NCBI RefSeq assembly: GCF_006345805.1
Contig: NC_043000.1
Coordinates: 139,376,001 to 139,440,000, forward strand
Direction: 5' to 3'
Source: Octopus sinensis
Lineage: Eukaryota
DNA length: 64,000 bases
Shown: positions 1 to 64,000 of the stretch, piece by piece
How the letters are laid out: the number at the start of each line of letters is the position of its first letter
Numbering within the stretch: the first letter of the stretch is position 1
The notes under the pieces: generated by a model
What the model saw: the letters and a program-made list of their open reading frames with translations, nothing else
Databases searched by the model: none
What the model was told of the DNA's origin: nothing
Program-made: the position numbers and the translations under genes

Positions 1-50
1 TTTTCCCTTTCTTTTTTATAGGATATTGATAAAAAATACCTGTGTAGAAT

Positions 51-485
51 GCAGGAGTGGCTGTGTGGTAAGAATCTTGCCTCCAAGCTACATGGTTCTA
101 GGTTCAGTCCCACTGCAGAGCACCTTGGGCAAGCATCTTCTACTATAGCCTCAGGCCAAACAAAGCATTGTGACAACTGGATTTGGTAGACAGAAACTCA
201 AAGAAGCCCTTTTTTGTGTGTGTGTGTGAGTGTGTGTATGTGCGTCGTGTGCATGCATGCGCACGTATGTGTGTGTGTGTGTGTGTGTGTGGGGTTTCTG
301 TGTTGCCCCAACTACTGCTTGTGTTTATATCGCCATAACTTAGCAGCTCAGCAAAAGGAACCAATAGAATAAGTGCTAGGCTTAAAACATAATTCCTCGG
401 GTCGATTCATCAAGCTAAAAAAGTTTCCAAAGTAGTGCTCCAGCATGGCTCAATCTAATGACTGAAATAAGTAAAAGATAAAAGA
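51..485 (+). mobile_element. SINE family A (tRNA-derived head, CORE-like body, internal microsatellite), diverged copy
   Basis: A-box-like TGGCTGTGTGGT, B-box-like GGTTCAGTCCC, CORE-like CACCTTGGGCAAG, internal (TG)n, tail GACTGAAATAAGTAAAAGA; same layout recurs more than 20 times in the window. Confidence 0.85.
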
Positions 486-893
486 CAGAAATATATAGGA
501 GATTGACAGATGCATCTGTGGAATGGTATTGTTAATTAAGAAAATCATAGCAGAGAATTCAAGCATATTTGGGGCTTAGTAATTTATCAGCACTGTTACT
601 TGTTCTTCAATTTCGAACATTCATATGCTCTACTACAATTGAATACTGCTGCCTCACAGACAACCAGAATTTCCGGACTTCTTCCCCCTATACAACGCTT
701 TGCATGTAGTATACCTAAGGAAGTGGTGGTAATGTTTCATTGCTGCAGATGCTGTGATAATGCAACAATCCTAACAATCTGTTGTTAGCCTGAAAACATT
801 AGGAAATTGTTGGATCTCTTTGCATGAAGAGATCCAGTGGATTTTTTCCAGAGATTAACTCTCTAAAAAAGGAATCCCTGGTAGGCTCAGATC

Positions 894-1303
894 ACAGGAG
901 TGGCTGTGTGGTAAGTAGCTTGCTTACGAACCACATGGTTCCAGGTTCAGTCCCACTGCATGGCACCTTGGGCAAGTGTGTTCTACTACAGTCTCGGACC
1001 GATCAAAGCCTTGTGAGTGGATGTGGTAGACAGAAACTGAAAGAAGCCCGTCGTATTTATGTATATGTATATATATGTATGTGTGCGTATATGTTTGTGT
1101 GTCTGTGTTTGTCCCCCACAACATTACTTGACAACCAATGGTAGTGTGTTTACATCCCTGTAACTTAGTGGTTCAGCAAAAGAGGCCAATAGAATAAGTA
1201 CTGGACTTCCAAAGAATAAGTCCTGGGGTCGATTTGCTCAACTAAAGGCGGTGCTCCAGCATGGCCACAGTCAAATGACTGAAACAAGTAAAAGAGTAAA
1301 AAA
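894..1303 (+). mobile_element. SINE family A, full-length
   Basis: AGGAGTGGCTGTGTGGTAAG...GGTTCAGTCCC...CAAATGACTGAAACAAGTAAAAGAGTAAAA. Confidence 0.9.
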
Positions 1304-1768
1304 GCAACCCATGTCAGTCACATCTTTGCCCTTTGTACAAGCAGCTTATCTCTATCACCAACATGACTGGTGAGTTTGCAGCATCCTGCTGGATGGTGTT
1401 CACAGCTGACTAGTTTATTACTATCATTAGTGCACTCACTGATGGCCTGGAGAAGAAGACTAAACCAGATTATTTAGAAGGAATAGAAACTGTAAAAGTT
1501 TGTGGTTCTAAAGAATTTGAGTCCTGATCAGTGTTAAACATGAATACTTCAGTAATCCAATATGAATGATCAATGCTGTCAACTACCACTGCCAACTACT
1601 GACTGTCAACTGCCAACAGTTCTCAAAGTTTCTTTATTTTATTAAAATGCATCAGTCCACTTTTTGTCACGTAGTCATCATGATCCTTCCACAATATATA
1701 CATATCTATATGTCTACATACATACTTATGTATTGATGTACATACATACCTACATATATGTATACATA

Positions 1769-2288
1769 ATCACAATAAGGGTGAAAAAAATTGAATATTA
1801 ATTAATAACATCAATTTAAAACACCAAGTGGCCTAGCGTAAAAAAAACTGATACAGTAAAAATTATTAATACAAGTAATAAGTGAGGGACCACATGTGGT
1901 CACTCTAACGCTAGAAATAGATCCGCAAAGGGAATCCACCACTAAAGAATTGTTCTCAAGCATTAATTCAACACGCCAAGAATGTAAGCGGGCAGGACAA
2001 ATGAAAAATAATGAAAAAATGGATTAATTCTATACAATTGTTTCATCGTTAATAGATTGTGTAATTTTACTTACAAATCATTTTCGAATCATCGGTAGAG
2101 TATATAAAAAATATAATTTGCTGAACCAAACGCCAAAATCCACACAAAGCCGAGCAAAGGCGAACGGCACAGCCGACATTCTTGGCGTGTTGAATTAATG
2201 CTTGAGAACAATTCTTTAATGGTGGATTCCCTTTGGCGATCTATTTCTAGCGTTACAGTGACCACATGTGGTCCCTCTCTTATTACTT
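1769..2288 (-). mobile_element. Penelope-like element pseudo-LTR fragment with partial inverted duplication
   Basis: Inverted arms ~1872-1985 / 2176-2288; hammerhead in the spacer; 13-bp direct repeat ATATGTATACATA at 1756-1768 and 2289-2301. Confidence 0.7.
2029..2099 (-). ncRNA. Minimal hammerhead ribozyme (U4C core variant)
   Basis: Minus strand: ucua CCGAUGA [stem II] GAAA caauug UA uaga; stem I ucua/uaga pairs; stem III palindromic. Confidence 0.65.
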
Positions 2289-2642
2289 ATATGTATACAT
2301 AGATATGCACACACATAAGTGTGTGTAAGTCTAATTTTACAGTTACCAGTGAAACACCCTCTCTGATTCAAATTGAATATTTATACCAAAGTAGGTCCTA
2401 TAATATATTTGTCATTAAACCTGCTCAAAATAATTTTTTATACTATCTTACCAATTCTTAATAGAGAAAAGATGGAATAGTATCTTTCAGAAATAATTAA
2501 TTAATTAGCTATATCCCATATAATTTGTTCATTCAAGTAAAGCATACTCTGATTAAAGAGGAGAAGTAATAACAGAATTTTAAAAAATAGTTTAGCTTAT
2601 CAATTTTTAAGTATTGCCAAATTGAGAGTGACTCAGAGAGTA

Positions 2643-2846
2643 TTACTCTTTTATTTGTTTCAGTCATTAGAATGTGGTCTTGCTGGAGCACCGCCTTTAG
2701 TCAAGCAAATCGACCCCAGGACTTATTCTTTGTAAGCCTAGTACTTATTCTATTGGTCTCTTTTGCTGAACCGCTAAGTTACGGGGACGTAAACACACCA
2801 CTATCGGTTGTCAAGTGATGTTGGGGAGACAAACACAAACACATAA

Positions 2847-2879
<33 letters not shown>

Positions 2880-3046
2880 CATATGTACGGCAGGCTTCTT
2901 TCAGTTTCCATCTACCAAAATCCACTCACAAGGGTTTGGTCAGCCCAAGGCTATAGTAGAAGACACTTGCCCAAGGCACCAAGCAGTGGGACTGAACCCG
3001 GAACCATGTGGTTCATAAACAAGCTACTTACCACACAGCCACTCCT
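2643..3046 (-). mobile_element. SINE family A, full-length
   Basis: Reverse complement of family A with internal (TA)n. Confidence 0.9.
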
Positions 3047-3487
3047 GTGTTAGAAAAAGAATTTCAAATATTATAATCATGGAAGCTAATAATGATATAG
3101 CTACAAGGTTGCTTGGCCCACTCAGAATAGCAGCTGACTCTCTTCAAATTTTTACTTTAGAGTCATAAATAAAGAAGGATGCAACTGGTAATGTAGTCTC
3201 TGATGATCTAAAAGATCAGATGTTTACTGCTAAAACACATTTGATATGCCTGCTTTATCTGTATTGACCTGGGGCTAAATAGCAATGTAATGTGTAACCA
3301 TAATGTTAAAGCTGGATGGCTCAGGATGACAGCTTTATTTATGCCACTAAGTATAATTAAAGCACGTGCAACACTCAAAGAACTGAAGCAAAGAGATTGT
3401 TAATTACCCAGCAACAACCTATACCCTATAGAATCTTTAATTAATTTAATTACTGTAGTTAACACCTTTCTCTTTCTTTTCAATCAT

Positions 3488-4525
3488 TTATCTTTTACTT
3501 GTTTCAGTAATCGAACTGTAGCCATGCTGGAGCACCTAGTTCAAGAAATTTTAGTTGAACGAATCAACCTAGTGCTTATGTTATTAAGATTGGTGCTGTT
3601 TTGTCATACCACCAAGTTATAGGATGCAGAGAAACCAACACCAGTTGCCAAATGATAGTGGTGAATAAACACACACAGACACACACATACTTGCCTGCAC
3701 ATATGCATGCACATACACACACACATACATACATACGTACATACATACATACAAACATACATACATACATACATACATACATACATACATACATACATAC
3801 ATGGTGGCTGCCCCCTCGTTATTGAGTATGGCCATTGCACGAAGCTTAATCAATGTTGTTATCATGCAATGCCTGTGCAAGAAGATATTTTATTAAGTGA
3901 GGAAAGGCTGTGCACTGAGTCAATCCCACTCACTAAGCAGCAGCAGCCATAATCTGAAAAGAAGAACAAGTCAACATCATCGGTAACCACTGAGTCGCAG
4001 GTTTTATTTCGGAGTCATCCCAGTTACCTGAGTTACCTTCTCCTAGAAGGATGCCCTAACAAAGGCTAGGAGTCCTTCACTCCCAATGGTTTAACCGCGC
4101 GATCGGGTATTTAGTCCGATTATTTCTATGTCCCCGCGCATGATACAGCCTTAAGCCATTTATTGGATGGCCGTTGACTCTCAAGAGTTCCTCCGCCCTT
4201 TGACGGGTTTTGTTTTTCATCCCACAGGGTGTCCAATAAACACCCTCCTCATCAAGCAAGCTTGGTGGGGTTGCCGGTTTAGTCACCGACGACCCAACCA
4301 TGCAACAGGTTGTACTGGGTTACATGTTACCAGTAGCACTCAAAAGTGACATACATACATACATTTATTTATCATAGATTTATTTCAGTTTCCATCTGCC
4401 AAATCCACTCACAAAGATTTAGTTGGCCTGGGGCTATATTTGAAGAAACTTGCCCAAGATGCCATGCAGTGGGATTGAACCTGCAGCCACATGATTGGGA
4501 AGCAAATATTTCGCCGCACAGCCAT
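3488..4525 (-). mobile_element. SINE family A (old), split by a nested insertion at ~3720-4347
   Basis: 3' half at 3488-3720, 5' half at 4350-4525. Confidence 0.7.
3720..4347 (-). mobile_element. Non-coding retroelement of ~540 bp with (ATGT)n tail, probably RTE/RTEX-derived non-autonomous element
   Basis: GC-richer unique block 3801-4347 running into (CATA)n at 3720-3800; motif AGTTACCTTCTCCTAG...AAGGCTAGGAGTCC resembles RTE/RTEX UTR motifs; no ORF, no tRNA head. Confidence 0.5.
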
Positions 4526-5314
4526 ATATTCCTCATCAGTATGGGTGTAAATTTAATTAGTTAAAAAATATTGATTTCACTAGATTAAATATGTTAACTA
4601 CCATTTTAACTATTTGTTCTTCTTACAGAAGGCATTCCTGAGCAATCTCCCGCTCCGAGACATCAACTGAAGCATAAAAAAATTTACGTGCTATTGCTGT
4701 TGTGTGATGGGTGTAGAAAGCAGCCAATTTTGAACTCATAACTTTGTAGTCAATACTCCAGTGCTTTCACTACTTAGCTCATAATTCAATTTAACAAAAA
4801 GGCCATCAAATGCTTGTAAACATTTCATGTTATATGATTTCAATATAACAAAAAAAAAAAAGAAAAAGAAGAGAAGCTTCACCACCCCACCACAAAAAAA
4901 TACTAATAATGAAAGAAAAAAATTATAAGAATGGTTTATAGAATAGAATATTTATGTAATGTATAAAAGATTACATGATAAGTCAATTTTAGTAAATTAT
5001 CCCTCAAGGAATATGAAAGTATTACTAATTTGATAAATACTAGTAAAATTCTATTGAAATTGAACTATTTCACTTTGTGATGTTTATCTCTTATCCACAG
5101 TCAATCTACTTTTAGATTTAAACAAGATACATTGATGGATATGTTCATCTCTTTGTGTGTGTGTGAGTGTGTGTGTCTATGGGATATGTGTATGTGTTCT
5201 GGTGGATTTAAGTTTTTCTGTATTCTTTTTTGTATATCTATCATACTAAATATCATTTTGTAATATTTTATTGGTATATAGAAAATTCTAAAGTCATAAA
5301 TTCATATTATATGA

Positions 5315-5440
5315 TCTCTCTCTCTCTCTCTCTCTCTCTCTCCTTTCTTTCACTCCCTTTCTCTCTTGCTTTCTCTCTTTCTTTTCCTCTCTCTCTCTCT
5401 TACTCTCTCTTGCTTATCGTCTCTCTTTCTTATTCCCTCA
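5315..5440. repeat. (CT)n microsatellite
   Basis: Direct reading. Confidence 0.9.
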
Positions 5441-5689
5441 ATACACATAGATATCTAACTAATATAAGTACTTATGCTTAGACAAATATGTACGCATATG
5501 TGTATATAAATATGTATGTGTGTGCATTGTTTACTATCAGTAGTGTATGTTTACTTTGAAGTAATAGCAGCAAAACTTTGAAGTAAACAGTCACTATTGA
5601 TATATGTTATTTTGACTCTATAGTCAGCATTGAGTCCTATATTCAGTGCATGTTTACTATACATAAAAACAAACTTTAAAAGGATGACT

Positions 5690-6255
5690 GTATAAATATA
5701 TATACATATATACATATATGTGTGCATATAATATGTATATATATGTATATATGGCTTTGTGTGTGTATATATATATATATATACACACACACACATAAAT
5801 CTGAATATAAATACACACATCTATATACATATAGATGTATATATATATACATTACATATATATGCATATATATATAATATATAATAAATACACACACATC
5901 TATATACATATAGATGTATATATATACATTACATACATATGGATATATATATATATAATATATAATAAATACACACACATCTATATACATATAAGTGTAT
6001 ATATATGCATTACATATATATGCATATATATATATATAATATTTTATATATACATTACGTATATATGCATATATATATAATATTTTTATATGTTTTATTA
6101 TATGTCCCTAGACGTATATAAGCTTATACAGAATCACCTATATGTACATTGTGCCTAGACACACACACACACAAACACAAACACACACACACACACACAT
6201 ACACACACACACATGCATGCACACACACATGCGTGTGCACACACATACACACATT
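5690..6255. repeat. Compound (TA)n/(CA)n microsatellite with ~78-bp higher-order unit
   Basis: AAATACACACATCTATATACATATA...CATTACATA recurs at about 5810, 5887 and 5967. Confidence 0.85.
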
Positions 6256-6864
6256 CCTACACAATATCACTTTCTTGTTTTGTAAATTACTATTTTTCAG
6301 TAATTTCTTCAATTTTCATGGAGTTTGATGCCAAAGCTAGCTACTTAAGCCAACGGATTGCTTTGATACTTTAGTAAATAGCAATTTGGGACAGAGGAAA
6401 ATATATATGTGATGTGACTATTTCTAATACAAGCTCATGTCTAACCATAAAAGAAACTCTTTTATTTACATCGTTAATAATCTTAAGAACTATATGAAGT
6501 GTGTCACCACTTCTTATATATATATATATATATATATTCCTTTTAAAAAATATATTAAGTACTAGTTATGTACTGGAGTCGATATAATCAACAGTACTAA
6601 TTCCCCCACAATTTGAGACTTTGTTTCAATGTATGAAATAATAATAATAATAATTTATAATAATAATAATAATGATGATGGTGATGATGATGATGATGAT
6701 GATGATAATAACAAGAGCACTCAGAGAGTGCAAACCTTCATTAAGACACCATCAACATCCTCTCAATGATTAGCTGGAGATGATTTTTATAAAATGAGAA
6801 TATCTGAAATAAACATGACTGCTTTCACAAACGAGAATACTAAAAATGAACCCAACACACCAGC

Positions 6865-7162
6865 ATTTGACTGTGGCCATGCCAGAGCACTGCCTTTAGT
6901 CGAACAAATCAACCCCAGGACTTATTTTTTGTAAGCCTAGTAGTTATTCTATTGGTGTCTTTTGCTGAACCACTAAGTTACAGGGATATAAACACACCAG
7001 CATCTGTTGTCAAGCGATGTTGGGGGGACAAACACAGACACACAAACATATACACACGCATGCACATATATATACATATACACATATATGATGGGCTTCT
7101 TTCAGTTTCTGTCTACCAAATCAACTCACAAGGCTTTGGTCAGCCTGAGGCTACAGTAGAAG
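6865..7162 (-). mobile_element. SINE family A, truncated
   Basis: Matches family A body. Confidence 0.8.
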
Positions 7163-7296
7163 AGCAATGGTGTCAAGGTAATTGCTGGCCTTGTGCCAAC
7201 ATTTGAAGACATTATTAGAGTAGCTTCAAAAGAGTAAAGAAAAATAAAGAAAGCCTCACTAAATGCCTTGTAAAATTTATTTACTGAAGATTTAAG

Positions 7297-7505
7297 ATGG
7301 TGAGTTGGCAGCACCGTTAGCATGCCAGGCAAAATGGTTAGTGGTGCCTTATTCATCTTTAAATTTTGAGTTCAAATTCTACTGAGGTTGACTTTACCTT
7401 TGATCCTTGCAGGGTCGATAAAATAAGTACCAATCGAGCGCTGAGGTTGATGTGATAGACTTATACCCACCCACAGAATGGCTGGCCTTGTGCCAAAATT
7501 TGAAA
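7297..7505 (+). mobile_element. SINE family B (tRNA-like head; GTCGACTTTGCCTTTCATCC central domain)
   Basis: GGTGAGTTGGCAG...GAGTTCAAATTC...GGTCGATAAAATAAGTACC...CCTTGTGCCAAAATTTGAAA. Confidence 0.75.
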
Positions 7506-7509
7506 TCAA

Positions 7510-7720
7510 TAGTAGTGCTAGTGGTGCTTGTGGTGCAGGTGGGGCTAGTGGTGTTTGTGATGTTGGTGGTGCTAGTGGTGCTAGTGTTGCTGGTGGTGAT
7601 GGGGGTGTTGGTGCTGCTAGTGGTGCTAGTGGTGCTAGTGTTGCTGGTGGTGATGGGGGTGTTGGTGCTGCTAGTGGTGCTGGTGGAGCTGGTGGAGCTG
7701 GTGGTGCTGGTGGTTTTGGT
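7510..7720. repeat. GGT/GCT-based minisatellite, ~51-bp unit
   Basis: GTGCTAGTGGTGCTAGTGTTGCTGGTGGTGATGGGGGTGTTGGTGCTGCTA occurs twice, with degenerate flanks. Confidence 0.8.
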
Positions 7721-7981
7721 GAGCAGATTCATTAGAAGATCATTGTAATTAACTACATCTTTTTGCAACCTAATTTCAGTTCCTACTAAGATTAACTTTA
7801 CCCTTCATCTTCATCAGATTTGTAAAGTAAAATGTCAGTCAAATACAAAGATTTATTCAAACTGCTGTACTTTCCCACCAGATTTATGGCTTCGTGCCTT
7901 AGCAGAAATCCTTAGTATGTAGGTGGGGATTTGAGTCGTAGAAATGGTGTCACACAAAAATATTTGGTGATATTCTCTCAT

Positions 7982-8015
<34 letters not shown>

Positions 8016-8397
8016 ACGTTTAATGTCTGCTTTCCATGCTAGCATGGGTTGGACGATTTTGACTGAGGGCTGGCGAACCAGACGGCCGCACCAGGCTCCA
8101 ATCTTGATCTGGCAGAGTTTCTACAGATGGATGCCCTTTCTAACGCCAACCACTCCGAGAGTGTAGTGGGTGCTTTTTACGTGCCACTGACATGAGGCCA
8201 GTCAAGTGGTCTTGTCAATGACCTCGCTCGAATCTTTTTACACATGCCACCGGCACAGGTGCCAGTAAGGTGACGTTGGTAACGATCATGCTCGAATAGT
8301 GGCCTTTTACATGTCCCTGGCATGGAAGCCAGTTGGCTGCTCTGGCAACGATCACGCTTGGATGGTGCTCTTGGCACCCTACTAGCACGGATGCCAG
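7982..8397 (-). mobile_element. SINE family C ((GAT)n tail, internal ~62-bp tandem modules)
   Basis: (CAT)n + TTTCCATGCTAGCATGGGTTGGACG...GGATGCCCTTTCTAACGCCAACC, followed by 3 modules starting RYGTGCCAC. Confidence 0.85.
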
Positions 8398-8699
8398 TCG
8401 TTCATCTAATAGCTTTTTAAGTTGAAATACTATATATAAGGCTTTACTTTGCATTTTTATATTTCACTAAGATCAACATCATAAGTAACAGTAATGTACT
8501 GGAGTGAAGATAGTCACCTTTATTTTTATTTTACTTTATTTTTATTTTCATTCTTCATTTAAAAACGAAAAGTAGAACCAAAGAACCAATTTTTGTTTCT
8601 TTTTTACTAGGGCTTCAAGACTGCCTGACTGCATAAGGAAGTAACGGCAACTCATGGCTCATTGTGTTAGGAAGTACACAGCATCTTCAAAACATTGTT

Positions 8700-8893
8700 T
8701 CATTATTATTATTATTATTATCATTATTATTAACATTAATATTATTATTATTATCATCATCATTATTGTTATTATTATTATTATTATTATTAATATTATT
8801 AATAATATTATTATTATCATTTATATTATTATTATTATTATCATTATTATTATTATATTAATATTATTATTATTATTAATATTATTATTATTA

Positions 8894-8925
<32 letters not shown>

Positions 8926-9063
8926 CATTATTATTATTATTAGTATTACTATTACTATTACTATAATTATTATTATTATTATTATTATCATCATCATCAT
9001 CATTATTATTATTATTATAATTATTATTATTATCATTATTATTATTATTACTATTACTATTAC

Positions 9064-9104
<41 letters not shown>

Positions 9105-9115
9105 TATTATTATTT
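8700..9115. repeat. (ATT)n microsatellite
   Basis: Direct reading; produces spurious poly-Ile and poly-Leu ORFs. Confidence 0.95.
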
Positions 9116-9569
9116 CTGTTTTTATAGTTCTCTGATTATGTTCATGTTACTTTTGAATTTGTTGTATTTGGTAATTTGTTTCGACTTTATACTTCACAGT
9201 GATGTTTTCTGTTTCTTGGCCGGCCGTCTCTTTAATCAAGCATATCTTTCCCATTCTTCTGTTTGATTATTGTCTTTGTCATTATCGCTGCATCATTGCT
9301 ATTATTTTTACCTTTGTCTCAAGGCATTCTTATCATTTGTAATCATTATTATTAGAACAAAAATGTTGCTGCTGCTGCTGCTGCTGACGTGAATGACGTT
9401 GATGCTAATAATCATCGTTATCAAGCTTTGATAAGCACCATCACAACTGTTCACCAACAAGATGATGAATAAGGCTATTTGAATCCGTCTACTATCCATC
9501 CTTTACCGTTCCCTGTCATCTTCATCACTATCCTCACCACCACAACTACCACCACAACCAACACCACCA

Positions 9570-10097
9570 ACATCATCATCATCATCATCATCGTTTAACG
9601 TCCTCTTTCCATGCTAGCATGGGTTGGACGATTTTGACTGAGGGCTGGCGAACCAGATGGCTGCACCAAGCTCCAATCTTCATCTGGCAGAGTTTCTACA
9701 GATGGATGCCCTTCCTAATGCCAACCACTCCAAGAGTGTGGTGGGTGCTTTTTTACGTGCCACCAGCATGGAGGCCAGTCAGGTGGTCTTGTCAATGACC
9801 TCGCTCGAATCTTTTTACACATACCACCAGCACAGGTGCCAGTAAGGTGATGCTGGTAACGATCACACTCGAATGGTGACCTTTTACGTGCCACCGGCAT
9901 GGAAGCCAGTTAGCTGCTCTGGCAATGATCACACTCAAATGGCGCCCTTTTACGTGCCACCGGCACGGAAGCCAGTTAGCTGCTCTGGCAACGATCACAC
10001 TTGGATGGTGCTCTTGGCACCCTACTTGTACGGGCACAAGTGCCAGTAAGGCAATGCTGGTAACGATCACACTCGAATAGTGCCTTTTATGTGCCAC
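9570..10097 (-). mobile_element. SINE family C with ~5 internal tandem modules
   Basis: Same 3' part as 7982-8397; repeated ACGTGCCACCGGCA...GCCAG-loop-CTGGC...CTCGAATGGTG. Confidence 0.85.
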
Positions 10098-10594
10098 AAA
10101 CAGAACATCATCATAATCATCATCATCATCATCATCATACTCATCATTAATGTTTCTGTTGTCTGTGTACTATTTTGCTTTGTTAATATTTGGCCCTGGT
10201 TGAATGTTAAAAATTCTACAAGATCTTGATATTGTTCCTCACCATCAATGTCATTCCCCTTTTTATATACATGGCACTTTACTCCCATTTTATTTAGTAA
10301 TTCTTCAACTCATAGTTACAGGTTCTGTCAGGAGCATTAAAAATTACACAGAAATACTTTTGTTTCCTAGTTATCATCAACCAGAATTCATTTAGATTTC
10401 AGCATAAGGTCTTGGAAATTATATTTGTTTGTTATTTCAATGCATTAATTTCAATACACATTATATTGTCTGACAGATTTATCTGCTCCATGAACAACAA
10501 AAGTAAACCTGTTTAGCCATAATTAACCGCAGTGTTTGCCATTCTTACTGAAATTTTGTCAGCTGGCTAGTTTATTCTTTGTAAGGTTTTGTTT

Positions 10595-10895
10595 GTTCCT
10601 TCTTGAGCCATGCCTGGCTCATAAGGGCTGGTTTCCCAGTTTCCTTGGCATATAGGTTCCTTTCCCACCTGGACGGGATGCCATTCTGTTGCAGGTGAGC
10701 TGCAAGATGCAGGAGGAAAGAGTGAGAGAAAGATGTGGCAAAAGAGTCAGCAGAAGTTCGCCATCCTCTTCTGCCGGAGCCACATGGGGATTAGATGTTT
10801 CGCTCATAAACACACACATCACCCAGTCTGAGATTTGAACCCATGATCCCTTGACCGTGAGTCCGCTGCTCTAACCACTAGGCCATGTACCTCCA
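10595..10895 (-). mobile_element. SINE family E (tRNA head GTGGAGGYRCATGGCCTAGTGGTTAG)
   Basis: Reverse-complement tRNA-like A/B boxes; body CTTTCTCTCACTCTTTCCTCCTG shared with 15885-16122, 36037-36280 and 62518-63018. Confidence 0.75.
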
Positions 10896-10939
10896 CTTTT
10901 TTGTAAGATAAGATGCTCTTATTACATTCAATATAGTGA

Positions 10940-11145
10940 AGTTTGCAAGCTGGCAGAATTATTAGTAAAATGCATGGTCGTATTTCATCTGTCCTTAAGA
11001 ATTCACTTCAAACTCTGCTGAAGCTGACTTTGTCTTTTATCCTTTCAGGTTCAATAAAATAAACACCAGTGGAATTCTGGGGTCAATGTAATCAATTTAT
11101 GCTCTTCCTCCAAATTGTTGGCCATGTGCCAAAATATGAAATCAA
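10940..11145 (+). mobile_element. SINE family B, degenerate
   Basis: GCAAGCTGGCAGAA...GACTTTGTCTTTTATCCTTTC...GGGGTCAATGTAATC. Confidence 0.6.
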
Positions 11146-11233
11146 TATATTCAGTATAGTAAATACCAAGGATCTAAATAGAAATATTTATTCAGTGAGG
11201 GAAAGGTATTAGCTCAATGACTAATATGGCTTC

Positions 11234-11636
11234 ATAGGCGTAGAAGTGGCTGTGTGGCAAGTAGCTTGCCTACGAATGACATGGTTCCAGGTTCAGTCCC
11301 ACTGCATGGCACATTAGGCATTAGGTCTTCTACTATAGCCTTGGGCCAATCAATGCCTTGTGAGTGGATTTGGTAGACAGAAACTGAAAGACGCCCATCG
11401 TATATATGTATATATATATATGTGTATGTGTGTCTGTGTTTGTCCTCCCCCCAACATTGCTTGACAACCAATTCTGGTGTGTTTACGTCCCCGTAACTTA
11501 GCAGTTCAGCTAAGAGACCGATAGAATAAGTACTAGGCTTCCAAAGAATAAGTCCTGGGGTCGCTTTGCTCGACTAAAAAAAGGCAGTGCTCCAGCATGG
11601 CCACAGTCAAATGACTGAAACAAGTAAAAGAGTAAA
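11234..11636 (+). mobile_element. SINE family A, full-length
   Basis: Family A head to tail. Confidence 0.9.
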
Positions 11637-11850
11637 TCCTTTCAGCAAGTATGGGAGACGACTCTGGGTATATTTCAGTTAACAAGACTTCCTCAGGAAG
11701 ACGTAAACATCCTGTTACTTGCCACTGTAGACATGAGTGAATAAATCAATGATTAATAAATTTGATTGATTTATTTGATGGTAATTTTGTAGTGTCTCGT
11801 GTCTTAATGTTTGAAGTGGAAAACAGCAAACACTTTCAATCATTATTATA

Positions 11851-12201
11851 CTAACAGTATCACCCAGTGGTGCCGTGTTTGTTTTGACCCTTTAGAATTG
11901 GAATTTTTGAAAAGTAAAAATTTTGCATCATGTAGCTTGTTATTCTCTTTAAGTGAACATCTTTCTGGTTGAAATACACCGAAAAATAGCGACACAGACG
12001 TCAAAAAATCGTAAAAAATAGGGACTTTCATTAGAAAAAAAGCACCTTTTTGATGTAAATAATTTTTGGTGTTAACATGGACCGATTCTATCATACTCTC
12101 AATTTTGGTCAACTTGCACCGCAGGGTCTCAGAGGAGATAGTGTTAGTTGAAGGCAACCAAACCTGTCACATACAGACAACTTCAGCTTTATATATATAG
12201 A
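11851..12201 (-). mobile_element. Non-autonomous Helitron, internally deleted relative to 40991-41438
   Basis: Reverse complement of 40991-41438; 5' TC start, degenerate 3' hairpin and CTAG. Confidence 0.75.
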
Positions 12202-12213
12202 TTATGATTATTT

Positions 12214-12420
12214 AAGGCAGTGAAATAATGGCAGAATTGTTAGTATGCTAGGTAAAATGTTTGGCCACACTTCATCTGTCTGTATATTTTGAGTCCAAAT
12301 TCTGCCGAGACTGACTTTTCCTTACATTATTTTAGAGTCTATAAAACAAGTACCAGTTTAACACGGTGCAATAAATTTAATCTCTTCCCCAAAAAGCCTG
12401 GCCTTGTGCTAAAATTTGAA
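12214..12420 (+). mobile_element. SINE family B, degenerate
   Basis: GGCAGAATTGTTAG...GAGTCCAAATTCTGCCGAG...CCTTGTGCTAAAATTTGAAA. Confidence 0.6.
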
Positions 12421-13294
12421 ATATGATTATTTCCCAAAATCATTTTCAAGAATTATTTTTAGCAGTTTTGCATCTTATGTGAATATAGTTTGCAATGCGG
12501 TTTTTAAAAATTTACCAAGTTTTGAATTCATGAGTAAGAATGTAACTTACCAAATCGTATGCATTTTGTTGGGAGAAATTTTTATCTGAATATATAAATA
12601 AAAAGTACTAATTTGTAAGATAATAAACTTGGCATGGTTGATTTGCTGATGAAAATGAAATGCTTTTTTTTTTAGCTGTTATAGCCAGACTTCATTTCTC
12701 TGAATCTTCTTACCATTTATTTTGAGCAAAGATTCACTGGTGGAGGGTCTTAGTTTCTCTGTATTTCTTAACTATTAGCAATAAAAATCAATAATTCACT
12801 GTCACATAATGCAGCACTCACATGCTAGTGTACCTGCCTTAGCAAGTGAGTATGAAATGCGTGTGTTTGTGTGTGCATCTTTATTCCAAATCTATGTCCC
12901 TGTTGAAATATGCATTTCTTTACAGAAGCGTCTATATCATAAAACACAGCTATGGTTTAGCTACTAAGTTAAAGTGAAAACAATATGTAAAGCATCTTCC
13001 AACATAACCTCATCAGCTCTATTCAAAACTGAAATGCCAAAAGTGGTTACTCTATACATAGATGCACACACTCACACACACACATAATATATAATTGCGA
13101 AATCACAGGTAACCTGGAACTAAATTCTGTTTTTAAATGTCTTGCTTCGAGGGCTGCATTCGGTACGATTCGTTTATTTTTGGTAGTAATGACTTTGAAA
13201 GTCCCTCCTAACGTGTAGCATTTATGTGTAATAATGCCCTCTATATAATATAAATATATATATATATGTATGTATGTGTGTGTGTGGGTATATA

Positions 13295-13750
13295 CATCAT
13301 CATCATCATCATCATCATTTAACGTCCGCTTTCCATGCTAGCATGGGTTGGACGGTTCAACTGGGGTCTGGGGAGCCCGAAGGCTGCACCAGGCCAGTCA
13401 GATCTGGCAGTGTTTCTACAGCTGGATGCCCTTCCTAACGCCAACCACTCCGAGAGTGTAGTGGGTGATTTTATGTACCACCGACACAGGTGCCAGATGA
13501 GGCTGGCGAACGGCCATGCTCGGATGGTGTTTTTTATGTGCCACCGACACAGGTGCCAGACGAGGCTGGCAGACGGCCACGCTCGGATGGTGTTTTTATG
13601 TGCCACCGACACAGGTGCCAGATGAGGCTGGCGAACGGCCACGATCGGATGGTGTTTGTTACGTGCCCACAGCACGGAGGCCAGTCGATGCGGTACTGGC
13701 TACGGCCACGTTCGGATGGTTTTCTTGAGTGCCACCGGCACTGGTACCAC
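13295..13750 (-). mobile_element. SINE family C with ~4.5 near-identical 62-63 bp modules
   Basis: ATGTGCCACCGACACAGGTGCCAGATGAGGCTGGCGAACGGCCACGCTCGGATGGTGTTTTT three times plus variants. Confidence 0.9.
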
Positions 13751-13796
13751 AAAGATACAAATTCCATTGATGTTCATCTATTTTGATTTGTCAGAG

Positions 13797-13965
13797 GGGC
13801 TGTGTGGTAAGAAGCTTGCTTCCCAACCACATGGTTCCAGGTTCAGTCCCATTGTGTGGCACCTTGGGCAAGTGTCTTTTACTATAGCCTCAGACCGATC
13901 AAAGCCTTGTGAGTGGATTTGTTAAACAGAAACTGAAAGAAGCCCGTTGTATATATATATATATA
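13797..13965 (+). mobile_element. SINE family A 5' part, ending in (TA)n
   Basis: Family A head and CORE-like region. Confidence 0.8.
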
Positions 13966-14225
13966 TGGAAAAAAAAGTCAAGATAAAAAATGCTAAAATA
14001 ATTTTATAAAAAACATTTCAGTACCGGTTTCAGTCATTGAGACTTTTTCAACTGTAACAATTAAATAATTAAATTTAGAAAAATTAAAAGAAAAGTTTTT
14101 TTAAAAGAATATTTGTATAGTGTTCAAATACAAGGGGGCATTTTCCTTGTTTCTGCCTGTCTCTGTCTCTCTTGTTTACTCTTGTGGGTTCGAGGTCCTT
14201 GTGAATTCTTGGTAGTAAATTCTTG

Positions 14226-14226
<1 letters not shown>
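13966..14226 (-). mobile_element. Penelope-like fragment inserted into (TA)n
   Basis: Flanked by (TA)n on both sides; carries a hammerhead motif. Confidence 0.6.
14019..14054 (-). ncRNA. Minimal hammerhead ribozyme (U3-A8 core variant)
   Basis: Minus strand: cag UUGAAAA aguc-ucaau-gacu GAAA ccgg UA cug; stems I and II pair perfectly; stem III palindromic ACCGGU. Confidence 0.7.
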
Positions 14227-14265
<39 letters not shown>

Positions 14266-15313
14266 GATATCATGTAATTACTATTTAGCTGAGTAGCCAT
14301 ATACTAAATAGTTTAGTTCTGCTCACTGCTTTCAGTGGATAAAGTGACCAATTTGATATTTACAGCATTACTTTTTGTGTTTCTCTTCTTTTACCCACTT
14401 ATTTATTTTTTTCTTTTGGCTACTATATATAACTCACTTTTTACGTTTTTTCCCTATCTTCTTACATTCTGTCCAGGATCATATTTTATGCTACCACTTG
14501 CCATGGATTCTTATAAATGGTAATTATTCGCAGAATTCTTTCTCTGTAATTCATTGCTTTATGACAACAAAAGGTAGAAATTTAATGGCATCCTTTCAAA
14601 AACATCTACACCATATTCAGCATAATCTATATTGTAGACCATTATATTTCTTCAGTTTTTCTTGACATTAACTTAGTGGTTGGTTTATTATAGCTAATAA
14701 ACTTTGCCTGTGTGCAGTAGTAACTTTACTTACTGTCGTTTATTTTGGTCAATTGCTCCATCAAAACTTGTGCAGTATTATTTCTCATCAATTACAAGTG
14801 ACTTGTTCTTTTGATTATATGACCAGTCTATTGTTTGTTTTGTTTTGTCTCACAACTATTCTAACTTGTCCAGTTCCCTTTTACTACGTACATGTATGAA
14901 TGTGTATATATATGTATGCACGTGCCTGTGCGTATGAGTATGAATTCTTGTATAATGGAGGAATTTCGTTTTATTGCTTGATGACCTCCCTGACACTAAT
15001 CAAAAAGTAAGAGCAAATTTTGCTGTTAGCTAGATATAGATATCTCTCTTCATCTGTCTGTCTTTCTCTCTCTCTGTCTATCAAACTCTTTCCTTCACAC
15101 ACATACACACATATATATACACACACACACACACACAGACATACACATACGCATACACACAAGCATATATACTAATAGAAAAATAAACACATACAGATGT
15201 ACATGTATATATAAATGTTTGCATACGTACACACACACACACACACGCACATACTTTTATGTATGTACATACAGAAGAAGAGAAGTTTAGCTCATGGGTA
15301 ACCTAAACTAATA

Positions 15314-15748
15314 TAGGCGCAGGAGTGGCTGTGTGGTAAGTAACTTGCTAACCAACCACATGGTTCCGGGTTCAGTCCCACTGCGTGGCATCTTGGGCAA
15401 GAGTCTTCTGCTATAGCCCCGGGCCGACCAATGCCTTGTGAGTGGATTTGGTAGACGTAAACTGAAATGAGCCTGTCGTATATGTGTGTATATATATATA
15501 TATATGTATGTGTGTCTGTTTTTGTGTGTCTGTGTTTGTCCCCCTAGCATTGCTTGACAACCGATGCTGGTGTGTTTACGTCCTTGTCACTTAGCAGTTC
15601 AGCAAAAGAGACCGATAGAATAAGTACTGGGCTTACAAAGAATAAGTCCCGGGGTCAATTTTCTCGACTAAAGGCGGTGCTCCAGCATGGCCGCAGTCAA
15701 ATAACTGAAACAAGTAAAAGAGTAAAAGAGTAAAAGAGAGTAAAAGAG
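15314..15748 (+). mobile_element. SINE family A, full-length
   Basis: Family A with (GAGTAAAA)n tail. Confidence 0.9.
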
Positions 15749-15751
15749 TGC

Positions 15752-15829
15752 TCCAAGTGATAAGCTATTAGGATCCAAGTTCACAATGGGTCCAAGTGAT
15801 AAGCTATTAGGATCCAAGTTCACAATGGG
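15752..15829. repeat. 39-bp tandem duplication
   Basis: TCCAAGTGATAAGCTATTAGGATCCAAGTTCACAATGGG twice. Confidence 0.9.
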
Positions 15830-15884
15830 TCCTGCAGCTGTGGTAGCCACTGTGTCCAGTAGGGAGAGACCCTTCCTTCTCAAG

Positions 15885-16122
15885 CCATTCCTGGCTCATT
15901 AGGGCCAGTTTCCCGGTTTAGTTGAGCTGCAAGATGCAGGAGGAAAGAGTGAGAGAAAGTTGTGGTGAAAGAGTCAGCAGAAGTTAGCCATTACCTTCTG
16001 CTGGAGCCACGTGGAGCTTAGGTGTTTCACTCATAAACACACACATCGCCCGGTCTGAGATTCGAACCTGCGATCCCTCAACCGCGAATCTGCTGCTCTA
16101 ACCACTTGGCCATGTGCCTCCA
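15885..16122 (-). mobile_element. SINE family E, internally deleted
   Basis: Similar to 10595-10895. Confidence 0.75.
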
Positions 16123-16129
16123 AATACAT

Positions 16130-16375
16130 GACCCTTTTAAAGCCTAGCCAGGCTCATGGGCCCAGTTTCCCGGTTTCTATGGCGTATGTGTTCCCTAGCT
16201 GGATGGGACGCTAGTCCATCGCAGCGTTACTCATTTTTGCCAGCTGAGTGGACTGGAGCAACGTGAAAGGAAGTGTTTTGCTCAAGAACACAACGCGTCG
16301 CCAGGTCCAGGGATCGAAACCACAATCTTACGATCATGGTGCTGACACCCTAACCATTAAGACACACAGCTCCAC
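16130..16375 (-). mobile_element. SINE family D (tRNA head, CORE-like, CTGCGATGGACT V-like domain)
   Basis: Reverse complement of 44668-44929. Confidence 0.8.
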
Positions 16376-16775
16376 AGGGAGAGACCCAGTGACCCACAGC
16401 CTAACTTTGAGCCAGTAGGTATGATTTAAAGAAGAGTACAACACAAGGCAGGAATTTAATGGTATCACATATATAATGTATGTATGTCTAAGTTATATTT
16501 AAATTTTCTTTGAAGCCAAAACAGTCCAAGTTAAAAAACAAAATATTCAGTTTGATGGTTATACTATTACCTGGTGTTTCAATATTTGATGGTTAAGATT
16601 CCTGCTTCAGGAGATCTATGGAGAAATTATTGATGGCTAACTTCTGACAGAAGGAGAAGGCATACTAAGTGGCTCAAGATTCAGCTCACCGGCGCAAGTG
16701 TCTTCTAATACAGCCCAAAGTTAACCAAAGTGTTGTGAGTGGATTTGGTAGATGGAAATTGGAAAGAAGTATGAC

Positions 16776-16847
<72 letters not shown>

Positions 16848-17127
16848 TGACAGACAGAGACAGAGAGAGAGGGTATGAGAGCTATTGGTATCTAGAAGAC
16901 TCAAAGAGTGTCAGGTAATGCTAAGTAAGTGCTATGAACAGACCGTAGTTAAACTCTTGGTTCGATAATGAAACAGGTGAGGAGTCTAATGTGGGTCTTG
17001 TATTAGCATGCATATATATATATTATACAGAATTAGATAACAAAGCCAAACCTCATTCTGTCTAATATATATATATAAATAGTCAATCCAAACAAGAACA
17101 AGCGAGATAAAACAACAATGCGAGGAC

Positions 17128-17529
17128 GTGGCTGTGTGGTAAGTAGCTTGTTTGCCGGCCACATGGTTCCGGGTTCAGTCCCACTGCATGGCACCTTGGG
17201 CAAGTGTCTTCTACTATAGCCTCGGGCCGACCAAAGCCTTGTGAGTGGATTTGGTAGACGGAAACTGAAGGAAGCCCATCAAATATATGTATATATATGT
17301 GTATGTGTGTGTGTGTTTGTGTGTCTGTTTTTGTCCCCCTAGCATTGCTTGACAACCGATGCTGGTGTGTTTATGTCCCCATTACTTAGCGGTTCGGCAA
17401 AAGAGACCGATAGAATAAGTACTGGGCTTACAAAAGAATAAGTCCTGGGGTCGAGTTGCTCGACTAAAGGCAGTGCTCCAGCATGGCCGCAGTCAAATGA
17501 CTGAAACAAGTAAAAGAGTAAAAGAGAGT
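17128..17529 (+). mobile_element. SINE family A with 15-bp target-site duplication
   Basis: AATGCGAGGACRTGG at 17117-17131 and 17530-17544; the host sequence resembles 58953-59030. Confidence 0.9.
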
Positions 17530-18164
17530 AATGCGAGGACATGGTATAAGTACTGTATTATTGGATGAAAGGCATAGATGACCTCAGTGGAATTTGAACT
17601 CTGATGAAATATTTCTTGTATTGCCTCTCCTCCTTTGATAAATACCTTTCATCCTTTTGGGGTTGATAAATTAAGTACCAGTTGTATACTGTGGTCGATC
17701 TATCAACTGCCACCATCCCAAAAATTTTGGGCCTTGTACCTAGAGTAGAAAAGATTGCAAGTAATCTTTTATTCTCTCTAAGATTGGGGGATGGATGCTT
17801 TGATGTTATGTAGTTTTATTGATGTAGGCAGTAAGGGAGGCTCCTGTGATTGCATCTCTAGTGAGGAATGAATGTGTGTATAGGGTTACTAAGTAGGGAT
17901 TCAAGAAGTAAAGAAGAAAGGAAGGCAGGAGAAACTCGTGGGCCAGAGGGTACATCGTCCGGAATTTACTAATTTCAAAAAACTGATGTTACTATTGCTA
18001 GAAGAGATAAAGTTAAAAAAAAAACAGAGCTTCTATGAGTCAGTGGAATAAGGCAAGTGGATCCTTCCTAGTGACCAAATAGTCTTTTGAACTAGCATAG
18101 TATGTATTTCTGTGTAGCAGCAGCATTATTACACATATGGACATCTATTATCTAAAGCAATTGT

Positions 18165-18622
18165 GCAGATGCCATATAAAAGCACCTAGCACATCCCATA
18201 AAGTAGATGGTGTTAGGAAGGCATTGTGCGGTAGAAACCATGCCCAAACAGACAGCTGGAGCCTGGGAAGTTCTCTGGCTGGTCATCTACTGTCAAATCT
18301 ATTTCTTTACTACCCACAAGGGGCTAAACACAGAGGAGACAAACAAGGACAGAGAGACGGATTGAAACGGATTAAATCGATTACATCGACCCCAGTGCAT
18401 AACTGGTACTTAATTTATCGACCCCGAAAGGATGAAAGGCAAAGTCGACCTCGGCGGAATTTGAACTCAGAACGTAATGACAGACGAAATACAGCTACGC
18501 ATTTCGCCCGACATGCTAACGTTTCTGCCAGCTCACCGCCTTTTTACTGTCAAACCGTCCAACCCATACCAGCATGGAAAACAGATGCTAAATGATGGTG
18601 ATGATGATGATGATGATGATGA
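18165..18622 (+). mobile_element. SINE family C interrupted by a minus-strand family B SINE (18300-18541)
   Basis: Family C parts at 18165-18297 and 18546-18622; TACTGTCAAA duplicated around the B copy. Confidence 0.75.
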
Positions 18623-18999
18623 TAATTCTAGCTGTGACTGTATCAAACTAATTAATGTGAGTATAACTATATTATGTGATATATCCTGCCCTTATAGAAG
18701 ATGTAGATATCTTGCACTGATGAACAAAAGTACCTTGTGTGCTATTTGTTGGGTCTGAGTTACACAGATACACCGTTATTGCTCTTGGTGATGTAAATAC
18801 AGTGAACAAGTGATTGCATTCATTGAATTTACGGCCAATGATGTTATCATTTACCAAAAGAGAATATAAAATTTGAAAATATATATAGTTAATAAATAAC
18901 CACTGATGATGCTGGATAATCTGATTCTGTAGCTGCTGTTGTTGCCCAAGTTGATCTTCATCATTGCATGAGATCAAAACAAAATGCAGGTGGATGTCA

Positions 19000-19840
19000 T
19001 TGATGAGGATGATGTTGGTGTTAGTGTGAGTGACGATGATGTCTTTGGTGTTGGTGCTGTTGGTGAAGGAAGAATGTGGAGGTGATGTGTTTCTGGTGGT
19101 GATGGTGGCATGGTGACAGTGAAAATGATGCTACTAGTGAGAAAGAAGATAGGACGATGGCATCAATGATGATGGTATTGGTGGTGGTAGTGATGTTCAT
19201 TTGGATAATAGCAGTGGTAATGAGAGCTTTGAAGATGGTTCTGTAGGTGAGGGGCTATGATAGTGGTAGTGGTACTTACTGCAATGATGATGGTGGTAAT
19301 GATAACTCTGAAAACAGCAATGTTAGTCAGGGGAGAAAGAGGAGGGGTAAGAAGTGGTGGGCTGGAGGTGGTGATGGCAATAGTAATAAATATGGCAATA
19401 ACTTTCACAGGTTTGTAGAGGAAAAGGGAGTCGAGTAATAAATGCGGGAATACATAAATACAGAATGACTCGTCGTTAATGATGATAACGATGACGATGA
19501 TAATGATTGCCATGATACTTATCAGTTGCAATGATGATGATTATCTCCCATTATCAACCTCTTCATTTTCACCAGCACCACTAGCTTCCTCTTCATCATT
19601 ATCAACATCATCATCATTATCATCATCATCCTTATCAGTATTATCCATTCGGTGATCACTATCATCATCATCATCATCATCATCTTGATCATCATCATCA
19701 TTATCATCAGTTTGAATATAATAATGATTGTGGATGATAACAATGCCCTGCAACGATACCGAAAATAACAATAGTAGTGCAACTGTAATGATAATGACAA
19801 TGATAGCAAGAGTGAGGAGACCAACACCAAAGATGATGAA
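19000..19840. repeat. Degenerate (GAT/GGT)n and (CAT)n low-complexity region
   Basis: Trinucleotide-derived; ORFs are poly-D, poly-I or poly-H. Confidence 0.75.
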
Positions 19841-20104
19841 AGATTTTGCTGGAAGACATTTTATTGATGAAGAAACAGTTTGTTAATCTGAAATTAGTGA
19901 AAACTTGATTCTTGATCAAACCGATTAGCACACAACTTTCATCAAATTAATTTCAATTAATTTGATATTGTAAATAAAATAACAAGTGAAGAGGCAGAAA
20001 CAGTAGAACACCATAACTAAATTCATCATAATTTATGTTTACTTTTAGACATGTGCAGTTTGAGTTTAGATAATACCAAGCACTATTTTACATTTTGACC
20101 CATG

Positions 20105-20495
20105 AGGGTGGCATGTAAAAAAAAGCACCCACTACACTCACAGGGTGGTTGGCGTTAGGAAGGGCATCCAGCTGTAGAAACACTGCCTGATCAGACTTGA
20201 GCCTGGCGCAGCCTCCTGGCTTCCCAGATCCCCGGTCGAACCGTCCAACCCATGCTAGCATGGAAAACGGACGTTAAACGATGGTGATGATGGGATGGAA
20301 AACAATAATATATATACTGAAGTAAATAATACAGCTGTAGAAACACTGCCAGATCAGACTGGAGCCTGGCACAGCCTCCTGGCTTCCCAGACCCCGTTCG
20401 AACCGTCCAACCCATGCTAGCATGGAAAACGGACGTTAAACGATGATGATGATGATGGGATGGAAAACAATAATATATATACTGAAGTAAATAAT
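20105..20495 (+). mobile_element. Two tandem family C 3' segments, each followed by the same 46-bp sequence
   Basis: TGATGATGGGATGGAAAACAATAATATATATACTGAAGTAAATAAT at 20285-20330 and 20450-20495. Confidence 0.8.
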
Positions 20496-21079
20496 TGATC
20501 CAGGTGGGGTGTATACCTGGTTTTTCAATAATGTAAGACTTGAGTGTGGATTTAGTAGACGAAACTGAAAGAAGCTCACTGCATGCATGTGTGTGTGTGT
20601 TTGAGATGGTGTTTATATCACCTTGTCTTGACATCATCCTGGGAACAAACATTATTGTCGTACAAGTAATGTCATTCATTTTTTCTTTGCAGTTTTACAT
20701 AGAAACATCCTCAGACATTGTGCAGTTTGAATTTGAAGGATTAGGAATAAAAATACCCTGCTTGGAAATAGATTTGGGTTGGCAACAGGAAGTGCATCCA
20801 ACCATAGAAAATCTTCTACAATAATTTTCCTACAATAATCTTCTACAATAATTGTCCTACATCTTGATGGCAAATTTGGAGTTCTTGGCACCATGCAGTG
20901 GCGCCAAGTTCTAGCTTTTGTGTAACTCTCGATGCCAAAGTTTGGGACAAGTCCTTCTAGGATCTTCCAGATGTATATTATGGTATATATATATTATGTT
21001 AATAACTATACCTCCCATATGGAATTAAAAATAAAGAGGCCAAATGACAGAAAAAGGAAACTTTTTGTTAACAATTCAA

Positions 21080-21165
21080 GGAAAAGACAGCTCAGAATCA
21101 AGAATAGTGGAGAAAAGTTGTCAACGACTTATGCTCCATAGGGAACGAAGGGCTTAAGTAAGTAC
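21080..21165 (+). mobile_element. RTE LINE extreme 3' end relic
   Basis: Translates TAQNQE*WRKVVNDLCSIGNEGLK and ends in TAAGTAAGTA, typical of RTE ends. Confidence 0.45.
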
Positions 21166-21491
21166 TGTTGTGCAAGATATGACCTCCAAGTAAGCTGAGA
21201 CTGTGAATTCAAACTGTGGGGTTCACTTTCCTGAATCCAACTCTGGATACTGTATGAAAAGACATGAATAATGCAGCTTTCAATTATTACTATTTTGTAG
21301 TGTACTTAATTTTATATTTCCATATTTTTAACAATATGATTTATCTCTTTTATGTGTGTTTCACTCCTTTATCTAACATTATATAGATGTAGAAACATTG
21401 TTATTCATCTTATCTGGTCACTGCTCTTGAGTTGAACACCAGCCCATATCAGATACTATATTATGAAGACTTGCACATCCTCAAAGATGAA

Positions 21492-21838
21492 CATCATCAT
21501 CATCGTTAAATGTGCGTTTTCCACGCTAGCACGGGTTGGACGGTTTGACTGGGGTCTGGGAAGCCAGGGGCTGCACCAGGCTCCAGTCTGATCTGGCAGA
21601 GTTTCTACAGCTGGATGCCCTTCCTAACGCCAACCACTCCGCGAGTGTAGTGGGTGCTTTTTACGTGCCACCTGCACAGGTGCCATGGGAGTCCGACATC
21701 GGCCACGATCGGTTGGTGCTTTTAACGTGCCACCGGCATGGAAGCCAACCAAGACGGCGCTGGCATCGGCCATGTTCGGATGGTGCTTTTTTGTGTGCCA
21801 CCGGCACAGAAGCCAGTCGAGGTGGCGCTGGCAATGAC
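21492..21838 (-). mobile_element. SINE family C with 3 modules
   Basis: Family C tail plus modules. Confidence 0.85.
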
Positions 21839-22559
21839 CAAGATCATTGAAATGCAAGAATGTTATTGGCAGAGAAACTCAACATGAAATCAAAGAATTA
21901 ACAAAGCTAATGCAGCATTAGATTCCTGGTGCAGCATAAAGGAGGGTTACTCACTTTCAGCTGTTTGAAGAAAAAGCAACATTGTCGGATAGCTGTGATA
22001 GCTATGATAATTGTGATGGAGGTAAATATAGGATGGATACCGTAATTAAGTGAGATTTCTTGGTTGTTATCTATGAATGAAAACTATTTGAAATTCTTAA
22101 AAATAAGTCTCTTTTATCTTTTTGAATATAATCATGAACTGGATTATATATAGAACGAAGCAAAAGCAAAAAGATAAATTAAAATTTCTTTTGCTAAACA
22201 CAGCTTCTCTCACTAGAGCTCCGCTACACAAAGATCTTTCTGGCCTTTTTAAGCATAATACAGCCATTGCAGACAAAACTGTGACAATGTTTTGAACGGA
22301 TCTGCCCCTTATCAATTAACCTATTTGCTTTTTTTTTTAATATGTTTTGTATCAAGTTTAGTCTTGTAGTTGTTTTTATTCTTTTTCATCAATCCTTTTT
22401 TTGATCTACTATATGTTTCTCTTTTTTTTTGTTTTCAAATATAATTGATCTCAGTCATTGAGTACATATTTTGGGGATGACTAAGTACTAATGATTAGGA
22501 AGAGGATGAGAATGAAGATGACAACAGCAATAATAATAATGTTTGTTATAACGATAGTA

Positions 22560-22615
22560 TAATGAAAATGATGGTGTTGATAATGATGACGATGATGATG
22601 ACAACGATGACGATA

Positions 22616-22673
<58 letters not shown>

Positions 22674-22690
22674 CTATGATGATGATGATA
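22560..22690. repeat. (GAT)n microsatellite
   Basis: Direct reading. Confidence 0.95.
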
Positions 22691-24341
22691 GTTGCTGTTG
22701 TTATTATCAAAGACCATTAACAATATAAACGTTACATAAAATTACTAAGCTATATGAAATGATAATGATGCTGATGATGACAATGGTGATGACGATGTTA
22801 ACATTTCAGGTTATTGTATAAAGTGTTAATTTGTTTCTATTTCATTTCATAATTTTCTTATTCATATACTTATTTAACCAATTATTCATATCCTACATTA
22901 AAAAAAAAAAAAATTCACTGTTATTATCAACCCTAAATGAAGTCAGTTGGTGCATCAGATGGAAGTGGATACATAATGTGAACATCTTTTATTTTATTTT
23001 ATATTTATTTTTCATTCTTTAGTTTATTTCTTTCTTTACACATACTTCCCTTGCACTCACTGCTCTGATGATTGGATTTGTTCATAGGGATACAAACTAG
23101 GCCACTTTCCTTTAGTCCTTCAGAATCTTCCCTTATAAAGATACAGCAATGAAGTATTCACCTTAAACTTTTCCGGGGGTTATTTCAAGGTAGTCGAATT
23201 TTGATAATGTTTATTTTGGTGGGGAAAGGTATGATATCTTGTAAAAGTATATATGTTACAAAAATGGAGAGATAATGTGATATCATTTGGTTTTTCAACC
23301 TTGCTGGCTCACTCTGACACATAAATGAGTTGTTTCTTTCATGAACCTTGTATATTTGGTAGCCAAGAGTGATGGGCACGGATGGAGCTCCTAATCAGTT
23401 TCTACTCAGCCCTTGAAGGGAGAGCAGACACGATTATATAACTCGTTCTCTGGATTTGTTGTTCGTTGTTTTGTTTGACAAAATAACAAAGATAAGTATC
23501 CAGTGAATGAAATATCTTTTGCCATGGTAGAAAACTCTAATGATGACATATCTTCAGTGAGCAATGCCTTCTCTGCTGATGTGACACTGATATGGAGAAT
23601 TCCAATAGCAGTAAGCAACAGAGTCATATTAACTTATCTGCTGAAGACAACCCTCATCTTCTTCCAAGGTTTCCATGCACAGCAACACCAAGAATAAAGA
23701 TTGATGGCAACATCATTGCAATGGCTCTCCTTGAATTCTTATCATGGGTGTTTCATAAAACTTTGATTGATTCAGTTTGCAGGTAAATAGACAGATTTGC
23801 TGGACAAAATCCAGCATGTAATTAGACACCTGTCACACCTGCTGAATTGTATTTTTATTTTTATTTTTCCACTGAAAATGCTTTAAAGCCTAGTCAGTTT
23901 ATCAGAAGGAAGAAGATATCCATTGGTCAAAGTATACTATGTTTCAGTTACTTTGGTTTTAGAAAAACGATGTCACACAACGAGTATAGAAAAATTAAGC
24001 AGTATATTCATTCCCCATCTCCATGCCAAACTAAATATCATATATGAAATACTCTCATTTGCTAGCAAAATTTCCACAGTCCATAGACTTCAAAAAAGGA
24101 ATGTTAGTGTTAACAAAAGCCTTATATTGTATAAGGATAAGATTGGTGTGTTTAATAGATTCCTCTCAAACGCAGTAAATTTGGGGTAAAATATTTCATG
24201 TTCCGGAGATGTACTTGCATAGCAAGTGATCTGTTCCGAGATCATGTGCTGGAACGAAATCAATTACAGCGCAGAAGGTGTTTATAAGCCATTTAAGAAA
24301 CACACAAAAACTGTTAGATTCACTTCAACATTTAAATTTAA

Positions 24342-24392
24342 TTTGTCAAAATATTTTCATCATTTTGAGACTGCGACCTGTTCACTGACAAA
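24342..24392 (-). ncRNA. Minimal hammerhead ribozyme (G3-C8 core variant), left-arm copy
   Basis: Minus strand: uuuguca GUGAACA ggucgc...ugau GAAA auau UU ugacaaa. Confidence 0.6.
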
Positions 24393-24411
24393 ATTCTGTG
24401 CAGCATGGAAT

Positions 24412-24462
24412 TTTGTCAGTGAACAGGTCTCAGTCTCAAAGTGACGAAAATATTTTGACAAA
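24412..24462 (+). ncRNA. Minimal hammerhead ribozyme (G3-C8 core variant), right-arm copy
   Basis: uuuguca GUGAACA gguc...gac GAAA auau UU ugacaaa; 7-bp stem I; palindromic stem III AAUAUU. Confidence 0.65.
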
Positions 24463-25235
24463 TTAAATTTAAATGTTGAAGTGAATCTAACAGTTTTCGT
24501 GTGTTTCTTAAATGGCTTATAAACACCTTCCATGCTGCAATTGATTTCATGTTCCATGAATCTGAATCAAGGTGTGCTTTGGAAGTTGTTATATATGTAG
24601 GAAAATAGTCAAACCTAGAGAAATTTTGTGACTTTCCAATATACTTTCCAGTAATTATGACACACATTAAATCTTTGCTGCCACAAGTCTACTATCTCAA
24701 TAGTGATAATTTTACACTAGTCTACGACTAACTGATATACTTATCCAGAATTATACTGATGTGTATGACGATATTAACCAAAACAGAAAAGAAAGACAGA
24801 CAAAAGAAAAGCTGAAAAGGGATGAAAATTGTGGCTCTTAGAGAGGAAAAGTTTGGGCCCTAAAATGGAAAGTTTAAAAAAGTGTCTACAGTTCACTCTC
24901 TTTTACTCTTTAAATGGTTTCAATCAAAAGACTGTGGTCATACTGGTGCACCATCTTAACTTAATTTCTATTAGTTTTGTCATCACTTTATGGCAGGAAG
25001 TTGGACTGTGATTGAGTTTGTAGCAACTGATCTTCACTGAGTCTATCCTTGAATATCATTAGGGGTTTATCTAATGTTCTTTTAATATTTCACTAGAGGT
25101 TTCTTTTATACTTGTGAAAGATCAGAGGCTATTTACAACTACAACTCACAATAAAAAGGGTGATTAAGGTCAATCAGCATCTTGGTGATTACCCAACCCA
25201 ATACCTAGAAAAGGAGAAGAAAGTTCTATATGATC

Positions 25236-26327
25236 AGTACTGCATTACATTTGGCCAAAAACCAGCTTTGGCATGCTTCATCTGTGGACAAGGAATACAC
25301 GAAGCGTGCTACTTAAAAAAGATAAATAACCACATCATTCCAGATATTCTAGGCCTACACTGGCTATGCAGTTATTGTTCACCAAGGGCCACAATAACGA
25401 ATGAACCTAGGACCCTACCACAGACAGGCCATTCTAAACAGACATTGATTGGCGAAACTGACATGGCAAATAAATCCTGCCACACACAGGCCATCCAAGT
25501 GCCTCTTGTAAATGACAAGAATGAAGACAATGACATGCAAACACCTACAAAACAAGAAACAGGAGATCCTGCAGAAAAAGACCAAACTTCCCACGAAAAG
25601 AAACAGATCCAGAGCAAACGCTCAAATGAAGGAAGGCCAGTATGTATCCATTACAGGCGCAACAAGTGCAAACATGGTCTTTCAGGTACAGGGTGCATGT
25701 ACAGTCACCCCAAACCATGCAGACCATATATCAACTTCGGTACTGATCGAAAAAAAGGATGCCAAAATGGCCGAGAATGTGAACTCCTTCACCCAAAGAT
25801 GTGCCGCAATTCGCTGAGAAAAAAAATGTTTTGGTGAGAATTGCAAATTTATGCACCGGAAGGGTACAATTCGCATAAAAACTACTGAACCCACACCACC
25901 AGGACCAAGCTCAGCAGGGTATGAAAACCATTTCCCAAAAATGCGGAAACCAGGTCATGGCTCAGCAGGGTATGAAAACCATTTCCCAAAAATGCGGAAC
26001 CCAGGTCATGGCTCAACAGTGAATGAAAATCATGCTACTCAATTGTATACATCAGCTGTAACAAACCCAAACTCGCAGAAATTCGATATAGTAATGAATG
26101 AAAGCAGTTTTTTAGGCATAATCTACCAACTACAACAACAGCTGTACTCCATACAGACGACTCAGCAAAACCAGGCAACATTGATACAAAGGCTGACACC
26201 TGGACTTACAGGGCACGTACAACAAATACAGACAGCCCAGCAGACCGAATATCCAGTCAGCACAGTCCCAGCAACTACAACAGTCTTGCCAACAATAGGG
26301 CAGATGTATCCGGTACAACAAGCATAA
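25236..26327 (+). pseudogene. LINE ORF1 (truncated PHD-like finger plus tandem CCCH zinc fingers), one +1 frameshift in A8 run at 25819-25826
   Basis: CFIC..H..C...WLCSYC (PHD lacking its first CxxC); CIHY..KC...GC.YSH, CRPY...GC..GRECELLH, and CRNSL..KC..ENCKFMH after removing one A. Confidence 0.8.
25909..26032 (+). repeat. 51-bp in-frame tandem repeat in ORF1 (SAGYENHFPKMRKPGHG twice plus partial)
   Basis: Direct reading. Confidence 0.9.
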
Positions 26328-29313
26328 TAACAGCAAATATCCAGGGTCTTTATCCGAAAACAAAACAGTGTAAAGTCCCTTTCTTGGAAGAATTAGCAAC
26401 AGAAAACAACTCCAAAATAATTGGAATTACTGAAAGTCATCTCAACGAAAACATCCGCAACAGCGAAATCACAATCAATAGATTCAACATCTTCAGATGT
26501 GATAGACAAGGCAGATCCCATGGGGGTGTTATCATGTATATCCATGATACATATGCATGCATAGAACTTGTCAATGAATCAAATGCCTACTGCAACCTGC
26601 TGTGCATAAAAATCATCCAACTTAACACAGTTGTAACAATAATGTACAGGCCGCCAAACAGCCCAACATTATCCTTCACTGAGCCACTGACGAAGCTCCA
26701 ACAAATTCTGGGAAACATGGCAAGTCCAATGCCAGACATTATCCTCCTTGGTGACTTCAACTTCCCTAACATCATCTGGCCACATGGACACATACTAAAA
26801 CTGGGGACAAAAGCTGAACAAATACAGGCAGCCAAACTGTTGGAAGTCACAGAGAAATTATACCTCAAACAAATGATGACAGAAGCAACAAGAAATAATA
26901 ATACGATCGACTTGGTTTTCACCAACAACGAGGACACGCTATTTGACCTTCACTCAACCCCAACAATCCTTTTAGACCACAATATTATTGAAATGCATTT
27001 ACACATTGGTAATGAGCCCAATGCCACAACTCTTAAACAAAAGGACATGCCAAAGCTATGCAGGTATGATTATCACCAGGCAAATTGGGAAACTATTAAC
27101 AACCAGTTACAAATCATTGACTGGATCTCTACCTTACTGGGCCAGATAAACACAAGAAATTCTTAAACAAGATCGAAGAAATATGTGAAAAAAATGTTCC
27201 TCTAAAGAAAACCAAGTCCACAAAAAAACCTGTACCACGGGAGCGAAAGATCCTGATGCGCAAAAGGTCAAGACTAAGAAACAAAACATCTAAGCTGACA
27301 TCAAAACATGAATTACAGAAAGTCCTTGACCAAATATACAGATTAGAAGACAATCTAAAACAACACTATGATGAAGAACGTAACAATGCAGAAAAGAAAG
27401 CCATAGAAAACATCAACAAAAATCCAAAATGTTTCTACAGTTTTGCAAAGAAATACTCGAACACCAAGTCAACAATAGGACCTCTCCAGAGACAAAATGG
27501 GGATGTAGTGAATAACCCTATTGAAATGGCAGAAATGTTGGGTCAACAGTATGAAAGTGTCTTCAGTGAGCCATCTAAAACCATGAAGATCCATGACCCA
27601 GGAAAATTCTTCAAGGATATCGACCATACTAAACCTACCCTATCCGACATTGATTTCAACCCAGAAGACATAGCAAGAGCAATAGACAAGATCTCCATGC
27701 ACTCGGCTGCGGGGCCTGACGGTTTCAATGCCATGATACTTAAAAACTGCAAGGCACAATTGTCGAAACCCCTTTACATGATATGGAGGGAATCTATGGA
27801 GAATGGCAAAATACCAAATACATATAAAGAAGCACACATAACTCCAATACATAAAGGGGATAGCAAATCAAAACCAAAGAACTACCGACCAATCTCACTG
27901 ACATCACACATTATCAAGGTCTTCGAAAGAATAGTTCGTGGAAAACTGGTTGAGTTCCTGGAATCCAACAATCTGATGAATTGCAACCAGCATGGATTCA
28001 GGTTAGGTAGATCATGCCTTTCCCAACTACTGGCACACCATGACCAAATCCTAGAAAATCTAGAGAATGGATACAACACAGATGTTATCTACCTCGACTT
28101 TGCCAAGGCATTTGACAAGGTAGATCATGGCATCCTGGGTCACAAACTTCGAAAGCTAGGAGTAGGAGGAAAAGTTGGTACATGGATACACGAGTTCCTT
28201 ACAAATAGAACTCAAACAGTCACTGTGAATGGAACCCATTCAACACCATCACCTGTGACCAGCAGTGTTCCTCAGGGTACAGTACTCGGCCCAATCCTGT
28301 TTCTCATCCTCATCTCTGACATAGATGAAGATACAACCAGCAACGTCTCATCCTTTGCTGATGACACCAGGGTCATGAGACAAATCAAAGACGAGATGGA
28401 TACAGAGGCCTTACAAAAGGACCTGACCACCATATATAAATGGCAGGAAACAAACAACATGTTGTTCAATGATAAGAAGTTTGAACTAATTCGCTATGGA
28501 ACAGATCAAGATCTGAAAAATACAACAAACTACAGAAACCCATCAGGACAACAAATAATGGAAAAACAGTATGTGAAAGATTTAGGCATCCACATGGGAA
28601 CCAACCTAAAATTCAGAGAACACCTTGACTCAGTCTGTCTTACTGCAAGAAAGTACAGCGGGTGGATCTTGCGCACCTTCAAATCAAGAGATACCTCAAC
28701 AATGAAAACCCTCTGGAACAGTATGATACTTCCGAGGATTGACTACTGTTCTCAGTTGTGGTCACCAACAACAAAGGGCCAACTATCTAAGATAGAATCG
28801 CTCCAAAGAAATTTTACCTCATACTTCTCAGAAACGAGGGACCTGGACTATTGGCAAAGACTCAAAACCTTGAGGATGTACTCAATAGAAAGAAGATTTG
28901 AGCGATACCGAATTATATACATTTGGAAAATGATAGAGCAGAAGGTGCCAAACTTTGGTATCAAAACCTACCACTCACTGCGCCACGGAAGACGCTACCA
29001 GCTGCCACCAATCAACAAAAAGGCTGGCCAGGCAGCAAAAACCCTGCGAGAATCAAGTCTGTTGGTTCGAGGAGCACAACTGTTCAACTCCATTCCGGTA
29101 CATGTCAGAAATCTATCAGGATGCAGTGTGGAATCATTCAAATTGCAACTGGATAGATACTTAAGCACCATTAGAGATGAACCCCATCTCCCAGGATATA
29201 CACAACGAGCACAAACTGACTCAAACTCGCTCCTACACATGTCAAATTTAAGCAGAGAATACAACCTGGCAACCACACCAAACTCTGAGGGTGGAGTGTT
29301 CGACTTGGCCTGA
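26102..29313 (+). pseudogene. LINE ORF2 (APE endonuclease + reverse transcriptase), one 1-nt deletion near 27133
   Basis: APE motifs NIQGL, ITESHL, YRPP, GDFN, TR...IDLVF, DH; RT motifs GPDG, YRPISLTS, QHGFR, DFAKAFDKV, VPQGTVLGP, FADDT, DLG; frame open from 26102. Confidence 0.92.
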
Positions 29314-29328
29314 GCATGGACTCAAACC

Positions 29329-29364
29329 CAAATGAAATGAAATGAAATGAAATGAAATGAAATG
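29329..29364 (+). repeat. (AAATG)n LINE 3' tail
   Basis: About 7 copies shortly after the ORF2 stop. Confidence 0.9.
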
Positions 29365-29377
29365 ATCTATCATATGC

Positions 29378-29786
29378 TTTTTTCTTTTACTTGTTTCAGT
29401 CATTTGACTGCGGCCATGCTGGAGCACTGCCTTTAGTCGAGCAAATCAACCCCAGGACTTATTCTTTGTAAGCCAAGTACTTATTCTATCAGTCTCTTTT
29501 GCCAAACCACTAAGTTACAGGGATGTAAACACACCAGCATTGGTCGTCAAGCAATGCTGGGGGGACAAACATACACACACATACACACACACATACACAT
29601 ATACACACATATATACACATACTACAGGCTTCTTTCAGTTTCCGTCTACCAAATCCACTCACAAGGCTTTGGTTGGCCCGAGGCTATAGTAAAAGACACC
29701 TGCCCAAAGTGCCATGCAGTGGGACTGAACCCAGAACCATGTGGTTGGTAAGCAAACTACTTACCACAAAGCCACTCCTGCGCCTA
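29378..29786 (-). mobile_element. SINE family A, full-length
   Basis: Family A reverse complement. Confidence 0.9.
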
Positions 29787-30082
29787 TATGATGAAGTATG
29801 CACAATAGAATTCATGCATCCTTTATAAAATATCTCTGCCAGCTAATGATAATGCCAAGAAGACAAAGACATCAGGAATGCAGAATCTGTTTGCATTATT
29901 GACCTAATTGATTAAGTAAGCAATTACCTAGTACCCTCCACATATTCCACATCCAAATGCTGGAAGACACTCAACATCCCTTAATTTTATTAGGTTTGCA
30001 TCTGGGTATCTTGTAGCCATTCTCATTACTGAGGAGAAATATCCAACAAGAAAATGCATAAAGTTCTGCAATAAAACAAGAC

Positions 30083-30492
30083 AGGCGCAGGAGTGGCTGT
30101 GTGGTAAGTAGCTTGCTTACCAGCCACATAGTTCCGGGTTCAGTCCCACTGTGTCGCACCTTGGGCAAGTGTCTTCTACTATAGCTCCGGGCCGACCAAA
30201 GCCTTGTGAGTGGATTTGGTAGATGGAAACTGAAAGAAGCCCGTCGTATATATGTATATATATATATATGCGTGTGTGTGTATGTGTGTCTGTGTTTGTC
30301 TCCCTAGCATTGCTTGACAATCGATGCTGGTGTGTTTACGTCTCCGTCACTTAGCAGTTCGGCAAAAGAGACCGATAGAATAAGTACTGGGCTTACAAAA
30401 GAATAAGTTCCGGGGTTGAGTTGCTCGATTAAAGGCGGTGCTCCAGCATGGCCGCAGTCAAATGACTGAAACAAGTAAAAGAAAGAAAGAAA
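30083..30492 (+). mobile_element. SINE family A, full-length
   Basis: Family A. Confidence 0.9.
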
Positions 30493-31219
30493 ATGGTAGA
30501 AAAATTCATAAAGAATCATGACACATATGCTCGATTTGTAGTGTTCCCCAATGTGTAGCAATATGTTTCCAAGATTATCATGTCATATAAATGTCTTTTT
30601 CTAGCAAATAAATTATGTTTATCTTTTTGTATTTTTTAAAACTTTTCTGTAGCTTTTTTTTGTAATTATATGTGTTTTAGATATATATATGAGATATATA
30701 TATATATCTATATATATCTCATATATATCTAAAACAATCTGTCTATAAGGGCACAGAAAATGTGTCTAAAGCCAGCTGGAGACGATGATCTCCTGGGACT
30801 AAAAGCTTCAGTAACACCCACACTTAGTGGCTAGCCACATTGAGATGGCTAGTGTACTTTACGTTGTTGAGCAGTTACTGTTTACATCTCGTTCGGAGAT
30901 TTATTATTGCTTAATCTGTCTATTGTTTATCGTATATTTATAAAAAGTCATGAAACATTGAATAGAAGAATGTTTACAGAAATAAACAAACCATTCATTC
31001 TAATTACAAAAATAAAAAAATTCTCCTAGCATGAGAAAATAAATTTTCATCGGTGGTGCCCCAGTATGGCCACAGCATTAGGGCTGAAACTTATAAAAAT
31101 GAAGAAGAATAAAACACTTCCTGGGAAATAATTTGTCTAAGAAGGGGTTAAAGCTTGCATCTACATCCATAAACAATAACATCTACATCCATAAAAAATA
31201 AGCAAATAAAACACATAGG

Positions 31220-31725
31220 CAATAATAATGATAATAATAATAATAATAATACTTTCTTTATTGACCACTGGGCCGAACACAAATCATAAACGATGATACA
31301 CAGACGAGGGACAGCAAAACACAAATAGCAAACAAAACACAATTAACAAGGAAATTAAGCCAGCAATGTACTTCCCCAATAGTGGTGAGTGCCACTGAGA
31401 GGTGACCAAAGGAACCTCACACACATTGGACCCCTTAATACCAAAGGCATCTCAGGTAGGCACCCTTCTCCTCCTCATTCCATCCAGCCTAAAAGTGCAC
31501 ACTTAGAGTAGGCCCATTCACACGAGCCATTCTTGTCACATTCACCCACCTTTTAACAAACTTACTGGGTGACTGCACCTCCCTCTCCAGCTTCACTTTC
31601 CTCCTCAGGTGGAACCTGGAAAAAATCAATATGGCCTTGGCAGAAGAGGAAGGTACCTGTCTTCAACCCTTTCAATCTCATCCACAACACAACGTCTTTC
31701 GCCATAGCCACCAAACAGAGAAAAA
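31220..31725 (-). mobile_element. L1/Tx1-like LINE 3' fragment (ORF2 C-terminus, 3'UTR, AATAAA, (ATT)n tail)
   Basis: Minus strand FLCLVAMAKDVVLWMRLKG...HLRRKVKLERE...KFVKRWV...; GGTCAATAAAGAAAG followed by (TAT)n. Confidence 0.6.
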
Positions 31726-32006
31726 CTGATGATGATGATGTTATTAGTTTCAAGTGTTGGTACCAGGCTAGCAAATTAAGCTGGGTGGGGTAGGTTTCTT
31801 TTTAGTTATGTCAACCAAAGTACTGACCAGTACATTATTATATTGGCTCTGTAAAGATGAAAGGCACAGCTGACATCAGGTGCATTAGAACTCAGAACAT
31901 GGATTTCAGATCAAAACTAGAAATCTTTTAAACAATTTCTTTTCAAACATTCATAATCATTAATTTAATTGACAAGATTACAGTTGTAATATCAATTTTA
32001 TAACTA

Positions 32007-32428
32007 TAGGCGCTGGAGTGGCTGTGTGGTAAGTAAATTGTTTACCAACCACATGGTTCCGGGTTCAGTCCCACTGCGTGGCACCTTGGGCAAGTGTCTT
32101 CTACTATAGCCTCGGGCCGACCAAAGCCTTGTGAGTGGATTTGGTAGACGGAAACTGAAAGAAGCCTGTCGTATATATGTATATATATATATGTGCGTTA
32201 ATGTGTTTGTGTGTCTGTGTTTGTCCCCCTAGCATTGCTTGAAAACCGATGCTGGTGTGTTTATGTCCCCGTTACTTAGTGGTTCGGCAAAAGAGACAAT
32301 TAGAATAAGTACTGGGCTTACAAAAGAATAAGTCCCAGGGTAGAGTTGCTCGATTAAAGGTGGTGCTCCAGCATGGCCACAGTCAAATGACTGAAACAAG
32401 TAAAAGAGTAAAAGAGAGAGTAAAGAGT
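32007..32428 (+). mobile_element. SINE family A, full-length
   Basis: Family A. Confidence 0.9.
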
Positions 32429-32599
32429 ATGACTTTCAAAAACAATAAATAAATATTTAAAGGAAATAACTTATTTAAAGAAACCATCAAACGCATATCC
32501 AAAAGTATTACCAAATATAAATGGTAAGAAGTTGACCCAACACAGAAAAATGAATCACCAATATAGTATGCATAAAATTAAACCGCATATATTTATGTT

Positions 32600-33008
32600 T
32601 ACTCTTTTACGTGTTTCAGTCATTTGACTGCGGCCATGCTGGAGCACCGCCTTTAGTTGAGCAAATTGACCCCGGGACTTATTCTTTGTAAGCTAGTACT
32701 TATTCTATCGGTCTCTTTTGCCGAACCGCTAAGTGACAGGGACGTAAACACACCAGCATCGGTTGTCAAGCAATGCTAGGGGGACAAACACAGACACACA
32801 AACACACACACGCATATATATATATATATATATACATATATACAACAGGCTTCTTTCAGTTTCCATCTACCAAATCCACTCACAAGGCATTGGTCGGCCC
32901 AGGGCTATAGCAGAAGACACTTGCCCAAGATGCCACGCAGTGGGACTGAACCCGGAACCATGTGGTTGGTTAGTAAGCTACTTACCACACAGCCACTCCT
33001 GTGCCTAT
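32600..33008 (-). mobile_element. SINE family A, full-length
   Basis: Family A reverse complement. Confidence 0.9.
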
Positions 33009-34081
33009 AAAAATATGATGATTGTCCAATGCTTTACCACTTGTCTTTCATTTGTTTATCATTATTTACTAACGTATACAAGCAGTAGAATATAACAATT
33101 TCATTATCATTTTTATGTTTTTTTCGTTTTTGCTTGTAATATATCAAAATTTTATATATCTTTGATTTTATTCTTACTTCCAGAATTTTTCTGTATTATT
33201 TTTCCTCCATGAATGACACAAAAATGTTAAAGAAAAACAATGATTAATAACACAGAACTTTATATACGTCTATCCTTTCAATTTGAAGTATGATTAATTC
33301 ACGATATAAAATCATATTTTTATATGCTTAAAACATTTAAATTTACTATATTTGGCTCTTCTGAGGATTTCTACTAAGTTTTATTCTTCAATTTACTTTC
33401 ATTAAAAAATGAAAATTTGCTTTTCAAAGAATTGTTCAAAAAGTGGTTTTTGAAAATGAACTATGTAGGCTTATGTCCATATTTGTAGTAGTGTCCTACT
33501 AATGCTAGAAGTGAAGAATTTTTTGTAACAAAGCATAAAAACATGTCTAAACATAAAATATATAAGTATATATCAAGTATATATCAACAAATTATATCTA
33601 TCCATGTGATAGATGTAATAACATAGTCATTGACAGGAATAGATCAAAGAGATAATATTTCTCTTACTAGATTAGATTATTGCATTAATAGTTTTTGATC
33701 ATCATCAACATCGTTGTTTTTTATCCTTGTTCCCATCATTGTCGTTGTCATCATCATTATCGTCATCACCAAAATCGTCACAGCCATCATTTTTGCTGTC
33801 TTCGTCATCGTTGTCATCATCATCATTATTTTATTTTCATTTTTCAATGCTGATGCAGGTAGGTTTTACAGTGTCTCAAAATTTAACCATCATCTTTCAT
33901 CATCTTTTACACTTTGCAACAGAGAAAACTACCATTCTCTATCTCATTTATGGCATTTTTGTTAGAGAAGTATCATAGTTTTTCACTTGGAACCATTTCT
34001 ATTTCCAATCACTTTCCAGTATGAATCAGTTGCATCTTATCACCACTATCACTAGAAGACCTTCACTAAGAATAAAGTAAT

Positions 34082-34487
34082 TACTCTTTACTCTTTTACT
34101 TGGTTCAGTCATTTGACTGCGGCCATGCTGGAGCACCACCTTTAGTCAAGCAAATCGACCCCGGGACTTATTCTTTGTAAGCCCAGTACTTATTCTATTG
34201 GTCTCTTTTGCCAAACCGCTAGGTGGCGGGGACGTAAACACACCAGCATTGGTTGTCAAGCAATGCTAGGGGGATAAACAAAGACAAACAAACACATACA
34301 CACACATATATATATATACATATATACGACAGGCTTCTTTCAGTTTCTGTCTACCAAATCCACTAACAAGGCTTTGGTCGGCCCGAGGCTATAGTAGAAG
34401 ACACTTGCCCAAGGTGCCACGCAGTGGGTCTGAACCCGGAACCATGTGGTTGGTAAGCAAGCTACTTACCACACAGCCACTTCTGCA
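34082..34487 (-). mobile_element. SINE family A, full-length
   Basis: Family A reverse complement. Confidence 0.9.
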
Positions 34488-34841
34488 TTAATTTTGGCTG
34501 AATAATGCAAACGCTAAAGGGTTAAAGTGATACCTTTATTCTGCAACAAGTTTTATTAAGATTCGCTGTCCTTCTAGATGGGTTGCCTTCTCTGTGATTT
34601 GCATTCATTCATTCATTTCTTTTCAGAGCAATTTTATTTCAATTAGATTTCCTGCTTACAAATAACCACTTTTAAACTTGAACTGGGTGCATTTCTTTCA
34701 CCATAACAAATTTTTAGGAGAATTATGGTTTAGTACTTATGCCATAGAAGTTATACATCCTATTTATTGATAAGTATGTACAGACATTATGAATACAGAA
34801 TAATGTTAGACATAGGTAAAGAACTGGAAATATTTGGTTAA

Positions 34842-35051
34842 TTACTCTTTTACTTGTTTCAGTCATTTGACTGTGGCCGTACTGGAGCACCACCTTTAGT
34901 TGAGCAAATCGACCCCCAGGACTTATTCTTTGTAAGCCTAGTACTTATTCTATTGGTCTCTTTTGCCGAACTGCTAAGATACGAGGATGTAAACACACCA
35001 GCATCGCTTGTCAAGCAATGTTGGGGGGACAAACACAGACACACAAACACT

Positions 35052-35089
<38 letters not shown>

Positions 35090-35240
35090 TACGACTGGTT
35101 TCTTTCAGTTTCTACCAAGGATTTGGTCGGCCTGAGGCTGTAGTAGAAGACACTTGCCCAAGGTGCTATGCAGTGGGACTGAACCCGGAACCATGTGGTT
35201 GGTAAGCAAGCTACTTACCACACAACCACTCCTACGCCTA
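34842..35240 (-). mobile_element. SINE family A, full-length
   Basis: Family A reverse complement. Confidence 0.9.
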
Positions 35241-36036
35241 TGAATTAGCCAACAATGTAATGACAATAAAGACTTCAACAGTAACAATACTTTATTTTTT
35301 AGTTGCAATATTATTATCAGTCCAAATATGCTTGATGCACTTATCACTGCTTAGAGCTTCCTCTCCATAATTTATTTTTTAGGAACAAAAGTAATTTCAT
35401 CTACACTGTATAGGAGTCAATGAAGGACACAAAATGCTGAAAATGAGGGAAGAATTATTACTTTTGGAAGGAAATGTTATTAGAGAATACTGAATGAATG
35501 AGAGTGCTAAGAAAATAATTGTTGGGAATATTACAAACCATAAAATTCTGTGAATTGTAAAAAGATGGAAATTTCACGACAGTAAAAATCGGCAAAGACA
35601 ATAAAAACTCCATTGAATAAGGTATATGAAGACCATGAAGTTGGTTAGTTGAGCAACATAAAAAAAAAAGGATTGAGATGAGAATGGTAAAAAAATGCAA
35701 AAACTCAAGATTTGCTTGATGAGTGGAAATAAGAGAAAAAGGAGGTTACAAGCCATACTGTAAACCTAAGGCCAGGATTTTGATTAACTGGTGATGAATC
35801 AATCAACAGCAACTGGTTGAAAATATATAAATCTAATTGGGTTTCAAGCAGCAGTTTTGTGCATTTTCTGATAAAATCATTATCTTGCTATTGTTAAAGC
35901 CCCAGGCTAAACTATGACCAAGCATGCCTATAATTAACCACATTCTTATATGTGGCTATCATTACTTTTGGAGATATGTAGATCTACTTTAGGTTATGCA
36001 ACTATTCTATTCTTTAGATCTTACTGTGTAGTTCAA

Positions 36037-36280
36037 TGTGGAGGCACAATGGCCCAGTGGTTTTGGCAGCAGACTCGCAGTCGTAGGATTGCAGTTTCAA
36101 TTCCCAGACCAGGCGTTGTAAGTGTTTATTGAGTGAAAACACTTAAAGCTCCACGAGGCTTTGGCGGGGGGGGGGGCGTGAAACCCTGCTGTACACTTTC
36201 ACCACAATTTTCTCTCACTCTTTCTTCCTGTTTCTCTTGGACCTGTATTTCAAAGGGCCAACCTTGTCACACTCTGAACA
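36037..36280 (+). mobile_element. SINE family E
   Basis: GTGGAGGCACAATGGCCCAGTGG...GTTTCAATTCCCAGACC...CTCTCACTCTTTCTTCCTG. Confidence 0.7.
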
Positions 36281-36309
36281 TGCTGAGGTATTCTATTGAG
36301 CTGGGGATG

Positions 36310-37008
36310 ATCTGATTCATCTCAGTTGAAAAGAACTTCTGCCAAGACAAGTTGCACAACACACTGAACAATAGGTGGCTTGTCTACAGTCCATGTGATG
36401 TTCCACATATCAGAAAAACTAAGTTTTCCCAAACTATGATGGTCTTATGGTGTACCTCCAGTGAAGAGGGCATGCCATCCCAAAATCTTTGAACTGGGCT
36501 CAATTCAGATAACTATGTGAAGCTGATTAAGACTTTGGTCCTACTCTGACTGGAGATGGCTGCCGGAAACCCATATGTGTGGAAAAAGGATTTAACTTCT
36601 TGTCCTACCTCTGGAAAGAATCAGAAGTGGTTGTTAGAGAATTTCTTTGACTTACCAGCTCAAATCTTTGGTCCCCTAATACCCACAAGTGTTATCCCAT
36701 AGATTACCAAGTGGTGGGGCTGAAAACCAACAAATCTGCCTGCAACGCCAAGGCCGAGCTGGTGGCCAAGATCAAGGGGGTATTTGAAGATTGTTCTAGA
36801 GACACACAGAGGGATGTAAGCACTATCTTCTGGAGCTGTCTTGAGGCTGTGGCAGAAGCTGAGAATAGTTTCTTTGAGTAAACAGTTATGTCCCAGCCAT
36901 ATTTGATATTTTTGATTTTTAAGAATACTTTTATTTTCTGATGGGATATTGTGCTTTGTTTTTTTTTACTGTTATGCAAACTGTCACAGGTAGCCCAAAC
37001 AACTTGTT
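36310..37008 (+). pseudogene. Tc1/mariner maT (DD37D)-type transposase relic with right-end TIR-like sequence
   Basis: Fragmentary translation S.EKNFCQD..NRWL..P.DVP...TKF..TMMV...PYVW..D...QKWL.ENF...LW.PN.....P.DY...TN..ACNAKAELVAKIK.VF...LEAVAEA...FFE*. Confidence 0.75.
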
Positions 37009-39120
37009 TTTCTTTTGCTGGAAGGACACTGGCTATGTTGGATTGAAATTTATGAGTAGTGGTTTATCTTAAGAACCCAAGTTGCCCCATCAGCTTCCAC
37101 TCGATGATGATAATGATGTAGTTTCTTAGTATTTTATTTTCAAGCAATCCTGAACTGATTTCAAAGCAGGGACCTTTAGCAGTTTGATCTTGCATTTATA
37201 GACTACTTATTAATACATTGCATTTATTGTAGTACACAATAATGCTTGACATATGGGGCAGTTTTTATTAATTTCAACTGTATACTAAACTTATATTTTT
37301 CAAACCATTTGACTAACTGTACAAGTATGAAATGGGAACACATCCCCTTAATTGTTATTTCATGTTTGTAGCATCAAAAATTTCTTTTTCTACTTTTTTT
37401 TAATCATCCAAAAATGTGGAAGGTTAGAACAATTTGTTGACATGAGCCAAAGGAGAAGTTTTCTGCTATGAACTCCTCTTTCATCACTTCATGTTACAGT
37501 TAGGCTGTGATATTCTATTTTCCCACTAGTCTACGTTATTAGCTTCCTTCCTACTGTTCAATAGTTTTTTTTTTCTATTGCTACTACCTACCTCTTGTAT
37601 AATGTGTAACTAAAACGTTTTAATATTCTTTGAAATATTTTCTCAATCTTTGCCTGTTCTCAATGTCAAGCTTCCATGTATTCTTGAAATAAAAGATAGA
37701 CAAGGTGAATGGAATGTTAGTTATACTCTATGCATCTAACGAAATATACCCTATGATAACAGTTTCAGTAATCAAACATGCTGGTGATTCAGCAGAGCAT
37801 TCGACGAACATTAAAAACCTGAACTGCATAATTCACTTGTCTCTACAAAATTCTAAATTACATTACCCGTCCAACCCATGCTAGCATGGAAAGCGGACGT
37901 TAAACTATGATGATGATGATGATTACGTCAGTAGTCAATTTCTTGTTTCTTCTCATTTTATCATATTATACAGCACATCATTTATGTAAGTTCCAGTAGC
38001 AATTCTATGAACCAAGGTCTCTAACACCAACTCTCAGAGGCAAACGTTGATAGTTTCCACTAATCAGTCATTACACAGCTTCACTAATCAGGAAATAATG
38101 GTATATGTAATTTATCTATCTATTGCTTGTAAATAGCTTATTTACAATTCACTGCAGTCAAGATAAGCTTCTCTACTTATTTGGTTTTCTGGCGACACAT
38201 CATGTAACCATAACCAGATGATGTTGAGCAGTTAAATGACAGTAATTTGTTCAGCACAGCCAGACATTTGTGACAGTGATGCTATCACACACTTCTACTA
38301 CAAATGAGACAATGAGGGAACCTCTCCATGGTCGTTTAACCTGCTAGAAATATCAACCATATCGCCTTTAAATTACACCCTCACTTCAAACATGTGAAAA
38401 GCACTGCATAACATAGCACTAGACATGTGATTCCTAAAGAGAAGGAGGGGTGTTTATAGCTGGGGCGATTTAAATAGTAAGTCTTTATTTGTCAGGACTG
38501 ACCTTCACTTTATTACTTTTTCAGGAAGACTGGCAGTATCCTTGACCATTCATAGGGCCTCCAAGACAGGTGGAAAGAAAAGAGAGAGAAAAGTTCTCTG
38601 AAATCAGAATTCTGGCTCAGAAGCTTTCAACAGGGTGGACTCCATGAAAGGTATCCAAAGACCAAGTAGCTGTGTTAAACTAGGTAAAAGATTAAGTCTA
38701 CTATCCAAGGAGGTTTAGGCTGGATTTCAACTCAGCTCAAGAGGCAAAGAGCCAAAAGAAATACGACATGATGTACCACCAAATCATCATCCCTTACTAG
38801 TATTTATATATTAGCAATGAAAAAATGAAAAGTAAAGTTGGTCTCAGTAGGATTTGAACTTAAAAAGCAAGAAACCAGAATACTGCAATGTATTTCCCTT
38901 TTGTCTTGATACTCAAACAACCCTGTCGCTTGCGATCTGACCTAGAGTTAAAAAACATCATCGTCATCGTTATCATTATTTAACATCCACTTTGCCAACC
39001 TTGCATGGATTGAATGGAATTTTTTGAGGCAGATTTTCTGATCTTTACTTATTTCCAAGTAAGATAATATATCCCATGACCAAATATGTTTTCACGTAAG
39101 ATTCGAAATGATGGACATAC

Positions 39121-39335
39121 GTTTCTACTCTAGGCACAAGGCCTGCAATTTTTGGGGAGGGGGCCAGTCAATTAGATCGACTCCAGTACGTACAACTGGT
39201 ACTTAATTTATCGACCCCAAAAGGATGTAAGGCAAAGTCGACTTTGATGGAATTTGAACTCAGGACATAGAGGCAGACAAAATACCACTAAGCATTTTAC
39301 CTGGTGTGCTAATGTTTCTGCCAGCTTGCTGCCTT
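39121..39335 (-). mobile_element. SINE family B (alternate tail CTTGTGCCTAGAGTAGAAA) with 14-bp TSD
   Basis: GAAATGATGGACAT at 39105-39118 and 39336-39349. Confidence 0.8.
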
Positions 39336-39437
39336 GAAATGATGGACATTGCTTGCACGATGGTGATATTTATTTACAACTGTTAAATGAAGCCAAGGAG
39401 ATAGTCTCACACACACACACACACATATATATATATA

Positions 39438-39665
39438 CAATAATCCTTTGCCATATCGTGTTTCACCTATCGCAGTTTATGATTTAAGCTTACATCGATT
39501 CCTCCATGGTGTTGTTTCGCATTTATGATAAAATAAATATATACAAATTATAAAAATAAAAAAAAAAAATATGCAGCACATTACTGTTTCTATTTCGTGA
39601 ATTTTCATCAATTGCAGAGAGTTTTGGATCATAACCTAACACCCACGATAGTTGAAGAATTACTG
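39438..39665. mobile_element. pogo/Tigger-like MITE inserted in a (TA)n tract
   Basis: Degenerate TIRs CAATAATCCTTTGCCATATCGTG / CACGATAGTTGAAGAATTACTG; TA on both sides. Confidence 0.65.
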
Positions 39666-39689
39666 TATGTATACACACACATGCACATA

Positions 39690-39860
39690 TATATATGACA
39701 AGTTTCTTTAAATTTCCATCTACTAAATCGATTCATCTCACAAGACTTTGGTCAGCCTGAAGCTATTGTAGAAAACACAGGATCATGGTACAGTGCAATG
39801 GAACTGAACTGAAGACCATGTGGTTTGGAAGCAAACTTCTTACCATACAGTCACACCTGC
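39690..39860 (-). mobile_element. SINE family A 5' part, degenerate
   Basis: GACCATGTGGTTTGGAAGCAAACTTCTTACCA. Confidence 0.6.
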
Positions 39861-40167
39861 ATAAAATAAAATGTAATTATGCTATAAAGTAGCAAAGCAG
39901 AAATATACACTCGACAACAGTAAAAATACTTTAGAAAAGAAGAGTACTGCATCATTAAACAGTCTCTGTTGAGGTGTTGTATACTTGTTCCTTTGTATAG
40001 CAATTTCCTGAATTGCAGACTTGTTCAACCTGTGTCAATATGATAGACAAATGAATATTAGGATGATGATGACAATGATTAATTAGTTTAGCAGTCCAAA
40101 TACACAAACACACACACACATACATTCATACATACATGCATACACACACACACACACACATATATAT

Positions 40168-40875
40168 ACTCAACAAACATGCTAAAAATGGAGAAGATGC
40201 TAAAATTTGAAAGAATTTTGATACATGCATACGATCGTTTTGAACAACGATATTAACATGTAAATACCATGTAGAATAATTAAAATTAATGTGATTAATT
40301 TAGATTAATTACATATCACTGTTCCCTTCAAGGCAAGATGTAGACAACAATAGTTATTATTATTACAGAAGACTTGAAGGAGATAGCAGAAAACAAATTT
40401 GGATATACATAGACAATATCATATAACATTTTTCTCATTTTGTGTAAATACACCCGAATTGGCTATCTGCTATCTCTTTTATCAAGTCTTCTGTAATAAT
40501 AATAATAACTATTGTTGTATACTTCTTGCACTGAGGAGATCTGTGATATATAATTAGTTTAAATTAATCAAATTAATTTTAATTATTCTATCATGTTATT
40601 TACATGTTAATATCATTGTTTGAAACGATCACATGCATGTATTAAAATTCTTTCAAATTCTAACTTCTTCCCTTCTCCAGTTTTAACATATTTGTTGAGA
40701 TTCTATGGGCTACTTTTCCATAAATTCTCATAACACACCATATACATGTAATAATTTCATATTTTTCATAAATTTTACACCAGTAATACACCAGCTAAAT
40801 ATGAAGAATCTTTGTTAGAAATCGCCCTTTGGAACCTTCCAAAATAAAGGATGAAATATAATTCAAACTTTTCAC
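40168..40875. mobile_element. Penelope-like pseudo-LTR with ~225-bp inverted arms
   Basis: 40168-40390 is approximately the reverse complement of 40465-40699; each arm has a long-stem-II hammerhead; flanked by (CA)n/(TA)n. Confidence 0.7.
40527..40637 (+). ncRNA. Degenerate hammerhead ribozyme with long stem II (mirror copy at 40226-40335 on minus)
   Basis: Two-arm consensus ugca CUGARGA gaacagugauau...auaucauuguuc GAAA cgaucg UA ugca. Confidence 0.55.
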
Positions 40876-40990
40876 ACACACATATATATATTTGTGTATA
40901 AGGCTACCACTGGTTTATGTTAAAAAAATATTTTAATATCTTAACAATTATTGAAGCTGATCACATGATGAAATTGGTGTTTATCTTTAA

Positions 40991-41438
40991 TCTATACATA
41001 TGAAGCTGAAGTTGTCTGTGTGTGTGTGTGTGTGGCAGGTTTGGTAGCCTTCAACTAACACTATCTCCTCTGAGACCCTGCGACACAAGTTGACCAAAAT
41101 TGAGAGCATGATAGAAAAAGGCTTGCTCTTCATTCTGTAGAAGAAGAATTTCAAATCGGACCATGTTAAGATCAAAAATTATTTACATGAAAAAGGTGCT
41201 TTTTCTCTATGAAAATTCCTTATTTTTTACGGTTTTTTGACGGCTGTGTCGCCATCTTTTGGTGTATTTCAACCAGAAAAATGTTCACTTAAAGAGAATA
41301 ACAAGCTACATAATGTAAAATTTTGACTTTTCAAAAAAGATTGAAACTATGTCAAAACTTTGTTAACACAATATCAAAGCCTGCTGTTTTAAGTGCAACT
41401 AAAAAACAAACCCGAGCAACGCTGGGCTATACTGCTAG
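40991..41438 (+). mobile_element. Non-autonomous Helitron
   Basis: A|TC 5' end, 3' hairpin CCCGAGCAACGCTGGG then CTAG|T; no TSD. Confidence 0.8.
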
Positions 41439-43087
41439 TAATAAATAAAATATTATGTCATTCAATCTATTCCATATTGTCCAGTTACAAATAACATTTC
41501 TCCCATTTTGTATAAGCAGTAACATCATTCCATTGCCAAATAGGTCAAATCAGGGAGAGCTGTCAAAAGAGGCTTTAAAGCAATTACTCAATCTGCTAGA
41601 AATAGCAATTAGATTAACTTCAATTCACCACTTAATGAACCTAAGAAAAGAAGGCTTATATTGAATAATTTTTAAAGGAAAAAAACTGGTGTTCACAGTC
41701 AAACTCAGACTTAGAGTTAAACAACAAAAACGTTTGAAGTATGAATCTGTATAATCAATCAATGTATATAAAAATATTTACTTTAAAAAAACAAAGGACA
41801 GCTGCTGCTGCTACTACTACTACTACTACCACCACCACCACCACCACCAACACCATCACTGTTATAAGGAGATTGACTGTTTTGTTAAGACATCAATTCA
41901 ATTCTGTATATTGAATAAAATATATATTAAATTGAATAAATTAATTTCTACTGATTCTCTGTATTTAACTAAGCAAAGAGGTTTCTCTGAATATTTAATT
42001 TACATTGTTTATCATTTTTCTCAAACATTAGCAAGTTGTTAGATTGCATATTGAATTTATAAATGCAATTTTAGCTAAGTTGACACTTGTTTCAGAAATC
42101 TGTGAAATATATAGTCTCGATACAAAACCAACAATGAATAAATAAATACAAAACATTTATAGATAAATGTTAAAAAATACGAATATTATATCTAAAATGA
42201 ATATATAAACACTTTTAAAAATAGTTACACATAAGTGAATAAATAAATAAATAAATAGATAAAATAAATAAATAAATGAATAAATGGTATCTGGAAGGAA
42301 TCAAATTATGGAGAATATCAGTATTGTTTTATTTCATTTCCAGCTCAGAAAATTTCACTTATAAATTATGAAGCAAAAATAATTCTATTTTCTGCAAATG
42401 TTTTATTCAATTCTGTTTTCTAACAAGCATTCGGTAAAATTTTAAGCAAAACGAGAAATGATCTTAAGAACCAGAATGAAATTAATTTAATCTTTAATTA
42501 AAACTGATAACGTAAAACTTGAAACCTGATTTTTATTTTAGTCTCTCTCTTCAGTAATTAAATTCAGTTAAATGGAATTATCAATGTGCTTCTTGGATTA
42601 GCTTACAAAGGGAAAGCCCTCAAGGCTAAGATAAAAGAGAATGTATATCAATAAAATGAGTCTTTTAACTGCAAGTGTCAAGCTGTGAATTCAATTGTTT
42701 TTCTTGAGGTCGAAGTAGAATATGGGAAGTTGATAATTAAGTTTTTTTTCCTTTTGTATGTGTGTGGTAAATGAGTATACATGTATTTAATAAAGGAATA
42801 CAGGAAGAAAAATAGATTGAAATATGAATATGCAATATTAGAAGATCTAGTTCCCATTTTGATTGTAATTATCATTACCGATAACGATCAAATATGCAAT
42901 GGAGTTTGTTACATTTCTTTTAAGTATTTTAAAATTAAACAAAATTTTATGGTACAGAATTTGAAATCATCTTATAAAATTGGTAGCAACTTTCATTGGA
43001 CCCAAACAAACATGAAATATTAAAGCAATGGTCGAAAACTGAATTTAGATCATCATACACTCAAATATAGAATTTAAGGAAGAGATT

Positions 43088-43325
43088 TTGGCGTTAGTGT
43101 GGTTAAGAAGTTCGCTTTGCAACTATATAGATTTGCGTTCAGTCCCACTGTATGACATCTTGGGTAAGTGTCTTTTACAATAGAGCTAGGCTGACCAATG
43201 CCTGGTGAGTGAATTTGTCTGACAGAAACTGTGTGGAAACCCATTGTGTATGGACGTACATATGTATGTATGTACATATGTATGTATGTACATATGTATG
43301 TATGTATGTATATGTACACACACAC
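43088..43325 (+). mobile_element. SINE family A 5' part, degenerate
   Basis: GTGTGGTTAAGAAGTTCGCTT...GTTCAGTCCCACTG...CATCTTGGGTAAGTG. Confidence 0.65.
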
Positions 43326-43384
43326 ACAAATTTAATTCTAACAAAACTTTATTGAAACTTTTAAAGATATTTACATAATTGATA

Positions 43385-43650
43385 TTATTTACATTCTCAT
43401 CTGGTTTGTTGTTAATACAACATTTCAGCTGATATACCCTCCAGCCTTCATCAGGTGTCTTGAGGGAAATTTCGAACCTGGCTTCTCATTCCTAAGGTTC
43501 AAAATTTCCCCAAGAAACCTGAAGAGGGCTGCAGGGTATATCAGCCAAAACATTGTGTTAACAACAAACAAGATGAGGACAAATATCAGTCGAATATAAA
43601 TAATGTAAATAATGTACATAATTCCTCATCTCTTAAATATAGAACTGTAA
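43385..43650. mobile_element. Penelope-like inverted pseudo-LTR with hammerhead in each arm
   Basis: 43385-43480 is approximately the reverse complement of 43495-43610. Confidence 0.75.
43415..43458 (-). ncRNA. Minimal hammerhead ribozyme, canonical core (mirror copy 43515-43558 on plus has GAAA>AAAA)
   Basis: Minus strand: acac CUGAUGA a ggcug-gaggguauau-cagcu GAAA ug UU guau. Confidence 0.7.
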
Positions 43651-44062
43651 GATCATTGTTTATTTTGAAAAGCACATACAAATATTAGTGAATAGACAAA
43701 ATTATCAGGTCTAAAGTTTAAGTTTCCTTCAAGTAAATCAATAATTACATTCACTGTATACAATGGACCAACGATCTTGACAAAGATTTATACAAGGAAA
43801 ATATACAATTTGACCACCAATAGTTCTGTTTTAAGAAAAGGGCTAAAATATTTGTGGAACTCCAAATACCTAGAATTATATTTTTCCTTAAAACATTTAA
43901 ATGAACGAGCAAATGTAAATCCTTAAATGTAAATTGATACACCTAATGAAATTGTCTGATTCAAAGCAGGGTAGCACCGTAAAGCCAGATGTTGAAAGTA
44001 ATCATACAGCATCCAATGAGGGACAGACAGAGCAGTCAGCTCTTGCAGTAAAAACACACCAA

Positions 44063-44398
44063 TATCATCATCATCATCATCATCGTTTAACGTCCACTTT
44101 CCATGCTGGCATGGCTTGGACGATTTGACTGAGGTCTGGTGAACCAGATGGCTACACCAGGCTCCAATGTGATCTGGCAGAGTTTCTACAGCTGGATGCC
44201 CTTCCTAATGCCAACCACTCCGAGAGTGTAGTGGGTGCTTTTACGTGCCACCAGTTAGGTGGTACTTACAACGGCCACGCTCAAATGATGCTTTTCATGT
44301 GCCACCTGCACAGGAGCCAGTCCAGCGGCACTGGCAACAACCTCGTGTAACAATCATGCTTGAATGGTGTTTTTTACGTGCTATCGGCATGGTGGCCA
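44063..44398 (-). mobile_element. SINE family C
   Basis: (CAT)n tail plus modules. Confidence 0.85.
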
Positions 44399-44667
44399 CG
44401 GAAATCCATACCTTTACTGTACAAACAGAAGAACACCAAAACCTTGTGGATGCTTTACAAGTGACCTGAGATGATATGTTTCAACATGCTCACAACCTTA
44501 ATTTGAATGACAGGCCATAGAACATCAGTAGAAGTAAAGAGCCTAGTAAATTAGAATCAGAGGTAGTAAACAAAATAGCAGACAAACATCTGAAGACCAC
44601 ACAGTCCAGAGGTATAAAAACAACCTACGAAACCATTAACCTATATCACAGCTACTACATTACTAGC

Positions 44668-44929
44668 GATGGAGGCGTGTGGCTCAGTGGTTAGGGTGTC
44701 AGCATCATGATTGTAAGATTGTGGTTTCGATTCCTAGACCGGGTGACGCATTGTGTTCTAGAGCAAAACACTTCATTTCACGTTGCTCCAGTCCACTCAG
44801 CAGGCAAAAATGAGTAACGCTGCGATGGTCTGGAGTCCTGTCCAGCTGGGGAACACATACGCCATTGAAACCAGGAAACTGGGCCCATGAGCCTGGCTAG
44901 GTTTTAAAAGGGCGCATTAATTATAATTT
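44668..44929 (+). mobile_element. SINE family D, full-length with 12-bp TSD
   Basis: A box TGGCTCAGTGG, B box GGTTTCGATTCC; TACATTACTAGC at 44656-44667 and 44930-44941. Confidence 0.85.
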
Positions 44930-45004
44930 TACATTACTAGCATATTGTAAAGAGCTGAAGCCACACAATTGAGATTCAAGCAGAAAGCCTGAACCGGCAT
45001 ACCT

Positions 45005-45415
45005 CTCTTTTCTCTTTCTCTTTTCCTTGTTTCAGTCATTTTGCCTGCGGCCATGCTGGAGCACCGCCTTTAATCAAGCAACTCGACCCCGGGATTTATT
45101 CTTTTGTAAGCCCAGTACTTATTCTATCGGTCTCTTTTGCTGAACTGCTAAGTAACGGGCACATAAACACACCAGCATCGGTTGTCAAACAATGCTAGGG
45201 GGACAAACACAGACACACAAACATACACACACACATATATACATATATACGACGGGCTTCTTTCAGTTTCCATCTACCAAATCCACTCACAAGGCTTTGG
45301 TCAGCCTGAGGCTATAGTAGAAGACACTTGCCCAAGGTGCCACGCAGTGGGACTGAACCCGGAACCATGTGGTTGGTAAGCAAGCTACTTACCACACAGC
45401 CACTTCTGCGCCTAT
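45005..45415 (-). mobile_element. SINE family A, full-length
   Basis: Family A reverse complement. Confidence 0.9.
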
Positions 45416-46009
45416 GTAAATTATAAAATAATTATAAAATATTCTGATAGAATAAGTACCAGATTTGACTAAAATAAGTACACAGGTCTATTGGTTCAAC
45501 TAAATCCTTCAAGGTTGTGCCCCAGCATGACCACACTTCAAAAAGTGACACAAGAAGAATATAAACGATATATTGTATATGCTCCATTATTTCACCGTAT
45601 TAAAATTGCTAATTTTTACAAAGAAATCTATTTAAATCCAGTTAATGCTTGTGTGTGTGTATGACAAGTATTGTTCAATTATCATTCGAGAGTGTCGACG
45701 ATAAGCCTATCAAAAATACAAGGAGTTTTTGTATCATGTCGAAATGTGAAATGTTTAAGATATTTGTTCTTGATATTTTCAGTCAGGTCCTTGCTTGTCT
45801 TTAATAGTGTGGATCTAAATTTACCTGAAAATTGCTTCATTATTTAGGAAACTAGAATACAGTAGCTCTAACAAGACAAATTTCTAAATATGTGCCTGTA
45901 ACTATATGTATGTGTGTGAGCTTATATTTTATCTTTAGAAGTAGTACACAGTTTCTGTTACTTAGGCAACCAAGTAAGTAGTGGTGAGGGTTGCTCCTTA
46001 TTCTTATTC

Positions 46010-46666
46010 TAGCAACAAAAATCAACGAGCCACAATCTCTGCTAGTTTTCTTGCTCGTCAACGCTCAACTCATGGACACAAGCAACGATTTCTTCAATGA
46101 ATTGTTACTGGCAACGAAAAATGGTGCCTCTACAGTGTAAGGAATGACATAGCACTGCTAAACAAACGACACCACATGTGAAACAAGATCTTCATCTGCG
46201 TAAAGCGATATTGTGCATATGGTGGAACTGAGAAGGGATTATCCATTATGAATTGCTTGAACAGAACCAAATGGTCAATGCGGAATTCTATGTTCAACAG
46301 ATGGAACGACTCAACATGGTTATTCAAGAGAAAAGACCTAATCAGCAGCATGGAGTTCTTCTGCTGCAAGACAACACCCACCCTCATATCGCCAATATGA
46401 CCAAGGATGACATTCAAATGCATGGCTGGGAAGTGCTGCCACACCAGCTGTACTCGCCTGATTTGGCACCAACAGATTTCCACCTTTTTCGATCTCTTTC
46501 AAATGCTATACACAGAGTTTTGTTCAATACTGATGCAGAATTGAGAGCTTGGTTGGATCAATTTTTCGAGTCGAAATCGGGTGATTTCTACCAACGAGGT
46601 ATTGAAAATCTTGTTGAACGTTGGGAAGAAGTTGTAAAAAACAAGGGGGAATACATTATTGATTAA
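46010..46666 (+). pseudogene. mariner (D,D34D) transposase, C-terminal catalytic domain relic
   Basis: RFLQ*IVTGNEKWCLY ... LLLQDNTHPH ... WEVLPH..YSPDLAPTDFHLFRSL ... FYQRGIENLVERWEEV. Confidence 0.9.
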
Positions 46667-46750
46667 TTAGATGTTATTTTTAATTAAACCTTTTAAAAAA
46701 TTTTAATTTAAAAAAAAAACCCGGCAGGAACTTAGTTGCCAACCCAATGT
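46010..46750 (+). mobile_element. mariner element 3' portion with right TIR
   Basis: CCGGCAGGAACTTAGTTGCCAACCCAAT followed by TA-rich sequence at ~46721-46750. Confidence 0.8.
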
Positions 46751-46881
46751 ATATACGCTGACAGGGGAGATAACCACGTTGCAACTTTGGCAAATGTCTT
46801 CTAATATAGTTTTGGGCCAACCAAAGTCTTGTGAGTGGACTTGGTAGATGGTAACTGAAAGAAGCCTATCATATATTATAT

Positions 46882-47092
46882 ACTCTTTTACTCTTTTACT
46901 TGTTTCAGTCATTTGACTGCGGCCATGCTGGAGCACCGCCTTTAGTCGAGCAAATCGACCCCGGGACTTATTCTTTGTAAGCCCAGTACTTATTCTATCG
47001 GTCTCTTTTTGCCGAACCGCTAAGTTACGGGGACGTAAACACACCAGAATCGGTTGTCAAGCAATGCTAGGGGGACAAACACAGACACACAA

Positions 47093-47144
<52 letters not shown>

Positions 47145-47266
47145 GACAGGCTTCTTTCAGTTTCCGTCTACCAAATCCACTCACAAGGCATTGGTCGGCC
47201 CGGGGCTATAGCAGAAGACACTTGCCCAAGATGCCACGCAGTGGGACTGAACCCGGAGCCATGTGG
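46882..47266 (-). mobile_element. SINE family A (5'-truncated) inserted into the (TA)n of an older plus-strand family A copy (46775-46880 / 47267-47478)
   Basis: Young copy interrupts the older copy at its microsatellite. Confidence 0.8.
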
Positions 47267-47498
47267 TATATATTTGCACATGTGTGTGTGTGTTTCCTTC
47301 ACTAATGCTTACCAACTAGTGTTAGTTTCTTTATATCTCCCCAAACTAACAGTTCAGAATATGTATAAGGCTTAAAAGATTAACTATTGGGGGTCAATTC
47401 ATTCTACTACAACCCTTTAAGGCAATGCCCCAGTATGGCCAAACTCCAATGACTATAGCAAGCAACAGATAAAAGACAGTAGTTGTATAACTGACACA

Positions 47499-47898
47499 TC
47501 TTTATATATAAAAGTCAAGTTGTGTGAGTGTCTGTCTCCTACGATTTCGATTCCTAACTACTCCCACATTTTGCGGTGCAGTTTAACCCAAACTGGGTAT
47601 CTATAGTCGTGATTCATATCGAGCCCTTCTGGGTATTAGCGCGCGTCTACGATGAGTCTACGATTTTAAAATAAATTTGCCATCATTTTTTTCCATTTTA
47701 ATGCATTTTTGTCGCTATTACATAAGGGAAGTAACTTACTAAAAATGTCTACGATGAGTCAACGATTAAAAAAAAATTTACCATAATTTTTTTTCCATTT
47801 TTAATGCATTTTTTGCTACTTTTTGGCTATAACTCTCTAAAAATGCTTATATAGTTATTTCCCTTACAAACCCGAGCAACGCTGGGCGATACTGCTAG
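47499..47898 (+). mobile_element. Non-autonomous Helitron, second family
   Basis: A|TCTTTATATATAAAAG start; 3' ACAAACCCGAGCAACGCTGGGCGATACTGCTAG|T nearly identical to the 41438 end; internal tandem repeat. Confidence 0.8.
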
Positions 47899-48379
47899 TA
47901 AATATATAAAGTACTTAGTGACGGTATTGAAATCCATGAAGCCAAACTTTTGACTGGTCTCTTCTAGAATTCTAAATAAAAAACAAAACAAAAACAAAAC
48001 AAAAGAATTTAGTTCCATCTTATAATCAACTCACCAGCATCATTTTCTAATTTTTCTCTTCAAGAATTATTAAGTGGACATTATCAAGCTGGAATATATT
48101 TCTGCTATATCAATTTTTAAATAGCAAAAGTCATTATCAGAAACTAACTCTAGTTAAGACTTTATCCAAATTGGTTCCTGCACTGATTAGATTCCTCATA
48201 TCATTCTTGAATGATGAGGATAAGTATCGTGCTTAAAGATAATCAACAGCAATTTTCTTGCACACATAATTTCATTTACTGTTCTTAACTCCGTACAACT
48301 TTTAGTTACTAATATACATACATTTGCATGTGTATGTGTTGGGAAGGTGGGGTAGATAGTTGGTTGTGTGCATGTGTGC

Positions 48380-48395
48380 CTATTTATATATGTAT

Positions 48396-48435
<40 letters not shown>

Positions 48436-48508
48436 ATCTTTCTCTTTATCTCTCTCCCTATATATATATATTCATATATCAATCTATCTCTTTATCTCTC
48501 TCTCTCCC

Positions 48509-48565
<57 letters not shown>

Positions 48566-48612
48566 CAATCTATCTCTTTATCTCTCTCTCCCTCTGTATA
48601 TATATATATATG
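48380..48612. repeat. Compound (TA)n/(TC)n higher-order microsatellite
   Basis: TATCAATCTWTCTCTTTATCTCTCTC recurs three times. Confidence 0.85.
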
Positions 48613-49609
48613 GATCTGTGGACAGACAGATAGAATCCCAGTGTGAGTAGAGGGTGTGTATAAATGTAAGAAAAGTGATTTAGACAGCAATTATCATTAT
48701 TGTCACATCATTTAATATGCATGTTCTATGCTAGCATGGTTTCCTAACACTGACATGCACTGGGTTTTTACTTTTCCTGTCACCAGCACAAATGAGGTTG
48801 CAAAGCTTTATACAAGAAGCTTTATACAAGAAGATAAAACAAGGGGTTGATGTATGAGAGAACAGGTCAGAACAGAACAGGTTTCTTGCTGTAGAGGAGC
48901 TACTTGGCATTCACAATTTAGTAAAAAGGATCAACTGGGATGGAGCTGGGAAGAGTTAAAACTGTGATAAGATGGGTTGGTGAGCCTTCATGGTACAAGG
49001 GGAGTAAAAGTGAGTGGAGACAGGAAAACTGGGACTGTAGGTGGGTGGAGTTTCCAAGAGTGTATGGAAGCATGAGAGATGGGGAATGGTTGAAGAGATG
49101 AGTATAATGAATGAAGGATATATGTTCGGTAGTAGATATAAGGAAAGGTGGATAAGGAGTAGAGGTGACTATTGATGCATGGGGGATGATAGCAGCAGAA
49201 TACTAATGATGATACAGTAGACAGAGAAAGGATGAGAAAGAGAGAGATAGAGAGAGAGAGAGATGATACATGGTTGGGTTTTTTGCAAGAGGGTGTGGAG
49301 AGAAAATAGCAAGTTTATTGCATGGAAAGAGTGATATGTCTGGTGGTGGAGAAGAGATAATTTGATCTCACAAATGGGTGATCAATGTAAAATGCTTGTG
49401 GAGAGGACAGTTTAAGGATGACTGGTGGATGCCAAGGGAAATGATTCTAAGCAGTCAGAAGGATTATTGGTATTAAAGCAAAGCTACATTAAAAAAACTG
49501 GTTGGTTGTGGTGGTGCCTAGAGGAGGAAATTAGGTGAAGGACCCAGATGTGAATATACATACAGACATTCATTTCTCCCAGAACTTAATTTTGCCGAGA
49601 TAGGTGAGT

Positions 49610-49825
49610 GTTCTTTAGAACAGCATCTCACCTGCCATCCAAGTCTTTTGTCATGTCATCTGCAAAGTTCAGATTTCTGAGATCAGCTGTCACCATTTTC
49701 TCCCATATCTTCCTAAATTTCCATCTTCCACAACCTTACATTAAGCAATCAGTTGTTCCTTAAACATTGTCATCATCCATATTCATCATATTTTTATACT
49801 GATAGAGCCTTCTTTCTTGCATCAC
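49610..49825 (-). mobile_element. RTE LINE C-terminal relic
   Basis: Minus strand resembles G..RK.W...V..DLR.L......T.D...W. Confidence 0.45.
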
Positions 49826-50354
49826 ACACACACACACACACTCATGCACGTACACACACACACACATCACCATTATCATTCTCCTCTTCATGGGTCATAT
49901 AGAGTATACTGAGGCAGATTTTCTACTGCCAGAGACCCTTCCTTTTGCCAACCCATGCCTGTTTCCAAGCGAAGTAATATTTCTAGTATTTGCCCTCCAG
50001 CTAGATATTTTTCACATAATAACGAAAATGAATAGCATTCATTTACAACAATCACATGAATCAACCCCTCCACACACACACACACATACACATAAAGGGC
50101 TTCTTTCAGTTTCTATCTATCAAACCCACCCACAGGGCTTTAGCTGGCCCAGTGTTATGGTAGTAGACATTTGCATAAGCTGTTACACAGCAGGAATGAA
50201 CTTGGAACCATGTGGATGGAAAGCAAATTGCCTAACAACACAGCTACACTTGCACCTGACAGAGAATTTTCTACCTTCTAAGACAGTGTGGATGACAAAC
50301 ATTTGCATTTAAATATACATAGGTGGGCAATGTTTAACATTGTTTTATGTATGC

Positions 50355-50981
50355 TCTTTTACTCATTTACTTGTTTCAGTCATTTGACTGTGGCCATGCT
50401 GGAACACTGCGTTTAGTCAAAAAAATCGACCCCAGGACTTATTCTTTGTAAGCCTAGTACTTATTCAATCAGTCACTTTTGCCGAACTGCTAAGTTACAG
50501 GGAAACAAACACACCAGCATCGGTTGTCAAGCGATGTTGCAGGGACAAACACAGACGCACAAACATATACACACACATACATACATATATATATATATAT
50601 ATAAGAATTTTTTGCGTAATAAGATAACAAACTAAGGCTGTATAGATAATAGAGCATTTATAGATAGAAGGTCTTACAGCTGTTTCTAGGATATTAATTA
50701 ATAATTAATAATATCCCTTCATCAGAAACAGTGTGAGAGGAAAAATTAAGTCATATATATATACATATATATATATATGTATACATATATACGATGGTCT
50801 TCTTTCAGTTTCCATCTACCAAATCCACTCACAAGGCTTTGGTCGGCCCAAGGCTATAGTAGAAGACACTTGCCCAAGGTGCCACACAGTGGGACTGAAT
50901 CTTGAACCCTGTGGTTCGTAAGGAAGCTATTTACCACACAGCCACTCCTACACCTTTACCACACAGCCACTCCTATGCCTA
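50355..50981 (-). mobile_element. SINE family A interrupted by a Penelope-like insert at 50603-50751
   Basis: Family A halves flank the insert at the internal (TA)n. Confidence 0.85.
50671..50729 (-). ncRNA. Minimal hammerhead ribozyme, canonical core
   Basis: Minus strand: guuu CUGAUGA agggauauua...uaauauccua GAAA cagcug UA agac; palindromic stem III. Confidence 0.75.
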
Positions 50982-51459
50982 TGTATGTATAAATGTATGG
51001 GAACACAAATGCACTTCTTCCACATATATATTTATGTAACAAAATAACAGATAAAAAGGCCTAATGTATAGAAAATCAAAAATAAAAGTATATTACAAGA
51101 CATATTACTACAACAATACTAAGCAGAAGATTTAATGACTTTCTATGTCTTATTTCATTCATAAAATCCGCCATGTTCTTTCAAAATAAAATGTATTTAT
51201 GTAGATAAAAATCCCTAGATTCTAAATAAACAAATACCGATTGGAGTTTTATTCTTTTTGTCTGTCTTAATCTTACTATCATTATCAGAAATAAATCACA
51301 ATTCTTACTAATTCAAAAGCTATTTGTGTGTGCATGTATCCGTGTGTATGTGTGTGTGTGTGCGTACATGTGTGCATTCATGTGTTTGTGTATGTGTGTG
51401 TGTGTGTATCAATGCGTATATATTTATGATGCATAAATATATATAACATCTGTGTGCAT

Positions 51460-51565
51460 ATCCTCCTCTTCATCATCATCATTATCATCCTCCTTCTCTT
51501 CTTCCTCCTCCTCCTCCTCCTCCTCATCATCATCATCATTATCATCATCATCATTATCATCCTCC

Positions 51566-51597
<32 letters not shown>

Positions 51598-51645
51598 CTC
51601 CTCATCATCATCATCATCATCATCATCCTCATCCTCATCATCATT
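51460..51645. repeat. (TCC)n/(TCA)n compound microsatellite
   Basis: Direct reading. Confidence 0.9.
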
Positions 51646-52006
51646 TTTACACCCGCTTTCCATGCAAGCATAGGCTGTACATGTAGGCAAAATACAGCAG
51701 GTAGACAAAATACATGTTTTGCTTCAGGCTTGCAGCCTGGAAGATCATCTTTTGGCATATCTTTTATGGCTAGATACTTTTCGTAAAACCTATCACATTT
51801 CAAAGTGTACTGGGTGCTGCATTCTTTTGTGGCACCAGCAGTGTTGAGGTTACCTTATAACTTGTAAGACTAAAGAGAATTTTTATATCCAGCATTGTTA
51901 TTATTCAATTTATCTTTCTAACCATTTACAGAATGTACCTGATGATCTTATGTGGCACCAGCACAGGTGTTATTGCCTTATTACTCACAAAGTGAAAAAG
52001 AGACCT

Positions 52007-52421
52007 ATTTCTTTACTATCCACAAGGGGCTAAACACAGAGAGGACAAATAAGGACAGACAAACGGATTAAGTCGATTACATCGACCCCAGTGCGTAACT
52101 GGTACTTATTTAATCGACCCCGAAAGTATGAAAGGCAAAGTCGACCTCAGCGGAATTTGAACTCAGAACGTAATGGCAGACGAAATACCTATTTCTTTAT
52201 TACCCACAAGGGGCTAAACACAGAGGGGTCAAACAAGGACAGACATAGGTATTAAGTCGATTACATCGACCCCAGTGCGTAACTGGTACTTATTATTCGA
52301 CCCTGAAAGGATGAAAGGCAAAGTCGACCTTGGCGGAATTTGAACTCAGAACATAGCGGCAAATGAAATACCGCAAAGCATTTTGCCCGGTGTGCTAACG
52401 TTTCTGCCAGCTCGCCGCCTT
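52007..52421 (-). mobile_element. SINE family B head-to-tail dimer with a single 14-bp TSD
   Basis: TGAAAAAGAGACCT at 51993-52006 and 52422-52435. Confidence 0.85.
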
Positions 52422-53079
52422 TGAAAAAGAGACCTGAGCCTGGAAGGAAGATATTCGTTTTTACGAGAGTATGGTAGTTGGAAAAATCACAGAGAATAGT
52501 GGTGGGTTGAAGCAATGGAGAAGAAAGGGTAGACGGGAAAGGGAAGAGCAATGTCAGGATTTAGTTTGAAGGAGAAGGACAATCAAATTGGTAATGATGG
52601 GGCAGATTGTGAAGGTGTAGACAGTGATGGCTATGTCAGTCCTCTTGTCATGCATGTATGGATTCGTTTTTTTGGAATTACACAGATTTGTTGCTGAGAG
52701 ATTATGGAATGGTTGAAAGTAACAGAGACTGTGTTAGGGAAACGGGTAACTGAAGGGAAAATGAAGAGTGGTATCAAGGTATCAGGGTGGTAATGGGGGA
52801 GTTTTAGAAAGTGAGAGGAATGTGGAAGGTTTGAATAAGAATAGAAGTAGTGTTACCCTATATTATACATGGTAGGTAAAATAGTGCATGAAGAAAAGAT
52901 AAGGTGGAAGGAAATAAAAATGAATGATAATAGGGTATGGGAAAAGTTGAGTCAAAGGATTAGTAAGAAAGGGTCAGACTGATAAGGGTTTTGAGCAGGT
53001 TGATTAGAAATAAAGGCAATGATACTGTGTGTTATATACAGATGAGTAGAGTAGGGTATAGAGAAATGGTAAGAAGATG

Positions 53080-53312
53080 AAGGCGATGAGCTGGCAGAAA
53101 TGTTAGCATGCCGGGCAAAATGCTTTGCAGTATTTTGTCTGTCTTTATGTTCTGAGTTCAAATTCTGCTGAGGTCGACTTTGCCTTTCATCCTTTCAGGG
53201 TGGATAAATTAAGTACCAGTTATGTACTGGGGTCGATGCAATCGACTTAATCCCTTTGTCTTTCCTTGTTTGTTCCCTCTATGTTTAGCCCATTGTGGGC
53301 AATAAAGAAATA
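53080..53312 (+). mobile_element. SINE family B, full-length
   Basis: GGCGATGAGCTGGCAGAA...GCCCATTGTGGGCAATAAAGAAATA; AAGAWGATGAAGG duplicated on both sides. Confidence 0.85.
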
Positions 53313-53791
53313 AGATGATGAAGGGTCTGAACATATTCTCAAAGAAACATGCCCAAGAAATCATTGTAACAGAAGAATCACGGTAAAGTGAATAATGTTT
53401 TCCAGAACGTAATTCCTTTCAGCTTAGGCATCATGATTCAGGATCAGACAGAACAAATATGGATAACGGGACATAGGGAGCAAAAAGGAACAGGGAGATG
53501 TAACTCATGTTCTTCCTCTCAATTCTGGATGATATGATATGGATACCAGGAAAGAATAGGAGAAAAGAAAAGCATACAATAGAATAGATAGTGGGGTTGA
53601 TGTAAGGGTATAGAATAGGTAATAGTCAAGTGAGATGGAGATGTGTGTACTTTACAATAGGAAAACTGGTGTATACTCTATTACACTGTTTCAAGGTGTA
53701 TTTTGTCAAGCTTTCATGGGATTTTGGGTCTTCTGCAGTGCCACATATTGCCAGTAAACACACTCTTTTATCCTCAATTTCATCAGTTTGG

Positions 53792-53954
53792 CATAGGAGT
53801 GGCTGTGTGGTAAGTAGCTTGCTTACCAACCACATGGTTCTGGGTTAAGTCCCACTGCGTGGCACCTTGGGCAAGTATCTTCTACTATAGCCTCGGGCTG
53901 AATAAAGCCTTGTGAGTGCATTTGGTATACGGAAAATGAAAGAAGCCTGTCGTA

Positions 53955-54003
<49 letters not shown>

Positions 54004-54228
54004 ATGTATATGTTTATGTGTCTGTGTTTGTCCCCCAACATCACTTGACAATCGATGCTGGTGTGTTTACATCCCCGTAACCTAGTGGTTCGGCAAAAGA
54101 GACCGATAGAATAAGTACTAGGCTTACAAAGAATAAGTCCTGGGGGTGATTTGCTCGACTAAAGGCGGTGCTCCAGCATGGCCACAGTCAACTGACTGAA
54201 ACAAGTAAAAGAGTAAAGAGTAAAGAGA
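53792..54228 (+). mobile_element. SINE family A, full-length
   Basis: Family A. Confidence 0.9.
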
Positions 54229-54239
54229 GTTGTAACATC

Positions 54240-54960
54240 TTCAGATACTTTTTCACCATTACATCTCAAGTCTTCAACAGTCTCTCTCTTCTACAGATAA
54301 CATTCACTTCAGGCACTCAGCACTTGCTTATGAAGCTATCATCTCTCATTGAAATCATGGTCTATGCCACAGTCTCCTCTTTTGCACCCTTCTTCTGATT
54401 TCCCCATGTGTACCCAATTTACCTTTCTCTTCATTCATATTTTCATTTTCATGCACACTAGTATGGCACATCAGCACCTCATTTCTTTCAACCCTTCGTA
54501 GATTCTCCACATTAAAAGCTCATATCTTGCTATTGAGCAGCAGTGTACTTTATACACGAAGCTCATAAAATTTGCTCTTTGAACTTGAAGGAGAAACTCT
54601 TAGTTGTTGGCAGACACTCAAGCTCCTGAATTTTATTCAACCCATTTTTATTCTAGCTTTCACATTTTGAGAGCAGCTTCACCCTCTACCAATTGTGTGG
54701 CCAAGATAACAAAACCTATCAACTAATAGACAAACTTCTAAGCATTTGAGGAGCCTATTTTTCAAGTAGCTCCAATACTTATTGTCCCAGTGCACCTGCT
54801 TTTATGAAATCTACATTTTTGTGTTTTAGTCCTACCTGTAATACAACTGCACTTCTAGAGTTTTTATTGTTTATGGTGAGCACCCTTATAGAATTTCTGC
54901 TAGTATCTTTACTGCAAACAGATCTTGTCTACTTGCCTTCTTAGTAAAACTTATGTTATT
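54240..54960 (-). mobile_element. Degenerate RTE LINE ORF C-terminal relic
   Basis: Minus-strand remnants resembling G.NK.....LPTTKSFS...YE...SV LL...W..NVE.LRRVERNE; many stops and indels. Confidence 0.5.
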
Positions 54961-55002
54961 GCTAAATTTACTTAATGTATATATATAAAATAATAATAAT
55001 AA

Positions 55003-55251
55003 ATGCACCCTTTTAAAACCTAGCCAGGCTCATGGGCCCGGTTTCCTGGTTTCAATGGCGTATGTGTTCCCCAGCTGGATAGGACTCCAGTCCATCGCAG
55101 TGTCACTCATTTTTGCCAGCTGAGTTGACTGGAGTAACGTGAAATGGAGTGTTTTGCTCAAGAACACAACGCGTCACCTGGTCCAGGAATTGAAACTACA
55201 ATCTTACGATCATGATGCTGACACCCTAACCACTAAGCCACGTGCCTCCAC
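55003..55251 (-). mobile_element. SINE family D, full-length
   Basis: Reverse complement of 44668-44929. Confidence 0.85.
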
Positions 55252-57244
55252 TTATATATATATATATATATATGTACATACATACACACACATGCACGTG
55301 ACCACATCTTGTTTGTATGGTTTATAATGTGATAATGTTTCTATAACAGGATGCTCTTCCTAACCTCAACCACTTTACAGAATGTACTGGGTGAACTTTA
55401 TTGTTGTTCCAGCTCTAATGACGATGTCTTGTATCCTGCCAAATACATTTTCTCTATTTTCATGTAGCAACAGGCAACAAAAATAATCATTTGACCAGGA
55501 GAGTAGGTAATTGCAGATGATAAACAGAGGTGGAAAAAAGAAAGAAAGAAACATATAATGGGGGTGGAAGTGTGAGGGGTGTGACAACATTTTTACCTTT
55601 TGTAATGGATATGATTGAATTAAGGTGTATGTTATATAAGAGTTGTTTCCAAATGACTGCTAATTTGCTAGTGTTGTTTACAACTGATTTGTCAAAAGCT
55701 TTTCAAACATTTTAAATTCATTATATTCAGAAAAGGAATTCATTAAAACTTGATTCAAAAACCATAATAGGTCTTGCTGAATTCAGGAGTGATTTTCTTT
55801 CAAAGCACTCCTTGATTCTGTAGGCAAATGAGATTTGGAGGAATCATATATTTGTCAACAATGTATTTGTGCATATATAAACACATACTTATGTTTTCTA
55901 ATTACAATCCTTAAAACTGCAAACCAATTAATATTACACAAAATGAGTTTCTGTCGTTCTTGGGTTGACTTTGTAAGTAACCTTCTATAACTACATCAAT
56001 TGTTTATATCAAAATATAAAAAAAGAAATGTTTCAGAAAAGAAGGGACACTTATGACTAGAAAAATTTCATGAAATTACAGTTCATTTTTGAATTAATGC
56101 CTCTTATTTGGCATTCTGTCATTGATTACTGAGTTTTTTTCCATTTCTTTTTGAATGGGTCTGCTTCATGTCTTTCCATCTATCATGACAGAATGATAAA
56201 TATCCTACTAACTTAGAAGATTTATTTATGCATTTCTATTTGAGAGGAGACAGCATCAACAATGAAGTAATTTGAATTTGGCCAAAATATCGATTTTATA
56301 GTGTGACAGCTTACATCTATTCATTTCCCATGTAGGGCTGATACCTGGGAAACAGAATAGATGATACCACTTAGTCTTGGAAGCTGATGCTAAAAGGTGG
56401 TATATTCCATATATTCCACATTTAATGACCTTGCCTGATGAAGAATGTATGGTGTCGAAATATGTTTGTCCTTCATGGCAGATTCAGGAAATGTTGTGAT
56501 AGATTAAGGATGGTCTCCTACATGTCTTAAAAATCTTTGGCATCAAGATTTCAGAAATTTATATGGTTCAATGTGCCCTAACTTGGTATGAAATCTCAAA
56601 ACCGAGTTTTATTTACTGCAAGATATTTTGAAAACAAAGTATGTGGAAATTGCTTTCAAATTCTTTTAACCTGAGTCCAGTGTTTGAAGAATACGAAGGA
56701 TATTACTGAAGTAGAAATAACTGTGAATATTACTAAAAATGGCCACTTTAATATGGATGGTTAATTTTCCGGGGTTGGAACCTATTGAACTTCAGCCTTT
56801 TGGAAGCTTATCTTGAAGCATACCAATTTAAATGCAATGAACCAAGAGCTTCTAGTGTACTATACTACTGAAGTGCTGTGTTGGGATTACATGAATCATT
56901 AACATAATGAGATTTGTAGATGTTTGTAGAAGAAAAAAAATCAATTATGTCAACGTTAGCATGGTTTTAACTCATAACTCTTTATAATTCTTATCTAGTG
57001 AACAACTCATACATGAGATAATCTTGTCTGGTATTCTAATACAGAGACAGTCTTCTAATTTCAAGATTTTTTTTTTTAAACTTGAATGTTATGTTGTTTG
57101 TCTCCTTGTAGTTGCAATACTGTGTTACTGAATGTATTTATCACCATGATTTGATTACTTATTGAAGTCTTTGAAATTTCAGAAGTTTCAAAGTTATCTA
57201 GTTTGGCTTAGTTTTCTGGGATTTTTATTTTGTTTATTATTATT

Positions 57245-57638
57245 TACATGTGTGAGTGCGTGTACATATGTATATATATATGTGTAAGTGTATTTGTGTG
57301 TATATTTATATATAAACATATGTATGTTTATACATACGTATGTATATGCATTTATATGTACACACACACACATATATATATATACACATATATATATACA
57401 TATATATACAAATGTATATATTTAATACACACACACACATATATATATATATGTATGTATATATGTATATATATGTGTATGCATATTTATAAATGTATTT
57501 ATATACGTATGCATATGTGTATATATATGTATGTATATATGTATATATATGTGTATGCATGTTTATAAATGTATTTATATACGTATGCATATGTGTATAT
57601 ATATTTGTATATATATACATGTATATATATGTATATGT

Positions 57639-57684
<46 letters not shown>

Positions 57685-57693
57685 CATATATAC

Positions 57694-57785
<92 letters not shown>

Positions 57786-57810
57786 TATATATATATGTAC
57801 GTATGTATAG
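57245..57810. repeat. Long (TA)n/(TG)n compound microsatellite
   Basis: Direct reading. Confidence 0.95.
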
Positions 57811-58607
57811 TTGCATAGATTTTAAATATCATTTGATAATCATTTTCATTCATACAGCTAGTAACCATGAAATATTGCAGTTCATGATAATTTATATCAA
57901 TTGCAGAAATATTCTTGCTTCTATGTATAAATATCTTTAGAAAGCTACTGTTTGGTCTTTTTATTTTATTTTATTTTATTTTTTTTTTTGCTTTATCCAT
58001 TTCTGTCTTTCATTCTGTCATATGATATACAAATATGGCTGCTGCTTATTTTATAATCTCTTGATATTCAATTATTAATGCTTAGTCCGAATCTTTTACT
58101 GATAATGACTATATAATATTTCTCTCGAACAAGAAACAAGAAATATAAAACAGAAATAAAAAAAAAATGTTTCTAATAAAATTAAAATATCCATAATCTA
58201 AGAGAAATTTTATAGAGAAATTCTCTGAGACTCGAGTAAAATAAAAGACAAATATGTAAAGTATATAATCGGAAAAGTTGTTTGAAATTCCTGTTTCACA
58301 AACTGGTACTTATATCTGAATTAGATCAATTTATGTATGCATTTATGTATATAGTTATGTATGTATGTATGTATGCATGTATGTATGTATGTATGTATGC
58401 ATGTATGCACTTATGTATGTACACACACACACACATATATATATATATTAGAAGAAGCAATATATACCTGCTAAAATGGAACCCTAACATGGATCCCTAG
58501 ATCCAGCTTTAGCTGTGACCTTGGAACCTAACTGCTAACCAACTACAGCTCCTACCCAGTCTACCTATTCGTTTAGATCACAAGTGAACTAAAACCCTCA
58601 TATTCTA

Positions 58608-58649
<42 letters not shown>

Positions 58650-58657
<8 letters not shown>

Positions 58658-58900
58658 AATTCATAGATAAGGGCAAACGAAAAATTTCTAATGCCAAATA
58701 TGCCGAAAAATTGGACATATTGTCCATTAACCAATTTTTTGTCCAATTTTTCGGCATATTTGGCATTAGAAATTTTTTCGTTTGCCCTTATCTATGAATT
58801 GTTTATAAATTTAACCTTTAAAGGTATTTTTTAATATGCTGGCCATTGATAAAATTTTTTTGGGAAAAGAATTTTTTCGAAAAAGTTTTATCCTACATTA
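58650..58900. mobile_element. Insert in (TA)n with ~68-bp near-perfect inverted arms, probably a Penelope-like end fragment
   Basis: 58650-58717 is the reverse complement of 58740-58807; (TA)n on both sides. Confidence 0.5.
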
Positions 58901-58952
58901 GATATATATATATATATATATATATAAAGAGAGGGAGAGAGAGAGAGAGAGA

Positions 58953-59128
58953 GTAAATCCCAAAACGAGGAAACACAAAAAACAACAGCATGAGGACGTG
59001 GTACATGTAAAGTATTAGCAGACACTCAGAAAGGAAAGAAAAATGGTTTAACCTTTCGAGCAGATGCTTTTCTTCGGAAACAGAGAAAGGTCCAATAGAA
59101 GGGAAGCTGGAGGAAGAAAATCGCCAAT
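58953..59128 (-). mobile_element. Penelope-like fragment between (GA)n and (TA)n
   Basis: Carries a hammerhead; related sequence at 17083-17130 / 17530-17568. Confidence 0.6.
59046..59081 (-). ncRNA. Minimal hammerhead ribozyme (U4C, partly decayed)
   Basis: Minus strand: guuu CCGAAGA a aagc-aucu-gcuc GAAA gg UU aaac. Confidence 0.55.
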
Positions 59129-59194
59129 ACATATATATATACACATATATGTGTGTGTCTGTGTATATATATCTTTCTTTTTCTTTCTTTTTTC

Positions 59195-59595
59195 TTTTTT
59201 ACTTGTTTCAGTCATTTGACTACGGCCATGCTGGAGCACCGCCTTTAGTCGAGCAGATCGACCCCGGGACTTATTCTTTGTTAGCCCAGTACTTATTCTA
59301 TCGGTCTCTGTTTGCCCAACCCCTATGTGATGGGACATAAACACACCAGCATCGGTTGTCAAGCAATGCTAGGGGGACAAACACAGACACACAAACATAC
59401 ACACACATACATATATATATACATATATACGACAGGCTTCTTTCAGTTTCCATCTACCAAATGCACTCACAAGGCATTGGTCGGCCCGGGGCTATAGCAG
59501 AAGACACTTGCCCAAGATGTCACGCAGTGGGACTGAACCCGGAACCATGTGGTTGGTAAGCAAGCTACTTACCACACAGCCACTTCTGCGCCTAT
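59195..59595 (-). mobile_element. SINE family A, full-length
   Basis: Family A reverse complement. Confidence 0.9.
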
Positions 59596-59617
59596 ATATA
59601 TATATATATATATATAA

Positions 59618-59835
59618 TCATCATCATAATCATTTAATGTCTGTTGTCCATGCTGGCCTAGGTCAGACAGTTTGACCAGGGCTGGTAAGCTGGAAGGCTG
59701 CACCAGACTCTAGTCTGATTCGGCATTGTTTTCTACAGCTGGATGCCCAACCTAACACCAACCACTCCAAGAGTGTAATGGGTGCTTTTATTTTTTATGT
59801 GCCACCAGCCCAGGTGCCATTTGTATCACACTGGT
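59618..59835 (-). mobile_element. SINE family C, diverged
   Basis: CTACAGCTGGATGCCC...AACCACTCCAAGAGTGT. Confidence 0.75.
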
Positions 59836-59892
59836 ATCTCACGATATCATGTAAATAGCACACTATATACATATATACATACACACACACAT

Positions 59893-60772
59893 ATACAGAG
59901 TGTGTTGGCTTTTTGAGGACACCTCTTTCAAAAGCTTTAACTTTCTTCTAACTTGTATTTTTTGTATCTTCCACACAAATAGCATTAGGCACCAGGTTGA
60001 CTCAGCAACTGAAAACACATGCTGTAATCATTGCCTTAAATGCACAGCATTGTGATATAGAGAGATAGCTCACTTCTTGAAAATTACTTGGTCTTTCATT
60101 GTTGAAGTTTGAAAGGAATTGGATGATGCTGATAGGGTTTCAGCATCTGTAGCTTAATCCAAAATACGTGCACATGGTTCTAATACCACCAGAGAACATA
60201 ACTTTGCTCTGAAGTCCAAGAAATAATTAACAAAATCCCCAGAAAGACAATTAGAGCCATTACAAAGTATTTCAAGATTTCAGAACACACCATCAGAAGA
60301 GTTGTGCATGGCAACATCCAGTACAAGCTGTATATGATGTGGAGGAGGTCAGTTGATGCTAGATATCAACAGAGAATGTTTTGATCCATACAAAGTGTTT
60401 GCTAGGCTGGAGTGTTTTGGCTTTTCTCTGATGAGAAAAAAACTTCAATCAGGACCAAAAGGTAAGCTGAAGGAATGACCGATAATTGTGGAGCTACCTG
60501 AATGAAGTTCCAATTGTCATTGTTACTAAATTTTTGGCAACTGTGATGGTTCTGGGAGTCATTAGCAATGAAGGAGATGTCATGCCTTCTTTTATCACAG
60601 GGTTTAAGAGGCAATGCTGCTATCTACACAGAAGTGTTGGGGAAAGTTGTGAGGCCTTGGATACATAGAGTATGCAGTGGAAGACTGTACATCTTCTACC
60701 AAGACTCAGTGTAGTCTCATATGCCTAGGACAAACCAAACATAGATGTGTGCCAATCTTCAAGATCATATGC
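59893..60772 (+). pseudogene. Second maT/DD37D-type Tc1/mariner relic with left TIR-like start
   Basis: TA|CAGAGTGTGT start; W.FSDEK.NFNQDQKV..RNDR...EVPIVIVTKFLATVMVLGVISNEGDVMP...GLR.NAAIY.EVL.KVVRPWI.RVCSGR.YIF.QDS. Confidence 0.8.
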
Positions 60773-60874
60773 TTGTCATCTAAGAGTGATTATACTGTGT
60801 GATGAGATGTGATGTGTGTGTTGATGGGATGGCTATCATCTCTCAAGATGAAGCAATCATCACATATCTATATA

Positions 60875-61078
60875 TCATCATCATCATCATCATCATCATT
60901 TTCCTCTTCATCGCTTAGCATCCATTTTTCATGCTGGCATGGGTTAGACAGTTTGACCGGAACTGGTAAGCTGGAGAGCTGTACTAGACTCCAGTCTGGT
61001 TTTGGCTTGGTTTCTACAGTTGGATGCCCTTCCTAATGCTAACCACTTCAAGAGTTCAGTGGGTGCCTTTTACATGTC
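60875..61078 (-). mobile_element. SINE family C, diverged
   Basis: (CAT)n...CTACAGTTGGATGCCCTTCCTAATGC. Confidence 0.7.
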
Positions 61079-61402
61079 ACACCCACCCACCTACACACAC
61101 ATACACACACATATGCACACACATACACATACACATATATATATATATAAATAAGAGTACAGCAAGTTTGCAGATGATGCTATGATATAAGTTTAGCGAA
61201 ATGTGCAGGAGAATTTTACCAGTCCAATAACTGATTAGCTTTTCTTTAAAACCTCCTTCAAATAATGATAAACATCTATATATGTCCTCCACACAATTTC
61301 ATCCTCACCTTTCTACCCAGCACATACGGTATCATATCTTGTTTACATCACTCCTAAATAATTTTTCATAGCTATTGAATATATGTATTACAATGTCAAT
61401 AT

Positions 61403-61796
61403 CCTTTTCTACTCTAGGCACAAAGCCCGAAATTTTGGAGGAGGATAGTCGTTTAGATCGACCTCAGTGCGCAACTGGTACTTAATTTATCAACCCCAAA
61501 AGGATGAAAGGCAAATTGACCTTGACAGAATTTGTACTCAGAACATAAAGACAGTTGAAATACCAATTTCTTTACTACCCACAAGGTGCTAAACACAGAG
61601 GGGATAAACAAGTACAGCCAAACGGATTAAGTCGATTACATCGACCCCAGTGCGTTACTGGTACTTAATTTATTGACCCTGAAAGGAGGAAAGCCAAAGT
61701 CGACCTCCGCAGAATTTGAACTCAGAACGTAGCGGCAGACGAAATAATGCTAAGCATTTCACCTGGCGTGCTAACATTTCTGCCAGCTCGCCACCT
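61403..61796 (-). mobile_element. SINE family B heterodimer (two different tails) with TSD
   Basis: TGTCAATAT at ~61394-61402 and 61797-61805. Confidence 0.8.
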
Positions 61797-62517
61797 TGTC
61801 AATATTACATACACCCGAAATGGCCCTTTTGCAACTATTGTTTCTGCTTTCTTCACTCTCCCTCATAAAGAATCTTCTATCTTACACACTTATCCTCGCA
61901 CACTCTTCATTCACCAATCTCACACACATTTACACATGGTCTCCCATTCATTTGTTTTCCTCATTGTTATGTACACAAATGCCAGCATAAATAATCTTGA
62001 ACACCGTCGTTTCTACCTTTAACAAACTACTTCTTCAGTATATGCCCAAAATTAGCCTCTGACCTGCATGAATTTCATTTACAAGAGACTATTTAATCTC
62101 ACCTAATTCCATTCTGCAATTAGTCAACCTGCCTTTTATTCTACCAGCATATGCTCATTTTTTTTCCCATCTGTATAATTTTTCACTCTTTTCCGTTCAT
62201 CCTTCTTGGCAAAGAACAATTCTCTGTAGTGTCATCTCTTACTACACAGCATAAAAGGCATTGATTTTGTAGTCCAATTCATTGTACTTTGTAGATGTGT
62301 GTGTGCATGTGTTGTTCATTATTTGCTTTTGGTTTATTAAAGTTGATGTGCTCTTTACATTATGCATGTTAAGACTGTGTTATCTAATTGTTTTCCCATG
62401 CAGATGTCATTTCTAGGTCGTTTTCCTCGATACAACACATTTTTTACTTGGTGTGTCTGATCTATGAGCCTCTGCTTATATTCTCTAAGTCTGTTCTGGA
62501 ACTACTGAGTGAACTGT

Positions 62518-63018
62518 CTTCTTCTTCTTCTTCTTCTTCCAGTCAGGACTCACACCATTAGCCACAAAGAATAATCTCCAATTCAAGCCTACTCCAAGCT
62601 ACTAAGAATGTGTGCGGCGACTTGAAGATCCACCCACCACACGCAATAGACTGGTGGTTGTATGGGTGCAAAAGCTACATTGTTATCCTCATTTCTTAAA
62701 CGGTGGCTTTTAACGGGTGGAGAGCTGAACCATCCGGGGGTACAGAGGATTCGCAATCTAGACTAGGGTCTGAAAGTTTACCACACCATAATGAGTTACA
62801 CCATGGTTTTTCTGCTTTTGTGGCAGAAGTAGGAAGAAAGAGTGAGAGAAAGTTGTGGTGAAAGGGTACAGTGTGGTTCTCCACTACCCACCGATGGAAC
62901 CTCATGGAGCTTAGGTGTTTTTACTCAATAAACACTCACAATGCTCAGTCTGAGAATCGAAACCATGCTCTTACGACTGCAAGTCCGCTGCCCTAACTAC
63001 TGGGCCATTGTGCCTCCA
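62518..63018 (-). mobile_element. SINE with family E head, a different 3' half and (GAA)n tail
   Basis: ACTRAGTGAACTGT duplicated at ~62504-62517 and 63018-63031. Confidence 0.7.
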
Positions 63019-63529
63019 CTAAGTGAACTGTTGTCACATATTGCAATAGAAACAATAAAATTTCATCTGAACTTCTAAATTAATATTAGAGAAAAGAAAA
63101 ATCAGATCTAAAATGATAAAGAGCTTGTGAGCAGTCTGACATGGCAGTGGGGTAATTTTACTAGAATTAGAATACATTTGGTTCTGTTGGGGTTTATTAA
63201 AGTGATAATAAGATCCTGACAATAATGTAGTGCCCATTAGGATTTTTCATTCCGAGTGGTTAATTGATCAAAATTTCATCTCAACTTTAAGGGAATAATG
63301 AGGAGACTGAAGGCATTCTTTTATTGTTTGAGTCAAAACAAGAATCAAATAATTATTTTTCAAATGGCAAATATTTAAAAAAATAAATGATCAGTAATCT
63401 CTGGTGATGTAAGCTTAATATCCAAAACAAGAAGGGAAATGAATTGAAAGCATGACTCATGCCTTACATCCAGGCTAACTTAGTATGATATTTTTCATTC
63501 AGATAATGTTTTGACCACTGATATCTATA

Positions 63530-63755
63530 AGGTGGTGAGCTGGCAGAACCGATAGCACGCCGGGTGAAATGTTTAGTGGTATTTCGTCTACCATTACGTT
63601 CTGAGTTCAAATTACGCTGAGGTTGACTTTCATTCTTCCGGGGTCGATTAAATAAGTACCAGTTACGCACTGGGGTTGATGTAATTGACTTAATCCGTTT
63701 GTCTGTCCTTGTTTGTCCTCTCTGTGTTTAACCCCTTGTGGGTAGTAAAGAAAAG
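63530..63755 (+). mobile_element. SINE family B
   Basis: GGTGGTGAGCTGGCAG...CCCCTTGTGGGTAGTAAAGAAA. Confidence 0.85.
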
Positions 63756-63764
63756 GATATCTAA

Positions 63765-64000
63765 TATAGGAGCACTCCATTGGTTGTGACAACGAGGGTC
63801 CCAACTGATATGATCAACGGAACAGCTTATTTGTGAAATTAATGCGTAAGTGGCTGAGCACTCCACAAACACGTGTACCCTTAACGTAGTTCTCGGGGAG
63901 ATTCAGCGTGATACAGTGTGTGACAAGGCTGGTCCTTTGAAATAGAGGTACTACTCATTTTTGCCAGCTGAGTGGACTGGAGCAACGTGACACAACGCGA
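63765..64000 (-). mobile_element. SINE with family D-like core and a different 3' part, cut by the window edge
   Basis: CTCATTTTTTGCCAGCTGAGTGGACTGGAGCAACGTGA shared with family D; GTGTGACAAGGCTGG shared with the 36250 region. Confidence 0.6.

What the first reader, a model, noticed from the sequence alone, without database searches (positions are those of the whole stretch)
2029..59081. Six unrelated hammerhead ribozyme families whose catalytic cores covary at the 3-8 base pair
Seen: six sequence-unrelated short inserts, plus the decayed family at 40168-40699, each fold as stem I / core / stem II / GAAA / short palindromic stem III / UH / stem I'. Cores read CUGAUGA (43448, 50719), UUGAAAA (14045), GUGAACA (24419 and mirror), CCGAUGA (2089) and CCGAAGA (59071). 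Established: hammerhead C3 and G8 form a Watson-Crick pair in the active fold, and Penelope-like pseudo-LTRs carry minimal hammerheads with palindromic stem III thought to act as dimers. Inference: positions 3 and 8 changing together (C-G, U-A, G-C) is not random decay. It points to selected, lineage-specific ribozyme variants that a CUGANGA search would miss, i.e. a hidden and diverse ribozyme-retroelement system in this genome.
Basis: partly seen in the sequence, partly recalled or inferred. Interest (0 to 1): 0.82.

Follow-up and report, generated by a model that had tools for sequence, protein, structure and literature searches.

The report
Penelope ribozymes swap a catalytic pair
The short inserts are leftover ends of Penelope-like jumping genes, each carrying a small hammerhead-type RNA motif, and across this animal genome their families use all four Watson-Crick versions of one pair in the catalytic core, which suggests the motif's self-cutting fold is under selection, though cutting itself is untested.

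Summary
The motifs are real: minimal type I hammerhead folds at all six sites. Four of six carry the ordinary C3-G8 pair, so the window alone offers only two swaps. Genome-wide these are family traits: U3-A8 in 95 of 100 listed copies (170 hits), G3-C8 in 89 and 97 of 100 (533 and 1419 hits), C3-G8 in none. Outside the window I found A3-U8 families (164 and 4 hits). Of 25 multi-copy families, 24 pair 3 with 8 (permutation mean 11.3). U3-A8, A3-U8 and G3-C8 motifs lie 0.3-1.3 kb behind Penelope-like GIY-YIG reading frames. A tree needs only 3-4 switches, so families are not independent. Penelope minimal hammerheads and U3-A8 are published (PMC4209133), so the system is not hidden. I found no report of natural G3-C8 or A3-U8 in the papers reachable; two key papers were not held. 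This scan noted single G3-C8 cases before in protist Penelope tails and a phage. Cleavage untested. Verdict: new variant of a known kind.

The parts
2027..2101 (-). Minimal type I hammerhead motif, core CCGAUGA (C3-G8, U4C subfamily), 44-nt stem II region, palindrome ACAAUUGU, A17; inside a ~430-nt insert (about 1860-2290) made of a direct copy plus an inverted truncated copy
   Evidence: 750 first-look candidates
14016..14057 (-). Minimal hammerhead motif, core UUGAAAA (U3-A8), 4-bp stem II with A10.1-U11.1, palindrome ACCGGU, A17; 3' end of a Penelope-like element, ending at (TA)n
   Evidence: 170 exact pattern hits, U3-A8 in 95 of first 100; GIY-YIG frame upstream on the same strand in L012, L095, L107, L110
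24412..24462 (+). Minimal hammerhead motif, core GUGAACA (G3-C8), extra G after A9, stem II damaged in this copy (5 bp with G10.1-C11.1 in relatives), palindrome AAUAUU, U17, 7-bp stem I
   Evidence: 533 exact pattern hits, G3-C8 in 89 of first 100; GIY-YIG frame 1280 nt upstream in L248
24342..24392 (-). Mirror copy of the G3-C8 motif; the two copies form the head-to-head inverted pair (about 24230-24540) typical of Penelope-like insertions
43415..43458 (-). Decayed minimal hammerhead, canonical core CUGAUGA (C3-G8); stem III ACGU decayed to AUGU
   Evidence: C3 in 14 of 16 and G8 in 16 of 16 aligned copies
43515..43558 (+). Mirror copy of the 43448 motif, core CUGAAGA, GAAA decayed to AAAA
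50671..50729 (-). Intact minimal hammerhead, canonical core CUGAUGA (C3-G8), 9-bp stem II, palindrome ACAGCUGU, A17
   Evidence: C3-G8 in 6 of 7 aligned copies, the seventh truncated
59046..59081 (-). Decayed minimal hammerhead, core CCGAAGA (C3-G8, family-level U4C); stem III ACGU decayed to AGGU
   Evidence: 80 pattern hits: C3-G8 in 73, C4 in 54, U4 in 24
40527..40637 (+). Decayed minimal hammerhead, canonical core CUGAGGA, ~85-nt AU-rich stem II; partner copy on the minus strand at 40226-40335
40226..40335 (-). More decayed inverted partner of the 40531 motif (core reads UUGAAGG)

Best explanation
The inserts are truncated 3' ends (pseudo-LTRs) of several Penelope-like retrotransposon families, each carrying a minimal type I hammerhead motif whose 3-8 core pair has switched among C-G, U-A, A-U and G-C in a few parent lineages, likely because the parents are selected to keep a self-cleaving fold. 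Shown: the motifs, their family-level cores, the pairing statistics, the link of the U3-A8, A3-U8 and G3-C8 families to GIY-YIG reading frames, and 3-4 switches on the endonuclease tree. Inferred: in a tandem or multimeric transcript two motifs would pair their stem III palindromes, the element's own protein would help folding, and the RNA would be cut 3' of H17, slowly. Reverse transcription from the 3' tail into (TA)n targets then leaves short, often inverted copies that decay neutrally. The four C3-G8 window families and the 40168 family are filed as Penelope-like by architecture only.
For: Family-level cores with positions 3, 4, 7, 8 left as N: G3-C8 in 89 of first 100 of 533 hits and 97 of first 100 of 1419 hits of a younger subfamily; U3-A8 in 95 of first 100 of 170; A3-U8 in 99 of first 100 of 164 and 4 of 4; C3-G8 in none of these. 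Census of 2.06 Mb held: 24 of 25 multi-copy clusters are Watson-Crick at 3-8 (15 C-G, 6 U-A, 2 A-U, 1 G-C), permutation mean 11.3, 0 of 100,000 permutations reach 24; 40 of 45 with singletons; in the unbiased 800 kb 31 of 35 hits pair against 2 of 8 in ten shuffles. Position 7 varies freely and no cluster has G17 as its majority. Same-strand GIY-YIG frames 0.3-1.3 kb upstream: U3-A8 (L012, L095, L107, L110), A3-U8 (L199, L218, L377, L385), G3-C8 (L248, L420, L422). Full frames of related families hit RVT_1 (below Pfam's cut-off) and GIY-YIG (above it). Every labelled lineage on the tree has a Watson-Crick pair; 4 changes, 3 if the A-U rows are one clade (not rejected, p-AU 0.33). Extra base after A9, G10.1-C11.1 and the palindromic stem III match PMC4209133. 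The C3G/G8C double mutant partly restores cleavage of a Penelope hammerhead that single mutants abolish (PMC11167929, passages). C3-G8 forms only in the active fold (PMC3884650, passages).
Against: No cleavage was measured. Penelope minimal hammerheads cleave poorly even as dimers (PMC4209133). In the one reconstituted element, cleavage needed the protein, was not needed for insertion in vitro, and no RNA-seq reads ended at the cut site (PMC11167929). Several parents tolerate changes expected to lower activity: U4C at family level (also L263), A10.1-U11.1 in the 14045 family, 2-bp stem II in the L199 family, and a G3-C8 stem III palindrome with predicted duplex energy of only -0.2 kcal/mol. 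The permutation test treats related families as independent; the true number of events is about 3-4. One of 25 clusters is A3-G8 (window 40801); I read it as a false hit in the 3' extension of the 40168 element but did not drop it from the count. No reading frame was linked to the 2089, 43448, 50719, 59071 or 40168 families. The tree rests on ~175 residues of one domain, with long branches and no root.
Confidence: 0.75

Rival explanations
1. The fold is selected as a structure, not as a catalyst: the 3-8 pair keeps a shape that the element's protein binds (packaging, choice of the reverse-transcription start, promoter or translation signal), and cutting is marginal or absent.
For: Hammerhead mutants did not affect insertion in vitro and no read ends were found at the cut site (PMC11167929, passages). 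Naiad elements thrive without canonical hammerheads (PMC8557442, passages). Family-level U4C and weak stems are tolerated here.
Against: The 3-8 pair is a feature of the catalytically active conformation (PMC3884650). G5, A6, A9 and GAAA are fixed by my descriptor, so they are no evidence, but H17 was free and no cluster majority is G. The same paper shows pair-dependent cleavage by a Penelope hammerhead.
Confidence: 0.17
2. The variant lineages carry dead or dying ribozymes; the paired states are historical accidents of a few founder elements that spread regardless.
For: Only 3-4 independent switches. Inserted copies decay in the core (3.7% at non-CpG sites, 16.7% at CpG).
Against: Each switch needs two substitutions, and no lineage with a mismatch is seen among 21 labelled elements. 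U3-A8 persists in families whose proteins are only ~50-62% identical and whose stems and loops share little sequence. Both G3-C8 subfamilies keep core and stems while loop II differs.
Confidence: 0.06
3. The motifs are chance matches in AT-rich palindromic repeats or miniature inverted-repeat DNA transposons.
For: Several inserts are long inverted repeats. Rfam finds no hammerhead.
Against: 35 real hits against 0.8 per shuffle. Same-strand position behind Penelope-like frames. Inverted arms differ in length and junction from copy to copy, as in Penelope insertions. Rfam misses canonical copies too.
Confidence: 0.02

Closest known systems
Minimal type I hammerheads (min-HHRs) of metazoan Penelope-like elements (Cervera and de la Pena 2014, PMC4209133; read parts 1-2 of 4 of the text and parts 1-2 of 3 of the supplement)
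   Same: Position in the pseudo-LTR behind an RT/GIY-YIG frame; palindromic stem III; extra base between A9 and 10.1; many dispersed solo copies; inverted pairs 100-700 nt apart; many consensus families per genome; U3-A8 covariation (about 1,300 hits in Schistosoma mansoni).
   Different: Their alignment of 56 representatives shows C3-G8 except two U3-A8 and one U3-G8; no G3-C8, A3-U8 or U4C. Here all four pairs occur in one genome, tied to element clades, and some stems II reach 45-100 nt.
Protein-assisted hammerhead of the Anolis Poseidon element PAc (Frangieh et al. 2024, PMC11167929; passages read)
   Same: Penelope pseudo-LTR hammerhead; engineered C3G/G8C partly rescues cleavage; tail with two 3' end points, as seen here in the G3-C8 family.
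   Different: PAc is C3-G8 in nature and of the Penelope/Poseidon clade; the G3-C8 pair here is natural and sits in elements with a CX2-5CxxC linker.
Natural hammerhead core variants (Perreault et al. 2011, PMC3088659; passages read)
   Same: U3-A8 covariation in nature; U4C known from a viroid with low activity in vitro.
   Different: The passages read name only U3-A8 at 3-8; mostly non-Penelope ribozymes with tertiary contacts. Its Figure 5 could not be seen.
Non-LTR retrozymes (Li et al. 2026, 10.64898/2026.07.22.740005; part 1 of 5 read)
   Same: Non-coding hammerhead-bearing repeats derived from Penelope pseudo-LTRs.
   Different: Retrozymes are head-to-tail tandem arrays; these are solo or head-to-head inverted truncation products (only L047 of about 120 G3-C8 loci inspected showed a tandem), and longer copies run into a reading frame.

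Membership tests
Penelope-type minimal hammerhead | Core N3-U4-G-A-N-N8-A ... GAAA with A15.1-U16.1 and H17 | tested here: met
   U4 is C in the 59071 family and the 2089 subfamily
Penelope-type minimal hammerhead | Watson-Crick pair between 3 and 8 | tested here: met
   24 of 25 multi-copy clusters
Penelope-type minimal hammerhead | Short stem I, stem II, palindromic stem III allowing a dimer | tested here: met
   palindrome broken in two window copies, intact in relatives; AAUAUU duplex very weak (-0.2 kcal/mol)
Penelope-type minimal hammerhead | Self-cleavage 3' of H17 (as dimer or with protein) | not testable with these tools
   only assembled contigs were available
Penelope-like element (EN+, C-terminal GIY-YIG) | RT plus C-terminal GIY-YIG frame upstream of the pseudo-LTR, same strand: 14045 (U3-A8) and 24419 (G3-C8) families | tested here: met
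   L012, L095, L107, L110; L248, L420, L422. For the G3-C8 parent only the thumb/linker/GIY-YIG part was held, not the RT core
Penelope-like element (EN+, C-terminal GIY-YIG) | Same feature for the 2089, 43448, 50719, 59071 and 40168 families | tested here: inconclusive
   no linked frame in 30 loci each for 2089 and 40168 (nearby frames carry their own, different motif) and few loci for the others
Penelope-like element (EN+, C-terminal GIY-YIG) | 5'-truncated copies, adjacent inverted copy, 30-40 nt optional tail, (TA)n targets (PMC8557442) | tested here: met
   the G3-C8 family's optional tail is longer, about 55-60 nt
Neptune/Nematis clades of Penelope-like elements | CX2-5CxxC motif between RT and EN (PMC8557442) | tested here: met
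   CGRPNCGIC in L281, CQSNCAVC in L421
Neptune/Nematis clades of Penelope-like elements | Placement with named reference elements on an RT tree | not tested
   no reference Penelope proteins were fetched
Non-LTR retrozyme | Head-to-tail tandem repeats each with a hammerhead, no coding parent in cis | tested here: not met
   solo or inverted copies; longer copies are continuous with a reading frame

The most novel reading that the evidence does not exclude
G3-C8 and A3-U8 are active natural hammerhead cores not yet described, carried by thousands of young Penelope-like copies, so one animal genome samples all four Watson-Crick versions of the active-site pair. This is a natural compensatory-mutation experiment showing that catalysis, not just shape, is selected in Penelope-like elements, and it means CUGANGA- and U3-A8-based censuses undercount genomic ribozymes.
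Probability: 0.45. Interest if true: 0.62.

Novelty: new variant of a known kind. Interest (0 to 1): 0.46.

Why it matters
What the hammerhead does for Penelope-like elements is still open: it cleaves poorly in vitro and was dispensable for insertion in the one reconstituted system. The 3-8 pair exists only in the active fold, so its survival through three or four double substitutions in separate lineages is comparative evidence that the active fold is selected. The four natural versions, each with young high-copy families and an identifiable parent protein, give ready substrates to test this. Practically, 8 of 35 motifs in an unbiased sample have U3-A8 or G3-C8, so descriptors should allow any Watson-Crick 3-8 pair. 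The advance is incremental: the system and one of the three swaps are published.

Tried and rejected
Rfam: no hammerhead family in the window or in five loci holding intact motifs, one canonical; uninformative. 'G3-C8 unit is a stand-alone 210-nt non-autonomous element with a hard 5' end': suggested by 90 loci, rejected when L248, L420, L421, L422 and L354 showed longer copies running into a long untranslated region and a GIY-YIG frame; the apparent end is a truncation hot spot, and one of my patterns had selected for it. 'The frame in L134 is the parent of the 2089 family': rejected, it carries its own U3-A8 motif. 'U3-A8 motif 2 kb behind the frame in L317 belongs to it': rejected, separate (TA)n-flanked insertion. 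'C3-G8 motif 719 nt behind L377': separate insertion; the linked motif is A3-U8, relabelled. 'G3-C8 arose from A3-U8 through a G-U wobble': not supported, the parents fall in distant clades. First tree (43 rows) suggested C-G basal to U-A; the second (24 rows) does not fix the direction. A3-G8 hit at window 40801: 3-bp AU stem I, part of the 40168 element's extension, read as a false hit. Expression: no RNA holder on record; 21 runs listed, all contigs, which cannot show ends or cleavage. A Pfam accession recalled for the Penelope thumb domain is not in the library. Lunse et al. 2017 (PMC5785218) and Przybilski and Hammann 2007 (PMC1986816) are not held. Two candidate long G3-C8 loci could not be fetched, so the RT core of that parent was not seen.
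Full report
Setting. The window is G000:C4:139376001-139440000, in a 2.72-Gb AT-rich animal assembly; it is 36.7% G+C and full of microsatellites and short interspersed repeats.

Observation. A descriptor with positions 3 and 8 free finds 2089, 14045, 24419 with its mirror, and 50719, plus one weak extra hit at 40801. The 43448 and 59071 copies have lost the palindrome by one change each; relatives keep it. The 40168-40699 insert is an inverted pair of a family with a canonical CUGAGGA core and an ~85-nt stem II. The descriptor is specific: 35 hits in 800 kb of evenly spaced genome sample (80 stretches of 10 kb) against 8 in ten dinucleotide shuffles; a stricter version gave 16 against 0.67. 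Rfam reports no hammerhead in the window but also none in five loci with intact motifs, one canonical. Four of the six window cores are C3-G8, so the window alone holds only two informative swaps.

Are the variants family traits? I searched the genome with flank patterns that left positions 3, 4, 7 and 8 as N and counted the listed rows by eye. The 24419 family gave 533 exact hits; of the first 100, G3 96, U4 96, C8 93, G3-C8 89, C3-G8 0, with position 7 the most variable (9 U). A younger subfamily with a different loop II gave 1419 hits; first 100: G3 100, C8 97. The 14045 family gave 170 hits; first 100: U3 96, A8 98, U3-A8 95, C3-G8 0. The 59071 family gave 80 hits: C3-G8 73, C4 54, U4 24; a second CpG in the same pattern reads A in 17 of 80, so the U4 copies may be CpG decay of a C4 parent. 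For 2089, 29 clustered hits are all C3-G8, 20 with U4 and 9 with C4, so the window copy is a minority subfamily. 43448 is C3 in 14 and G8 in 16 of 16 copies; 50719 is C3-G8 in 6 of 7. In contigs of four runs under four organism codes no other letter was listed at the G3-C8 core positions at 5% or more, two rows not shown.

What carries them? A GIY-YIG search of the genome returned 147 matches from 5029 candidates; I fetched 30 as loci plus 40 further regions around listed matches. Full frames of 775-781 aa hit RVT_1 (E about 1e-6, below Pfam's cut-off) and GIY-YIG (above it) and have a CX2-5CxxC linker, the mark of the Neptune/Nematis clades in PMC8557442. The 14045 motif lies about 460-640 nt behind such a frame, same strand, in 4 of its 60 loci (L012, L095, L107, L110). 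Most G3-C8 copies are ~210-nt truncations, but L420, L422 and L248 run through a 1.0-1.3-kb untranslated region into a GIY-YIG frame, L420 and L422 being colinear over 1.7 kb and L354 over 1.2 kb; L248 is the window's own subfamily. Copies are 5'-truncated, often joined to an inverted copy, have an optional 3' tail and sit in (TA)n, the architecture described in PMC8557442. No frame was linked to the other five window families.

Beyond the window. Reading the regions behind Penelope-like frames showed further U3-A8 families (L188, L134, L194, L195, L193) and two A3-U8 families (L199, L218). Pattern searches allowing one mismatch gave 164 hits for the L199 type (first 100: A3 99, U8 100) and 4 for the L218 type (4 of 4). 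Clustering all 279 distinct hits in the 2.06 Mb held gave 45 clusters. Of the 25 with two or more copies, 15 are C-G, 6 U-A, 2 A-U, 1 G-C and 1 A-G; 24 are Watson-Crick against a permutation mean of 11.3, and none of 100,000 permutations reached 24. With singletons, 40 of 45 pair (mean 25.0). This sample is enriched for the families I searched for; the unbiased 800 kb gives 23 C-G, 4 U-A, 4 G-C and 4 mismatches (two U-G, one C-A, one U-U), at least two of which are decayed copies of C3-G8 families. The A-G cluster (window 40801) is part of the 40168 element's 3' extension with a 3-bp AU stem I and is probably a false hit; it is kept in the count.

How many events? On a tree of ~175 residues of linker and endonuclease (24 rows, 21 labelled; 19 of the 43 rows left out net, mostly those without a motif assignment, and L421 added), the fewest changes of 3-8 state are 4, or 3 if the A-U rows form one clade, which is not rejected (p-AU 0.33). 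U-A covers two groups, A-U nests in one of them, C-G is one clade, and the G-C parent lies in a distant clade. The root and direction are not established, and long branches meet. Eight of the U-A labels and several were assigned by eye where the scanner missed a motif. So the permutation value overstates independence, but every labelled lineage has a Watson-Crick pair, each switch needs two substitutions, and U3-A8 persists between families whose proteins are only about 50-62% identical. Inserted copies decay: in 30 G3-C8 copies chosen by their 5' flank, non-CpG core sites differ from the column majority in 9 of 240 cells and the CpG core site in 5 of 30, against 154 of 1894 downstream. Selection therefore acts mainly on parents.

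Mechanism. Shown: anatomy, family-level pairing, linkage for three variant types. Inferred from the literature: C3-G8 forms in the active conformation (PMC3884650, passages); Penelope minimal hammerheads cleave weakly as dimers through the palindromic stem III (PMC4209133; review PMC6765202, passages); in the Anolis element PAc cleavage needs the element's protein, is lost in C3G or G8C and partly restored in the double mutant, yet is not needed for insertion in vitro and left no read ends in RNA-seq (PMC11167929, passages). I therefore favour slow, dimer- and protein-assisted self-cleavage of tandem transcripts under selection in parent elements (0.75), over a binding structure without meaningful cutting (0.17), dead ribozymes (0.06) or chance (0.02). 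Tolerance of U4C, A10.1-U11.1, 2-bp stems II and a very weak AAUAUU helix fits a low-activity or assisted ribozyme and also feeds the first rival.

Comparison with what is known. PMC4209133 describes minimal hammerheads in Penelope pseudo-LTRs across metazoans, their solo and inverted copies, and the U3-A8 covariation with about 1,300 hits in Schistosoma mansoni. Its supplementary alignment of 56 representatives has two U3-A8 and one U3-G8 and no G3-C8, A3-U8 or C4. PMC3088659 reports natural U3-A8 and cites a viroid U4C. Engineered G3-C8 is known. Searches for natural G3-C8 or A3-U8 found no report, and a search joining hammerhead, Penelope and the suspected host group returned only PMC8557442. 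The library lacks most subscription papers; Lunse et al. 2017 on Penelope-associated hammerhead variants and Przybilski and Hammann 2007 on 3-8 exchanges could not be read, figures are not held, and the third part of the 2014 supplement was not read. PMC6155905, PMC7151607 and PMC13725137 were seen as passages and added nothing on 3-8. Earlier notes of this scan mention single G3-C8 motifs behind Penelope-like RTs in two other genomes and in a phage (unchecked); none exists for this genome.

Verdict. Observation confirmed, interpretation partly supported. It works like, and by sequence criteria is, a Penelope-type minimal hammerhead; activity is untested. The new element is high-copy, parent-linked natural G3-C8 and A3-U8 cores, giving all four pairs in one genome. 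New variant of a known kind; interest 0.46.

Noticed in passing
L199:2065-2105 (+), L385, L377, L218/L371: Two A3-U8 hammerhead families behind Penelope-like frames, not present in the window; 164 and 4 genome hits. The L218 type has an odd-length stem III palindrome.
   Followed up: yes
window 59071; L263, L251, L022, L212, L139: U4C is a family-level state in several unrelated C3-G8 families (6 of 45 clusters by majority), although it creates a decay-prone CpG and is reported to lower activity.
   Followed up: partly
window 40531-40637 and 2045-2088; L304, L022, L350, L417: Many families have stem II regions of 45-100 nt, AU-rich and often hairpin-like, much longer than in published representatives; size-limited descriptors would miss them.
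   Followed up: partly
L281:91-1527 (+) and 3791-4800: A young 781-aa Penelope-like family has a second, upstream 479-aa frame and a ~950-nt 3' region with short tandem repeats rich in GATTGG and TGACGT motifs ahead of a U3-A8 hammerhead whose stem I is weak; possibly an internal promoter region.
   Followed up: no
L420:1316-1345 versus 1545-1560: In the G3-C8 family the truncation hot spot 24 nt before the core is complementary to the last bases of the 3' tail, suggesting that copying stops or switches template where the two ends pair.
   Followed up: partly
window 25118-29310 (+): A LINE-like element: apurinic endonuclease frame 26102-27163 (Exo_endo_phos_2) and RT frame 27121-29310 (RVT_1, E 2e-30), preceded by cysteine-rich frames; unrelated to the hammerheads.
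   Followed up: partly
window 58650-58810: Near-perfect inverted repeat with ~75-nt arms beside (TA)n, without a recognisable hammerhead core; possibly another inverted insertion.
   Followed up: no
window 2641-3033, 29377-29781, 34086-34486, 44670-44928, 53080-53311 and others: At least three high-copy short interspersed repeat families, one with about 20 copies in the window, some with tRNA-like heads by eye.
   Followed up: no
window 40781-40875 (+): Weak A3-G8 descriptor hit inside the 3' extension of the 40168 family; read as a false positive.
   Followed up: yes
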